NCBI GenBank assembly: GCA_012026655.1
Contig: JAAILG010000053.1
Location: 62,001 to 126,000 of the forward strand
DNA from: Hydrolagus affinis
Lineage: Eukaryota
Reading direction: 5' to 3'
DNA: 64,000 bases
The notes under the pieces: generated by a model
Databases searched by the model: none
Told to the model about the DNA's origin: nothing
The model's input: only the letters and a program-made list of their open reading frames with translations
Program-made: the position numbers and the translations under genes
Shown: piece after piece, positions 1 to 64,000 of the stretch
Layout: each line of letters begins with the position of its first letter
How positions within the stretch are numbered: the first letter of the stretch is position 1

Positions 1-1911
1 GTTCTCGCTTGTTTGGCAAACTGGGGTTTAACCTGACCGCTATTTTCACATTTTTGTGCCCCATCCACCACCCAATTAGCTTCCATATTTTAGAAAATGT
101 TCTTTTTCATCAGTCGAATCAGCTGGTGCACTCAGTTTGCAATCCTATGACTGATATCACATTAATTCCGCTTTCTGTCACTGTTCGTGCTGCCTTGATA
201 AATAAAAATCCTGCCATTAGGACTATTGCGTGGATCAGAAGGCGAAAATAAATCATTCGCTTAAGTCTGCAACATGTGGATGAGGTCAGGGTGTAATTGG
301 ATCCCACTAAGATGTTGTCCTCCAGCATTTCGCAAAGTGAAGGATATTTTTCAAAGTAGAACGTTTGAGGTATTCATAGGCGCGGGCGGTGGAGGGGTGG
401 GAGGGTGTATAGATTAACAGCAGGTTTTAATCATAAAAAGTTCGTATTTATAGGCAGTTTATGCAAATTGTGTACCACGGGATATGTGTTCCGGGGGTGT
501 TGATGTCAGGTGACGAATGATTTCAATTACTTGATTTTAATCAACACATCGTGCAAACATCACTGGTTTAAGCAAAATCCTGTAGCTTCATGGCATCACA
601 TTAAGATTTAGTCATCCGAGTTGACATTTGTAATCCTCATTTAAAAAATCCCAGAGGCATCCAACAGCTGTTGGTGTCTCCATTGATATTTAGTGGAGTA
701 AACACCTCAGGTTTTCACTTTAAGTAGATTCAAACTTAAAATCTGTTGACCTCCAGAAATGCGGTTTTTGTACCTGTTGAAGGCAACTTTTTCGTAAACT
801 CAGTCCCAGTGAACTATGAAAAGGTAATATCGACAATTGGGAGTGGGGTTCCTAAAATGTCGTTCACATAGATTGAACACTGTGTGGAGAACAATACCCA
901 TTGAACGTGCATTGAAGCAAAAGAGCATGTTCACGTTTTGTTACCTTTGTAACAAAAGGACGATAAAACAACTCGCAGGGTATCTGTAATAGGAAGGAAG
1001 CTAGGGTTAGCAGTTACTGGTGGAGATTAAAACCAGGGACGAACACTATACAAAAGGTTTTCTTTACCCTTTATCAGATCGTCTTCCGTTTTACGAGCAA
1101 ACTTGGATTTGCTTCAATAAACAGTGGGGTGGATCTATCCCTGATATCTTTCCACAGACAAAAAATACTTCAAATTTTATTCTCGTTACTCCAATTGCAC
1201 CACGTCGAGTACAATGCTCACCGCATTTATGACAAGCATGGTTGTTTGAATTGTTTCCTGTCCGGTTAGGTTACTTTTGGTAGCAAGTAAATGCCAAAAA
1301 AAAAGACATTGTTAGAGGAAATAATAGGTGCACAAATGGCTTACTCTAGGATGTAAACTAAGTATGAAAATTGCTCTATTGTCCCGGCATAAACTCAAGT
1401 CGCAGATTTAAAAACGGTTATATTTTTAAGCGTAAAATACACGTGTGACACCAACTATGCGCCCATTTTCACCAGATGCAATTCAAACCGAATTCCACAA
1501 AGGAGAACGATGAAAGTATCATCCGAGGCAAATATTTGTTTTCATTTTTTTTCGGTTATTTTGCTTATGATTAGTTAGTGTCGCTAAATTAATTCATTTC
1601 ACTGATGGCACTTTTGCACGGTTTCGGGAGATTCTGTCAGTTTTCATCTTCATGTGAAGTTAACAAGCATGTCCAAAAGGTTGAGGTTGAGTCATTTTGA
1701 ACTTGCAAACTCTGGACTCCATCTTGTTCGTTTCCCCCTCACCCTCCCCCACTCCCCAACACCCCGCTGGCTCAATGTTGTTTTAGAGACTAGACTTGTG
1801 AACTTGCAGCTCCACCCCACTATTACCCCCGGCCTGTCAATATTGTTTTAGAGTCTAGACTTCTGCAAAAAAAAGACTTGTTTGTATCTACTATCGATTA
1901 ATAAGTGCTAA

Positions 1912-2183
1912 TCAAATGGGGAAATTGGTTGGCATTTCTCGAATTCTATTTTCCCTGCTCATCTTTTTCAGCTTCATTCTTCTGTTTTGAAACCAGATTT
2001 TGACTTGCCGGTCAGACAGATTCACGCCCCGGCTGATCTCCAGTCGGCGCTCTCGAGTCAAATACATGTTAAAGAGAAATTCCTTTTCCAGTTCCAGGGT
2101 CTGGTGTTTAGTGTATGGGCAACGCTTCTTCCTCCCGCCCTTCGGAGTCAGCCAGTTTATCGCATTCTCCGTCTTTGTGTGTT
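1912..2183 (-). CDS. hoxb10: Hoxb10 exon 2 (homeodomain)
   Basis: Reads [42 protein letters not shown]...[20 protein letters not shown], a paralog group 10 homeodomain and C-terminal tail. Acceptor TTTTTCCCGATTGACAG ends at 2184 (phase 1). Stop at 1914-1912. B-cluster identity comes from linkage to hoxb13. Confidence 0.93.
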
Positions 2184-5100
2184 CTGTCAATCGGGAAAAA
2201 CAAATTGTCAAATGGACTGCCGAATAAGAGTGTTCTTTCTTTATTTAACCCCAACAGCATCGTGACCCGAGATTCAAAAGGGTCTCTCGTTTGAGGAGGG
2301 GGAGAGAAGGGTCAATTAGCGTGAACCATCCGCGATTCTTCCTGTTTCAAAACTACAAGGTGCTGAACATCAAATTAGTGGAACCTATTTTTATTTTTCA
2401 ATCACACAGTTAGTTTGGTCCAGGGGAGTGTGTGTGTGTGTGTGTTGGGGACTGGGGTGTGGGGAGAAGAGAATTCTGTTGCGAGAGGGCCAAAAGTTGT
2501 ATACTTTGAACTTAACTCGAAATGTTTTCAAAATACATCAAGTCAGTGAACCTATAGTACTGTACATTAAAAGTTACTGAGATGAAATCTATTGTAATAA
2601 AATATCAATGAGAGAGAGCCTTTGTATATAGCCCTATGACAGCAGCCCTCCAAGTGAAATGAATGGATAGAACGTGCCGGAATCATTGTATATGTTCCTT
2701 CACACGCGGCCCATGCAGCCTAACAAAAGCAGGGCGTTAGTATAAATATATGTGTGTGTGCGTGTGCGTGCGCGCATAAAATAAACCTAAACTAATTGAT
2801 ATCGAAGCTGTATTTATCAGCGAAACCACATTGACAAGCATTATTCCTTTAGTGACTAATATCCATTGGACAATCATGTCACCCCCTTTTCTAACTGGAT
2901 GGATGCATTACCAAATAGCTTTTCTACACTGTGAGTTGTCGATCACGCGACAGTTGTTAGTGGGAAGGTTCTTTGCCTCCATGCACACAATAAGGAGTTC
3001 ATGCACTGAATTGTGCGGAGGTTATGATTTATACACGGATGGAATAATGTCGTTTTGAAATGGCAAGCACTCGGATACTTGGAACTGTTTCCTTTGGGGG
3101 AATTCCTCATCTTCTTACTTCCAGCTGCTCGTTTTTCAATTTGTAAAGTATCGATAGTTCCAAATAACACCCCCACCCCCCCCCCCCCCCACCACCCTCT
3201 CCCACCACCTCTTACACCCATTTATTCATCTTTTAATGGAAAGTTAGATGGTCAGATTGAAGTCTCTGTATTTAACGAGCGATGCACACAGGAAGCTGCA
3301 GGAACTGTCTCGCCGCAAAGTATCAGACTTACACAGCGATTGTTTGTTAATTGCCAAAGGAGTTGTCACAAATGGGCGCGAAAAGTTGCTCCACTAAGGT
3401 AATACACCGAATTTGTTTTTGTAAATGCGCTAAAAAAAAACTATGTCTTTATTTGCAAGCAAAAACACAAAATTTCTGAAAATCGGAGAGGCGTGTTAAT
3501 AGAGTGAGAACAAAATCTCAGGATTATAATTCAATGTCTATTAACCAGTCTTCTATGAAGGTTTTATGGTTACGTTTCAAATAAACTTTCATTGCTCGGT
3601 TTAGGTGAAAATTGACTGGATATAATAACGGTTAGGATGAAAAATAATGGATCTGATTATTGTAATGTCTTTGAATTGCAGTTTCAACAGGAGGAACGTT
3701 TAACATTTTGAGAAGAAATAAAGAAATAATGCAAATGTTCTATGTTTACCAAAGCAAACAATCCATTCCAGATTCTTCGTAAACGTCATCTTAAAAATCG
3801 ATCCTTATTGCGCAAAGGTGATATGTTGTGATCTAGTGATATGTCCACTACAGTGCCTTAGACCTGAAAACTAATTGAATGTTTTCACTTGTTACCATTG
3901 AATCACAAAACCAATACTGTTTTGTTTATAGAAACAATAAAATTAATATTTTTTTAAAAGGACGCAAGGAGCGAAGTATGAGTCTTGATTAGTTTGCTCA
4001 AGCAGAGAAAACAAGGACTTGCTGTATAACTGTATGATTCTACATCATAATAATACTCCTGCTCGTGTTCTGGTTAGCGGGAAACCAAATTCCAAAGTCA
4101 TTACATTAAGTATAGTATTACGAAACCCTCTGTATCAAATGAAATCTGATAATAATATTTCTGTGCTTTTAACCAATAAAGATTCACAATTATTACTGTA
4201 TGTACCAGCTAATAAACAGTATAGCTATTTTAATACCAGTTCACATTCCTACCTAGAAAATATAGTCGCAAACAATACAAGGAAAGTGTTGTGGTCCTCA
4301 AATTAATATTGTGTCTGGAAGGTCATACTTGCCATGCATTTCCTGGTTACACTCTCTTTCATTTTGGTCTCTAATCTTTCGAGGAAAGGAAAGAAATACA
4401 TTTCTCTGATACTGTAGTTGGTTTGAATTCTATCCACACTGATAATTTGTGTATTTGTGTATTTGCTATAATTCTTTGTTTCATTTTTGCAATTTAACTA
4501 AGCAACTTCTTAGATCAATGGCATGTGGCCTTTTTGAAATGCAGCAAATGGCAAAAGAAGGCCAAATGAAGAGCAGCAAGTTTGGAAAGAAATAAGCGAC
4601 CAAAAACGACTTCGTGGCTTAGTTTGAACAATAAACATGAATCAAACATATACCTTTACAAAGCTTGCTAATGGTCAATTGAGTAATCGTTCTTTTGTAT
4701 TGCTTTAAAATATGTTGAATCATATGTGTTTGAAAAGGCATTTGGTATTGCATGAGAAATGTCTTCACGCCAAACAGCAAAGGATAAGTTAGTATATACA
4801 GACTTTGGAGAATGCAAACCAGAACTTGCAGTATAAATGTGAGGGATTCAGTCCTCCCCCATCTATTTGACCATCTGATATAGCCCATAGATCCAATAAT
4901 TTTTAACCTGGAATTGCAATGAAGTGAATCTGAATCTGATTTAGTCTCGGTACCATTCGAATAAGGGGTCGATGCAGTTCATATAAAGCAACATATATTT
5001 GAAAAGAAAACAGCGTTTGGAATGCAAAAGCATTCGATTTTCTCTTACAAAATAGAAGAATATTTCACTCGGGGAATATTTATTATGAATGCCCTCTTTA

Positions 5101-6613
5101 AACAACTTTAAACACGAGGCATTTTTATTTTCTCCCTAATGCAGAATAACCAAGGAAAATATATTTGCATATTTTCATGAATAGGGAACCAAATTGTCAT
5201 CCTATTTCTATTGCAATACAATAATGATAGCTTAAATGGATATTGTATTTTTAAAATTGCCTTAATTCGTACCTTTAATATATTTTATGCATGTATATAA
5301 AATATTGATGACTTGTTGCATGAGCAAAATTTCAATACATTCTTGAAACAACTTTTAAAACATAACATTGAAACTTTGAGTTTTTAAATTATATTTTAAA
5401 TAATTGGTCTATCTTAAAAAAAAGTTAACAGACGCAATATTTTTCCGTAACTGGAACTTGTGACTACTAACTGAGTTTACCATGTCACTTCTGACTGTTT
5501 GGTTAACTTTATGTGTCGAGGTGCGAAGGAATAACGTAGCAAATAATTTTCAGCTTCAACAAAACACGATTTTCATTCGGTGCCTTAACAGAGCTCTTAG
5601 TAACAAACATAGATCGTGTAAATATTACAGGATTTAAATAAATTACATTCAGTATTCTGAAGATGCGGAATTCATTGATGCAATTTTTGGAATATACGAA
5701 AAATCCTTATACGTCGGGAAGACACCCAAAGCGCTTCAAATGATCTACTGTAAAGTGTAGTAACGCGACACTCAACTTGCGAACACCAATGTCCCACATA
5801 GCCATGAAGTGAACGACTTATTTTTTTTCCTGGGGGTTTGGCTCTGTTTTTATACATGCGTCAACTGATGAACTTGGGACAATTCCGTGCCTAAGACATG
5901 TTCAAGGAACATTGTTAGCCTCCACAGACCACAATACCAATGGCCATTGAAATATTACTGCCTATTTTCACTATTTTCTTTACCAAACGACCTAACTCTA
6001 AAACAAACGCTTAGTATTTTAGATAAATAGTCATTTAATTACACTCACATACATGTATGTTTCGTGTGCGATATACATGTAATCTTACACAGCCTGAATA
6101 TTAAATTACATTGAATTTGTAATCAGATATGATCTACATACACAATGATATTATTTTCACGCTTAGATAGATATGATACATATTCTTTACGTGCCACTAT
6201 CTCTGAAGCTGCTTTTGCTTGATACCTTAACTTTCATATGATAAAATATACTTTGAAGTTCTCTTTTCAAACACGTTTGCATTGATGAATGGCCTTTCTT
6301 TTTGCCTAGGTGGGTTGTTTATATTGGGGGCTTTTATGGCAGCCTCTAATGTCTAGAAATCAGTCACATTCAGAACAGAAACACTCCGCGGTTTTGATCT
6401 TTTAAAGAGTCGCTTAAATTAGGTTGTAACTTACCCTGACGAATGGGCCAGTACTATAAATTACCTCAGGTATTAATTTGAACATTGGGATCCTTGTGCT
6501 GAAGACAAAGACAGTTCATTGGGTCGCCTGACTACATTCACCTTGTTGCAGCCTTGTTATTACTGCAATTACCGTGTAATCGCTTGTCTTCCTCTCTTCC
6601 TCAGTTTACTCAC

Positions 6614-7343
6614 CTTTTACTTCTTTCTCTGAAATAGTTTTGTCCACGTCAACAAACCGCAAAGGCGACGCATCTTCTGCAAAGTGGGGCTCCCGTTCGT
6701 CTCCATTCTTTGCGGGTTCTTCGTGGCCCGGATCGCTCGAAACCGTCACGCTTGTGTCCTTCCCACCCGGTTTTGAAGAGGATAACGTTGGTGGCGCGGC
6801 GAAGGGAGGGTTGAAGCAACTGCTGGATTGAACCGAGCACTGCGCAGCGAGCGGCTGCAGAGGGTTGTAATCCGTGGTCTTGTTTGATGCGTAGGTTGCG
6901 TTGGGACGGAAATACCTTGGTACAGAAACTCTACCACTGTCACCAGAGCAAATTTCCGACAACCTCGGGTAAGAAGAAACGCTTGGTGGCGTCTTCGGGT
7001 GTTTATCTCCATCTAACAAGCAATAGTTCCCTTCCTCCTTAACGCTGGGCGCGAAAGAACAGCTACTCGTCTGTTGGAGTCGGTCTGCCTGGCTGGGGGG
7101 TGGCTGATTTACCCAGCCTACCATCGCTGGCACGTAGTGGTGTGGAGCCAAGCCTATACCTTGCTGCTGATTCATCCCTCCCTGTTTACGCTGTGCAACG
7201 CCAACTTGCCAATTCTGTAACCCGTGGCTCTGCTCCGATCTAAAGGGCAAATAGCCCCCAGAACAGTAAGGTTCCGGTCGGTTGGGGCAAATCAAGGAGC
7301 TCACTGAAAACGAGCTGGAAGCAGAATTCTCGGAACATGACAT
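6614..7343 (-). CDS. hoxb10: Hoxb10 exon 1
   Basis: The ORF begins MSCSENSASSSFSVSSLI and contains SCSFAPSVKEE and VPRYFR, motifs typical of Hox10. Donor AAG|GTGAGT at 6614/6613 is phase 1 and matches exon 2. The spliced product is 333 aa with a 4430 bp intron. Confidence 0.92.
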
Positions 7344-7425
7344 AGCTGGAGCTTAATTTGGCCGAGGAAAAGGGTTATTGTCAAACTGACATTACTTCAG
7401 CACTCATCAAAAGGCACTCGCGGAC

Positions 7426-7480
7426 AACTTCCTGTCAGTCAGCCAATCAGACCCGCGCCAGCCTCTGCTGAACCGCCCAC
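7426..7480. promoter_or_regulatory. Hoxb10 proximal promoter elements
   Basis: ETS-type ACTTCCTG, CCAAT box (AGCCAATCAG at 7441-7450) and GC box (CCGCCC) lie 80-140 bp upstream of the ATG. Confidence 0.5.
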
Positions 7481-9130
7481 ATCTTGGTGGTTGAAAAAGA
7501 GTCGAAAATTGATGCATTGTCAATGTTCACTTACACCTAGTTATTGTGAATAACCTTATTAATCCTGCTTTATTAATATGACTCAAGCTTTCATCCTTTC
7601 TCTACACATGCAAATTATTATTTCAATGGGCAACATCGCTGCTTATGTTTGCGTGTCCGAATAAAACAAACCAAGGTTACAATTTGCAGTTTATTTTACA
7701 GAATGGCGAGCGGTAAATAGCTACACTAGTTCTCTACTTTTTCCTCTCTAATTCCGTTTCATGGCGAACTGAATAAGAAAATATCCAAATACCAGGAGCC
7801 TTTTCCACGAGGAAAGTGAGTGAGGATTCTGAAGGCTATAATGTCCATTCATTAATCAAAGTCTCACTTGTCTTGCATTGGAATGGTTGCAGTTTCTAAC
7901 ACTCCATATTTTAACATCCTAAGTGTTATAAATATATAATTGATTTAATAGCAATTCACATGTAGTTTTAATTTTCAATCAGAATAATGTTGTGGTTAAG
8001 TAACAGTAACAGTTTTCTTTTGGAAGTATTTAATGTTATCCATTTCAATCTAGCTCATAACTTTTAAAACATAACCTATGTTTGCATTCAGTGAATATAT
8101 ATTCAACAGATTTTTTTTTACATTGTAGAGTGTTCAAACTAAATAACCAAACATCTAATTGTGCTAAATGCTTCTCAATAGCTTGTTATTCTTTTAGCAT
8201 GAGAATGATTGATTTTTAAAAATAATATTCTCATTCTTTTTACCCCATGTTCATTCACAATCCCTCATTGTTCGCTTTCTCACAACAAGTGGCCAAGTTT
8301 ACTTGCCATACTTTATCGTTTATTTTTTTCGATGAAACACGCAAAAAAAATCAACCGCTATGTCTATGAATATACTGACCTGGGTTATTAATGTGTAAAG
8401 CGCACTTACACCCTTGGTGATAAATGGGTTCACAGGAAATACGCAGTTAAATTGTTGATTTCATTTAGAATAAGTATTCGCGCTCCAAGAACCGATAAAT
8501 ACAATACACAATACATATTTTCTCCTAAAGAGCAAAATCCCAGGCAGATAGTAATCCCAATGTACCTTGTATTTACAGAATAATTGCTTGCATATTCTAC
8601 AAATATTATTTAACTTGAACTAACGTTAAATTGACTCGTGGTCAATAACTTACCTTTCCTTCTGTGACAATTGTGGATACATACTTGTGCTAAAATAAAT
8701 TCTGCACTATATGTTCAGAGAGAAGTGATATTATCCCTTGAAAAGGACCACCGAATCCCTTCCAAAATCGTACCGAAAGATTTTAACATTTGATCAATTA
8801 ATCATCTGCACGGGATTTTCCATGTTGTGGATTTTATATATTTCAAGAAAGATTAAATCTTGAATGACAGAAATGAAGTTTTTATTGACGGCTAACGAAC
8901 TGCAGATTTTGTGAAACTGTTGTTTTCGTCTGGATGAAATTCTTTCCTGACTAAAGCTGAGTCGCAATGTCAGATCATATTTCCAGTGCTCCAAATAGCA
9001 ATAATACAAAGGCCTCTGAGTTGGATCTGTGACCAGAGCTCGGTAAGCATCTGCTTTGCGATTATCGGATTAGGTTGTAAATGGGATTTGAGATTCCCCT
9101 TTCTCTACAAACACCACCCCCCACCCCCCT

Positions 9131-9161
<31 letters not shown>

Positions 9162-12100
9162 CCACTCCCAGGGCAAGAAATGCATGTCCTCAAACGAAAG
9201 GAATTCGATATGCTTGCCTTCATAACATTTCAAAACTGGATGATATTTGAGAAAGGCAAAGGGAGAAACGACCACATGGGGGAGGGCATGCTCTGAAGAT
9301 ACATTTCTCTCCCAGAACAGTAAGAATTCTGCGTATAATGTCTGGTCGGTTGCATGGGTGAAAATAGCTGAGATTTTCTGTTTTCTGTCTTCTGCTCAAT
9401 TACGAGGCCCACGAGAAAATTATTTTCAGCTCAGAAGAGAAACAAAGCGATGTCTGTCTGTATGTATGTGCTTCATTTTGTACGTATATGGACTTGTGTG
9501 TGTGTGTCGCCTGTATGTGTTGGGGGTGGGGCATTCAGTACATCTATATATGAGGTTTACTAAATCACTTCTCTACCTCCAATCTTTAGAAAGAGAAGGA
9601 ATCAATAAGGTACTCAACTATTTTCCATGAGTAGAAATATAGTTAGCAAATTGCTTGCTATCCCCCAGATAAACAATGTATATGATCTGAGGGAGTTTAT
9701 ATATATAATTATTGACCAAATATTCATATCTGAACCTACATATACACACACGCGCGCGAATTTGTATATAATTTGCATATTTCAAGTATTATATATTAAA
9801 AGCGGACACATTTTTATTGTATTACAGCTGCATGTATAACATTGTGGAAAGCATACTCTGCGCATTGAAACAAATAGCTGTGAATAATTGCGTTTTTTTT
9901 TACATTGTATCTTACGAGAATTATTCAAACAAAATAACCGGGTTATCCAAATTCAATGATAACGTTTGATCTCTATTTACCGAATCCATAGTAATTAATT
10001 GTATTTCACCATGAAAATAATTGTGCTTTTCGGACTCTTTATTAAAGGGCGGCTGCTTTAGATGGAGTTAAAATAGATATGTTAGTGTTTTAAAGAGCAA
10101 TATGATGTACTCAATAATCCATAGTTTGGAGATGTACGTTAATAAATGGTTGCATTTGATGCAAAGCGCCCAATTATCATTCAATATAGTTTAGAATATA
10201 GGTGATACATGACGGCAATACTTGCATTACAAATGTTACAATGAGTGATCCTGTTTTGAATTGAAACAGTTCAATCCATTCGATTCGATTTACAGCCACA
10301 CGTTTCACAACTTACCCGGGGAATCTGCAAGAATGATAGCAACAATCAATAGGTATTTAGGTTATAAATGAACTTGCTGTGTGCGTAAAATCCTGGTGGC
10401 TCCTTCGTGCGAAATGACCCATATGTAATTCTAGGATATTTAAATCAGATTTGATATAATAAATGTGGCAGAAACCACATAGAAACAAACCCACACTACT
10501 AATTTATGGCGCTTTTACAAAACGATTGCAACGCTTAAAGGAAGATATTTTTTTAAAGTGTTGGGTTCAGTTTCGGACACATTTGAAATACGGCTTCTTG
10601 GCGGCCCAATGAATGGAGATTCACTGCTTCCCAGGATACCAACATACATGGCACTAGCAATCTCAGCCATAACTCTCACAGAAACCACACCCAAACATTA
10701 CTCTCTGGTTCATGTTAAGATACCAGATCTCGCTGCAAATGGAATATTGGTAAAATATCTTGATAGAGGTCACACACCCCGGATTGTATATTTCAGACTG
10801 TACGCGTATATGGCTGTAGATATGTATATGTGAGAATGTATATCTGTGCACATGAAAATTGGTATATTTACATTCTGTGCAGAGAATATGTTTGATCTGT
10901 GTGTGCAAAAAAGAAGGTATAATATATTATTTGCCGCAAAGGATAATAATTACAATTAAGATAATGGCAAGAATTGGCTTATTTCCTAATAAAAATCATC
11001 CATCTCTCATTGTATAAATGAATAACATAGTGAGCAAGATTATACAAACACACACTACAAATTCATCTCTTGCGCGTTAGATGTAGAAGCGTTATTACTT
11101 TCTGTTTCAATTCGAATAAGTCCGAGTTTGGGGCTGTTTTCTAATAAATCTATAAAGTTCAGATGACCTTGTTGGACTTTTCTCTACCCACCATAGACTG
11201 AAGATAATGGAACCATTTTGCATTTTGAAAACTCAATTTTCTTACACAAACGGTAAATAAAACAATAAAACCAACCACTTCAGCAGCAACTATAAATAAT
11301 ATAGTCTTTATTTAAATTTATAAAAACGTTTAAAGGTTATCCCTTCATAGTTTGTGAATTGCCTTTCACGAATAGAGTATGCGCTCACTTTCCCTCTCGA
11401 CTGGCTTGGAAACGATTGGCAACTCAATAAATAACATTCAGTTAAAAATTATCGGAATTCGGAGGAGGACAGTTCGATATTTACAAACTGCAGCGACAAA
11501 CTTTGTACTTCTCACGGTTTGAAATGATAATTTCAGAATCTTTGAGGCTTAGAGCAAGAAAAGGGATGATTTCTTTTTACGAACAACAATACACTACACC
11601 ACGCCAATCCAAAGTTGTCACATCGAAACAAAGAATTATCTGTAATATATACTTCTCAATCTGCAGCCGAATGAATAGAAAGTAGCAGGTTTTAATAATA
11701 TTCTATCGTCAGCTATGTCTGTGCTGAAAATGTGAATAACAATGAATTAACAAGCAAATTGTCTTCTCAATACGTTCTCCATCGGTTTAAATTAGCAAAT
11801 ATATTGAAATTCTCCACATGTTTCGATGAATTGCTGTACCTTTCTATCGCGATCTCGAAGGCATGAAACAGAGCCTTGCTTCCGAATTGTTTCATTCACT
11901 TTCCACACACCGCAGGTAGTTTAATAACAGTCAATCCATGAACTATAGCCTAAAGTTCTTAACAGTTACGAACCCCGAATGCCCTTAAAAAGGAGGCAGA
12001 CACAGTGAAACACTGCTCGTCAACGCCCTAAAAAATGTTGGGGATTCTTTAAATGATCATGTGTATATAAATACGTCACCCATTGGTTTCATTTGAACAA

Positions 12101-12977
12101 ATGCCATACGTAATGTTACTATGTGCCATCTAAAATGTTAATCTGAAGAAACCATAGCTTCACTTCGATTTTTGCAAGCGAATAAGGGTAACATTCTGAC
12201 CTCAAGTCTTATCGACCTTCAACCTCTCCCACCCCCACCCTATGAAGGTCAAGGTATCTTAATTCCGAAAAAAATACGTTCCATTGGGGAAACAATTCCA
12301 TTACCTCCAAATTATCCAGTATATAAAAACCTGCTAATTCAGCAGAATTATTATAAAAAAATCCTTGTTGCAAATATAGCAGAGGTCGCTGGATAATATA
12401 GCGGTGAGCAGAGGTGGCTGAATAAATCGTTGAACTCAAAATGCAAAGTACAAATCATCAAGTTGATACACTGCAACGTTCAATTACAGTTTGCGCCAGA
12501 GCAGCACATACAAGGTCAAACATTGTTCACCAAATTGCCGAAATAAAACACGTTTACATAACTGCAAGCCACGTAACAAGTTTAGACGCACAAAAATCTG
12601 ATCGAATATTTTTTAAGTAATCTGATTTTAAATAAGGAATTACAAGATTGATATTGGCGCTGGAAACGCAGATTAATAAATTATTCAAACAAAAGTCACA
12701 TTTATAATTCTTTTGCTTGAATTGAAGAACAATCGAACGCCACAATTCGACTGAGGTTAATTCAACGAACAATGTAGTCAAAAGATAGATAAGAAAGGTA
12801 ATGGGCAGAAAATAATAATAAATAATAATAGTAATTCTTCAATTTCATTGAAATCAAACAATCAGCGGTTTATATCGTTATTAATAACATTCAATATATT
12901 TAAAATTGATTTAAATTAATATTATTTTTCTGCCCGTTTAATATTATTCCTTTTTTCTCCATCAAGAATAACAACAG

Positions 12978-13047
12978 TCCTTGAATTTAATTCTTGAATC
13001 CTTGACGTCTTCTAGACGTCTCAAAGCGCTTCACAGAATATACTGTC
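12978..13047 (-). mobile_element. SINE 3-prime tail fragment
   Basis: GACGTCTTCTAGACGTCTCAAAGCGCTTCACAGAATATACTGT matches the tails of the full-length SINE copies in this window. Confidence 0.75.
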
Positions 13048-16000
13048 CAGGTTTATATTTTAGTCGACGTTGAAAAGAATTGTTCGCGTCAGTTCGCCTG
13101 CCATCTTACTTGGGATAGGTCTGAGTTGAGCACAGTGACCTACTTAAATATAGTGTTAATGCTGGGTCTGAATTGGGGAGCGAAAAGAAAATGAAACCGC
13201 AATTAAGTGTAAAATCAAATATATCGCTTTATGATCGACATATCAATGAATCCTATCGAAGAATCATATGCTCACTGAAAACAAAGGCAGAGACATGTTT
13301 TATCTAATTATTATCTATAATTATTCGTTAATATTCTAATAATTTCGACATACAATGATTGGGTTCATATCAGGATCGCGTTTTAGATAAAAATGTATGT
13401 TTGTAAATGACTTATAAATGACACAGTTCCCGAAATATAATCCTCAGTCAATAATTACGCACAAAGACCAGAATTGGCAACGTGAATTTGGAATGGCACC
13501 TTTACGTGATTTGGCTGGTTTCTGTAAATCAAAACATCTACTTTAATAAAACGCTTTGAGATGTAACTAAACCTTTGGATAAAACGATTTAAAATAACAC
13601 AAAAAGTCTATTCTCAAGAACTCGAATAAAGCACAGACGTATCCTTGCCTCTGTTGATATGCTGAGAAAATAGTTGTTGGAAAATTGGAAAATTCTGCAA
13701 TTGTTGTTAAGATTATTGTATAAATGCTCATTAACCGCTATTTCATTATGTCATAGGAATTTTCTGCACGTATGGAAAGAGCGTTTAATGAATATTTCAA
13801 ATAAATAAACAGAGTAAATGTATTATAAAATACACAAAGGACATTCTTCTGGTTGTTCTTTACTTCCACTGAAAAAAGAACTAAAATTATACTTGAATGT
13901 GCATAAAAGAATCTTTTCTGTTTCTTACATTGCGTGACACAAAGCTGACTCAATGTCTGCAAACAGAGACTGCAGTCATCCACAATGACCACGTGATGTC
14001 ACTGTTGCCTCACAAACTGAGAGATGGGTACCATGGACTTGAATTGTGACTGCTTTCAGGTTAGATCCAAGGCTGATGAGTTACTTTTTACCCATTTGAT
14101 ATTTTTAAAACATTATCATTTGTTAACAGCAAAATGTTATTTACTGCTGATAAATGCAATTTAGAATGTTACTTTGATCTAGATATTTTGACGAATACAG
14201 GCATTCACAATTTGCATCACATACGATCAAACAACGAACATCCTATTATTAGTTGATGGTCGAAACGATACTGTTTTCAAAAGGAAAATTCTCAATGAGC
14301 ATCTTTTCATTTTTACACGGGTTTATCCCAAACTTTAACATCATTTTACAAACTGAGGCACGGTGCTAAATAGATTGCCATCGTGTATATTTGAAGAGGA
14401 AAATACAAACAAGTTGCGTTTTAACTTCTCTGAGTTGAAATATTTCCTGAGCAGTGTTTGATCATTAATGAAGTTATGCTATCTAAGTGGCAGTGATAGA
14501 CGTTGGCTTTCATATAGTTTTGAGTTACAGTCCAGACAGGTCTGTAAAGAGACTGAATGCCAGTCTGTGCATTAAACTGTCTTTCATTCTTTACTGCCTT
14601 TCCAATTAGCTGATCTCAACTCTCCGCTTTGCCTTCCTGTTCCTTTAAGCTTGAGATCAACCAAACAAACAACAACAGAAAAGAGTCAATACCATTACTG
14701 AAGAACCGCACTTTACATTTATTCAAACATACACCAATTTTCGATGTGAAGTATTTATAATTCCACAAAGAGCCATAATTTACAAAGTCAATAGCATTTC
14801 TCAAGATATTGCTGTTAGAAGAGAAAACGCGAAATAGAACGTAGGCCTTCCTGTAGACGTTGATAAATAGCTGCCACGTAATTGGTTATTGAACCAAGAA
14901 TAAAATACATTTGGGGAAATTGAAATAAACAATTCAGCACTATAAGCGGCAGGAAAACAACCCGAATTATTTTTTCTACAACTGCATTACTTAATAAAAA
15001 CACACAGAATGCATCACACATTTCATAGAGATCATTCTCAAAATTATGACATTTAAATATGTTCAATCGCGAACGTAACTAACGGTATGTATGTATCCAA
15101 ACTAAAAAAAATTAAATAGTTAGTTTGTGGAAAGGGTATGTGATATGCTGATGCTCACAGTTAGCTATACAGTCAAAGTTATATGTCTGGAGAGAAAAGC
15201 TGAACAATAACGACAACATAATACCACTTTTCATTAGACTGAGGCAAATATACATTCATTCACACACTACATGCAGTTCTACCTAATGCGGGACAGTGAA
15301 ACGAAATACCTAAATCACAAGAAAAATATGAAGCGAGCCAAACTCCCTTCGCCGCTAATTCTGCAAATCAAAAAGCAAGGTTTCAAACTGACAGAGATTG
15401 GATCCACGGGACACTTTTTTTTAAAACCCCGAACTTCGTTTTTCCCCGGGGTTTCCTCTGTGATCGTAATAAACTTTCGACAATCAAGTAAAACAAAAAC
15501 ACACACGATTGAATTCTTCCTTTGAGAGAACGGTAGTACCCTAAGCATTTAAAAGTGTACAGGCCAAACTCGCTTACCTGCCGGCTTGTTAGTGTGTTGA
15601 GGAGAGCGTGTCTTGTGTGTGTTGTGCGTCTCACAGTGACCATGCCTTCCGCACCGCTGTTCCTTCCCGTTCTCCCTGTGTGTAGATATGCGTTGGGGGA
15701 TTTTATAACACTCTGCACAATTTTACTGCGATTATGAGTGGACGTTGATTGCGCCATCCTGCGGATTATGTAGATTGCCCTGTTACTGTTTGGCATCAAA
15801 ATGTCATGTTTGTTTCCCCGGAGGTCGTTGTCACCCTTTGAATGTTTGTGTGAAATCATGGGTTACATGAAATTTCTATCTAATTGGTCGAAATTGGATT
15901 AATGCCAATTCGCCCGCCTCAAAACACCAGCCATTAAATCTTATTAAGGATAGGTGATATATAACGGTGTCCATGACAACGGCTGCACCCTGTTATTGCT

Positions 16001-19000
16001 ACAATATGGCAATGTTACATTGATTCCCTGCGTCCTTTAGACCCAAGACGCCCCCAAAACCAGACATTTTCTACACAGAATTGCTTTCTTCTAAGGTGAG
16101 CCATCAAGCCCCCGCCCTTCCCACGCCAAGTTTGAAGGCTTGATCTTTAGTGGTTTGATGGGGTGGGGATGTCTAGGATGACGGATTGCGAAATCGACCC
16201 ATTTCCGGGGGGAGGTTTCGAAGTTTGTATAGTGAATGGAATGTGTTTCTATTGACCTCGGGGTCAAAGGTAACCTTGACCGGACGGAAGTTCAAAGACA
16301 GCAATTGTTGGACCAGAGGGGATGGTTGGCGCTGTGTTTGTCTGAGAGAAGGAGAGGATTCAGAATGAGCGAGAACGAGTGTGAGGTAGGACAGAGACCC
16401 CGTGGCAGAAGAAAGATAAGAAAGTACGGAAAAAACAGATGAGCGGAATCAGAAAAAGTAGACAAAACTCATAATTATACAAGTGATCTAGAAAGAAAAT
16501 ATTTTTTTTAATTTGAAACTGAAGTCTGAATGTCAATCTTAAAATAACACGATTTTATGAGGAGAGGATTTTCTCCAGAATCCACCATAGATAAAATCTT
16601 CCCAAAGTGTATCAGATGGAAGGTTTTCTAGGTAACTATCTATCTCCGTGCCTGTGCTTCGTTATGGGCATCTGAACAAAATGTATAATTTGCCTCCCTA
16701 AATAATATAATGTTGTTTACTCTGCTATTTATACAATCTTCGAAATTTGGCTTTTCTGCTTCTGGAAAATCTAGATTTCCTTTGTACAGTATATTGAATG
16801 TTAGTCACCTACAGCATCCTATCACTATGCGACCACCAGAAAAGTGGAAGGCGAACGAGATGGACCTTGGTTATTTTTCGTCTGGCATTTCTTAAGTTCT
16901 TATGTATCTGTGGCAATCTGGTTGAGCGAATGAACATTCAGCAAAACAACAGAAAGGAAAAAGAAGCGTTGATAAGCGGCTTGCGGTCAGGAGATAGCAT
17001 TTTGACTTGTCGCTGTCCAGTTTTTAAATATACAAGGTCATAAACATCTACCTACAAGGAATCCGTTACAACCCTTTCAAACAGTTTGTTATAAGCGTGG
17101 ACTCAGATCAGAAAACAATGAGGATCCGTAACACAATTTGAAGTTGGTCCTGCTTTGCATTGGATCTTTGTTAATTGGTGATCTGCAAGATGACCTTGTA
17201 ATCTATTTACAAGGTCAAGTGGGGGGGGGGTGGGGCTCTGCCCCTTCCTGTATATGTAAACAACAAAGAGAGACATGCTACGCAGATATGACTTTACCAA
17301 AGAAATATTAATATTGCTTAGTTAGTTCAATCATTTGGTTTTAGTGGCACACCATACGAGTTGGATTTGCTCCAGTTGTGTCAATGTAACTCTTCAAAAT
17401 CCATCCTAAAGTATTTGTTGCTCCATAACGTCAATTTGCAAAACCAAGAATGGGTCAAAGCTTTAAGGAAAAACATATCCACTGCTCTGCTCTCTGAGGA
17501 CGGGACAATCGGGTTCCTTGGTGGGAACAACTTTATTATATTAAATGCAAGGATTATTATCCTTATTATATCTTCCATTCCATACAATAGGAGTTGTTGT
17601 GCAGGGATATATATCTCGTGAGAATTATATGTTTAGAAAAAGCATATGTTCTGCCAGACTTGCTTAGACTTTCAACGAAAAATAAGTTTCTAAAGTTACT
17701 ATAACCGTGTTTCTTTTATTTATTGTCCCGTATGTCCAGAGCGAATCCCTAACATGCGAATCGTACTAAACTGTACGATGGCATGTTTCAGTTGCAGGTA
17801 TTTAGAATTAAAAGAAAACGTTTTGGGGGTAAATAGGAATATGTACAAAGTTATTTTCATTTGTGTTATTGAACAAAGATATTTACTGGAATGTCTGGTG
17901 CGCGGGCGGGGGTGGGGGGTGGTTGTAGTTTATTCAGCCCGGGATACTGATCCAGATCTGCCGGTTCTCATTATAAAAGACCCGGTTTGTTTAAATAAAT
18001 TACACCAGACATAAAACATAAAGGGCAAGATTAAGAATTAAGAAATAGCTCACTTAAAATATTCGTCTAAAATTTGTGTTTGCAGTTGTAAACTCATTCC
18101 AAAGATTCCTATTAGTTGTGTCGATACGGATTGCTATGCTCCTTAACTTGATACTCTATTTGTGTCACTCGGTGTTCCTTTTGTACGTGTACCCACTTTT
18201 GCAAACATAATAAAGATGTTAATGTAGAAAAGTGATAAAACGCTTAGATTTCCATGAATGTTTAACTTTAAAATGCACCCGGAACTTTATGTGACCCTCG
18301 ATGGCACATTGCCCATCTTCCTCCGCTATCTAATGGTCACACAAAGAGCTTTTTTATAGTCACTAACTGGAGCACTCGACAGTTACAGATTCCCTTATTC
18401 GCTCTGAGCAAATTAAAGTAGAACTTTTTCATAAATTTAATTAACGTTGGTTCAATTAATCTCTTTACTTAAAAGCAAGTTCCACGGGGCGTCATTTGTA
18501 ATTAGTAAGCTTTAGCTACATATTTCCTCAGTTGGCCAACGCTGTGCATTGAGTCGGAACATAACAACCACTCCATGTCCAGTTCAGAGTCTGCGTGTCA
18601 AACAGACAACATTTAATTGCCTATTTCTCGTTTACTATGCCACAGTTTTCCTACCAAAAACAACATTTTCGTTAATAAATCTTGCTCAAATTTAAGCTGC
18701 GGTGCACATTGCTAAGTTATAGTCATCTAAATATGCACCGTTGGCTGTTTTCTTAAATCGCATGCATCACAAACGTTGCGATGGGATTACTCTTGGTAGA
18801 GCGAATGTTGGACAATACGATAACCCGTTCGTAGAATATTGGTATTCAACATCAGACATTACATACAGCAAATAACTTTGCGCCCACACTTAATTATCAT
18901 CGGGCACAAACACCAGTTCGCTTATTTCCATTTATAAATGGATGGCACTTTAATGGACATTTTCTTACATCAATCGTTCCAATAAAAACAACTCAAACCC

Positions 19001-19764
19001 ATGGTTTGACTGCGTAGATTAGTTTCTATGTTCAAAACTGCCGATCATTTCAATATATCACTAAATTATATTTCCTATGCAATCCTATACAATGTGGTAG
19101 GACAAACTGACCTAACATTGATCGTAATAACACCACTTTCTATCACTGGCCATAACCATTACTTTCTGTATAATTAATGCTGAAACAACAGTGGAGGAAA
19201 TGCACAGTGGTTCACGAGGCTTGTGAAAGTGAGAAGAAGGATAACCTTCCGGATGCAACCTCTTATTGGCAGTTGGACTGATGGCGTGCAGTTAGTACCA
19301 GGCGAAGGGAAGTTGTGGAGAAGACCAGTAACCTTATAATAAAATGCATTGAATTTGATACAGCGCTTTCAGCGTCACAAACCCTCAAAGTTGTTCACAG
19401 GAAATTGCCGTTGTGTGTGTCGTGATTTATGTATTTATTTACAATTTCCAGCATAATAGGCCAGCCAACAGAGTTGCTTCATTAATAACTGTTGTAATAT
19501 TGATAATAATCTAAAGACTGTAAAAGCAGTTTGTAATATCCTACATCTTTCAGGACATCCACATGGATGAGTTGATTTGATTCGTAATTCTATATCACAA
19601 CTCGATGCTAGACTTCTTTTGAATGTGTCATTATTTGTATTTTAAGGCTTACATATGAATACAAAAATCCGCTGTATTCAACCTAACAGATTGAATTGTG
19701 TGCAAAACCTCCTATTGTGGTCCACAGAACTGGCAAAGAATGTTTCACCTAATACCCGGTGTGT

Positions 19765-20040
19765 CCACCTGGCTCAGTGGGAAGCACTCTCGTTTCCGAG
19801 TCAAGAGGTTAGGGGTTCAAGCCCCACGTCGGGCATTGAAAATCATTGAGTCCAGGATAACATTCCAAGACAGAGCAAGGGGTGTGTTGAATTGTTAGAA
19901 CTGCTGTCCTTCGGATGAAGTTAAACTGAACCCCCACCCCACCCACTCCCGCCGTTAGACGGGGGTTCAGTTAGACCCTATGTCACTATTCAGATAGAGA
20001 AGAAAAGCTTCTTTTGGTCTCTGGCCAACAATCCCCCAAA
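19765..20040 (+). mobile_element. Old tRNA-headed SINE with Deu-domain-like core
   Basis: A-box-like TGGCTCAGTGG and B-box-like GGTTCAAGCC. The core GCTGTCCTTCGGATGAAGTTAAACTGA...CCCTATGTCACTATTC...CTGGCCAACA resembles the AmnSINE1/SacSINE1 Deu domain as remembered. Confidence 0.6.
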
Positions 20041-21265
20041 TAAAAGTTAAGGGGGAATGGAAAAGGATTTGTCTTTGACCTATATATTACCAATATCGTT
20101 AATAACAGAGCTGCGGCCCATAACTTCTTAAGTGAATTATTAAAATGTGCTACAGATCAAGAGATATATTGAAATCAGAATTCCTTAAAATATTGGTTAA
20201 ATAACAACAACAACAACAACAACTTCGATTTAACAAGTTCTTCTCCCAGTTCTGCACAATAATACAGACAATGTATTATTAAATAAGCTTGAATTTGTAT
20301 TTTCCAGTCGTATCATATACGAAGACATAGTAATAATGACTCAACTATAAATAATAATAACTTAACATTCATTCCAATATTCCAGGGAAATCTCGGAGTG
20401 GCGGTTTAACTTTGTTAAAAAAAAATCTTGTGTTGGAACTCACAAAAAAAAACCGTATTGGAAATGAAATAAGCATCAAAATTGAATTGGTTGAAATGTT
20501 TGCGCATAAGCAAGTGTATTTATTCTTTTACTTTATGAATTGATTTTGTTGCATTGAGTTGTTTAATTAACTGAAGGCTGAAGGGGACGAATGAGGTGAC
20601 TGTGTTGTGAATCTCCCAAATCAGATTCGGAAACAACATGTAGCCCAACCATTTTTATACTTTTTTCGTAAGTTTAAACATTTCAAATATATTAGTATCC
20701 CTTTGTACTGTAAAAAAAAGGAGTATAGAGCACACCCTTTCAATAGTAAACTGAAAAAAATATGCAAAGTGTGTTGTAAGTCGCTTGTTAATATATACTG
20801 CACCTTAAATGCATTTCAAAATTACTTTTCAGGTTAACAGTTAAGGCCTCGTTTGTTTTCAACTGTTGTAGCACACAACACAAAATACATTGGTATTGAT
20901 TTTAATAGCATACAATGGCCTTACTTTGCTTTGGTACACAGTTCAACTGAACTGCAGCCTCAGTGACATATAAAGTAATGTGAATAGAATGAAGTTAAAT
21001 TGCGCACATAGCACGTCTGTTTAGAAATATTTCAAAAACAATATGAAATACTTAATCGTTTAAATAGATGGATCAACAACTCCAGAAATGTTAATCTAAA
21101 GATTCTTCGATCGTTTCTCGCGGGTGGGGGAGGGGGGGTTGGAGACTACAGACACACACACACACACACGAATGATAGCTGTGTGTAGAGTGATTCATTT
21201 TATTGCAGTGGCCGACAGCTACGTTGCTATATTTTTCGAACCTGAAAGCAAATTTTCACCCAGTC

Positions 21266-22353
21266 ACAGCACTGAATATGTATCTGCCCTTTCTCTTTTC
21301 ACTCAGCGATTATTTGAAAGGAAACCTACTTACTTGCAATTACCTTCGGGTTCCCGGGTTAAAAGCTGCTGTCGTTTTCTCCTTTGTTTGTGCAGGCTCG
21401 GAAGAGCTTGATTTCTCTCCCACCCCCTCTCTACCGATTTGGTGTTTGTTAGCAGAGACTTTTTTTTGTCAGCTTGCAGTCTGTCCTCACATAAAATTGA
21501 CACAGACAGGCCATAAACTGTCTGGCTGCTGTGTACACGGCATGTAGAACGCCTACAGAAATACCTCTTTATATATTTAGACCCTCTCACAAACCTGCAA
21601 CCGAGAACATGATTTATTTCAATGCAGAATTAAATTTATGCTTTTTTTAAAAATGAAATCCTGTTATTTGTTAGCCGGTAAAGTTTACGAAAGAAGACCT
21701 ACAAAGAAGCATGGAACCATCCCTAGCTGTACATTGTACTTGATCATGGATGTGTTTGTGTGACTGCAAAGTTCAAGACGTCTTCAGATAATGTCAATAT
21801 TGTTTGGTTCAAAAATCCACATTCTGTTTCTTTTAAAAGCAAGGAGGGAAGGAAGGAAGATTTTGTTGCAAATTAACTAGCTCTGCTGGTGATTTGAGCT
21901 GTTTATTAGCGTATCCTGGAGGCAACACACCACAAATGGTTGAACTTCTCAAGTTTTTTTCCCCTTTCCTCTATTGTTTTTCCCCCCCGGAGTTCCTAAC
22001 CTTGAAACGGCTCCAGACTTAAAACTTATTCCCTGGGCGCATTCTCCTGTCGGATTTATTTGTCGCTCTGAGAAGCGTTTGAAAGCCACTCTTTACCACT
22101 CTTTGAGAATGTTTACCGTCCTGGTAACTCTGCTGACAATCACAGTCCAGTGAAGCCGTTTGTTGTTGGCGGCTGTTGACTCTGTGGTGGTTTGCTGATG
22201 GGTAGAGAAGTCCTTCGGGGATTTTTTTTCGGGGCAAACAAAGCTTTAGTGCAAAGATAATGAAATTTACTTCATTAAAGTCATGGGTTTTCTTGTCGGT
22301 TCATCAAGTTAGTTGGATGTGGCAGAATAAAAAGAAAACTAGACTGAATACAT
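21266..22353 (-). pseudogene. Decayed Hox11-type gene (putative hoxb11 pseudogene)
   Basis: Degenerate homeobox: AAA AAA AAG TCT CTG CTAAC AAA CAC CAA ATC ([11 protein letters not shown], 21467-21436); SLHKQRRKRQQL aligns ungapped to SVYINKEKRLQL (21398-21363); TTT CAA at AAT CGC TGA GTG AAA a GAG AAA (FQNRRMKEK, 21319-21290); an RDRLQYY-like tail to 21266. Upstream in order: MYLPSCTYY-like (22353-22327), PMT (22287-22279), EVxF (22273-22262), YxSA..HR (about 22204-22178), VGKNG/GFDRFFE-like (22099-22066). Confidence 0.7.
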
Positions 22354-22449
22354 CTTTAGCAAAGTATGGAAAAATATCTTATAAAGTTATTTCTAATCCG
22401 AGTTCATAATCGAAGGAGAATTCGAGACAGTTTATGCTTGACATGGCGA

Positions 22450-22469
22450 TGACGTATAATCACGTGATT
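22450..22469. promoter_or_regulatory. CRE-like TGACGTA plus palindromic E-box AATCACGTGATT upstream of the Hox11-type relic
   Basis: Both motifs are seen directly, about 100 bp upstream of the MY motif. Function is inferred. Confidence 0.35.
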
Positions 22470-24948
22470 TTACCAAAATATGGCACTTTTTTCAGCAAAC
22501 TTTCCCCTTTCAAATTCGAAATATTGTCTGTTAGAAGACATAGAATCTTTCAATCTCTGAGTTAATTTGCATAATTTCTGTTTTCACTGTGAGCTATCAT
22601 TGTTACTGTGACGGCTTGTAGATCGTAAGTAAATCATCAGCTTTCTAAAGAAAACATTCTTTTCAAAATCGTCCGTTTGTTTTGCATATTATGTATTAAG
22701 TAAATCTATTTCTAAATACTACATACAATTCTGGAACATTTTTACTATAACAAAGGATTCCAATAGTGCAGTTTGTTTTGGTGATTCGCAAATGTATTAT
22801 TTTACAGCCCTGACAATCATACCAAGTGGGAGAAGGGAAAAAAACAATACATTAAATAGAGAAAAATAACATAAACTTTGGTAATTTATATGCAATAAGC
22901 GATAGAAATGCCACGCTGTAAGTTTTAAATGCCATCTACTCCAAGTCAAAACCTGGAGAAATCGTTGAAAGCTTCTTTACTAAATGTGAGTGCTTGTGAA
23001 ATTAACCGTTTTGCAAACCATCATAATTTCAACCAACGTATCAGTAACATAACGTTTAGCACCTATTGCCATATTCAGTATGGCAGGGCAATGTTTGCTT
23101 ATTGTAAATTAATTCGTTATTGAATGTAATAGGAATATCACTACATTTCAATGCTACAGTTTTCAAGTTCGGACTGTTGAGCACAATTAATCACCAAACC
23201 GCTGGGCTGTCAGTGTAGGTGTTGTTCATATGGTGAGTTTTAGTGAAACATTTTAGTCTTTAATGATGCTCTGTAGAGTAGGACGTCCCACGTCAAACGA
23301 TAATATCTTTAACTAGCCTGTAAATAAAAATGTCTCCTTCAGTCTCATTGTTTGATTCCTCATTGTAATTGCGATAGGCACTGCCTACAGACTCCCAGGA
23401 TTGATATTCATTTACAGGAGGGAGGAACAAGGGGACGTGTCAGTCAAACAATACAAGTTTTGAAATAAAATGTAAACACGGACAAGACATTCATAAAGAC
23501 GTCGTGCGTGTCACGTCAATAATACTGATATTATTATTTTACTGACTTGATGTGTCAGCTAAGTGACTATTATAAATGTCTCACGGTGAAACACAAAGGA
23601 TAAGAAATACAACCTAATAAATAGAGTTATTAGTTTGGGAACTTTTTGTCGGCTGACCATTCATTAACGGAATAAGTCTGAAATCAACGTAATTCGGGGA
23701 TTCTTTTCGTTTTTTTTAACTTTTCGTTAGTACTGTACTGTATATCTTACTTGTCTTTATGGAAAAGTTGCTGCACTGTTTGACATGGGAGGGCATTTCC
23801 TGCAGCACGTTTGATTTGATCCGTTTCTGGCAGAAACATGTTGCAAAACTTTAAAAGCATGATACACTTTCAACCAAATATTTTAATAAAATGAAGAGAA
23901 ATTAAATAACATGCTTTATCTTCATGAACGAATAAAAAAGAACGAAAGATCACGCGGCTTAGAATGTCAGAAAAGAATCTCATCCTCGATTTTCACTTAG
24001 TTATTGAATGCATGATGATTCATATATTTATTCTAATTATTAAATAAAAAAACAAGCTTAAGTAGTTTGCCTAGATTTTTCAAGAATCTTATCAATTATT
24101 AGAAAAACTATGAACAAAAAACGAAAATGTATATATTTATATATATCTAAATTTAGGGGGTAATAAAACAGGGTAAAGCGAATAAATAATTCAACACAAA
24201 AGGTGAATGTTAATCTAAAATTCTACGTTACGATTTGATAAGATTTTATAAAGCAGTTAATGTAGTCTTTATAATTTACTTGCCCTCATTTTGTTGATGA
24301 TTTTGTTGGAATTTCAATTATCATTTGATTAGAAAGCAACTTCGAGTCTTAATGTGTGCAGAGACGCCTGTGCCTTTTGTCTGTCTTTTTTCCGCAGAGC
24401 TGATTTAAAACGCTTGTTTTGCAGTCAAGTTAGCGAAAGTTGTAAGAGTTACAAACTCCGCAAAACGCGAAGCTAATCCCAGACGGTTTGGAACAGATAA
24501 TTCATCGGTAAATCAAAAAAGTGAACGACGAGAAAGTGAGTAAACATAAAAAAAAACCTGCTGCGTTTGAGAGATTTGGAATGGAGGAGGGAGGGAGGGG
24601 TGATTGGCAAGGGGCTGAATTCATGTTCAATGTCAGATCGCAAGTAAAGTTACATTGTAAAGAATGGCACTGGCAACTTGTAACACATAAACTGGTCTAT
24701 CACTGATAAATTACTCACTGTTATTGCGCCTACATTCTGAATACAACTCAGGGCGGGCGAGACACTGGGGTTCATATATACCGCACAGATACAAACCGCA
24801 TCGTCAACACAAACAGGAACAATAAGGAGGCGTGAGCATTCACGCGATGAATGCATCATATCTGCAGTGTTCCATCTAATCAAATCCCAACTTCCATTGG
24901 TTCCGAACCTGTTTAGAAATTTCCCTGGACTCTCTGAGCTGTGACTTG

Positions 24949-25102
24949 GCGTTTGTGCTGAAACTTGGATACATTTCTGACATGCGTAGGGTGGAGGTGG
25001 TTTGTGAATGTTTATGCTCTGTACTGAAATTGAAATTATGGTTTAAATAAGTGTGAAATCTTCTCATGAGATTCCGCTTCTTCAATTCTTCAAATCTCGT
25101 CT
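24949..25102 (-). pseudogene. Weak candidate Hox12-type homeobox relic
   Basis: Strong phase-1 acceptor TTTTGTTTTATCCCAG, then AAG AAG CGG AAT CTC (KKRKP-like, 25082-25068), LNHNF (LENEF-like), LRMSE (LNLSD-like) and TTT CAG CAC AAA CGC (FQNRR-like, 24963-24949). Confidence 0.25.
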
Positions 25103-25173
25103 CTGGGATAAAACAAAATTTTCCTTTTAACACGCGGACCACGCATCTATCTATTGTCTCCCACAAAAAAGTT

Positions 25174-25224
25174 TCACTCACTCACTCACTCACTCACTCA
25201 CTCACTCACTCACTCACTCACTCA
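25174..25224. repeat. (TCAC)n microsatellite, about 12-13 units
   Basis: Perfect tetranucleotide run seen directly. Confidence 0.95.
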
Positions 25225-26960
25225 TTCTCGGGTACTTACTGTTAGTTAGTGAGTACACACACATGCACATACTTCACATAAAAATACACACGCAAACAAA
25301 CACAAAATAGTCATTCGCATGCACATCACACATACATCACACAAACACATACATGCGCGTGAACATACACATAAAATTTAATATTAATAAAAATAACAAT
25401 ACCAATAACAAGCAAACACATATACAATCAGAGCACTTACACACAAAGGCGCATTCATCCACAATACTATTTTAGACACACAAATATCAACGCATCTTTT
25501 AGATAATATTCCAACCTTGCCCAGTCTCTCACAATGAGAATGCTGTTAGTTCATTACAGATGAATCGATCGGGAAGCTCAACTTCACTTTTACATATCAA
25601 TTCTGTAAGAAAGATTAGTAACAAAAAATAAATATTTGTTTCAAACCAGTGAACACTATCCTTTTTACTGCAGAATTCCCGAGAAAGCCCCAGAAAAGTA
25701 TAATTACGCAAAGTTTATGGGCGAGATTCGGTTAAAGTTTCTTTTAATAAGTGACCAATGTGAAAGAGCTCATATAATATGTATGAATGTTATAACGCTG
25801 TATGCATGCAGTATTTTGGGTTTACTTTGAAACTTTATGAGTGTCGTTTTTCACCTTCTTGGAGTTTTTGTTAATCCTTTAGAAAATGTTAAACCGACCT
25901 GAAAGAGACCCAACTTCCTTATGCAGATGAATTTACTTTAAATTTATAGCTTCCCAAATATGCGTAATCTCTCCGTGCATCCATGTTTGAAAATGTTAGA
26001 CAAAGACACATTTGTATCAGAGAAAAGTGACGTGAGTGTTAAACGATTCTTAGTTTTTCTAAAAGTAAATGATTTTTAAAATATATATTTGAACCTCTAT
26101 TTAGACAGCTATCCATGTTACAGATCGCTGCCAGAAATTATTGTGTGTCCAATATAAATAGGATTATTAATCTAATTTTATTGATATTGTTATTATTTTT
26201 TTAAGGCACATCAGAATACCATCCTGGGTATTTAACGGGAATACAGAGAATCTCTGAACCGAAATTCTGCATTACAAACTCTCCGATGTTGAAAGCTTGT
26301 TCATTGTATTGAGTAAATTAGAAAGTATTGCATTTCCATCTCTCTTTTCATCCCATCCCCACCATTCCCTATATTAATTTGAGTGCAATATGATACTTAG
26401 AATACAATAGAAATTCCCTTCTAGATGCAGTATAAAAGAGCAGTTAATGCAAAACAATCATATATACAGAAAATACATTTAGGCTATTCTACTTATTATA
26501 ATTACATACTTATGTTTCATTTTTGAATATTTCATCAAAATCTATTTTAATTTATAACATTAAACATAAAACGGTAAAACCGACAAACTGAATTCAAATT
26601 GAATTTCTGCAGACTAATGATTCAATGGTTGTTGCAATCAAAGTTATAAATGCGCCTCAAATCACTATTATCGAGGCACGTAAATAATGCTCCATCAGCG
26701 GAAACAAGACAGTATGGTTTGTCAAACTGCGGGAAAAATCCTGAACATTGATTAAATATTGTATTATAGAAGTTGCGCTTCGCCGGGAGATCACCTTAAG
26801 ATTATCAGTTATAAAGTCGCTGTAAACATTTTGACTTTTCAGCAATTTCCGGAACTGACAATTAATGCGAGAAAGTAATCGCAATTCACTTGCGAGGAGA
26901 GCTTTTGAACGGCAGAGGGCGCGCTAGTGCAGCGAGCTGCAGAACAAATGGAAGATTAAA

Positions 26961-27082
26961 CAAAACACAAAATACTACAGATGCTGGGAATCTGAAAGCT
27001 GGGGAAACTCAGCAGGTCAGGCAGCATCCATGGAGAAAGGAAAAAGAGTCAACGTTTCGGGTCTACAACCTCTGACGAAGGG
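26961..27082 (+). repeat. Chondrichthyan-type interspersed repeat (AAATACTxCAGATGCTGG...CTCAGCAGGTCAGGCAGCATC)
   Basis: Recognisable motif. Related decayed copies lie near 30470-30560 (-) and 31540-31595 (+). Confidence 0.5.
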
Positions 27083-27154
27083 TTGCGGAGAGCACTATAT
27101 AAATTGAACTTGTTGTTTTGGTTGTCTACTTTTGGCATCACGTTTTATGCTAAT

Positions 27155-27358
27155 AATCCTTGCATTTTGTACAGCTTCATTCACATCAGACGGACTTCTC
27201 AAAAGTGCTTCACAGGAATTACTTATAATTATGGCCCATCTGCAGGGCACACCTCGCTGACAGTGCAACACATCTTCACCTCAGTCGATGTGAGTTCAAA
27301 GTAAACTCACAACCTTCTGACTCAGGGGCAAGGATACTAGAAATTGAACCAAACTGAC
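27155..27358 (-). mobile_element. Decayed SINE
   Basis: Tail CCTTGCATTT...CTCAAAAGTGCTTCACAG and reversed tRNA-like head ACAACCTTCTGACTCAG...TGAACCAAACTGAC. Confidence 0.45.
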
Positions 27359-29228
27359 ATATTTCCTAGATGGCTCCAAACATTATGCAAACATTATACT
27401 GGAAACAGAAAATAGAATTTAAAAAATCACAATAACTGCACTTACTACAATAAATCCCGCAAAGCTCTTCAAAGGATTCCGAAATGTGCTACATTAAATA
27501 TGAGGATTTTTCTTTTTTCCTAAACCAAACTACAGACTGTCAAAGATGCATCATGTCGTAGGATAAGACAATTTTGTTTAGTTGAGCTGAGTGGTGCATT
27601 TTGCATGAATTTCACAAAAATGTTTGAGTTGAGATTAATTACGATCCAGTAACAATGAGTTCTAAAATTAATACCTCTATTACAATTCTGTATAATTTAT
27701 TTCCATTAAAGACAATGAAAAAAAGTCTAACTAAATTTTCATCCCCCACAAATATCTTATACCTTTTGTATGAGATAATTTAATCTGCAATCAGACCACA
27801 TTCTTTGAACTTTTATTTGGTGACACCCAGTTAATATTGATGGAGGTTAACCTTGATTTTGGTGATCATTAACAGCTTCCTGAAATTCTGAGAAGCTTGT
27901 GAGAAATGTCTATGCATCAGTGTAAATGAATCAGTTTCTGTCTCTACCATATTGTCTTTACATGTGTTTCTATTATTTTCATAGTATCAAAATATAAGGT
28001 TCTTTTCTCTCTGAGAAAAAAAATCACTCAACACGGGTTAGTTGTGAAATATTTCCAATAGTTCTGTAAACACTGCAATGAAATAGTATTAGAATGAATT
28101 CCATTACAGTAAATACAGTTACGAAGAACATTGTCACACTGGATCCACATAACAATGAACGCAGTGATAATGAAATATTTTATGAATATTGTTGACATTG
28201 AGTTTTATTGTAATATTCTTTACTTTGAATTCCTATTGTACTTCATTCTTAAACCACCTTTAAGTAACGCAATTACTCTGTGATATTAAATAATCAGTAT
28301 TCTTACTCCAGAGTTAACTATAATTTAGTGCCGTGAGATTTTGAATTATTTTTTAGTTAGTAGTTATCGCAGTAAAATGTCCATAGTTTGGTTCATTTTA
28401 ATGATTTTTCATACAACAAATAATTTGTTAACATAAAATTCAAAGATAATTATATATACCGGTAGTTTATAAATGTAAATTTCCATTGACAGTTAAGATG
28501 GACATACATTGAGAGTAGCTCTCTTAATTAAGATTTTTTAATGAATTTTTTGTTCTAACTTTCTTGGAAAACTCTTTAAAATAATATTAATGCTTATCTA
28601 AACAACTGGAACTTTCAGTTGAAAACTGATTTGCAGAAAATGCCAGTTTAGGTTATTCACTTAATGTTGGGTGCCCATAGTAAATCTTTTTAAATTACTG
28701 AGCCCAATTAATGGTTAATCAGATGAAAGGTTGAGGACAAGTAGAGTGGTTTCAAACAAGAAGTCTCTTCTAAAATAATGGGTGGGACAATTACTTTGTG
28801 AAATTATAATTGCTCCTTTGTGATTTTTATTTAGCAAAGTTGCACTAGGGTTGAGATATTGAAATCTGGCAGCTTTCTCCGTGACTTTATTGAATAAATG
28901 AATAGCTGAGTCATGGAGGTCCCAGGAAGTGAGATTGGATTATCGTCTGAAAACAGTTAAATGATATTAGTTGGTAGCACAATGAGTTCTAAAATTGGTT
29001 TAATCATTGAAGTACTGTTATGTTACTCCTGGTTGCCAACTAATAATTGTTCTGTCAAGATATTGAATAAAAACTGGAGAAAGGAACCAATGGCTGTGAT
29101 TCTTTATGGTGATACAGCCTTCCCAAATTTTATTGTTATAACTTTTTTGGAACCCCTTTAGAAATAATATTGATAATGAACATTACAGGACTAAAACAGG
29201 TTGTTTCACCTGCACCAAATTTTGCTCC

Positions 29229-29663
29229 CCTATTACCCTAGTCCTTGCCAGACTTCACTGGCTCCCTATCCCAGAGAGGATTGACTTCAAGATCCTCACC
29301 CTTATCTTCAACTCCTCTGCATTCTCTACCTCTCGGACCTCCTCTCTCCTCAAACCAGTTCCTGTTGCTTTTGCTCCACTGGGTCTGACCTCCTCCATGT
29401 CCCCCGAATCCTCTGCTCCACCCTCAGCAGCCGTGCCTTCAGCCACTGTGCCCCAAGGCTCTGGAATTCCCTCCCTCACAACCTTCACCTTGCCCCTCTT
29501 TTCTCAGCTTCAGGTCGCAGCTGAAGATCTTTCTCTTCGACCGCGCCTTTGGTCACCTTTCTACCCCTACTCCTGGCTTGGTTCCGGGATCTGCTATTGT
29601 GAAGTGCTCTGAGACGCCGTCCAGCGTGGAGGGAGCTATATAAATCAAAGTCATTGTTGTTGT
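29229..29663 (+). mobile_element. L2-clade LINE 3-prime fragment
   Basis: Translates ITLVLARLHWLPIPERIDFKILTLIF and AFSHCAPRLWNSLP (L2 ORF2 C-terminus). Ends TGTGAAGTGCTCTGAGACG...GCTATATAAAT followed by (TTG)n. Confidence 0.85.
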
Positions 29664-31724
29664 GGGTCAACCTTACACCATTCTCTGTTTACACTCCATA
29701 CCCTTAAATAATCATTCTCTTCAACAATTCACCCAATCCCTTATGAAAAGTGCCAATGCACTGCACCTCCATTGTGGTATGTGGCAAAGAATTCCACATT
29801 CCAATCAACTTTGAATCTTGCTCGCTCCATTCCTTAGTTTTATGATCCACAAAAAAAACTGTCATCTAGTTTTTCCTATGAAAAATGTGAAGAAACCATT
29901 TTAAACGTAAACTTAAGATAACCCTTTCAGTTACACTATATTCATTTCACTGGGCTTGTGAAATCTTCTTCATATTATTGAGATCTAAAGCAGACTGAGA
30001 GTTCCTTTGCTGATTCTGTGTATTCAGTTGGTTACTATAAGCCTGACCTGTGTTTGGCTCAGCACTTGAGTTCCTCCTCCCGCTTCCACTATGACCTCTC
30101 TGCTCCACCCAAAGCAAATACAAACTTTAAGTGCAGGCATTTTTTTTTTTCGAATGAACTTTCCAGACTTCTGGTCTGAAAGCGTCTGGAATTATCTCCA
30201 CCCTTAATCGCCTCTTCCATGTTTTTTTCTTTCCTTCTCTATCTTTTTTTCTGAGCCTTACCGAGATTTCACTCAGTGTTCTCTGATCTCCCCTACACCC
30301 CAATGACAACTCTCATAAGTCCGTTAAAGACCCATTAAAATGTCTTTCATATTCATGTTTTCAAACATTTATTTGTGTTTGTTTTAAATGTTTATTTGCA
30401 GTTCTTCAGCTCTGTAAGTAGCGCAGAGGAAACTCCAATTTACATTAAGCCAGGATTGATGAAATATTATGCCCGAAATGTTAACTTATTCTCCTCTTTT
30501 GATTGATCTGTTGTGAAAGTCCTGCGATTTTTGTTTTTGTTGCAGGTTTCCAACATCTTCACTTCCTTTTTCGTATTGGTGTTTTTCAGCTTTCCCCAGT
30601 TGTTGGGGTTTTGTGTGTTTAACGTTAGAGGCAGCTGAAACCGGAAACGTGTGGCTACTCTCCATCTTGACACCATGAATGTGTTTGAGTGGCAGCTTGA
30701 ACAGGATGTTCAGCTCACAATTTACCATCCAGTCATAAGAATCCAACAGGTGGCGATCTACACAGAATTTCTGCTCTGAGGCAAAATCCAACCAATTATT
30801 TTATGCAGCATATACTACATTCAAATATAGACAGACGTTCTTTATCTCTTGCATGTGAGAGATCGAGAGCCGTTATTAAAGTTTGAAATTGAAAAAAACT
30901 AAAATGGTTAGGGTTGTCCAGTTGGCTTCAAACAAAGGGAGAGATGCCCCGAAGTGCACAGCAACTCGCATTTCAATAAATGCATATTAGTTTTTAATGA
31001 TATAATTAAACAGTCAATAACCACTCCTCAGTGGCAGTATTATAACATTGAGGCAGGAAATAAATAAACACAAAAATGATTAAAATCAACTCTTTTTATT
31101 AACATCTTATCAGCATTCTCAAAACAGTAACATTATTTATCGAACGACACCTTCACTATGTCAAAAAGGTTCGATTCTACACAAATCCACATCATATGCT
31201 TTTGTCAAGAATATATATACTACATAAAAAAATGTCCATGTTTCACTGTCATCTCTGTAGGCCTCTGTCTGACTGTCACCACCAACCCCCTCTCTGGACT
31301 GAATTATGATTCAGTCTATGCTTCTGTTTATTTATTTGATTAAATTCATTATACATATATAATTGCAGAAATATGATCAAATCATTCATTCCCACCAAGC
31401 ACAAAAAACTGTTTGAGAATGGTCTAGGTATAACTTTATAATTGCCTTCATAGGCTAAACACATCTTTAAGAAGGTTACTGATCAAAGACTAGTCTTTGT
31501 TTTCTGACCATTTTCAGTGGGCAAAGATTTCCATGTCAACAAAATGCAAAATACTGCAGATGCTGTATGTCTGAAGGAGAAACAGAAATCACTGGGTCCA
31601 CAATGCTCCATCAAAACAGACAATGATAAGTCATGTCATCAGGTCGCCCTCATGGCCTTGTTGTTCTTTTTGACGAAATATCATGGTCCCAAAACTGTGG
31701 TGCATAATGTTTCAACAACAAAAT

Positions 31725-32085
31725 ACAACAACAAAATTACACTTGTATAGCACCTTTCACATCAGGAGGATATCTCAAGCTGTTGGACAGTCATTGTTTC
31801 AGACTCAAGCTGGGGGTCAGGAACACGGAGGGTGAGGGAAAGGGGAGGATTTGGAATGACTGATGGGACTGTGAAAGAGGAGGGTGTCGAGGCGAGACTT
31901 GAAGGAGGCCAGGAAGGAGGTGAGGCAGAGGGCTTGCTGGATGGAATTCCAAATTTGGGGGCAGAGTGGCTGAAGGCTCATCCGCCAATGGTGGGGTGGG
32001 TGCGCCGGAGGACGTAGAGGGGCTTAGGAGGTTGGTAGAGGGTAAGGAGGTTGCAGATATAGAGTGAGGCGAGGCCATGGAGGGC
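31725..32085 (-). mobile_element. L2-clade LINE 3-prime fragment
   Basis: Reverse complement has GCCTTCAGCCACTCTGCCCCCAAATTTGGAATTCC, homologous to 29435-29472, and a (CAA)n tail on the left. Confidence 0.7.
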
Positions 32086-32640
32086 TATATTTCACTATAT
32101 GAAGCAATCGTATTTGATGTTGCATAATAATGTAGAACTATCTCACTTGTTTAATTTGTGTTGCAACTATTAAATCCCAGCTAATATTTATGACGTCCAT
32201 TAATGGCAGTAATGGAATCCAGCCAGATTATGTAACTAATGTAGTAAATCATTTAAACGATAATAATAAGGTTTAACTGATTGCCTGCTCCAGCATACAA
32301 TAGAAACCTACAAAAGATTCCCATGTTGAGGTTAACCAATGTAGATTGAATATAAAATATTTATTCTTATTAGATAAGTGGCACAATGCAAACATGTGCA
32401 ATTTATGGGCATTTTGATTTATTATACACTCCAAATATTACAATTCCTCTTAAATAATTGGAAACACATAAATAATGTCACATAAAATTAGAAATATAAA
32501 ATTGAAACACTGGATGTCTAAGATGTGGTTGCCAATTTTCTCAAAATAAACTCTGGCAAAAACATCTTCACAGATTTGCAGATTTCACCTCATCTAAGTT
32601 AAGAGTGTACAGAATACTGTGTTTGATGCAAAGACAATCA

Positions 32641-32885
32641 TAAGGTGATACCTTGCACAAGTTTTCCTTACTCCATACACCTGATAATAATCCCTCTGGG
32701 AAAAAATAATAATAATTGGGTCACTTCAATCCATGACTGTTTGTAGACCACTGCTGCGTGCAATTGACTGCCGTGTTTTGCCCACAAAATATACAGTCAA
32801 TTCGCTTTACAGTATATTCTGAGAACCACTTTGAGATGTCCAGAAGACATGAGAAGTGCTATATCAAATGTGTAAATTATTATTA
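32641..32885 (+). mobile_element. tRNA-derived SINE, 5-prime truncated
   Basis: Body and tail match the copy at 35164-35454. Confidence 0.85.
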
Positions 32886-34322
32886 TATATAAAGTTTAGT
32901 TTTGAAGCTATTCAATAAAAGTTTGAATCATATTGGAAGAATCACTTTTTTCAGTAACTTGATTCAAAACTGAGGCAGGGCCATTAGATTCAACACAAAA
33001 TAAAAATAAAAATAGCAAGGATTACATCAAAATGCAAATAAGCATATTTCATAGGCAGAGCCAATAATCTGAACTATGTGGATGTCTGCAATCTTAAACA
33101 TTTGTTCCATCAAAATAAAAGTACAAAGAAAGTAATCCAGTCATAAGACAGGCAGACACTGACAAACACAATCACACTCAGGGACTGACAGACTGATGGA
33201 GGTTAAATGCTTCACCTTCTAGCCAGAAAGAAAGGATGACAATTCAAGTGCATTCATGGAAAGATAGTCTCACAGATAAAATTCCTCTCTCTGTGATTAA
33301 CACCTGATGATTTGATGTTTAGATGAACCTATTCTTTCACAATGTTATGTTGCGATCAATATTCAATTATAACATGTAGGTATTGCACTTGAAATTGTTA
33401 TCACCTTTCATCTATATGCGACTAGTTTCTGCTTTCTTGCACCTCATAATAATCCTTGTATTCGATGTAGTATCTTTTCACATCGTTGAGACAACTTCAA
33501 GCGCTTCACTGGATTTGACCCTGAAGTGCAGTGACAGTGGAGAAATTCAGCAACCAATTCGCACAAAAATGTCCTACAGCTATGAAGTGAATGAACAATG
33601 TTACCTTTAGGGCTATACACAATTAAAGGATCTAAATGAAATGTATTTGACATTTTCTGTTTTACTGATAAAAGGATAGACCTGAAACCTACCAATTCTA
33701 TCAGATTCAATTTGGTCATGTCCAGCTTTATCTGTTTTTATTTTGGATTTCCAGCAATTTATGATTTTTGTTCTAAATATTCTATGAGTTGGGTTTCTGT
33801 CATTCCTTAGTGCTGTGCACTCCACAGCTAGGTTTAAAATTGTACAGGTAAATTGGCATCTAGCATTTCATAATAACTTCAAAGTGGATAATATAGCATA
33901 AGCTAATATAATAACTGATTTTGCAATATATAGTAATAAATTCATAGAAACTAGCCAACTAACTATGCCATGGCTTCAGATAGAGATCATGAAGTAAAGG
34001 TGAAAATACGAATACTAACATGCACAAATCAAATTGTTCTGTAATGTGTATTTATTCTATGTCTATATATTGTGTAACATTTGGAATGCTACATCTAAAA
34101 TAATCATTGTATTCTGATTCTGAACTTTGAAAAAGATTTCATATTTGTTTAATTGCTCATTAACTTTAATTACCTTACTAATAATGAGTAATATTATACA
34201 TGATAAATGTGTTTCTTTTAAAGTACCTTTTATTTATCACACTTCATAATTCTTAACATTTTAACACTAATGTAAAATGGACTAACTTGGTGTTTAATGA
34301 ATCTGCTGCATATTAATATAAT

Positions 34323-34362
34323 ATTTAATGGCATACTTAATATAATAAGTATGCCATTAAAT
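34323..34362. repeat. Perfect 17-bp inverted repeat, 6-nt loop
   Basis: ATTTAATGGCATACTTA-ATATAA-TAAGTATGCCATTAAAT. Confidence 0.9.
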
Positions 34363-34689
34363 CACTTTTACTTAGCAGAAATTGGGATGCACAATACCAA
34401 ATATTTCAGCTAATCTGTTAGAAAAATTAAGAAAAGTAATGCTGAAATTCAAACCTCTTTAATAAAGTGTTTATTTCCAATATTTTCTCATTTGTATTGA
34501 AAATGTATTTGTTGTGTATTTATGCAGTGACATATATATATATATATATGTGTATGCATTCACATGTAAACAAATAAACAAATTCACATATGAAAAACCA
34601 CACATGCCTATTCTTACCTATGTGCACATATATAAAAATATTATATATACATAACATTTCCAAGTATTGTGGCAGTGGTTAATTTATAA

Positions 34690-35094
34690 TAAGAATAACA
34701 ATCCTTGAATTTGATATAGCACTTTTCACGTCTTCTAGACATCTCAAAGCGCTTCACAGAATATACTGTAAAGTGAATTGACTGTGTAATTGTGGGCGAA
34801 ATGCAGCAGCCAACTGCACATAGTAGTGTTCCACAAACAGTCATGGATTGAAAAGACCAATTGTTTTTAAGGGATTATTAGAAGTGAATTGACTGTGTAT
34901 AGGTGGGCCAATTGCACACAGTAGTGCCTCACAAACAGTTGTGGATTGGAATGATAAATTATTAGTTTTTTGAGGGATTTCTATTAGGAGTGTGGAGTAA
35001 GGAAACGTGCCCAAGGTTTCGCCCTGACCTGCCTGGATTCAAAAACAGGTCTCATCCTAAGGCGGGTGCTCTAACCACTGAACTACAGGACTCC
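34690..35094 (-). mobile_element. tRNA-derived SINE with internal duplication
   Basis: Head GGAGTCCTGTAGTTCAGTGGTTAGAGCAC at 35094. The central segment is present twice (34771-34880 and 34881-34985). Confidence 0.9.
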
Positions 35095-35163
35095 ACTATT
35101 TTGCAGATAAGCACATTGAAATATAACAGTACACAAATGTGTGTAAAATACATATCATGTTTA

Positions 35164-35454
35164 GGAGTCCTGTAGCTCAGTGGTTAGAACACTTGCCTTA
35201 TAAGTGAGAGACCAGGGCTCATTTCCAGGCAGGGTGAAATCTTGGGCAATTTTCCTTACTCCACACTCCTAATAGAAATCCCTCAAAAAACAAAAAATTT
35301 ATCATTCCAATCCACAACTGTTTGCGAGGCACTGCTGTGTGCAATTGGCCCACATATATACAGTCAATTCACTTTACAGTATATATTCTGTGAAGCGCTT
35401 TGAGACGACTAGAAGACATGAAAAGTGCTATATCAAATGCAAGGATTATTATTA
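35164..35454 (+). mobile_element. tRNA-derived SINE, full length, L2-like tail
   Basis: GGAGTCCTGTAGCTCAGTGGTTAG (A box) through GTGAAGCGCTTTGAGACG...GCTATATCAAATGCAAGG(ATT)n. Confidence 0.9.
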
Positions 35455-35557
35455 TAAATAAATGGCAGACATAAACGAATAATTAGAATACTATAATTTA
35501 TACTTTTGTTTGTTCGCTACCCACTACAATAAAAGGGTCAAACGGAAGACTATTATG

Positions 35558-35865
35558 ATAATAATAATCATAATAATAATCCTTGCATTTGATATAGCAC
35601 TTTTCATGTCTGCTAGATGTCTCAAAGCGCTTCACAGAAATGTGCTGTGTAGAGAATTGAATTGTGGGTGAAATGTGGCAGCCGATTGCGGCAGCCAGTG
35701 TCCCACAGACAGCCGTGGATTGAAATGACCAACTTTTTTTTTGAGGAATTATTATTATGTGTGTGGAGTAAAACATTGCCCAATGTTTCACCTGATCTGC
35801 CTGGATTCGAACACAGGTCTCGCGCTTGTAAGGCGCGTTCGCTAACCACTGAGTTACAGGACTCC
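35558..35865 (-). mobile_element. tRNA-derived SINE, full length
   Basis: Same family; B box GTTCGAATCC is intact on the minus strand. Confidence 0.9.
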
Positions 35866-38099
35866 ACTCTTAAGCAGAGTGATGGGTTTCTATGGGAATC
35901 AGACACTAAACTGACAGAACAAGTGGGTTGAAAACAGTGCTGTTCTACATTGTATAGACTACTAGCCCATTTGGAAGCAGATCCATCACATTCTCAACCA
36001 CCTTTAAAAAATAATAAAGGTCTATAGTATGATACTGTTTAAGGGGGTGGGGCAAAGGAAAATTAATTTATAACGATAATACTGTACTGAATTTTGACAA
36101 TAAATACAATTATAAAAGTACGATTTATATTCAGTTTATCTTGCTATTGTTCAAAACTGATTGAGACTTACAAGTGTTCATACATGACACTACATGAACA
36201 CTAATTGCAAAAACACTATCTTTGTATGTTTGATACATGTTAAGAAATTATATTTTAATTATCTGCATTACAATATTTAATCTAATTATTTAAGATAGGA
36301 GATACCATAGATAGAATGCATGTGCGTTCAATATTTGCTTCGAGGTATTTATACAGGCCCATTGCATTATAGAAATGTTCACACTAGTCAATAACTACCA
36401 GGAATAGTTTAAAAAACAAACGTTTGCTCTGAGATTTCCTTTCAACATTGTAATTTCTTAAATATTTACTTTCTAACAGTTTCAGAAATATTTCAACTTT
36501 TAGTTGAAACTTTTTAGTTTCGATTTCTTTCTTCAATTCTTTACTTTGTTTGGTCATTTTGCTATTTAAGTTATTACTTGTTTCCCTGTGGACATTTTGT
36601 AAATCAATATATTATTCATATGGATGGAAGCCCAATCGTATTTATGTAAGTATTTGCCTCCGATAATTTCTCACCCTAAAGTTTTACCTGGATTTGAACC
36701 GATGCATATTTTGTGCAAAATAACCAAATGTGCAGAAATAATTAGTGAATCGATTCTAAATCCAGTACAATTACTTAGCAGTTAAAATGCATTGCTTTTA
36801 GGGAAGAAATAATTTTCAGCTCGAATTAGCCGTCTGCCGTCTATTCCTATGTGAAAATAAACAGATCATCTGTGTTAACGTTAAACTGTATTCAATAAGG
36901 GCAGAGACTTGCTTGCAACGTGAACTAATTCACGGTAGAAGGAGAAAACTCCTCCCCACGGGCTATTTGGTTCATGCAATGTTAGGATTAAAATGATTTA
37001 CGGAAGATATAATTTAGCCATATAGAATATTTTGTCGGTCAAATATGGAATTTAGACGCGATTCATTTAATTTCACACAATATCTTTCACTCAAAACCCC
37101 ACTAAATATTATGTACCAAGTCTCCATCTCCTCACCAATGATTCCAGGCTGCACCTGAATTAGACCACTTTCTCATTCTTCATTTTTACAAGACGTTGTT
37201 TGTCGCCCAGACATGACGGACACGAGTTGGGTTGATGATTTGCACTGAAATATTGAGCGACGCTGTAATGCTTGGGTAAGGATTATGGCTGTAATATATT
37301 TTCTGGATCAGGAATCTAATGTTAGCTAATGGAAAATGATTCAACATATTGTAATTTAGTCTAATGAGCGCATGGCAGATCATTATGACGCTCTGTGCAT
37401 GTTTACATGCATTTACCCAGAACCAGCAGTTGTCACATCATAAAGATAACGAAATGCTGCCTTAATATAGAGCTGCTCTTACAAAGTTGCCTTGTTAACG
37501 GATTAGAAATAATTCCATGTACAGTATTTTCCAGCAAGCACCTTCGCAATTCTTGTGCGTGTTGTTCAACCTTGTTGTAAGAGATTACACGGCACCCAGC
37601 CCAAATTGTCGTCTTAAAAAAATAGTTACCAGGATAATCTCTAGGTATTTTTGGGGGGGGAGGGGAAGGGTGGTTCCTCGAATGTCATGGATATGGTGTT
37701 AACTATCGTCTCTAGTAGTTGAGGCTTGTGAGGCGAAGATATAAATATCCAACACGGCTGATTTTACGCATTTTAGAACATTTCGAAACGACGCGAATCT
37801 TGAAGACCAACGTGAGCACAAATTCTGGCTGAGAATTTTAAAATCTCAAACTGAACAATTTGAACGACTCAGGGTGTTTCTAAACACTTTTACTGCAGGT
37901 CGTGGATATATGTACACGTGCGTAAATAGATGGCACAGGCGCTCGCCTATTGCAGGATATTGTCTGTGTTGGAGGAATAATTATATTCCTTACATTTGAT
38001 ATATCGCTGGTCACATTGGGAGGACGTCTCAAAATGCTTCACGAGATAGAGTAAAATGTAATAATTGTGTATTTTGTTTTGGCAAACCGCGACAGCCAG

Positions 38100-39000
38100 C
38101 CAGTATGTGAACTAGTGAGAATACGCATTTGGGTTTGGAGAGACAGAGAGAGTATTTTGTATGAGAATGCATGTGTGAAAGAACATCTGGATTTTTGTGT
38201 GAAAACATTGATATATAATGTATGTACTGTCTACGTGAATAGATGTGTGATACAACACTTAAAGGGATTTTTCGATGACGTGATAAGTCGCTGTATCAAA
38301 TGCAACGGTTATTGTTTATTATAAGACAACACATACATTTGTGTGTTGAATTTACTTGTTATAGATGTGTGTGAGAGTATGTTTGCATAGTGTGTTACTA
38401 TACAGTATATGCTGCTCGTCAAACTGTGTTCAAGAGCATATGTGTGTGGATGACAATGGTGTGTCAGTGTGAGCCAATAAGTTAGAGAAGAGATGGGAGG
38501 TGGGGGGGGGGGTTGGGGGGAGAGAAGAGGTGAATATTTTGTCAGTAGTATCAAGTTAGTGTAATAATAAGTTTCTATCGGAGAGTGGTGAGTATGTGAG
38601 ATAGAATATCAGAGAACTATTGCAGTGTGCACCAATACCTGTGTATGAGTACAGATTTGTTTGTGAGAGACAGAATATGAATTCATGAAATAATAGGTCT
38701 GTGTGTGAGAGTAACTGTATGCTTCAGTGGATTTGTATGTGTCAGGAGAGGTTTGCAAGCGTGATATTGTGTTTATGTATGTAAGATTGTTTGTGTATGT
38801 AAGAACAGGTATGTTTTTGTCTATGTAAGTGGGTACAGTATATGAAAGAGAGAGAATGGGTGTATGAGTCAAGTTCTGAATGAAAAGAAGTGGATCAGTA
38901 TGTGTGAGAGTAGATTTTTAAATGTGAGTGTTTGTATATACGAATAATGTTTTGTGTGAGATTAATTTTGCATGTGAGAATTTGTGTGTTGGATAATGCA
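38100..39000. repeat. Degenerate TG/GA-rich low-complexity tract
   Basis: Recurrent TGTGTGAGAG / GTATGT units with no coding signal. Confidence 0.55.
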
Positions 39001-39854
39001 TTTCTGCATGCCCCAGGCATTTCTGCATGCCCCAGGTTCTTGAAATTCACCATGATGTCAAGCTTGTAAATCCCAGATATGCCTCATAGGCAGGTAATTT
39101 GGATGCATTCAGCGCATTATTCGCCAAACCGTCTGAAATCATTATTGTCTGTTCTAATATAAATAAATAATATATTGCATTTTGTACTGGGCGTTGATAT
39201 AAGCAGAGGTTTCACTGGAGAACAACAACCAATTGAAACTGACTAGGCCATGGTGAAGTATTGCATCTTAATAGAACCATATGAATGTGCAGGATGTGGG
39301 TTACCTATCATCAATGCCATTTATTTTGTAATTCCGCAACTTTCCATCATAATCCGTTACATCGTTTTCTGCTTTTCATAATAATTCTTGCAGTTAATAT
39401 AGTACCTTATATCAAATGCAAGGACTCCTCAAAGTGCTTCACGTAGTACAATGCAAAGTGGGTGCTTTTGCGTTTCACTTCACAAATTCAAATGTACAAT
39501 TGAACAGCTAAGTCGGAAGATTCTTCCATTTTGCCTACCTCACTCCAAAAAGTGTACTCCATATTATCTATTACAATAACATAGGCCCAAGTTCAAAACT
39601 GGTCTGCACCTTTTTTTTAAATCATGGAATTAAAAATAATACAATATGAAATTATATTTGGATAGTGCCATTCACATTGCGTGAACATTCCCGGGTACTG
39701 GATAATCAGGGACTCAACAGTCTGGTTTAGTAAATTGCTGAACATTTGATAAATTGCTGAAGTTTGTTTCTCTCTTATGTTTTCCATATTGCATATGTAG
39801 CTCCAAACAGGCCATTCATCCAAACTAGTCTGTGAAGGCGTTTTGCATCACACA

Positions 39855-39966
39855 TACTCTACCACCCCACCACCCCTGCCAACCACCCTCCACACCCACA
39901 CCACCCCCCACCACCCTGCACACCCCACCTCCCCCACCACACCTCCACCACACCCAAGCACCACCA
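39855..39966. repeat. C/A-rich low-complexity tract (G-rich on minus strand)
   Basis: Repeated CCACCCC units. Confidence 0.7.
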
Positions 39967-40284
39967 AAAATGCTTCTGTATATTTTGATAACTTCCGTTT
40001 CAATAAACTTCCATTTGGATTGCAGCATTGCTTGAAATATTATGAAAACAGATGTCTGTCTACGGGAATTGTACAGTATAAAAAGTTTCCCTCTCTTTCT
40101 CTCGCTGGGTGTACACTAATGAATGACAACAACAAATGGCATTTATATTGTGCCTACACAGGATAGTGTCCCAGAAAGCTTGATTCATAATCAATCATTA
40201 AATGCCCCTCAAAATCATAACCACTCCAAAGAAGTACAAGATTTCTGTCCCCACCATACATGGTGTGCTTATGTGTTTATAAAA

Positions 40285-40495
40285 AAAAATAATAACTTAG
40301 TCATCAACAACTGTAGTGGGACACAGCTGTACTCAATTAGCTGCCATATACAGTCAATTCACTTTACAGTAAATTCTGTGAAGCACTTTGAGACATCTAG
40401 AAGACGTGAAAAGCGCAACATCAAATGCACCATATTATATTGTGAAGCACTTTGAGATGTCTCAACAATGTAATAAGGCACTATATCAAATGCAA
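40285..40495 (+). mobile_element. SINE 3-prime fragment with doubled tail
   Basis: TGTGAAGCACTTTGAGA...ATCAAATGCA occurs twice in tandem. Confidence 0.75.
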
Positions 40496-43400
40496 TTTTT
40501 TTTTAACATGGCTTTATCTTATCAATCAAAACTTACATTTATATACCGCCTTTCAAGTCGAGAGGACGTCTCAAGACGTTGTACAGTCAGGTAGGGACAA
40601 GAGCAGGGGGTGGGGGGTGGGGGGTGGGGGGTCGGAGCAGGACGAAGGATGGTAGGAGAATCGACTGTATATTTATCCATTTGGATTGAAGTAAATTTCA
40701 TCAATCATTACCCTTTTTTCTTTTCTCTGTCAGTTTCATCTTTGTTATGATTGTGTCACATTTCTGTTAACAACATTAACAATATTAATTTTTTAATTAT
40801 TTTCCCCCCACACTCCTCTGATCCCGCCCCCCACCCCCTCCCCCCCCCCCCCAACCCCACCACCATCACCTCACTCCAATGGAAAAAACAATGAGAGGCA
40901 AATTTTATGATGAATGGCACTGTTTGCTTTCACAAACACATTTGTAGTTGGAATTGTGATGTTGGAATTGTTTGCTGTCTGGCACCATTAACTGATAAAA
41001 CAATGCTGCCTTGCATGTTACAAACTATTGCTGTGAACTATCCTATCTATCCATCATTTCCATATCAGCTTCTTATCCTCAATCCAAAGACATTGAGCAC
41101 ATAGGTTGAATAAGATGAGAGAGCCATCCCCCCCACCTCACCCCCCGCCACCCCCCACCCCCACAGGGAAATTAACCGACCTTATAATATTGTTTTAATA
41201 ATATACAGTTAAAAAAGAAAGATTGGGATCAGATGATTACAATAGTCAGATAATGACAGGAATACTTTATTCTGCTTTAGATGTTAATATAAATCTATTT
41301 GGGCAAGCAGCAAAGGAGCATTCATCTGTAACAAGGTTCATTACCTAGCAAATGTCACCTATTCAGAGAAGGCTGTTTATCTCCCAAAGGAACTTTCATC
41401 TTTACTTCCATTGGCCATTTTCCATTTTCTGACCATTTAGATCAGAGCCTTTTAGCGGATTATTTGTTGGATAATTTTGGTACAGTGGGACAGTAACATC
41501 TGTGGGAGTAGTGTCTTCAGAACATAAATTTTATTGCCAACTACCAAAAAGTGTTGCGTGTCCAATCTTCACACATACATTCTATCAACATGCTAAAGCC
41601 AACTGCTGATAACAACATTGAGGCACAATATTCCACGAGTACCAACCACAGTACCATTGCTTTCATAAGTAATAAGCCAAAAGACAAAATATTCAAAGCA
41701 GCAACACCTCTTCACCGATGGTGAAGAGATTTATATGTAAATCAGCTATTTCAAATCCTCTTTCACTTGGACTGATTGACTTCATTACAAAGCCAATAAT
41801 TGATCCATCAACCCAATGCTGTTATTTTAAAATCAGTTAAAATATATACAGACTTCAATAACCTGTCCATTCGTTTTTACTTAAAAGTGTATAAATGCCT
41901 GAATTGTATTGTTTAATAAAGTTTTGTTATGTAATTAAATGTATCTTCATTCCTATCTATCTTGCTTTCTTATTTTCTCTCCTCGTCTCTTTCCATTCTT
42001 TAATTTTTCCTCTTTTCTTTATCCTTTCTTCCCTTGCTTGCAACTTTGGTTTGTTTCTGACTTTTCTTGTTCTCCTTTCCCCTATCTTCCCATTGCTCCC
42101 TCTTATTTTCTCACACTTGCCAGTGATTACAGATGACTACAATTGCTTTTATTCACCAATTTTTTGTCACCCTCTGACATGCTGTTTAAGCAGAAACATC
42201 AATTGGTCAATGTATGGAAGCATTATCAGAATGATGTAACTTCTTTGAAATAAAATGATTAAATGAACTTTGCATTTGGTATAACATCTATAAAGTCAAA
42301 ACATCTCTTCACTGATCCCAAGTGTAGTGACTGTGTATTTGTATTGGTATGCAAGCTTTACATTAAGATTATTGCAATTTATTGGAGTTAGTACACATTT
42401 GGGCATAGCCATATCATTCCTAACTAGATTCCCCAGACTGTTTAATTTTAACATTGATTTTACAGTCTCTCCTGCTTTTTCCTGTCTGTTTTTGCGCACT
42501 AAAATTTATTTTCTTTTATGAAGGCGTGCAATACATTTTTGTCTTCTTACCAATTCATATTCTTTCTATCTCTTTCACTCTGTCCAATTATCTCTCCTCC
42601 TTGCTATCCAACATTTTCAGTGTTACTTATTTCAATTCATTTCCCTTTGAAACACTTAGCGGGCATTTATCCAAACATCAAAATAAGAAAATGTTTGAGG
42701 CGAAATAAAATGCCATGTTATGCACATGGGTGGTTTTTATTGAACTTATTTCCAGTGGTGTGAAAAATGAATATTTCATCTTCTATTTAGTTAATGAGTA
42801 AGCAGTAAAGTCTTTATCATTGTGCTGTGGAACATTGGCTGAACTCAATACCATACAGACTTTACTTATTGCATTCATTTAACTTGCTGAATACAACCTC
42901 GCTTTGTATTTGGCTACTCACCCTAACACTGTTTACTATGATCTGTATCTCTACTTCAAATGTTCCATGGAACAATTGGCCCCAATTACATCGGACATGG
43001 GAATTTCATCTGCGGAATGCAGCTAGTCATAGGTGAACATTGCAATATTGTTAAATTGATTATCTCGAGTTTATACTTGAACACTGAAAACACGGAATGA
43101 GACGAGGCCATCCGACACACGTGAAATCTGTCCTTTAGCAGAATAGACGGCCATTTCCCTCGATAGATGAACGTTCAGTACAAATGCTGCCCGCCCCTCC
43201 ATCCCCAAAGGTTAGTAACGAAAAATCTCAACAATATTCCTACATTTTCACATCATTATTCGACTCAGTCATCATTCACCACTCGCCTGCCGTGACGAGC
43301 TACAGTATCTCCTGATAAACTTTGGTGGCTTCAGAGAAATGCTGCACTCCCTCGGGAAGTAAATAGATTGCAAGGACTCAATGACAGTATAAATTATGTA

Positions 43401-44118
43401 TCACCCACTGCAATGAATGGACTGATCGATGGCTTTCCCTCATTCCACAGGTCTGCTTTCAGTCACATTCTTTCCAGCTGGCGTTGATATCTTGCTTGAT
43501 GCTGTAATATGCTTTTCGGGTTGAATTAATATCAATGTTCTTATCTTTTTGTGAAAAAAAAGCTGCTTAAGTGATGTAGAGAAATCAATGTGGTTATATA
43601 TTTTTGATTCAGCTGTAAACTTACATACATATCAGTTTGGGTTGATCTGTATCTCAACACCAAATTGAGTTTGCAGTGGAACCGCCCACTACTCCTTGTT
43701 TATATCGCTAAACATACATTGTATATATGGTTATATACACTTTTATTTAGCTGTACAGGCACTGACGGTCGGGGTGGTGGGGGGGGGGAGGTCCATTATC
43801 TCGGAGGGGCGAGCGAGTGGGGGTGCTTTTCTAAAACTCAGGAATGTATTGGGCATCCCGGGTCTTCGATTTTGAAATCAGTAGTGAAATAAAAGCTGAA
43901 TGACGAATATGAAAAAAAGGAAAAAAAATGGAAAGACTTTCCCTGGTACTGTTGCTGTTGCCATATCATAAAGTCTCACAGCACTTTACACTCAGTTTCT
44001 GTCAGGTGTAGTGACTGTGTTTGTGATAAAGCATGACACCCATGACACCCAAATTAAGCACAAGGCCTATTTATCTGGAGGATTATTGGTGAAGAAACTG
44101 GAAGAAAATATTTTTCAT

Positions 44119-44399
44119 AGTCTTATAGCTCAGTGGTTGGAGCACTCGCCTTACAAGTGAGAAACCTGGGAATGGAAGACCTTGGGCAAGTATATTTAGT
44201 CCACGTGCCTAACAATAATCCCTAAAAAAAATTATATTAAAAAAATTGGTTGATTCTGTTTACGCTGCTGTGAGCAATTGGCTGCTGAGTTTCGACCACA
44301 AATGTACAGTCAATTCACTTTACAGTATATTCTGTGAAGCAGTTCTAGATGTCTAGAAGATATGAAAAGCACTATATCAAATGCAAGAATTATTATTAT
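44119..44399 (+). mobile_element. tRNA-derived SINE, near full length
   Basis: AGCTCAGTGGTTGGAGCACTCGCCTTACAAG head and family tail. An opposite-strand tail fragment follows at about 44520-44575. Confidence 0.85.
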
Positions 44400-45064
44400 G
44401 ATGATGATCATTGTTATTATTGTTATTATAATGTCTTTACATCTATAAAGTCTAACTGATTAGACAGGCTGGATCTTGATTCAGCGTCTCACCCAAAAGA
44501 CACACAATAATCATCACCATCATTATCATCCTTGCATTTGATATAGCACTTTTCACGTCTTCTAGACATCTCAAAATTAATAAACTATTTTAAACAAGAG
44601 AACATATTCTATGAAATTCCAAATTTTAGCAGGATAATGTTAAGACTCTGAAAAATCAAAACAAATAAAATAAATTACATGTAATTCGACAGAAGACTGT
44701 GTCTAGATAAATTTTCTAGAAGAAACTAATAGAATCATCGAACAGAACTAGATCATTCAGCCCATCATGGCTGTACTCTCTGAAGACCAAACTGTCTCAT
44801 ACCTATTTATATATTTTCAGATGTTTCTCCAATTTTCATTTAAACTGGAATTGTTGGAGTCGTGCCCTATGACTATGTTAGGAAATCAATGCGAATATTT
44901 GTAAAGTGTTGATAAGAACAACAAGAAAAAAAATACATTTAGAACGCGTTTCAGTCGGGAGGACGTCCCAATGCGCTGGCTATCAATATAAGAACATTTG
45001 ATATATTGTGTCACTTTCCTCCTAATTTTTTGCAAATATCCTTTTTAAAAAATAAATGCTACTT

Positions 45065-45345
45065 TCTAGATCTCTGCCAATATACTCTGATATAGTCACT
45101 GCTCATGTGCTTATCCAATTTCCTTTTCAACAATACCATTGATTCAGCTCGTATAACCACCTGTGATGAAGAACTCCAAACGCTCACAATTCTCCGAATC
45201 AAGACATTCTTTTTAATTTCTCCCCCATATTTCCTGTTAACAATCGAGCAAACGATTCCCTTCTTCTTTCTCATCGATTCCACAACTAAAGGAAATATTG
45301 TGACCTTATCTTTCCTGTCATTCAAGTCAGCATATTGAACACTAC
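45065..45345 (-). mobile_element. CR1-clade LINE 3-prime ORF2 fragment
   Basis: RRIVSVWSSSSQVVIRAESMVLLKRKLDKHM resembles the CR1 ORF2 end RVVxxWNxLPxxVVxAxSxxxFKxxLDxxM. Confidence 0.65.
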
Positions 45346-46764
45346 GTTCATATTATTCAATCTCCTCTACTGTTAATCTTACATAATTTGGAGCAATAAT
45401 GGTGGGGGGAAAATATGATTTGATATAACATAGCAATAATTGATCAACTCGTACTTTGCAGCTGCTGGAATACCCCATGATTCTGTTCTAATTCAAATGC
45501 CACAGCTGAACTGTTAAACCTATTTTCTCTGTTATTTGTTGTTTCGCCTGCTGTGGCATTTCTTCAGCAGTTAGGTTTTGCGTTTCTTTGTAAATTTCCA
45601 TTTATTGAAAGGTTTTCCCAATTGAAACCATACCTGTGCATTGATAATCAAGACATTTCATATGGATAATATCTGCAGTACTGTCTCTAACTCATCGCTG
45701 GCGTTCTTGCTAGTGAATTTAGTGGTCTATTTATTGTAGATAGATCCGTAAGGATGTGATATATTACTACTTATATTTCAATCTTCATTCTTATGACACT
45801 TGTGATTAAATATGCATCTGAACGTTTCAATATATCTTCGATGAAATACGTCTTTCTATATACTAGCTTGATGTAACAATTAGACTATTTTTTAAAGATT
45901 ATACTAATGAATAATTAATGGTTTAGACGAAAGTTAAATTAACTATTCAAATCTTACATGACATACCAACATTGGATTAAAGTCCACCTCGGATGTGGAA
46001 ATTCAGACCTTCTCCTGTAATTGACCGGGTATTATTTATAAGACGCGTTGCATGCTTTCTAAATTACACTTTTGTAAATTTGGATCCCAAAAATGTAACT
46101 TGTTTTTGTCCTCTTATTTCGTCAAAGCAGCGTCAAATTTCCACAAGTATTTTTTTCGCGAAAATACTGCAAACAGAATACATGTCATGATTGACGGGAT
46201 GCAGCGCCTTGGAGCGCCAGCCTATGCTGGGAGGGAGGGAATGGGCACAGCTAAAGTCCTCTCTGTCTCTGGCAAACTGCTTGTTAAAAGCTTGGTGCCT
46301 CCAAACCACAGCGGGAGGGGAGAGGAAAATTCAATAAAATGTCACAAACCAACTATACCCACTTCCTGGGTTAAGGGGGTACTCGCCTTCGCTTTAGTCC
46401 CCAGGAGACTGGTAACCTAATCAGAACTCCAAGTGGAGCGTGTGTGGGGTGGTGGGGGGAGGGGGGGGAACGGACAGGGAAATTGAGCAAATCATATCCT
46501 CATATGAACTAAACTATACTGGAAGTTTCGGCATGATATGATCAATATCTCTACAAGTGGCGCTGACTCCATAATGCGGGAGAGTAAATTGAGTTAGTGT
46601 CAGACAATTATTACCACAAGCCCAGGCAGATACCCACTCTTTGTATCAGATTTGCGGAGAGAGAAGGGGGGTGGGAGTTTGAAGATTTAATTTTAATGCA
46701 GAAAATCAGCACAATTTGTTTTCCTGCGGAAATATAATTTATATTGTATTTAATTCACATCACT

Positions 46765-46902
46765 GTCGCTGCTTCGTGTCACCCACGAATATACAATCAA
46801 TTCACTTTAAAGGATATTCTGGGAAGTGTTTTGATATGTCTAGAAGACGTGAAAAGCGCTAACTGTATATTAATTGCAAGGATTATTATTATAATTATTA
46901 TT
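46765..46902 (+). mobile_element. SINE 3-prime fragment
   Basis: Family tail TCTAGAAGACGTGAAAAGCGCTA...TGCAAGGATTATT. Confidence 0.75.
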
Positions 46903-47019
46903 TTCACTGATACTGAATGAAAAAGCTCAAACCTGCAAGACCTAAATGCGACCCACTCAATTTCTGTCAGTTTCTATTAGCTCGGTGTTTTGTCAATTTG
47001 GTTGTAATAATCTGTAATA

Positions 47020-47332
47020 AATATTAATCCCTGCATTTGACATAGCGCTTTCCGCGTCTTCCAGACGTCTCAAAGCGCTTCACAGAATATACTGTAGAGT
47101 GAATTGGCTGTGTATTTGTGGGCGAAAACGCGGTAGCCAATTGCGCACAGCAGTGTTCCACAAACAGTCGTGGATTGAAATGACCAATTTATTATAGTTT
47201 TGGGGGGAGGGATTAGTAATCGGCGTGTGGAGTAAGAAAACTTGCCCAAGGTTTCGCCCTGACCTGCCTGGATTCGGACACAGATCTCACGCTTCTAAAC
47301 CGAATGCTCTAACCATTGAGCTACAGGACTCC
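47020..47332 (-). mobile_element. tRNA-derived SINE, full length, possible 10-bp TSD
   Basis: CpG-rich copy that looks young. GTAATAATCT flanks it at 47004-47013 and 47334-47343. Confidence 0.9.
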
Positions 47333-49254
47333 AGTAATAATCTTAACTTTTGAGATATTCTGTAATGTAATAATAAGGAAAAATAAGGAATAAATCCCGT
47401 GGGAAACTCGCTTTAATTGAATGTGATGTAATCCGTGTCTAGATCACTTTTTTTTAGGAAGTTTTAATTTATTTTCACAAGACTGAGTTGCACCCGGATA
47501 AGGTCACGTGTATAACATATTATACGGAAGCATCCATTTTCCACTTGCCACTTGCTGCAAAGTCGCCGCACAAAAAACAACCTTCAGAATCACAAAACAC
47601 ACATCTAAAATGTCCAAGAGGGTTATCTGTTTCACTAACCAGAAAATTACAAATATTTTAAAAAGTTAGAGCAGAATAGATAATTGAAAATAATATTTGA
47701 CTGTTGATGGTATAAAGGATTATTAAATTGAACTGCGTCTGATTGGTTTTCTGCCATTTTATAGGAATTGAACATATCGCTATGTTGCTGCCGTTTTCAA
47801 ATTTGCGACGATTCACTTCATTTATTAAACCTACAGTTTTACTTTACTTATTAAGAGTAAAGTTTTCCCAAAGTTCCAACACCATGCAGATATTTACCAA
47901 CGGATGCGGTTTTTATTTTCCCCAGAGAGGGAGAGGGAGAAAGAGTGGGGGGGGTGTGGTGGGTGGGGGGTGGTCAATTCTGCTTTCAGTTATGGTGGAA
48001 CAGATGGTTTCAAGAGAAAGTTATTCATTCTTTTGACATGCTCACCATGCAATGTCTGTGTGAACTGTCTGTTTCATCATCGGTTAGCGTCTATAAGCAT
48101 ACTTTGATAGTGACTCACTGATTTGACACCGAAATTGAGGTTATTTAATATCCAGCGATGTATTGACTGTACAAACTGCGCGGATCATAAGCGTGACTGT
48201 ATGGCGGCCTTAGTAAACACATGATGTTACGTGTCAAATTGTGCAATCGACTGTTTTATACAAGCTTTCTGTGGGTCAGGCGTGAAGGGCGCTAAATAAA
48301 TGCAAGATGCTGTTGTTGTCAGCAAGTCTGTCTGTCTTTGTGTCTGCCTATTTATCTGTCTGTCTCTGGCTGTTAAAAAGAAAAGGTGAAATGTTAAAAG
48401 CTGAATATCTGAAATATTGAGAATACACGATATATCAAGCAATAAACAGTCATCAGAATTAACGTTGCCCTATCTGCTTGACGAGCAAATCTATTTATAA
48501 TTTGTTTTAGAAGTGGGTTAAAACCGTGGGATCAGAATTCACCAACTTTAGGGAAAACACGGAGAACAGTCCCCGAGTTGAGACCATTCGGTCATCCTAA
48601 CAGCTGGTCATTTATCTATGTACTAACAAGAAATTCAATTTAAAATAACTAGATGTTAATCTTTCACTGCTCGATCCATCGTCTCCATATTATGCATCTC
48701 GATGTAATCATTCATAGATGATATTCACCGTTAGTTTGTTGTACGCAATTTTGCGGCTCAAATTATTTCCTAAGTGTTGTATCCCTCCTCAATATTACTA
48801 ACACCAAATGTTTGTGAGAAAAGTCACCGATATTTTCTGCGAGTTTTGAACCTGATTAAAGTATTGAATATATTTTTAACGGAACAAATTATGTTGCTGA
48901 TTCGTGACCTCGTGGATTTGAATAATTTTTTGAATTGTTTGTTTTCCACATTTCAGTGATAGGTGAAGTGTAGGGTGTGTAGGTAACGTTTGGATTAATA
49001 GAAACAGTCTGAAGGTTTGTTTAATAAAGAGTATGAAGGCATGATTACCCTTTGCCCTGAAATTGCCTTGATCCTCAACAAGTTTGTTCTGATTTTCAGA
49101 AGCTCTACTGCTCTATATTTAGCGAGTTAGATCGAATAACTGGAAATACTTGGCTTTTTATAAATTCTCACTTCGCCGAATCTAACAGGCAGTAACAGGT
49201 CATCGTTAACTTGATTATAGCGATTTATAATTTGGAAATCAGATTAGAATGACA

Positions 49255-49583
49255 ATAATAGTAATAATAATCCTTGCATTTCATATAACGCTTTTCACAT
49301 TTTATCCACGTCCTAAAGAGCTTCACAGAATGTAGTGTGAAGTGAATTGACTGTATATTTGTGGGCGAATCGCAGCAGCCAATTGCTCACAGCAGTGTCC
49401 CACAAACAGTCGTGGATTGAAATGACCAATTTTATTATTGTGTTTTTTTTTAGAGAGATTATTATTAGGCGTGTGGAGTAAGGAAACTTGTCCAAGGTTT
49501 CGCCCTGACCTGCCTGGATTTGAACACAGGTCTCCCCAGCTTGGTCTCCCCAGCTTAGCTAACCACTAAGCCACAGGAGCTCC
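49255..49583 (-). mobile_element. tRNA-derived SINE, full length
   Basis: Same family; the head carries a tandem duplication GGTCTCCCCAGCTT x2. Confidence 0.9.
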
Positions 49584-50889
49584 ACAATCTTTCCGGGTGT
49601 AATCATTTTAGTTATAACTGCAGAGAATCTTGACTGTTTATTTTGGAACATACCGCATGAGGATATATCCGCAATAAAAGGACGTTCGTTCGCCTGAGGA
49701 CGTCGACAATTACGTTACATTCATCGTCGAGAAATATGCAATAATAATAATACGCAGTAAGATATAATCTAATTAGTATTAGAAGAGTTCAATATGAGTT
49801 CAATATCAATCATCTTCACTGTACACATTTAAAAAAAAATCCAAGCACAGTTATCCCAAAGTGAGAGAGACAGACATCGAGGACACTTGCATCAAATGTT
49901 GCAGTATATTATTAAATTCAAATGGATAGTGGTGGCGATTCGTCTACTGGGACTATGTAACTACAATAAAATCATTTGCTTATTATTTTTTCAATCACTC
50001 TACATGTTCCAATCAATCAACCGCTCAGCAGAGATCTTCAATTAGAATGCTTGGAGGCACGCAGCAAAGCTTATCCAGTAAAATGTGCTTTCACAATCGA
50101 TCATTCTTATTTATTTTCAGGGTATATCATTTTTTTACATAAATTTCAAGGGAATTGTGATTTTTCGAAGGTAGAATTCCAAATATTCGAATGAATCTCT
50201 AGGACATATAAAATAAGGCGCCACCAGACACAGTTGTTTTGTTACATATAAAAAGGGAAGTTATATTACAGAAAACGTACCGTGGAAAGATTTTGTGGAT
50301 TTTTTTACATAGAATAAAAAGGCTAAAAGAATTGAAAATACATCAAATCAATTTTTCAAAATTACGATTTCCTTGAATTAAATTTGCAACTACCGGAGTA
50401 TATCTGAATGAGTTAATGAAACCCTTTCAAAAGCAGAAACTGATCACCTCGTTCCCCACCCACTTTGCGTCCAAATTTTTTTATTGACGCTTTATAGATT
50501 TCGTAACATTTATCCCAATTAAAATACAAGAAGAAAAGTCACGCAACCCGTTTGCTTGTACTTCCTGTTGAGACTATACCGGTCATTTAATTGCAAAACG
50601 CTGTAAATGAATCGTATACTGACCTTTTTTCTCCAAAGAAAGAACAAAGTCCTTCAAATCTGGCCTGTTCTTTATTCATTCAAATATCTCAAGTTATGAC
50701 CTTAATTGTCTGGGGTTAGTTTGTTCCCCCTTCATTAACTCCAGAATTTATCTTGAATCGGGCATCTTATCACCCCATCGCTGAGGCGGTGACCACTTAC
50801 TGGATTAGACATGGGACTTTATGTTCTCTTAAAGGCTAGACTGTTGTCGAGGGCCGCGGCTCTCCGTCTGATTGTTGACATTGTGCGTT

Positions 50890-50910
50890 TCAAGTTCAAC
50901 GTCAAGGTCA
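50890..50910 (+). promoter_or_regulatory. Triple DR0 nuclear-receptor element
   Basis: TCA-AGTTCA-ACGTCA-AGGTCA. Confidence 0.45.
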
Positions 50911-53325
50911 GGCCAGACACAAAGGAAGGAATGAGTAGCCGGATCAGCAATCGGATAAACGTTTGCCTTCGGTGAAAATCGATTTGAGATTAATTTCAAG
51001 ACTTGCAATAACCAAAATGAAAGGAAATTCGGGTCTTTCGTTGTTTATCGTTTTTTGTCTCGGTTCATTCACCAACAGTTGGTTTGCGCGTAGAAATAAC
51101 AAAAACACTCACACATACATACAGACACGAAATCAACGCTGACCTTTGGCGCAATGGAATTCGATTGAACAGTCTCACAAAAGAAAAACTAATTTGTGTC
51201 CAGGATTAAAATTAATCCCGTTAAATATGTGTTAATCGCCTAAAATGAGTATTAGTTTCCTTAATGTTTTAATAGAATACAGACACGTTAAATGGGCAAA
51301 TGTACAGGGCTATTCGGTTGGTTATTAGCTACCATGTGATGGCTCGAAAGCTTTGAAGTTCGTGGTATAATTTTGACTTCTGCCTCTTCACACATCGGTT
51401 AAAGGCAAATTAAAACATGAAACATTTAATTACATCCGCTGAAATCGAAGCTGGGCACTAACACGAAAAATACGTGTTAAACATGCGACGCTTTACCACA
51501 CGCCTGTATTTTAAGTACTGCTAAATAATAATTACGCTTTCAAACGCCGAATGACGTATGTATTTTTAAAGATTCTGACTCTTGATAGTGAAATTTAAAC
51601 ATTTAAAAAATATACTGTGTATAGAAGATTCGGAAAAATATCAATCATATTGAATATTAAAGGTTAACCAGATAGGTTCAAATTCTGATGCCTCGATTGA
51701 TTATTATCGTATCCTACGTACACACACACACACAAAGTTTTCTTCAGGCTTTCTGAAAGATAGCTTACTGAATTCCTTATGCGAGTGTAACGAATCTCAC
51801 AGACTGTCCTCTTTTACTAACAGAACCGAGGAACAAAACAGTGAAGAAAATAGTGGATAAAAAGAAATTGTATCTCAATTGTGTATTAATCTGAAGTTAA
51901 ATTTCCAATCTGATCGCAGCCCGGTGCTCATGTGTCCTCGTCAAACAGAGACTTGGTGTCTTTCTGCATCTAAGATGGTTTGGCCAGTTATTTCTTCCGT
52001 CTCGAGTGTTTTCATGTGTATAGGGTACTGTATAGCAAAATGCACGCATGTTTAAATATTCATTAGGCTTGGATGGAGCTACAGGCAACAAAAAATAAAA
52101 CACATTTTGAAACCAAGGTGGGGAATTGTAAGTATTTATGAGATTCCAATATATTCAGTTATATACCTTACTTGAGAAACGTGGGACGTATGCATATTCT
52201 TACAGTACTAAGATTATTGTTGTGCTACTTATGAAATTTGTGCAATTAGTACACGGCAATACTACACAACCATTAACGCAATGAAAATTCGTGATACGTA
52301 TTCACATCAAACAAAATGGTTTTGAAACCGTCCTTACGAGAAATAGCCATTTCAAAGGTTTCCAAGCATTTTCTACTGCAAGAATGGCTTAATATTAAGG
52401 TTAAATGTTCATCGAGCTGGAAATATTGGTATTAGATAGCAATCGATTTCTATCATTCTATTAACAATCTTTTTTTGTAGGTTTACTGACAACTGAAACA
52501 AGCAAAATAATGGCATACAAATAATGGGATACAAATTGAGAAACATGCAGATTGATTTCAGCTCCTGGGCTGTGTTCTGCACACATGCAATAATCTGACC
52601 ATTATTCTTGCCAGTCAGTGATGGGTCTATATTTTGCACTATATTTATATACAACATATTTTGTCCCTTCCGACCAAATACTTAGTACAGATTTAATCAA
52701 TTCAGAACTAAGATTCACTTTAAGTAACGTTGAAAGCGTATGATTGTGAATGTGTTTAACAATTCTTGATATTTCTTACCACAGTCCTGAAATCAATTTT
52801 GACATCAGTAACATCTACGGAAAGATTTAATGATCTAATTATCTCTATTTTTCCTCCTGAAATCATTGATGAATTTCAAATGTTTGTATTATATATATAT
52901 GTATATATATACACGATAGTTTATGATTCTATTATATTGGTAAGGTTATCACTTATTTCCTCAGTTTAAGCATTGTAAATAATCAAGCTCTATTGAAACT
53001 CCACCCCAAATTTATTTTAAAAGTGAGGGACTTTTACTAAATTTGTCACGTACAGTGGTTCCTAAGGCAATGGTAACCAAGTGACCAGTAAAGGCAAACA
53101 ATTCAATGGTTACCTAATGGTCATTTTGCTTCCATCTTGATCGTCACTCTTTACAGAAATTCTCGCTGTTTCTTTACACAAAGACTGGTCCTGGAAAAAC
53201 CAACAATGTGGTACCGAGCGACACAACAGAAGATGGCGCACTTGGCCTGTACATGGCAAGAAAGACCCTGTGATTATTCATAAACTGCGAGAAGTCAAGG
53301 TCGCTGGCGAGCCCACACGTGACCG

Positions 53326-53340
53326 CCAAGGTCAAGGTCA
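53326..53340 (+). promoter_or_regulatory. Perfect DR0 element
   Basis: CCA-AGGTCA-AGGTCA, with a second imperfect copy AAGTCAAGGTCG at 53292-53303. Confidence 0.55.
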
Positions 53341-54096
53341 AAGGCTTATCAGCGCCCTTAGATTCTCGGCATTTTAAACTCTAACCCCTCACGCCACCAC
53401 CCCTTGACCCATATACAAGGCCGAAGCAAGCCTACACCAATACAAACGATACACAAGTACATTCATATTCATTCCTTCACTGTCCTCCACCCTCCACACA
53501 CACTCACACGGTTGCATCAGTGTGCACGTAAACACCAGCACACATTTTACAGTGTGCCTTCTAAGTCCTAGTTTGCTCATGTGCCGTGATAACGGCACAG
53601 ACTCCAAGCTACAGTGAAGCGGCCTCCACGTAGGCGAAGGGAAATCACTCCTCCTTTTATTTTCGCTTCCAATTTCATTGATTCCTATCCAATTTCATTG
53701 ATTCCTATCCATCGATTGTTAGCATCAATAAGCTGCCATATCCCTCCCTCACTTGCCTGGCGACTTGTGTTAAAAAAATGCCCCGGGGGTGGGAGTGGGG
53801 AGTGGGGAGAGGGGAGTGGGGTGGGTTGAGGGGTTGTTTGCAGTCGACTATTTATTGGTCTTCAATTGTATAAACCAGACGCTATTAGAGGTGTGAAGTC
53901 CAGGCGGATTTAGCTCATGTTATGCCTGTGTTTAGCTCTGTAATGATTGTTCCCAAGCTTATATTAAATCACTTCCCTTTTTTTGTCATCTACAAGAAAG
54001 AAAAACGCGACTTGTTCAGTGCCGGCGCAACACGTTATTTTTCGCATACTTTTGTTTTACTCAGGGCGGAATCTTTCTGTTGTTGAAAGCACATAG

Positions 54097-54111
54097 TTTA
54101 TTAAATTTATT
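54097..54111 (-). terminator. Candidate hoxb13 polyadenylation signals (two AATAAA)
   Basis: TTTATT on the plus strand at 54097-54102 and 54106-54111, about 1 kb after the stop codon. Confidence 0.4.
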
Positions 54112-55077
54112 GTAATAGTTTGAAGCGAGATTTGTGAGTGCCGTTGAATTTCTCACAAATTCTCTCTGTCCACAGTTTAAAACTCCCTTTATGATGTAGA
54201 TATATATATATATACTGTAAATCTGCATTGAACAATTAATTATATGTCAACAAGAGATGCAAGTAGATATTTAACTATTTGAGACAGGTTTGCGGGGTGT
54301 CCAGCAATACATGTATGTATATATATTATATATATATATATATATGCATTGTTACGTATATATAGTGCAATTGTGAACTAAAACAATTCACATAACAACG
54401 TGTCTCGGCGAGATAGGTCGCTTGTCCTTTTCATTAACATGTTTGCTTTTGAGGAAAAAATGGTGATAATTATTTTACGTATCTTTCCTATTCGCAACTT
54501 GCCATGAAAACCCTAATGTGATTTTGGTAAGATCTGAATGCCTGGAATCCAAATGTTCTGCAATTTTTCAATCAAATTAGTAGAGTCACAAACGTGTTCT
54601 TATTTTTGTTTCATTTATTACGTGAGCCCCTAACCTGGTGTAGTAGTTTCAAATAACGTTGATGCGATATATATTGCAGCCTTGCCTTTTATAGTGAACG
54701 GATTTTAATTCATTCCCCAGACACAAAAAAATAAAAAGAGCAACTACACCAATAAAACACACATTGCATAACGTCACTACACACAAACAATTGATAATAA
54801 ACTGCGGTGTTGGTATAGATACAGGTTCGTTATAGTTATATTTACATTTTGTCCATTCACTTAGTCCATTTAATGGTATTCATTCACAAATCTCCTGTTG
54901 CAGTACTAAAAATGAAAATAGAGGACGTATCAGCATTTTGCAGACAAAGACACGGCGAAAGACGCGTTTGCACTGTAAGCTTGCAGTATTTGGTAATTGT
55001 CTCTCTTTATACCTGCGGTAAGCGCCAGCTGAACAGTACAGTACGATTCATTTTCCTTCTCCAGATTTTTCTCCCAC

Positions 55078-55325
55078 TTAAGTCGTGTTGCTCTTTACTT
55101 TGGCCACGATTTTCTTTTCTTTGACCCTCCTGTTCTGAAACCAGATGGTGATCTGTCGTTCGCTGAGATTCGTAGCTGCCGAAATCTTCCTTCTCTTGTC
55201 TTTTGTGATAAATTTGTTGGTTCCGTATTCCCTCTCCAGTTCTTTGAGTTGAACTTTTGTGTAAGGGATTCTTTTCTTCCTTCCACGGCGAAATTGACCA
55301 CCGTCCTGTTGGTGACCCACCACAT
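55078..55325 (-). CDS. hoxb13: Hoxb13 exon 2 (homeodomain)
   Basis: Reads [83 protein letters not shown] and AKVK are HOXB13-type residues. The acceptor is tandem CAGCAG (55331-55326). TAA at 55080-55078. Confidence 0.95.
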
Positions 55326-55659
55326 CTGCTGTGTGTAGGTTAGCCACGCAAAGAAAGACACATTAAAAAAAACTCATAGTAATTAAATTTTTTTTAACAG
55401 TATCTTTACCTTTTATAAACTCCCAGGGTTTAAAATTTAAAACAAAAAACGATTTGTTTCAAAATACAAATTTTCCGTTAGCGCTGCCACACGTATAACT
55501 ACCATACTGCAAGCTGCACTCGGCATATTTTCAGAAATAATTTCTGTTGCTGTTGATACCGATTTATTTTCACAACAAACAGGAGGAAGCGTGCGCCGAT
55601 CAGCGCCCGAGATCACGTTTCTTTACTACGAAATAACACAGAATCCGATTAATTATTAC

Positions 55660-56335
55660 CTGCCAATGGGGACTTCCAGAGGTGAGCCGGCTGTGTTTGT
55701 TCTTTACAGTACATCTGGCTGTTCCATCCATTGAGGGCCCAAGGCTGGTAGCTGTCCATAGGTAACAAAGCCTCGTGCCTCGGCTCTCCTGCCCCACTAA
55801 TGGTCTGCACTACCGAAACGTCCAAATAACTTGGCATGGGCTGGTACGGGCCGGCGTAGCCGTGGTAAAAGGCGAATTCCTTAGCCCGGCCTGGGTAGTC
55901 ATCGGTGGGCACTGGAGTGTCCATATATTTGTCTCCCGGATAATTCGACAAGGCGGCAGGCTGGGTGCAAGACTTAATGGGACCTCGACCCATTCGGCAC
56001 GAGTAGTAACCGCTGCCGAAATAACCGTATGGCAAAGGGGCGGCGGGAGAGCCCTGGGGAAGGGGCGGGCAAGGGGCACATTGCTTACCGGGCTCCCCTA
56101 CCCCAGAACCGGACATATCGATCGTGGAGTAACCGGAGCCATGAACCAAAGGTGCGGGGTGTCCTCCCAGCGCCGAGTGAGCCATCAGATTCCTGCATTG
56201 ATTCGCGGAGAAATTCCCAGTGTTGACGAATCCTTCCATTACCCCGCTATTCTTTTTAATCTCATTCAAGTTATTATCATACACGAACATCACAGAGTCG
56301 ACCCAACGTGGCTTGAGAACCAGTGAAACTGTCAT
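55660..56335 (-). CDS. hoxb13: Hoxb13 exon 1
   Basis: Starts [21 protein letters not shown] (Hox13 N-terminal motif). Contains [36 protein letters not shown] and GWNSQMYC. Donor CAG|GTAATA at 55660/55659 is phase 1. Intron 334 bp, protein 307 aa. Confidence 0.94.
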
Positions 56336-56349
56336 ATCACGTCCAGCAT
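56332..56349 (-). promoter_or_regulatory. 5-codon uORF (MLDVI*) whose stop overlaps the hoxb13 ATG
   Basis: ATG CTG GAC GTG ATA TGA; the ATGA overlap is at 56335-56332. Confidence 0.6.
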
Positions 56350-59300
56350 TGGATCTATGGTTTCTTTTAAGAGACTGTAGACGAGAAAGCGATACAGAAT
56401 TTCTTCCAGTGAACAACACTGACGTACTCACCCAGGTTAAAGCAACACGCTCCCTCACTGGCTCCTGGTTGTTCACGTGATATGCAAAGCACTTAATAAA
56501 CCCCAAATACAGAATTGCGAAAGAGAGAGAGAAAAGTTTCATTGCCAGCGAGAAATCCCTAGGCGGCACGTGTTCATTACAGGGAATTGCATGGAGGAAC
56601 TATATCAAACAACAGGCTACGATATATCAATTAAACACACACATGAAATGAACCTAATTTTCCATGCCAGGAAAATCCGGGCATGAAGTTCATTTAATAT
56701 GTCCATTGCATAATCCATCCTTTATCTGATTAAATTTACAAAGACTTGTTTCCACGGTTGAACGTGAATTGAGTTCCCGCTCGCGTTCTTTTTCGACTAT
56801 TATCTATTATCCCCCATCGCTATTTTAGTTAGTTTGAGCTCCATTTCAGCCTCTTTTCTTCACACAGGTCATTAATGTGAAAAGTAAAACCACAAGCAAA
56901 GCTTTTCGGTGAAAGAACACATGTTAAAAACACCGCACACGCACAAAACAACAACACCAAGAGCAGGCCTGCGGTGATTACGTTATTTTGTCTGTGTTTG
57001 AGATGTCATGTGTTTGTTGGCTATTTCTACCAGTCCTTTTCATTACCTTCGTGAGACTGTTTTAAGTTTTGATGCGGGTCTGAAGACACCGAAAATAATA
57101 CGTTGCTCGATGGGATTTGAAATAAGCATTTTCCACAATGAAAAGTTACAAATGTTGGAATATACCAGTGTATTTCCAAGGAGCGCTGAATGCCAATTAT
57201 ATAATACCATAACCACAACGTATCAACTTAAATGTCCAAACAGTGGCTAAGGTGTATTGCTCTCCATAAAACCTCTTCGATGTTTTAATTTTTCACGTAT
57301 GTTACAATACAGTATACCTAGAAGGAAATCTGTACTATATATAAATTATACATCTCAACACTATTGTGATTTTCCTGTGATATTTATACCTCCGGTTACA
57401 CCAGTGAACTTTCATTATGTTGTCAACAAACCGATTGTACTCAATAAAGTCTTAGTAATTGACAGAGAGATTTATATCAGGTTTTGATGTTCTACTATGA
57501 TTATATTAAAGTCGTGTTAGCTTTTACTCTCGAATATTTAACAGGGTTACCCTAACGGTCCCTTACACACACAAAAAAAAGCAATTTCTTTCTATTTTCC
57601 TATCCGATACTTATTTGCAAATTGGATGCTTTTCTCTCTTTAATTGGATTGAGTCACGTTGGAGTAGTTAGTTCAGAAGCCATTTAGTTTCTCAACTATG
57701 CCAACTGCATGGATATCACTATTCGCCTGATTACTTTCACATACATTTTCATTTAACTATAGTTCAAATATATATGGTTGTGATTATTACAATGTAAAAT
57801 ATATAGATTCAAAATGCACTCCCTTTAAGTCCAATATTTTATCGCTACTCCTTTATCAGAAACTAATGTGATTCTATCCAAATTTCTCAGGATACGTTTA
57901 TAAATGCTGCTATGTGGCTACACTGCCAAGTAGGCTGTGCTTCAATGTTAACTGGTTTAATTTCCAAATTAACTCACATTTAACCATGGAGATTTTGATT
58001 GAATATTGGTCATTAAAAAAAAGAAAATTTAAAAGACATTCGAATCAGCCCTTTCACTTGATTGATGTGGTTGAAGAGTGTAAGACAATAATATTTGTTA
58101 ACTTGTAACCAAGATACACTTATTATTCTTTCAAAATGCTTGGAGATTATCTTGCTTTTAGAATATCGCAGAGTGAATCCATTAGTAAGAAATATACATT
58201 TTGGATAAGCCCTATGTGCTTAGTTGGCATAGTACACCTTGGAAGAATGAACGAGTATTTTATTGATGACGATAGAACAATGTGCGGTACTTATGCAAAC
58301 GTTAGATAACGAGAGCATCAAATAAAGACAAATGTGGTGACGTTTGGAGATAATGCTGCTTCGGGTTGAGCAGGAAAGACAGAAGAGAGTGTAATTGGAC
58401 AATTGTACATTTTACAACTAAATTCGGACAGTCAGTTGGTTCAGTAGCGTTGAGTAAGTTATGATGTTGAGACAATATTTTACATGTATAAATGCATCAA
58501 TTCCACAATCCTGAGAACGAATACACCGATTAATGCCTCCTCTTGAATGGTAAATGAACAGCAATTAAAAATGTCCAGTCCTACTTATTTTTCCAATTGC
58601 TACACAAACCCCGTGCCGCCTAATGGATTTTCCATTAAGACCACCCCAATAAAATGATGCATATGCATTAACATGCCAATAACACTACATGGAAAAGATT
58701 ACGACTAGAAATAAACTATTGAAGTAGGATATTTAAAATATATACATTATATATTTTTAAAACCATGAACAACATATGAAGCGAAATTTCACGAAAGTAC
58801 CCATCATAAGGCTGTGCAAGTATATCTTGAAATAATTATTTTATTAACAGCAAGCTCTAACTCGGTCTCTTTTAACTACTTTAAGAGATTTGGGATGATC
58901 CAATACCTTGAATATCCCCGTATCTTATTGTACTTTTGCTTCTGATGAGGAATGGGGCAAAATACCAAACCAGACTTACTCTGGCCTGGGCTGTGCCACT
59001 AAACTGCTTTGTTTTATTAAAAATAGCCTTATCAAAGAAATCACAAGTAAACTGTTCAGTAGACCTTTACTTCTCTGAGGAATTCCACGTGTCTTTCGGT
59101 ATATAAATGTAATGTGTTTTTGTTGTTGTTAGCCTACTTCTTATCATTACAGTGTGAAAAACTCAGAGGACCTCGGTGTGTCACGTTTTTAGCTGTTATT
59201 GTTCACCCTTTTCCCCACCAAGTTACACATTGAATATCCGAGAATAAAATATGTTGATTTCCACTCCACATTAACGATTAATGTTAATCAATCATTACTG

Positions 59301-59484
59301 TGGACAACGAAAGTTCCAACCTTAAATTGAGGACTGTGATTAGACTGTGGTTAGTAGAAGGTTGAGGGACGGGTTCTGGTGGTGGTGGGAGGGGGATGGC
59401 TTATGCGGGAGAAAGTTACGCCGAACTTGAGACAGAGGCAATTTAACACAGAGTGGCCTTTTTTACATACGGTTCAGACACGGC

Positions 59485-59505
59485 TGAAGGCCAAGGTCAA
59501 GGTTA
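59485..59505 (+). promoter_or_regulatory. Triple DR0 nuclear-receptor element
   Basis: TGA-AGGCCA-AGGTCA-AGGTTA. Confidence 0.45.
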
Positions 59506-59603
59506 CAGCTAAGAGTCTAGTCACTATGAGGCCTGTCATTCAGGTCCTTTTACAGTCCTGTCTGAGCCGCATCAAAACAAAACCCTTTGTCGCTTCAGTG
59601 ATT

Positions 59604-59644
59604 CTTTTCTTAGCTCAGACAACGATTCGGAAGCCAATAATGAC
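59604..59644 (-). pseudogene. Possible Hox14 last-exon (helix 3) relic
   Basis: GTC ATT AT TGG CTT CCG AAT CGT TGT CTG AGC TAA GAA AAG resembles VKIWFQNQRQKEKK, mostly by single-base codon changes. Order and strand are correct relative to 60971-61089. Confidence 0.35.
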
Positions 59645-60043
59645 CATCTTGCAGGAATCGCGGACCAGTGCGAGACACATTGGTAAAACAAGCCCTTTTT
59701 TGAAAAACAAAAACAGTTTACAAATGATTTTATACACTGAGGTTTGACCATGACACTGGGTATCAGCGGATCAGCATTTGCAAACCCCAAAGTATGAAAT
59801 ATCACGAATAAGACTTTTATTCACAACACCGTTTCTGGCTCCAAACTATAAAAATTATTAAAGAAATGTCATTGGTGTTCATGCAGTTTGAGAATTCTAT
59901 CGCATGCACAATATTAAGGGCACGTTATAGCTGCATCTAAATGTGTTTCACACCAATCTGCCGACGAGACATAGCTGAGCCAATGCACCAGCCTGACTGA
60001 AGTCCTGTCTGTTAAAACTTCAAGATATGAAACCTAAGACAGA

Positions 60044-60064
60044 AGAGAGAGAGAGAGAGAGAGA
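60044..60064. repeat. (AG)n microsatellite
   Basis: Seen directly. Confidence 0.9.
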
Positions 60065-60970
60065 AAAACAGCACTGATGTTTTTCAGTCATTCACTCAGG
60101 TACTGCCGACATTTTAATGTATCCTTACTTTTATTTTTGCGTGTGATGTATGTACGGTTCGGGTATAAATGTGTGCACTGTCAATGGCATGAGCCATTTG
60201 CGAATGTCTCAGTGTGTGTAAAGGAGTATATTTCTCTATGCTAGCTCCTTGCTAATTAATTATTGAATCAATTGTTGTACTGTCTTTGGGACACGATTAT
60301 TTGTGTTAGCAACTAACCGATAAGTGTGAGGTGAAATTGCTTAACGTGAAAACTTGATTTTTCCCAACGTTGCTTAGGAAGTTGGATCATGGCAATTTGC
60401 AATTGAAACTCAGAAAGGGTTAACAACGTAGCTGAAAAATGAAAGCACCCTTTTCCCATTGATAAATCACCCTCCATAACGCCGAATCACTGTTATAGTG
60501 CAGTTAATAACGAAATCTGGGAATGATCATCCAGCAAAAAATTGGCCTTTTTTTTCTTTTTTAGAAAAAGGTTTAGTTAGATGCATAATCTTATATATGC
60601 TTCGTGTTATAAATCCCGGTCTAAAGCCAGTTAATAGGCCCAATACTGTACACCAGTTAGATTGGAGTGGGGGCACATTGATATACGTTCTTCATTTTTT
60701 TGTCATGAAATGCGTTTTAATGTCGGCTTTCAAATTTAGAAAACGTGCCCGAACGCTCATCATAAACGACCCAGCTATACAACACAAACTAAATATTTGT
60801 TTCTATAAATAGACATCATGTCTCTTCCCCCAATGTCTGCTGCCGACATTTAACAGTTCTTTAGACTGGGCGGTTAGATTTATATATTGATATATACGAA
60901 ATCGAAAGCATCGGGTATCGAAAGCTGTTTGTGAAAAATATTCCAAGGAAGAAAAGAAAAACAAAATCAC

Positions 60971-61089
60971 CTGGTTTATAACCTATTCGATGCGACGTCG
61001 GGTGTTGACTCTAATGAGAATCTACAGAACCTCGACTGTTTGGTTATATTCTGCTGTCTGGTAGGAGAGCTCTTTGTGCCCAATTGCCC
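60971..61089 (-). pseudogene. Probable Hox14-type homeobox 5-prime exon relic (putative hoxb14 pseudogene)
   Basis: KSSPTRQQNITKQSRFCRFSLESTPDVASN aligns ungapped to remembered Hox14 KRIPYSKQQITELERAFEENRFLTPEIRQN (9/30 identities plus D/E and V/I). It is bounded by an AG acceptor and a CAG|GTGATT donor, as expected for the Hox14 intron after homeodomain Q44. It carries an in-frame TAA. Confidence 0.5.
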
Positions 61090-61815
61090 CTGTAAATGAT
61101 TTAGTTTCCAATAGTAAACATAGAGGCTTTGCCCGACTATTAGACTTGGTGGAAAGTTGCTCATTGAAAAATAAATTGATGCAAAATTAATAAGTAAGTA
61201 TTTGTAGAGATTGAAATCTGCGCCATTATTATCAGTATGCAGTTGAACTGCCTCAATATGTACAAAGAATAAGGCCACGTTTTGCTCCTTAATCTCCTAA
61301 TCTCCATAATATATTTGTTGATATACGTGAATATGCGAGGTTTAAATATGCTCTATATTCTTACAAAAGGGTACAATCACTAGACCAAATTGATAGGTGT
61401 ATTTCTGAATACATATTTAAAAATACATACATTTCAATAATATTTTTCTGAAGCAATTCATTTGTTTAATTCGTGCTTGCTTCGGTTTCAATCCTTTTCA
61501 GATCTATTATAATATGTTGTATATCATTTACTAAAATATCTATTTCAACGCAATAATTCACATTTTGCTCCATTCAAAGTCAAGTGGCTGCAAAGTCAAG
61601 AATATGTAAATAAATGTAATCTTTTTAAAATATAAAAATTAATTTAACGATGAACCCAAATACCTTATTTTTAAAATAAATGTTTCAGTATCATTGAACT
61701 CCAGCCCGAACCACCCCTAGAAGACAAATTAGGTAACTGGCGCATTGGCCAACAATTAGAATACCTTCTAATATTAGATTTTTAAAAACTCGATATATTT
61801 TAATATATTTTATAA

Positions 61816-62113
61816 GGGCGAAACTTTAGGCAAGTTTTCGTATTCCCCACTCCTCAGCTTTCCTAGCAGTGAGTAGGAACCCAGTTGTTAATTAATTGTC
61901 GGATCGCTTTCTTGGGATAATAATCCCTTCAAAAAGAAAATTGGTCGCTCAATCCATGACTGTATGTGAGACACCGCTGTGCCCAATTGGCGGGCGAGTT
62001 TCCCCACAAAATGCACAGTCAATCCACTTTGAAGTATACTCTGTGAAGCGCTTTCAGAAGTAAGTCTCAACGACTTGATGAGATCAAATGCAAGGATGAT
62101 GATTATTATTATT
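61816..62113 (+). mobile_element. tRNA-derived SINE, 5-prime truncated
   Basis: AGGGCGAAACTTTAGGCAAGTTTT...CTGTGAAGCGCTTT...ATCAAATGCAAGGATGATGATTATT. Confidence 0.8.
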
Positions 62114-63109
62114 AATTATGGAACGGAATTGAGTTAACACAATATTCCTGACCAAGTGAAATAGATTTCATGTAAATTGACTTAGAAATGGAAATTCCGT
62201 CGTTAATGGCTGATGCACTCAATCCAGCAAATTGCTGAAATATCGATTACTCAGTATTCTAGCCTGAGTATATCCCGCTTGTTGGCATATCACTGCAAAT
62301 AAAAACAACCAACCGTATATCATGATTTATTTCCTGCCTCTATTTCACTGAAGTTTCTCTGCAAAACACGTTTACATTTTCGTAGCAAATAGGTTTGACT
62401 GACAGGGGAAACAGATTGCTTCAAGTAGAAGAGCAGCAATTGCGATCCAATTTCCAGTTGCATTTCATTTTCCAGTACATTCTCTTCAACTGAATTGATG
62501 CCTTTTAACGAAAAGGTCCAAATGATCGTATGATCTGTAAACTTCGTGTACTTTGTATTTAACTTTAAATGTATTTAACTCCAAGGGCAAAATCAGCAAA
62601 TAGACCCATAAATAGATGCAATAAATGAAATGGCCTTGGCCATTATATAATTTGCTGATTATTCGTGTCGTGCTCACAGGCAGTTCAATAACTGTGTGTA
62701 ACTGCGCTGGCTAACTTATGATAATTACCAAAGATGCCAAGTGTCACATGACATAATGCATATCCCTTTCAGTGATGAATAGAACGATATAAAAAAAACT
62801 TAGTAGACGAGGCAAAGGTTGTACAAATCTGTCCACCTAAATATCATAAATAATACTTCTGGAGCACAAATGGTATTTTCCCACAGTTATTAAAGAATTT
62901 CCGTATTGGTGCATCGCGTGTTTATTCAAAGAAAGGCATATTCTAGGGTTTTACAATTCTATTTTACAATATTCAGAGTAAGGATCATAAGGAATATTCC
63001 TTTCGCGTTTACATAAACCTACCATACAGCCTCGTATTTTCCCAAATATATGTTTGTTCGATTATCGAATGGTTTATTGGAAATAAAAAGGGAAACATGC
63101 ATACAAGGG

Positions 63110-63190
63110 ATAATAATTATAATCATTGCATTTAATGTAACGCTTTTCATGTCTCCTAGATATCTCAAAGCGCTTTACGGAATATACTAG
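63110..63190 (-). mobile_element. SINE tail fragment
   Basis: TTGCATTTAATGTAACGCTTTTCATGTCTCCTAGATATCTCAAAGCGCTT. Confidence 0.7.
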
Positions 63191-63470
63191 ACAAGGAGAA
63201 AGGAAAAGGCGAGTGTGAAAAAAAGGGGAAAAGTGAATTAGGGAGACAGACAATGAAAGAGAGTATAAAAAGAGAAAGTCAGACATACAGAGTGTGACAA
63301 AGAGAGCCAGTGTATGTGTGTGAGAGAGAGAAAAGGCGTGTGAGCTCTACCATACCCAGATTTGCTGGGGCTGTAGGTGGTTTCTGTTTACATTTGAACA
63401 CCCAATCACATCGTTTTGTGTGACTCGCCAATCAAATGGTCAAATAGATTTGGGGGCCAGACAGCGCTTT

Positions 63471-63485
63471 TGACCTTGAACTTGG
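63471..63485 (-). promoter_or_regulatory. Perfect DR0 element
   Basis: Reverse complement is CCA-AGTTCA-AGGTCA. Confidence 0.55.
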
Positions 63486-64000
63486 CTTCTAACAACTCTG
63501 AGCTTCCCAGTACTGATCGCAGATGCAGCATTATATCCATATGTGGAGAAAATATATACGAATATGCATATCTTTCACGTTAATAAAGTAGCGAGAAGGC
63601 CGATTGAAACTATCTGTGAACCCAAGCCTGTATACAGCATATGCTCTTAAACGATGTGCATATTTAACGTACATTATTCAGAGCACAGATGAGATATGTG
63701 GGTGTATGTCATCACGCAATATGGCGCGCAAGTCGATTCCCTTCCCCTTCCTTTTGCTCAGCGACTAACCCAGTCTTTGTCAAGCGCTCCGAGTTATTAT
63801 CCTGCGTTAATGGCGCTATATAAATGCAAGTTGTTGTTGATATTGTTGTTTATTGCACATACATGCATTAACGGTTTATAGAAGGAATGCTTTAAATCTC
63901 TGTCTGTCTGCTGGTATGCTAACTCCCCTCACACAAAGCAGCCAATGTTTGTTAGGTTGAATGAAACCCCACCCTGTTGTCTGGTAAATACGTGCTATGT

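What the first reader, a model, noticed from the sequence alone, without database searches (positions are those of the whole stretch)
1912..61089. Collinear series b10 - relic 11 - (relic 12) - b13 - relic 14
The intact genes and the relics share one strand and fall in paralog-group order. Inference: the ancestral gnathostome HoxB cluster had a complete posterior set, and the large b10-b13 gap is the site of lost genes later expanded by retroposons. Most SINE/LINE copies lie between 27 kb and 50 kb, while 1-12 kb and 50-61 kb are nearly free of them.
Basis: inference. Interest (0 to 1): 0.7.

Follow-up and report, generated by a model that had tools for sequence, protein, structure and literature searches.

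The report
Decayed HoxB11 homeobox in a chimaera
Between the intact HoxB10 and HoxB13 genes of a chimaera-like fish lies a broken group-11-type homeobox, likely the fossil of the lost HoxB11 gene; no group-12 trace was found and the claimed group-14 relic could not be confirmed, so a complete ancestral set is not shown.

Summary
The window is the posterior HoxB cluster of a holocephalan: intact HoxB10 (7343-1912) and HoxB13 (56335-55078; exon 1 is 97% identical to Callorhinchus milii), both on the minus strand. An indel-tolerant profile scan finds one decayed homeobox between them, at 21479-21197 on the same strand. It scores 26.4 bits against group 11 (next best 3.0; reached by 0 of 200 decoy profiles and 0 of 150 shuffles). 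It has stops and frameshifts, and its 3' third is present twice, 74 nt apart. Standard nhmmer ranks it first among non-gene hits but not significantly (E 0.18-0.34), and no exon 1 was detectable. No group-12 relic rose above chance. The relic-14 candidate (61089-60960) could not be tested against a Hox14 sequence and failed proxy profiles; a HoxB14 pseudogene is already published for C. milii. The repeat pattern is confirmed (28 of 36 copies in 27-50 kb), but recognised repeats fill only about 11% of the gap. Verdict: a likely HoxB11 relic, not found in the papers searched. 'Complete posterior set' is not supported; group 12 was more likely lost before HoxA and HoxB split.

The parts
1912..2183 (-). 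HoxB10 exon 2 (homeobox, stop at 1912)
   Evidence: Pfam Homeodomain E 1.1e-21; spliced CDS open, 333 aa
6614..7343 (-). HoxB10 exon 1
   Evidence: 55% identical to Carcharodon HoxB10a, E 1e-81
21197..21479 (-). Decayed group-11 homeobox (likely pseudo-HoxB11 exon 2); stops in all three frames, about 15 indel events in the duplication model
   Evidence: 26.4 bits contiguous, 40.8 bits with duplicated 3' part; nulls; alignment
21266..21333 (-). First copy of the homeobox 3' part (recognition helix plus tail), contiguous with the 5' half; begins with a donor-like GT at the Q|V junction
   Evidence: 12.3 bits, 1 of 1000 local shuffles
21197..21259 (-). Second copy of the homeobox 3' part, 74 nt downstream of the first
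   Evidence: 15.6 bits, 0 of 1000 local shuffles; not directly similar to the first copy (1827 of 2000 shuffles score as well)
26957..49583 (.). Repeat-rich, CpG-depleted core of the b10-b13 spacer: a tRNA-derived SINE family, two L2-like 3' fragments and two further repeat families
   Evidence: 28 of 36 copies; CpG o/e 0.35 (27-36 kb) and 0.32 (38-43 kb) against 0.76-0.84 in the flanks; tRNA heads in Rfam. The label L2-like is recalled.
55078..55328 (-). HoxB13 exon 2 (homeobox)
   Evidence: Pfam Homeodomain E 1.9e-19; spliced CDS open, 308 aa
55660..56335 (-). HoxB13 exon 1
   Evidence: HoxA13_N E 1.4e-44; 219 of 225 residues identical to C. milii HoxB13
59453..59597 (+). Non-coding element paralogous to HOXA distal region HOTTIP_2, 3.1 kb upstream of the HoxB13 start
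   Evidence: Rfam RF02041 42.6 bits, E 2.6e-9, model positions 236-374 only, below the gathering score of 80
59604..59644 (-). Weak recognition-helix-like stretch, possible last exon of pseudo-HoxB14 (unconfirmed)
   Evidence: Top minus-strand hit in 56.4-64 kb; reached by 4-17 of 200 shuffles with group 11-13 profiles and by 24-36 of 200 with the WFQNQR variant
60960..61089 (-).
   Evidence: 199-200 of 200 shuffles reach its score with proxy profiles; Atlas blank

Best explanation
The stretch at 21479-21197 is a broken group-11-type homeobox on the Hox strand between HoxB10 and HoxB13, likely the in-place remnant of HoxB11, while group 12 was likely lost earlier, before HoxA and HoxB separated. 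Shown: two intact genes; the degraded homeobox with stops and frameshifts; its preference for group 11; a second copy of its 3' part; repeat and CpG zoning. Inferred: after the A/B duplication HoxB11 was inactivated and decayed neutrally (score matches about 0.5 substitutions per site); an old tandem duplication of about 75 nt doubled its 3' end; the gene-free middle of the spacer was released from constraint, became methylated and took up SINEs and LINE fragments, while DNA next to the cluster and next to HoxB13 stayed CpG-rich and nearly repeat-free. The spacer itself likely persists to insulate HoxB13, as shown in mouse.
For: Group-11 69-residue profile: 26.4 bits at 21266, next best 3.0, plus strand 5.1; 0 of 200 column-permuted decoy profiles (Gumbel p 1.5e-4) and 0 of 150 100-nt-block shuffles (p 3e-5) reach it. 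HoxA11-only profile 25.8 bits, 0 of 70 shuffles, max 8.5; 63-residue profile 23.0 bits, 0 of 200, max 20.3. All four posterior profiles (groups 10-13) place their top minus-strand hit in the 47.6-kb gap at this locus. The 5' half prefers group 11: 15.8 bits against 1.1 (10), 3.6 (12), 5.4 (13) and -3.0 (9). It was also the top non-gene hit of the codon-level scan (27.7 against 22.5) and of nhmmer. Strand and slot are the expected ones, 13.9 kb from the b10 start. Duplication model 40.8 bits against 26.4 contiguous and 27.0 split; 0 of 100 shuffles, max 4.5. [(A,B),(C,D)] topology: PMC5054437, PMC10972751. Mouse spacer function: bioRxiv 2024.07.20.604409.
Against: nhmmer gives only E 0.18 and 0.34; tblastn and single-sequence nhmmer missed it. 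The nucleotide-level model was written after the codon scan had pointed to the locus, and about 60 profile/parameter scans were run. One shuffle reached 20.3 bits against 23.0 and one decoy 20.7 against 26.4. Each half alone is only borderline over the whole gap: 3 of 200 shuffles reach the 5' half, 7 of 200 the 3' part. No exon 1 was detected (86 of 500 and 470 of 500 shuffles). The two 3' copies do not resemble each other directly, and the duplication start was chosen after the fact from 10 options. A group-12 profile also scores the locus above all 100 shuffles in a shifted register (15.3 bits). Profiles rest on HoxA11 plus one partial HoxC11, HoxC12 only, and no HoxD11 or HoxD12. Absence of relic 12 could also be deletion or heavier decay (53-76 of 100 detected at 0.6, 11-24 at 0.8).
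Confidence: 0.72

Rival explanations
1. One reading: HoxB once had 10, 11, 12, 13 and 14; relics of 11, 12 and 14 all remain, and retroposons built the gap.
For: Relic 11 detected. A HoxB14 pseudogene is reported in C. milii (PMC3707753) and hoxb14 is counted in the gnathostome ancestor (PMC7269910). Repeats peak in the middle of the gap. A relic 12 decayed beyond 0.6 would often be missed.
Against: No group-12 signal above chance. Recognised repeats are about 11% of the gap. HoxA also lacks group 12. Recalled: the HoxC10-C13 span in mammals is about as long with both genes intact, so the gap length needs no special expansion.
Confidence: 0.12
2. The 21.2-21.5 kb match is a chance resemblance in purine-rich DNA, and there is no relic 11.
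For: nhmmer E 0.18-0.34; rare nulls reach 20 bits; no exon 1; my own by-eye matches at 15.5-15.9 kb and 24.6-25.1 kb failed when tested.
Against: Composition-preserving shuffles and decoy profiles do not reach the score; decoys score at most 9.5 at this locus. A second, separately significant copy of the 3' part lies just downstream (0 of 1000). Strand and slot fit.
Confidence: 0.13
3. HoxB11 had a split homeobox: the 74 nt between the Q|V junction and the second copy are an intron at the Abd-B/Hox14 position, not a duplicate.
For: [quoted passage not shown] That this shared intron lies at Q|V is recalled.
Against: The supposed intron itself matches the 3' homeobox (1 of 1000); split model 27.0 bits against 40.8; no AG at the needed place (nearest 12 nt upstream); a Q-V codon pair makes a GT by itself.
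Confidence: 0.06

Closest known systems
Callorhinchus milii HoxB cluster with pseudo-HoxB14 (Ravi et al. 2009; not read, known here through PMC3707753 and PMC5054437)
   Same: HoxB10 and HoxB13 intact; HoxB13 exon 1 97% identical; a group-14 pseudogene is expected upstream of HoxB13
   Different: Six of 225 residues differ, so likely another holocephalan; the review lists only two Hox14 pseudogenes (A and B) and has 0 occurrences of HoxB11 or HoxB12
In-place Hox pseudogenes: caecilian pseudo-HoxD12 (PMC4470032), bowfin and gar pseudo-hoxd14 (PMC8423624), sterlet pseudo-hoxd14 (PMC7269910)
   Same: Dead Hox gene left in its collinear slot with stops and frameshifts
   Different: Those have living orthologues in the same cluster of other species; by established knowledge no jawed vertebrate keeps HoxB11, and this relic is at the limit of detection
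Mouse Hoxb9-Hoxb13 spacer (bioRxiv 2024.07.20.604409)
   Same: [quoted passage not shown]
   Different: Here HoxB10 is kept and a coding remnant is detectable; insulation was not tested and CTCF-like motifs are not clearly enriched (5 against 2.13 expected, 7 of 100 shuffles)
HOTTIP conserved region 2 (Rfam RF02041, HOXA)
   Same: Core nearly identical, same side and orientation relative to the group-13 gene
   Different: Lies in HoxB; only model positions 236-374 match; no evidence of a transcript

Membership tests
Hox paralog group 11 (relic) | Homeodomain closer to group 11 than to other posterior groups | tested here: met
   Contiguous 26.4 bits against 5.1 (10), 15.3 (12), 10.6 (13); 5' half 15.8 against 5.4 or less
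Hox paralog group 11 (relic) | Same strand, slot between groups 10 and 13 | tested here: met
   Minus strand, 13.9 kb from the b10 start and 33.6 kb from the b13 stop
Hox paralog group 11 (relic) | Exon 1 with the conserved N-terminal region (Pfam PF12045 in the hits) | tested here: inconclusive
   Best candidate 25110-24670 reached by 86 of 500 shuffles; HoxA11-only profile, no power test for exon 1
Hox paralog group 11 (relic) | Phase-1 splice acceptor just before the homeobox | tested here: inconclusive
   AG at 21482-21481 fits phase 1 with one codon more than HoxA11; poor pyrimidine tract, no statistic
Pseudogene | Stops and frameshifts destroy the reading frame | tested here: met
   Stops in all three frames; 8 indel events in the contiguous alignment
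Hox paralog group 11 (relic) | Orthologous remnant in related species and DNA alignment to paralogous clusters | not testable with these tools
   No vertebrate DNA collection on hand
Hox paralog group 12 (relic) | Group-12 homeobox or N-terminus between relic 11 and b13 | tested here: not met
   63 and 37 of 100 shuffles for the homeobox; 23, 43, 25 of 100 for the N-terminus; power
Hox paralog group 14 (relic) | Three exons with split homeobox (PMC3509897) | tested here: inconclusive
   AG and GT flank 61089-60960; a weak last-exon candidate at 59644-59604
Hox paralog group 14 (relic) | WFQNQR motif (PMC8423624, PMC3509897) | tested here: inconclusive
   The motif variant scores the candidate lower than group 11-13 profiles: 24-36 of 200 shuffles
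Hox paralog group 14 (relic) | Similarity to Hox14 exon 2 | not testable with these tools
   0 stored proteins carry the motif; proxies fail; Atlas blank; supplement search blank
tRNA-derived SINE | tRNA-like head and a 3' tail shared with a LINE | tested here: met
   Rfam tRNA at 47259-47330, 35166-35237, 44119-44174; the LINE-fragment profile hits the SINE tails; same design as the major C. milii SINE (PMC1845163)

The most novel reading that the evidence does not exclude
HoxB11 was still a working gene in the last common ancestor of living jawed vertebrates and died separately in cartilaginous and bony fishes; the chimaera keeps its fossil, with a doubled recognition helix, while HoxB12 never existed. 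This adds a gene to the reconstructed ancestral Hox set and orders the losses that opened the HoxB spacer.
Probability: 0.25. Interest if true: 0.65.

Novelty: new member of a known kind. Interest (0 to 1): 0.45.

Why it matters
HoxB11 is known only as an empty slot. A physical remnant would be direct evidence that HoxB carried a group-11 gene after it split from HoxA, and would show that the insulating spacer below HoxB13 arose by decay in place rather than clean deletion. A relic of 11 with none of 12 fits the [(A,B),(C,D)] duplication order, with group 12 lost once in the A/B progenitor. The coordinates make the timing of the loss testable by comparing chondrichthyan genomes. It changes no mechanism, so the interest is moderate and confined to Hox cluster history.

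Tried and rejected
tblastn, blastn and nhmmer with the window's own homeoboxes: no relic. Pfam on three frames each of 15.3-16.5 kb and 60.5-61.4 kb: 0 of 6 hit. tblastn with 8 Hox11/12 proteins: no relic. A by-eye relic-11 candidate at 15.5-15.9 kb scored 13 bits, background level: rejected. A by-eye exon 1 at 24.6-25.1 kb: 86 of 500 and 470 of 500 shuffles: not supported. Relic-12 candidates: 51.9 kb (24-26 bits in the codon scan with group-13 profiles, but 8.2 in the nucleotide model, and no group-12 hit), 49.4 kb and 36.6-36.8 kb: rejected. The group-11 profiles had one row shifted by a residue; those scores are discarded and redone. The profile search returned groups 10 and 13 and fused models, no Hox14. 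ESM Atlas on the relic-14 frame: blank. Rfam at relaxed thresholds over 7.4-27 kb and 46-55 kb found no Hox-linked family. CTCF-like motif enrichment not significant. Predicted structures and complexes were not run; they do not bear on a pseudogene.
Full report
Identity of the window. Six-frame motif search finds two intact homeoboxes, both on the minus strand. The gene models are HoxB10 (exon 1 7343-6614, exon 2 2183-1912) and HoxB13 (exon 1 56335-55660, exon 2 55328-55078); both spliced frames are open. HoxB13 exon 1 matches C. milii HoxB13 at 219 of 225 residues and shark HoxB13 at 81-82%; the group-10 exon 1 is 55% identical to Carcharodon HoxB10a. So this is the posterior HoxB cluster of a holocephalan, likely not C. 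milii itself (inference from six differences).

Method. The finding gives no coordinates for the relics. Ordinary searches found none. I collected named HoxA11, HoxC12, group-10 and group-13 proteins and built two scanners: a codon-level aligner that allows frameshifts and a nucleotide-level profile HMM that blurs back-translated columns by a neutral distance d and sums over indel paths. Nulls were dinucleotide shuffles in 100- or 300-nt blocks, column-permuted decoy profiles on the real sequence, the plus strand and reversed sequence. Only 12-16 of the roughly 75 HoxA11 hits and 11 of the 120 HoxC12 hits were used, chosen as named and spread over taxa.

Relic 11. In the 47.6-kb gap one locus stands out, ending near 21266 on the minus strand. 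The HoxA11 profile gives 25.8 bits, next best 4.9; 0 of 70 shuffles reach it, max 8.5. A 63-residue group-11 profile gives 23.0; 0 of 200 shuffles, max 20.3. A 69-residue profile gives 26.4, next best 3.0; 0 of 200 decoys (max 20.7, Gumbel p 1.5e-4) and 0 of 150 shuffles (max 14.7, p 3e-5). Group 10, 12 and 13 profiles also put their top hit here with lower scores, and the 5' half is specific to group 11 (15.8 bits against 1.1, 3.6, 5.4 and -3.0 for groups 10, 12, 13 and 9). All frames have stops. Against this: nhmmer ranks it first among non-gene hits but at E 0.18 and 0.34; each half alone is reached by 3 and 7 of 200 shuffles; the model was written after the codon scan had flagged the locus; and about 60 scans were run. 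Simulated decay of the window's own homeoboxes, scored with paralog-only profiles, gives such scores at about 0.5 substitutions per site (medians 25.3 and 31.9), so the relic is near the limit of detection. No exon 1 was found: the best candidate, 25110-24670, is reached by 86 of 500 shuffles.

The doubled 3' end. The recognition-helix segment occurs twice, at 21333-21266 (1 of 1000 local shuffles) and 21259-21197 (0 of 1000). A duplication model scores 40.8 bits, against 26.4 for a contiguous homeobox and 27.0 for a split one with a random spacer; 0 of 100 shuffles reach it. The start of the duplicate was picked after the fact among 10 columns. The copies are not alike directly (1827 of 2000 shuffles), so the duplication would be old. 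An intron reading is possible, since a GT sits at the Q|V junction, but the spacer itself matches the homeobox and there is no AG at the needed place.

Relic 12. Outside the relic-11 locus the best group-12 homeobox scores are reached by 63 and 37 of 100 shuffles and the N-terminal scores by 23, 43 and 25 of 100. Detection in simulation was 90 and 97 of 100 at 0.5 substitutions per site, 53 and 76 at 0.6, 11 and 24 at 0.8. A relic as well kept as relic 11 would probably have been seen; an older, deleted or fragmented one would not. HoxA and HoxB are sisters (PMC5054437, passages; PMC10972751, passages), and HoxA has no group 12 (established knowledge). One loss in their progenitor is the simplest reading, and then HoxB12 never existed. 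This step is inference.

Relic 14. A pseudo-HoxB14 is reported for C. milii (PMC3707753, passages and section 11), and hoxb14 is placed in the gnathostome ancestor (PMC7269910, passages), so this part of the claim is known for a close relative. I could not obtain a Hox14 sequence. The stretch 61089-60960 has an AG before and a GT after, but group 10-13 proxies score it below 199-200 of 200 shuffles; a last-exon-like stretch at 59644-59604 is reached by 4-17 of 200, and by 24-36 of 200 with the Hox14 motif taken from PMC8423624 (passages). Both stay unconfirmed. Next to the latter, 59453-59597 matches the HOXA element HOTTIP_2 (E 2.6e-9): a real inter-cluster peak, but non-coding.

Repeats and CpG. 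28 of 36 merged copies fall in 27-50 kb, 1 in 1-12 kb and 0 in 50-61 kb (self-BLAST agrees). The main family has a tRNA head and a LINE-like tail, like the major C. milii SINE (PMC1845163, passages). CpG observed/expected is 0.35 and 0.32 in 27-36 and 38-43 kb against 0.76-0.84 in the flanks and at 36-38 kb, which suggests methylation of the spacer core (inference). Recognised repeats are 5,435 of 47,735 gap bases, about 11%, a lower bound because the library came from the window. Repeat enrichment of this spacer is already described in mouse (bioRxiv 2024.07.20.604409, passages; its supplements were closed) and repeats upstream of HoxB9 in frog (PMC4470032, passages).

Novelty. Searches for HoxB11 or HoxB14 with pseudogene gave 0 papers. 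'hoxb11' anywhere gave 11 papers, 10 listed; spelling variants and hoxb12/hoxb14 gave 11, 10 listed. I read passages of two of these; neither reports a remnant, and the rest were seen as listings only and concern other topics. Broader searches were seen as listings, with passages read in PMC3038165, PMC12952989, PMC10927551 and PMC3509897; none mentions one. The primary C. milii cluster paper (Ravi et al. 2009) and most subscription papers were not seen and could contain it.

Verdict. The series is partly real: b10, likely relic 11, b13. Relic 12 is not supported and relic 14 is unconfirmed here though expected. The relic shows that HoxB held a group-11 gene after the A/B split; it does not show when the gene died. 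Interest 0.45, a new member of a known kind.

Noticed in passing
window 59453-59597 (+): Paralog of the HOXA element HOTTIP_2 upstream of HoxB13 (E 2.6e-9), with a nuclear-receptor-type half site in its core; an A/B paralogous non-coding element.
   Followed up: partly
window 26909-26922, 15751-15764, 53226-53239: CTCF-like motifs (consensus recalled); the one at 26909 sits at the edge of the repeat-rich, CpG-poor zone. Overall count not significant (7 of 100 shuffles).
   Followed up: partly
window 36001-38000: CpG-rich island (o/e 0.84) inside the CpG-poor spacer core; may be a constrained element. It holds the best, non-significant, group-12 N-terminal hit (36654-36773).
   Followed up: partly
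window 50902, 53332, 63471 and 16 shorter sites: TCAAGGTCA occurs 3 times against 0.47 expected and AAGGTCA 16 times against 8 (mononucleotide expectation only); clustered at 53316-53340 with an E-box.
   Followed up: no
window 19766-20039: Single-copy SINE-like element unlike the main family; identified by eye, no second copy in the window.
   Followed up: no
window 34689-35867: Three SINE copies packed in alternating orientation, one split in two hits.
   Followed up: no
window 21505-21520 (-): A TTTATGG motif about 30 nt upstream of the relic's possible acceptor; such motifs are recalled as Hox/Cdx sites in Hox introns, but the motif is not enriched in the window.
   Followed up: no
window 15862-15386 (-): A 159-codon stop-free frame in a CpG-rich stretch with no Pfam or Hox match; function unexplained, possibly chance.
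   Followed up: partly
proteins P0208, P0125, P0128, P0130: Public gene models that fuse neighbouring Hox genes (A11-A10, C13-C12, C11-C10, group 10-9-8), two of them joined right after the Q|V codon junction; likely annotation artefacts.
   Followed up: no

Follow-up and report, generated by a model that had tools for sequence, protein, structure and literature searches.

Zero-spaced half-site arrays on both sides of hoxb13 in Hydrolagus affinis: candidate sites for repression by NR6A1

Introduction

When Nr6a1 is lost in the mouse, Hoxb13 is derepressed the most among the posterior Hox genes tested, with a rise of more than 200-fold in the tailbud, and of 25-fold without and 150-fold with Gdf11 (PMC9755267). 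The mechanism of this derepression "remains to be defined" (Chang 2022, PMC9755267). In the same study all four Hox clusters respond to Nr6a1, so that its effect could be indirect, and putative sites are mentioned in each cluster. According to a 2024 review, it is unclear whether the repression of posterior Hox genes by Nr6a1 is direct, and a referee's question on record concerns the source of NR6A1 specificity for these genes. The locus described here puts both matters in concrete form: does the DNA around a chimaera hoxb13 gene carry elements through which NR6A1 (GCNF) could repress it directly? The four arrays that we describe are short candidate elements for these questions of directness and specificity, and one of them resembles a published mouse sequence.

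Results and Discussion

The hoxb13 locus and its four arrays

The window, by which we mean the whole 64-kb stretch of Hydrolagus affinis DNA that was analyzed, contains a minus-strand hoxb13 gene, and it is this gene that the arrays bracket. Exon 2 (55078..55325, minus strand) encodes the homeodomain and the stop, with HOXB13 as the top PDB match (E 5e-35), and exon 1 (55660..56335, minus strand) is 97% identical to Callorhinchus milii HoxB13; the acceptor and donor were read from the sequence. A promoter-proximal E-box stretch (56474..56501, minus strand) is common to L001, a teleost hoxa13-type contig discussed below (blastn 24/28, E 0.011). The window also holds a Hox10 gene, near which none of the four arrays lies. 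A search with Rfam gave a single weak tRNA-like match and nothing else.

The four arrays all lie less than 7.2 kb from hoxb13. Site 1 (50890..50910, plus strand), 4.17 kb 3' of the stop, consists of three zero-spaced hexamers, AGTTCA, ACGTCA and AGGTCA, with a TCA lead-in. Site 2 (53323..53340, plus strand), 1.74 kb 3' of the stop, is a perfect DR0 with a CCA lead-in and a CACGTG E-box ahead. On the other side of the gene, site 3 (59488..59505, plus strand) reads AGGCCA, AGGTCA, AGGTTA and lies 3.15 kb 5' of the ATG, antisense to hoxb13, and site 4 (63471..63488, minus strand), 7.14 kb 5' of the ATG and in gene sense, is composed of AAGCCA, AGTTCA and AGGTCA, that is, a perfect DR0 plus lead-in. 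The preliminary description of this DNA had reported four such strings, two on each side of the gene and none in a repeat; we find the strings where it had placed them, sites 1 and 2 beyond the stop and sites 3 and 4 ahead of the ATG, and the repeated segments of the window do not extend over any of them. A repeat origin was rejected on the same evidence. Over sites 1 and 2, the two for which it was taken, contig depth in a related run (X7, below) is 56 and 38, similar to neighbouring DNA.

Two AG(G/T)TCA hexamers at zero spacing are perfect in sites 2 and 4 and carry one mismatch in sites 1 and 3. The half-site is extended on its 5' side (CA or TCA ahead of the hexamer), and all four sites match CAAGKTCAAGKTCA at up to one mismatch. 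Two of the sites had been described as triple-half-site variants; the three-hexamer arrangement is present, and the count should be all four, as a three-hexamer pattern composed from the sites themselves gives 4 matches against 0.29 expected (0/100 shuffles). Two further extended half-sites are TCAAGGTCG (53295..53303, plus strand), some 20 bases ahead of site 2, and CCAAGGCCA (62631..62639, minus strand), between sites 3 and 4. We also considered classical retinoid elements and set them aside: perfect DR1 and DR2 are absent from the window, and its sole perfect DR5 (49786) stands apart from the four sites.

GTCT/CAGAC is a Smad-type motif, and words of this type adjoin three of the arrays. 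GGCCAGAC, which includes CAGAC, abuts site 1 in reversed orientation (50911..50918, plus strand); it has 2 copies in the 64 kb, each beside an array, and site 1 combines three hexamers with an 8-mer that it shares with site 4. GTCTGGCC (63455..63462, minus strand) stands 8 bases behind site 4, and both the word and its spacing recur in L001 (1/1500 anchors). At site 3, GTCT follows 9 bases behind (59515) and CAGAC stands 13 bases ahead. The distance of GTCT behind the array is thus 8 bases in L001, 9 at site 3 and 8 at site 4, with Smad binding being only putative. Neither word is found near site 2. CAGAC within 20 bases of three of the four sites has a P of about 0.003, calculated post hoc.

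How unusual are the motifs?

Perfect AGKTCAAGKTCA occurs twice in the window, at 53329 (plus strand) and 63482 (minus strand), against 0.03 expected at uniform composition, as had been claimed; under Markov models of orders 0-5 the expectation is 0.03-0.08 (P 4e-4 to 3e-3). Allowing one mismatch yields 7 matches at 5 loci, namely the four sites and one at 8621 (minus strand), against 1.1-1.8 expected in the window (P 0.005-0.03). The locus at 8621 was missing from the preliminary list. With the CA extension, CAAGKTCAAGKTCA at up to one mismatch gives 5 matches, confined to the four site loci, against 0.08-0.18 expected (P 2e-6 to 3e-5), for a pattern picked post hoc with the sites already known. 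Relaxing the pattern to RGKTCARGKTCA, again with one mismatch, gives 6 loci in the window, which is not significant (P 0.05-0.21).

Site 3 resembles elements at other Hox13 genes

The contig L001, whose best named matches are HoxA13, carries an array resembling site 3, upstream of the gene and antisense to it as in the window. With the core masked, the flanks of site 3 score 34 against L001, which none of 1500 random anchors reaches (background maximum 20); 6 of the 34 points come from the start of the first hexamer, and the remaining 28 still exceed the background maximum. No such match to L001 is seen for the flanks of sites 1 and 2, whose scores are reached by 124 to 987 of the 1500 anchors. 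Placed against the L001 upstream DNA with no positional prior, the site-3 tile ranks 3 of 86. From the flank match we delimit the surroundings of site 3 (59450..59535, approximate, plus strand) as a candidate conserved element shared between paralogues, on the basis of this one hoxa13-type contig. No array was found within the 1370 upstream bases of L002, a teleost hoxb13a contig, or, at up to one mismatch, in the intron and downstream part of a third contig, L003. A word common to L002 and site 2, CACGTGACC, was discounted, as it is a common E-box and its positions in the two are opposite. HoxB13 relatives accounted for 3 of 51 candidate stretches in a metagenome scan, and for 0 of 17 and 0 of 15 in viral and prokaryote collections.

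A DR0 is also on record at mouse Hoxb13, and its 30-mer (PMC12489474 supplement) includes a third hexamer. The 21-letter core of this mouse element agrees with L001 at 19/21 positions (0/200 shuffles); within the window it agrees best with site 3, at 16/21. Matches at 15/21 number four in the window, two of them away from the sites, and 16/21 alone is unremarkable in 64 kb. We infer that the mouse element is probably orthologous to site 3. With its paralogous look-alike and its resemblance to the mouse element, site 3 looks ancient. The preliminary description had extended "ancient" to the whole array; this is supported for site 3; for site 4 conservation is supported in part, and deep conservation of sites 1, 2 and 4 did not emerge from the comparisons made.

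Which factor uses the arrays?

The letters of the motif fit NR6A1, RAR/RXR, COUP-TF, ESRRB and NR5A2 alike, and they do not separate NR6A1 from the NR5A, ERR and RAR receptors, as had already been recognized. Our preferred reading, to which we give a probability of about 0.55, is that the four arrays are candidate sites through which NR6A1 directly represses hoxb13 during trunk elongation. Gurtan 2013 is said to be an NR6A1 ChIP paper. On DR0 elements NR6A1 binds as a homodimer and also as a larger oligomer, and the extended half-site is, according to a review, a feature of NR6A1/GCNF elements. The link to NR6A1 fits the mouse genetics because Hoxb13 is the only posterior Hox gene switched on after Nr6a1 loss without added Gdf11; the genetics are those of the mouse, and the chimaera arrays are known from sequence. 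The earlier proposal of direct NR6A1 repression that times Hox13 onset thus agrees with the genetics of Hoxb13, whereas the sole recorded mouse site is described as bound by RAR/RXR.

That record underlies the least improbable of the alternatives, which we nevertheless regard as unlikely: the arrays would be functional, with RAR/RXR (for example RAR-gamma) or COUP-TF as their main occupant, forming a retinoid-linked silencer of hoxb13, and NR6A1 would act indirectly. Nuclear-receptor silencing at Hoxd11 region IX offers a precedent. Moutier 2012 is reportedly the paper to which the mouse Hoxb13 DR0 is credited as an RAR/RXR element. In a later report the binding is measured and a crystal structure with RXR is given (Osz 2020, PMC7515732, PDB 6XWH). 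In F9 cells, ChIP shows a strong RAR/RXR peak between Ttll6 and Hoxb9 (mm9 chr11:96,051,451-96,051,951). Among the matches listed from the peak table, none falls immediately 3' of mouse Hoxb13, at Hoxc13 or within four coordinate prefixes taken as upstream of Hoxa13, and for two Hoxd13 prefixes no peak is seen in 26 listed of 30 matches; these negatives are not evidence of absence. According to a review, hoxb13a is lost from the zebrafish tail after treatment with an RAR-gamma agonist. This result, however, is also compatible with NR6A1 because retinoic acid induces GCNF. Moreover, RAR/RXR binds DR0 non-cooperatively and more weakly than DR5 and leaves reporters unaffected, which keeps the regulatory partner of the DR0 open, and none of the four sites is overlapped by a perfect DR1, DR2 or DR5.

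Next comes the possibility, again an improbable one, that site 3 alone is old and functional, that the other three sites are specific to the lineage or were generated by short tandem slippage, and that there is no four-site bracket. Site 2 is itself reported by Tandem Repeats Finder as a perfect 6-mer in 2.5 copies, and sites 1 and 2 show no deep conservation in the comparisons made with X7 and L001. The strongest statistics come from the post hoc patterns, and when 13,392 complex tandem-hexamer patterns were scanned to gauge the look-elsewhere effect, 55 gave at least four loci, 11 of the 55 independently of these sites. However, 8 of these 11 have only one G/C among their five fixed letters, several are the same word in rotated form, and no more than 2 place four loci within 12.6 kb. 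The Smad-type word that site 4 shares with L001, and site 1 with its three hexamers and the same 8-mer, also argue against it. Variation among close relatives, the only ones that the run search covered (shares up to 0.48), was compared for 4 of 14 runs over 2.8 kb of the 12.6 kb, that is, for sites 1 and 2 only. Both sites are unchanged in X7, which is about 1.1% divergent, and such constancy has a chance probability of 0.67. Only 2 of its 27 substitutions fall within 52784-53550 around site 2, with limits picked post hoc; a fixed test of 200 bases on either side gives P 0.08. A second run, X5, has zero differences over site 1 and no cover at site 2, and the other two (X1, X12) had no real cover over the 2.8-kb stretch among the pieces listed.

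It is also doubtful that the arrays are chiefly activating monomer sites of NR5A2 or ERR, serving hoxb13 in hindgut or cloacal endoderm and not axial timing. YCAAGGYCR is the NR5A/ERR monomer consensus, and it is present in each of the four arrays; all 7 copies in the window fall at 50902-63479, 2 of them outside the arrays. The earliest expression of mouse Hoxb13 is in hindgut endoderm (PMC9755267). LRH-1, a competitor of GCNF at Oct4, is likewise present in tissue derived from endoderm. A monomer, however, requires one extended half-site, whereas the four sites hold two to three hexamers in register, and this explanation on its own leaves the Nr6a1 phenotype unaccounted for. Use by NR5A2 or ERR is compatible with repression by NR6A1, as a possible second use of the same arrays. 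That everything is chance, the four matches and the L001 and mouse likenesses together, is very improbable: relaxed patterns lack significance, the unanchored alignment of site 3 to L001 is not the top tile and the 16/21 match is not decisive by itself, but the motif is met at Hox13 genes of three lineages through independent routes.

A possible mechanism and its significance

If NR6A1 is indeed the main occupant, its dimers or oligomers would settle on two to three hexamers and bring in corepressors, while the adjoining GTCT/CAGAC words would take Gdf11-Smad input. As Gdf11 rises and Nr6a1 is cleared, hoxb13 would come on, and in other cell types RAR/RXR, ESRRB and NR5A2 may share the arrays, as at the Oct4 promoter. 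The presence of several sites at one gene would account for Hoxb13 being more sensitive to Nr6a1 than the other posterior Hox genes. More tentatively, the three-hexamer NR6A1 site and a Smad word at fixed spacing might form an ancestral Hox13 "tail switch" that predates the HoxA/HoxB split, with NR6A1 blocking and Gdf11-Smad releasing on one 35-base element, and with copy number at each paralogue (four at hoxb13) setting the strength of hold-back, a cis-acting dial of trunk length. Under the preferred reading, a DR0 long studied as an inert RAR site would gain a likely role, and trunk-length control would be tied to DNA that predates the Hox clusters of jawed vertebrates.

Comparison with known systems

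The mouse Hoxb13 DR0 is likewise a zero-spaced repeat and is assigned to the same gene. In the accessible parts of the papers it is described as a lone two-hexamer element, a model for non-activating RAR/RXR binding, with no mention there of a third hexamer, further sites, conservation, a Smad word or a link between NR6A1 and Hox timing. Paralogous conserved non-coding elements are a class known from Hox clusters; like the candidate element around site 3, they are short stretches that HoxA and HoxB paralogues have in common, on the same side of the gene and in the same orientation. A literature search, with subscription papers and supplements outside its reach, did not find the element around site 3 described, and none of the 28 papers listed for the motif letters has a title on Hox regulation. 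The Hoxd11 region IX nuclear-receptor silencer and the Gdf11/Smad-responsive enhancers of Hoxd11 and Hoxc11 are systems in which nuclear-receptor repression and Smad activation set posterior Hox boundaries. They concern another paralogue group, their two inputs lie on separate elements, and RAR and COUP-TF are the named binders. The model for the proposed action of the hoxb13 arrays is the proximal-promoter DR0 of Oct4 (Pou5f1), the LRH-1/GCNF switch, a conserved DR0 common to the activators NR5A2 and ESRRB and the repressors GCNF and COUP-TF. Oct4 has one promoter element that overlaps a DR1, whereas hoxb13 is flanked on either side by distal arrays, four in all, and Smad-type words adjoin three of these.

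Zero-spaced arrays around hoxb13

The hoxb13 gene lies on the minus strand of the window; its exon 1 shares 97% identity with Callorhinchus milii HoxB13 and 80-82% with shark and ray sequences, which suggests a holocephalan, and HOXB13 is the best match to its homeodomain among solved structures. The four zero-spaced AG(G/T)TCA (DR0) arrays claimed by the preliminary description were all found in place: site 1 at 50890..50910 (+), site 2 at 53323..53340 (+), site 3 at 59488..59505 (+) and site 4 at 63471..63488 (-). They do flank the gene in pairs, sites 2 and 1 lying 1.74 and 4.17 kb past the stop codon and sites 3 and 4 lying 3.15 and 7.14 kb upstream of the ATG, and none of the four overlaps a repeated segment of the window, as had been stated; site 2 itself consists of a 6-mer repeated 2.5 times. 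The window extends just 0.5 kb beyond site 4, so additional arrays may follow outside it.

Perfect AGKTCAAGKTCA occurs twice, as previously counted, against 0.03-0.08 expected (Markov orders 0-5). With up to one mismatch it occurs at five loci, sites 1-4 and 8621 (P 0.005-0.03, window scan), and addition of a two-letter CA extension at one mismatch, a pattern picked after the sites had been seen, left sites 1-4 only (0.08-0.18 expected in the window). The looser RGKTCARGKTCA at one mismatch gave a count in the window that was not significant. A three-hexamer pattern, built from the sites, matched sites 1-4 and nothing else in the window (0/100 shuffles).

Another Hox gene of the window (1912-2244 and 6606-7352, minus strand; intron ~4.4 kb), which we take from its homeodomain features to be Hox10-type, lies ~48 kb from hoxb13. 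No extended array was found at this gene (near 1900-7350), nor any Hox11 or Hox12 homeodomain among ORFs of at least 100 aa between it and hoxb13. A one-mismatch DR0 without the CA extension is present ~1.3 kb upstream of it, at 8610-8621 (-).

NR6A1 as the candidate regulator

NR6A1 is a repressor whose homodimers, and also a larger oligomer, bind DR0 (PMC10909835, PMC2233893), and one 2026 paper argues that it is perhaps an activator too (PMC12957460). Loss of Nr6a1 in mouse raises tailbud Hoxb13 more than 200-fold; without Gdf11 this loss induces Hoxb13 alone, and with Gdf11 Hoxb13 is the strongest responder (PMC9755267). In the available part of that paper the authors leave the mechanism of the response undefined and refer, giving no particulars, to putative Nr6a1 sites in each of the four clusters; its peer-review file describes ChIP as ongoing work.

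The neighborhood of the arrays contains recurring words. The 64 kb contain two copies of GGCCAGAC, one beside site 1 and one beside site 4; in L001, a metagenome contig with a teleost hoxa13-type locus, the word lies 8 bases from the array, the spacing of site 4, with 27 of 35 letters matching, ungapped. GTCT stands 9 bases from site 3, no GTCT/CAGAC word was found near site 2, and CAGAC falls within 20 bases of three of the four sites (P about 0.003, post hoc). We take these GTCT/CAGAC words to be Smad words.

We propose that NR6A1 would sit on the arrays around hoxb13 and repress the gene, that Smad input beside the arrays would activate it after Nr6a1 clearance, and that the presence of several arrays would make hoxb13 the most sensitive NR6A1 target. 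To this reading as a whole we give a probability of about 55%.

Alternative readings and the evolutionary record

The preliminary description also held that the core fits other receptors, and DR0 is indeed bound by RAR/RXR, COUP-TF, ESRRB and NR5A2 in the sources available to us; rival readings arise for this reason. Silencing through the arrays by the retinoid pathway or COUP-TF is doubtful. The mouse Hoxb13 DR0 is a known RAR/RXR model site (PMC7515732). Its 30-mer in the supplement of PMC12489474 has a third hexamer, AGTTGA, followed by AAG, and the RAR/RXR peak table of PMC4446430 includes a strong peak at mm9 chr11:96,051,451-96,051,951. This peak falls between Ttll6 and Hoxb9. Mouse Hoxb13 presumably starts near 96.056 Mb, which would put the peak ~4 kb upstream, similar to site 3.

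That site 3 is the sole real element of the four we consider unlikely.

A metagenome contig scan identified three Hox13 loci among 51 candidates. L001 has a teleost HoxA13-type exon 1, best matching unnamed eel and bonefish proteins and, among named ones, HoxA13b, and carries the array AGGCCA AGGTCA AGTTGA ~850 bases upstream of the gene and antisense to it, as is site 3. The AGTTGA and AAG of the mouse 30-mer are identical in L001, and the 21-letter core of this 30-mer matches L001 at 19/21 (0/200 shuffles); within the window the core matches site 3 best, at 16/21, a score unremarkable taken alone. With the 15-letter core masked and 1500 random window anchors as background, the site 3 flanks scored 34 against L001, 6 points of which stem from the start of the first hexamer, and no anchor scored as high (maximum 20); site 4 flanks scored 20 (1/1500), and those of sites 1 and 2 were within background. 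An earlier shuffle version gave 1/200 for site 3 and 0/200 for site 4, and with the positional prior dropped the site 3 tile ranked third of 86. No array was found within 1370 upstream bases of the teleost hoxb13a locus (L002), or at up to one mismatch across the intron and downstream DNA of the third contig (L003). The match between HoxA and HoxB implies, from this one contig, that the site 3 element would predate the split of those clusters. The proposed ancient repression array timing Hox13 onset stands in part: site 3 appears ancient, and sites 1 and 2 lack such flanking similarity. A CACGTG E-box stretch near the promoter is also common to hoxb13 (56474-56501) and L001 (1712-1739; 24/28).

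Window DNA was found in sequencing runs of near relatives only. In one such run (X7, ~1.1% divergent), 50750-53550 showed 27 substitutions in 2475 shown bases and none in sites 1 and 2 (chance probability 0.67); depletion within 200 bases of these sites had P 0.08. The ~770 bases around site 2 (52784-53550) carry 2 substitutions versus 24 in the preceding 1.5 kb, possibly a constrained region, its limits set post hoc.

Hindgut activation by NR5A/ERR through the arrays is quite unlikely. All seven YCAAGGYCR words of the window, the NR5A/ERR-type extended half-site, lie within 50902-63479 and none in its first 50 kb; the two outside the arrays (53295-53303 and 62631-62639) fall in the same 12.6 kb as sites 1-4.

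A chance origin of the matches is very improbable. As a look-elsewhere control we counted in the window every complex tandem-hexamer pattern of this shape, 13,392 in total; 55 reached four loci, 44 of them derived from sites 1-4 themselves and the remaining 11 mostly AT-rich, two with four loci packed equally tight.

Other features of the window

A perfect DR5 (AGTTCA, five bases, AGTTCA) lies at 49786-49802 (+), 1.1 kb farther out than site 1. It doubles as an exact tandem duplication of 11 bases and is close to a repeat, so it may have arisen by slippage. Interspersed repeat copies lie inside the Hox cluster (44119-44576, 46768-47336, 49243-49585, 61916-62119 and 63110-63188), and one overlaps a weak tRNA-like match, which suggests a SINE; repeated sequence makes up 17% of 32-48 kb versus <1% of the first 32 kb. 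CpG observed/expected is 0.33-0.39 at 28000-36000 and 40000-44000, in the central part of the interval between the Hox10-type gene and hoxb13, versus mostly 0.7-0.97 elsewhere.

Comparison with known systems

One mouse site, the Hoxb13 DR0, had been described before. The open-access literature searched yielded neither the arrangement of four sites nor their third hexamer, and no hoxa13 counterpart, Smad-type neighbor or assignment to NR6A1; Moutier 2012 and Gurtan 2013 could contain part. Judged by sequence, the arrays have the features of a candidate NR6A1 element and, under NR6A1 repression, would by analogy work at hoxb13 as the DR0 switch does at Oct4.

What the first reader, a model, noticed from the sequence alone, without database searches (positions are those of the whole stretch)
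59604..61089. Probable Hoxb14 relic with the Hox14-specific split homeobox
Seen: a 119-nt minus-strand segment between an AG acceptor and a CAG|GTGATT donor translates KSSPTRQQNITKQSRFCRFSLESTPDVASN. This aligns without gaps to the Hox14 homeodomain as I recall it (K4, P7, Q11, I13, T14, R18, T27, P28 and N33 identical; several others one base away). About 1.3 kb downstream, a VKIWFQNQRQKEKK-like remnant starts at a Val codon. Established: vertebrate Hox14 genes have an intron inside the homeobox between Q44 and V45 and lie directly upstream of Hox13. I recall a HoxB14 pseudogene being reported in elephant shark, so novelty depends on the species. Inference: these are exons 2 and 3 of a dead Hoxb14.
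Basis: partly seen in the sequence, partly recalled or inferred. Interest (0 to 1): 0.75.

Follow-up and report, generated by a model that had tools for sequence, protein, structure and literature searches.

The report
Fossil Hox14 gene in a chimaera
Two decayed DNA fragments just upstream of HoxB13 in a chimaera (a ghost-shark relative) are probably the remains of a dead HoxB14 gene, a relic already reported from the elephant shark, and the same region also seems to hold a second dead Hox gene, possibly HoxB11.

Summary
The window is the 5' end of a holocephalan HoxB cluster. Its HoxB13 differs from Callorhinchus milii at 7 of 305 residues, so the species is probably another chimaera.

Exon '2' has a stop and is 19 nt short before the donor. 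Codons 19-26 are unrecognisable. Exon '3' reads W-L-P-N-R-C, with Arg at 52, not the diagnostic Gln.

No Hox14 sequence could be obtained, so the Hox14-specific match is untested. With a Hox13/Hox10 decay model, exon 3 is the best upstream hit (7 of 500 permuted models) and its similarity stops at V45. Exon 2 alone is not significant; its support is a good helix-1 register before the only upstream CAG|GT. Best reading: a dead HoxB14 (0.75), already reported in C. milii.

More interesting: a whole-homeobox relic at 21288-21474, between HoxB13 and HoxB10. It beats 437 of 437 shuffles, but 46 of 958 permuted models reach it. It looks like paralog group 11, and I found no report of a HoxB11 relic.

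The parts
60971..61089 (-). Segment A: candidate decayed HoxB14 exon 2 (homeodomain about codons 1-33, then 19 nt short; stop at 60978-60976)
   Evidence: codons 2-18 gapless score in top 0.03-0.06% of about 110,000 registers, codons 19-26 at background; not significant alone
60965..60973 (-). Near-consensus splice donor CAG|GTGATT ending segment A
   Evidence: only CAGGT on the minus strand of 56400-64000; 2 matches to this 9-mer pattern in the window against 2.7 expected
59648..60970 (-). Candidate intra-homeobox intron, about 1.32 kb, ending in a pyrimidine-rich stretch and an AG three bases before the Val45 codon
   Evidence: acceptor model scores above the unsplit model
59601..59647 (-). 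Segment B: candidate decayed exon 3 (helix 3, codons 45-58), with a 1-nt deletion at codon 47, Arg at 52 and a stop at 56
   Evidence: best hit in the upstream 7.6 kb; 7 of 500 permuted models; 1 of 12 real tiles as high
55660..56335 (-). HoxB13 exon 1 (intact neighbour; fixes cluster and lineage)
   Evidence: 219 of 225 identical to C. milii HoxB13, next best hits sharks and rays at 81-82%; PF12284
55078..55325 (-). HoxB13 exon 2 with an unsplit homeobox
21288..21474 (-). Relic C, outside the finding: decayed, near-colinear whole homeobox, most like paralog group 11 (possible HoxB11 pseudogene exon 2)
6614..7343 (-). HoxB10 exon 1
   Evidence: ORF; phase-1 donor; start codon
1912..2183 (-). 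HoxB10 exon 2 with homeobox
   Evidence: matches the group-10 homeodomains printed

Best explanation
Segments A and B are the decayed second and third exons of HoxB14, a unitary pseudogene orthologous to the one reported in the elephant shark. Shown: both are non-coding today (stops, frameshift, deletion) and lie on the cluster strand, in exon order, 3.3-4.8 kb upstream of HoxB13. Inferred: the gene came from the early vertebrate genome duplications, was inactivated long ago (probably before this lineage split from Callorhinchus), and has since drifted by substitution and small deletion. It makes no protein and most likely does nothing; it is still readable because this DNA changes slowly.
For: B is the top helix-3 hit in the upstream 7.6 kb in all 10 model variants, reached by 0-8% of 300 shuffles and 7 of 500 permuted models. 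Similarity stops at V45: acceptor+45-58 scores 19.6 bits, unsplit models 16.5 falling to 1.6 (d=0.2). A ends at the only upstream CAG|GT, and 1 of 61 intergenic CAG|GT sites (A itself) has so good a helix-1 register at that distance. A recalled Hox14 motif at codons 27-33 matches with one mismatch in exactly this register. My rough joint estimate without the recalled motif is about 5e-4 (3 expected registers x 0.02 donor x 0.014 B x 0.5 order), post hoc. Literature: three exons and WFQNQR define group 14; C. milii has A14 and B14 pseudogenes.
Against: No Hox14 sequence was tested. A alone is at background (rank 103-151; 83-97% of 60 shuffles and 12 of 12 real tiles score as high). B fits Arg52 about 2 bits better than Gln52; 1 of 12 real tiles (up to 3 with the Gln model) scores as high as B. 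The recalled motif has 3 matches in the window against 2.0 expected. A plus-strand alignment over A reaches E 0.013-0.16 in tblastn, which shows the noise level. No exon 1 was found.
Confidence: 0.75

Rival explanations
1. One or both segments are chance look-alikes in AT-rich intergenic DNA, most plausibly A; the true HoxB14 remnant is only B, lies elsewhere, or is gone.
For: A is not significant alone; 9 of 30 identities is expected 0.12-0.30 times in this region; a plus-strand chance alignment over A outscores it in tblastn; one real tile matches B's score.
Against: Strand, order and spacing are right; A carries the only upstream CAG|GT and is 1 of 61 such sites with a helix-1 register; B is reached by 7 of 500 permuted models; a relic is expected here from C. 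milii.
Confidence: 0.13
2. The relic is real but comes from a split-homeobox gene of another posterior group, such as an old intron-bearing Hox13-type tandem duplicate.
For: Codon 52 is exactly Arg, and B fits the WFQNRR model about 2 bits better. The same intron occurs in lamprey Hox13beta and in amphioxus Hox11 and Hox14.
Against: A has only 3-5 of 30 identities to the Hox13/Hox10 rows and none of their codon 19-26 signal; B's Arg codons differ from HoxB13's, so it is no recent copy; two substitutions in one codon are unremarkable at this level of decay (inference).
Confidence: 0.06
3. It is dead HoxB14 as a protein gene but is still transcribed and spliced as a non-coding RNA under cluster control, like bowfin hoxd14.
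For: The donor is near consensus and both acceptors keep an AG although the coding sequence is heavily decayed. Bowfin hoxd14 is a spliced, expressed pseudogene.
Against: The splice sites were used to find the segments, so their quality is partly circular; gar hoxd14 shows no transcription; no expression data here.
Confidence: 0.15

Closest known systems
HoxB14 pseudogene of Callorhinchus milii (Ravi et al. 2009; seen only through review PMC3707753)
   Same: Same cluster, same lineage, same slot upstream of HoxB13, also a pseudogene.
   Different: This window is probably another holocephalan (7 of 305 HoxB13 residues differ). The published coordinates and sequence were not seen, so identity of the locus is inferred.
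Intact vertebrate Hox14 genes (shark and paddlefish HoxD14, coelacanth and lungfish HoxA14, lamprey Hox14alpha)
   Same: Split homeobox geometry, upstream of Hox13, same strand.
   Different: No open frame, no exon 1 found, WFQNQR not preserved (Trp and Asn exact, Arg at 52).
Holostean hoxd14 pseudogenes (bowfin, gar; PMC8423624)
   Same: Decayed group-14 gene with a splice junction still visible.
   Different: Cluster D, not B; bowfin keeps WFQNQR and is expressed; expression here is unknown.
Vertebrate Hox11 homeodomains (A11, C11, D11), for relic C
   Same: In the register fixed by the Hox13/Hox10 model, C has Ile13, Gln33 and Leu34 exactly and an Asn-Lys-Glu-Lys-Arg run at 27-31 with two 1-nt insertions, as in the group-11 rows printed (by eye).
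   Different: Lies in cluster B, where I know of no Hox11 (recalled); two stops and several indels; codons 37 and 56-58 fit group 12 better.

Membership tests
Vertebrate Hox paralog group 14 | Lies upstream of Hox13 on the cluster strand | tested here: met
   B ends 3,269 nt upstream of the HoxB13 ATG, minus strand
Vertebrate Hox paralog group 14 | Homeobox split by an intron (between codons 44 and 45; the exact position is recalled) | tested here: met
   Similarity of B stops at V45 and the acceptor model beats the unsplit one; A ends CAG|GT but is 19 nt short
Vertebrate Hox paralog group 14 | WFQNQR in helix 3 | tested here: not met
   Reads W-L-P-N-R-C; codon 52 is CGT, 0 changes from Arg and 2 from Gln; the likelihood gap is only about 2 bits in a decayed sequence. 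The relic is therefore filed as probable, not as a demonstrated member.
Vertebrate Hox paralog group 14 | Three exons, including an upstream exon 1 | tested here: inconclusive
   0 of 54 stop-free stretches in 61090-64000 hit a Hox family; no Hox14 exon-1 query was available, and the exon may lie beyond the window
Vertebrate Hox paralog group 14 | Homeodomain closer to Hox14 than to Hox13, grouping with group 14 in a tree | not testable with these tools
   0 of 94, 0 of 2 and 0 of 120 listed of 122 hits (all 76% or more identical to HoxA13) were Hox14; no supplement searched showed a vertebrate Hox14 sequence
Unitary pseudogene | Coding frame disabled in place, not retroposed | tested here: met
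   Stops at codons 36 and 56, a 1-nt deletion at 47, a 19-nt shortfall, intron retained
Hox paralog group 11 (relic C) | Unsplit posterior homeobox between Hox13 and Hox10 on the cluster strand | tested here: met
   187 nt aligned to 174 model positions; each third ranks in the top 0.08%, 0.3% and 0.02% of windows in register
Hox paralog group 11 (relic C) | Group-11 rather than group-12 residues | tested here: inconclusive
   One group-11 motif raised the score from 34.1 to 40.7 bits, 3 of 800 permuted models, but the motif was chosen after seeing the site; no full Hox11 or Hox12 profile was scored

The most novel reading that the evidence does not exclude
This chimaera HoxB cluster preserves two fossil posterior genes: HoxB14 and an unreported HoxB11 (relic C, 21288-21474). 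HoxB11 would then have survived long after the cluster duplications, late enough to be about as readable as HoxB14, and would have to be added to the inventory of the early jawed-vertebrate HoxB cluster.
Probability: 0.5. Interest if true: 0.6.

Novelty: new member of a known kind. Interest (0 to 1): 0.4.

Why it matters
The HoxB14 relic adds little: it extends a known elephant-shark pseudogene to a second holocephalan. It would allow the loss to be dated against the Chimaera-Callorhinchus split, given as about 187 million years in PMC12952989. Relic C matters more if it holds. HoxB lacks genes 11 and 12 in amniotes and, by my recall, in all jawed vertebrates examined. A readable HoxB11 homeobox would be direct evidence of when that gene died, and would make the origin of the long HoxB13 spacer testable.

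Tried and rejected
Obtaining a Hox14 protein failed in three searches: a profile of segment A plus HoxB13 gave 94 hits, none with a Hox14 motif (88 Hox13-like, 6 other), and two HoxA13 searches in short length ranges gave only Hox13 (the last 2 of 122 hits were not listed). Supplements of six papers were tried: one alignment file was cut before group 14, two FASTA files and one PDF could not be read, one paper had none held. For a seventh only the file list was seen. These unseen files, and Ravi et al. 2009 (not held), bear on the Hox14 comparison and on whether relic C is already in print. Plain DNA alignment to the window's own homeoboxes did not single out A or B. Pfam, the Atlas and the PDB found nothing relevant for A, B or C. 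Rejected: a plus-strand homeobox-like tblastn hit at 60891-61046 (wrong strand, rides on a purine run); B as part of an unsplit homeobox; the peak at 29413-29570, which lies in a repeat-like stretch; my first reading of relic C from the V-K-I-C-F-Q look-alike at 21259-21242, which scores 17.5 against 34.1 bits for the alignment ending at 21288.

Full report
Context. The window holds two intact Hox genes on the minus strand: a Hox13 (homeobox at 55284) and a Hox10 (2136). Exon 1 of the Hox13 is 219 of 225 identical to Callorhinchus milii HoxB13, with sharks and rays at 81-82%, and exon 2 differs at one more true residue. The C. milii cluster in the collection has two members, both isoforms of that one gene. 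So this is the 5' end of a holocephalan HoxB cluster, probably not C. milii itself (inference).

Observation. The gapless claim holds for codons 4-33 at most: 14 nt follow codon 33 where 33 are needed, and codon 36 is TAA. The acceptor is phase 0 to this frame, whereas intron 1 of both intact genes is phase 1. Segment B starts at a Val codon at 59644, has a 1-nt deletion at codon 47, and reads W-L-P-N-R-C-L-S-stop-E-K from codon 48. Codon 52 is Arg, not the Gln that papers give as diagnostic for group 14.

What could not be tested. I could not obtain a vertebrate Hox14 sequence. Three database searches returned none (0 of 94; 0 of 2; 0 of 120 listed), and no supplement showed one. Using 13 distinct Hox13/Hox10 rows as surrogate queries, 9 of 30 identities is expected 0.30 times per 7,600 registers, or 0.12 without stops. 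The protein match would be marginal alone even if correct.

Test with what was available. I built a nucleotide decay model from 17 named Hox13 homeodomains plus the window's HoxB10, allowing substitutions and indels. B ranked 2nd-3rd among non-Hox peaks on both strands of the window. It was the best hit in the 7.6 kb upstream of HoxB13 in all 10 model variants; 0-8% of 300 shuffles and 1-3 of 12 real tiles reached it, as did 7 of 500 codon-permuted models. Extending the model upstream of V45 lowers the score from 18.3 to 1.6 bits, and an acceptor raises it to 19.6 (d=0.2). That is the pattern of an exon starting at V45. Gln at 52 costs about 2 bits.

A is weaker. Alone it ranks 103rd-151st and is matched by 83-97% of 60 shuffles and 12 of 12 tiles. 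Its donor is the only CAGGT on the upstream minus strand, and it is the only one of 61 intergenic CAG|GT sites with such a register at that distance. A recalled Hox14 motif for codons 27-33 falls in the same register with one mismatch, although 3 matches against 2.0 expected is no excess for the window as a whole. My rough joint estimate without that motif is about 5e-4; it is post hoc. Against this, tblastn's best upstream hit is a plus-strand alignment overlapping A (E 0.013-0.16), which I treat as noise.

Mechanism. Shown: both segments are disabled and lie in exon order on the cluster strand, 3.3-4.8 kb upstream of HoxB13. Inferred: they are exons 2 and 3 of HoxB14, inactivated long ago and drifting neutrally (0.75). 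Rivals are chance (0.13), a split gene of another posterior group (0.06) and, as an overlapping variant of the best reading, a spliced non-coding transcript like bowfin hoxd14 (0.15). No exon 1 was found (0 of 54 stretches).

Comparison with what is known. [quoted passage not shown] The sterlet paper places the loss of hoxb14 in the bony-vertebrate ancestor (PMC7269910; passages). The primary paper, Ravi et al. 2009, was not held, so I did not see its coordinates. Searches for HoxB14 gave 0 papers with 'pseudogene' and 2 alone. The silver chimaera genome paper showed Hox passages on cluster C only (PMC12952989; passages). Also seen as passages: PMC3509897, PMC3038165, PMC8423624, PMC9495127 (59, irrelevant), PMC1845163, PMC5054437, PMC2746220 (it doubts a Hoxa14 gene in skate and horn shark) and bioRxiv 2024.07.20.604409 (85). 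Seen only as supplement searches: PMC6307216, PMC2842273, PMC13012124. The finding is a probable orthologue of a known pseudogene.

A second relic. Scanning the 47-kb gap between HoxB13 and HoxB10 with the whole-homeobox model gave one clear minus-strand peak. It aligns 21474-21288 almost colinearly, 187 nt for 174 positions. None of 437 dinucleotide shuffles reached it, and 0 of 1000 permuted models did at the site. The stricter gap-wide permutation gave 46 of 958, so with this profile it is only about P 0.05. Its three thirds rank in the top 0.08%, 0.3% and 0.02% of windows in register. By eye against group 9-13 homeodomains printed in a supplement, it has Ile13, Gln33 and Leu34 and a group-11 run at 27-31, while codons 37 and 56-58 favour group 12. 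Swapping in one group-11 motif, chosen after seeing the site, gave 40.7 bits against 24.4 for the next peak and 3 of 800 permuted models. The codons after 58 resemble the group-11 tail by my recall only; this was not tested. Pfam and the PDB do not detect it, and 0 of 79 upstream stretches hit a Hox family. A search for HoxB11 gave 9 papers, 8 listed, none titled on a relic; I read passages of one. That is thin evidence of absence, as most subscription papers are not held.

Verdict. Observation partly confirmed; interpretation probably right but not proven; novelty of the HoxB14 relic low (about 0.25 alone). The possible HoxB11 relic lifts the overall interest to 0.4.

Noticed in passing
window 21288-21474, minus strand: Decayed whole homeobox between HoxB13 and HoxB10, 13.9 kb upstream of the HoxB10 start; most like group 11, group 12 not excluded; possible HoxB11 pseudogene.
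   Followed up: partly
window 21242-21259, minus strand: A V-K-I-C-F-Q helix-3 look-alike just downstream of relic C, one mismatch from the consensus pattern; it also reads as a splice acceptor. Not part of the best alignment.
   Followed up: partly
window 60891-61046, plus strand: Homeodomain-like tblastn alignment on the opposite strand over segment A (E 0.013-0.16); treated as chance.
   Followed up: partly
window 7343-55078: HoxB13 and HoxB10 are about 48 kb apart with no intact Hox gene between them; Rfam found no microRNA in the window.
   Followed up: partly
window 61815-62119 and 63110-63188; tRNA-like hit at 47259-47330: Interspersed repeat copies, 70-87% identical to several sites in the gap; one lies beside a weak Rfam tRNA hit that ARAGORN does not call. 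Probably SINEs; they interrupt the region where a HoxB14 exon 1 might lie.
   Followed up: no
window 29142-29609, plus strand: ORF whose middle resembles, by recall, the end of a LINE reverse transcriptase; no Pfam hit. It gives the second homeobox-model peak on the minus strand.
   Followed up: partly
window 55325-55328: Tandem CAGCAG acceptor at HoxB13 exon 2, which would explain the 307- and 308-residue isoforms listed for C. milii.
   Followed up: no
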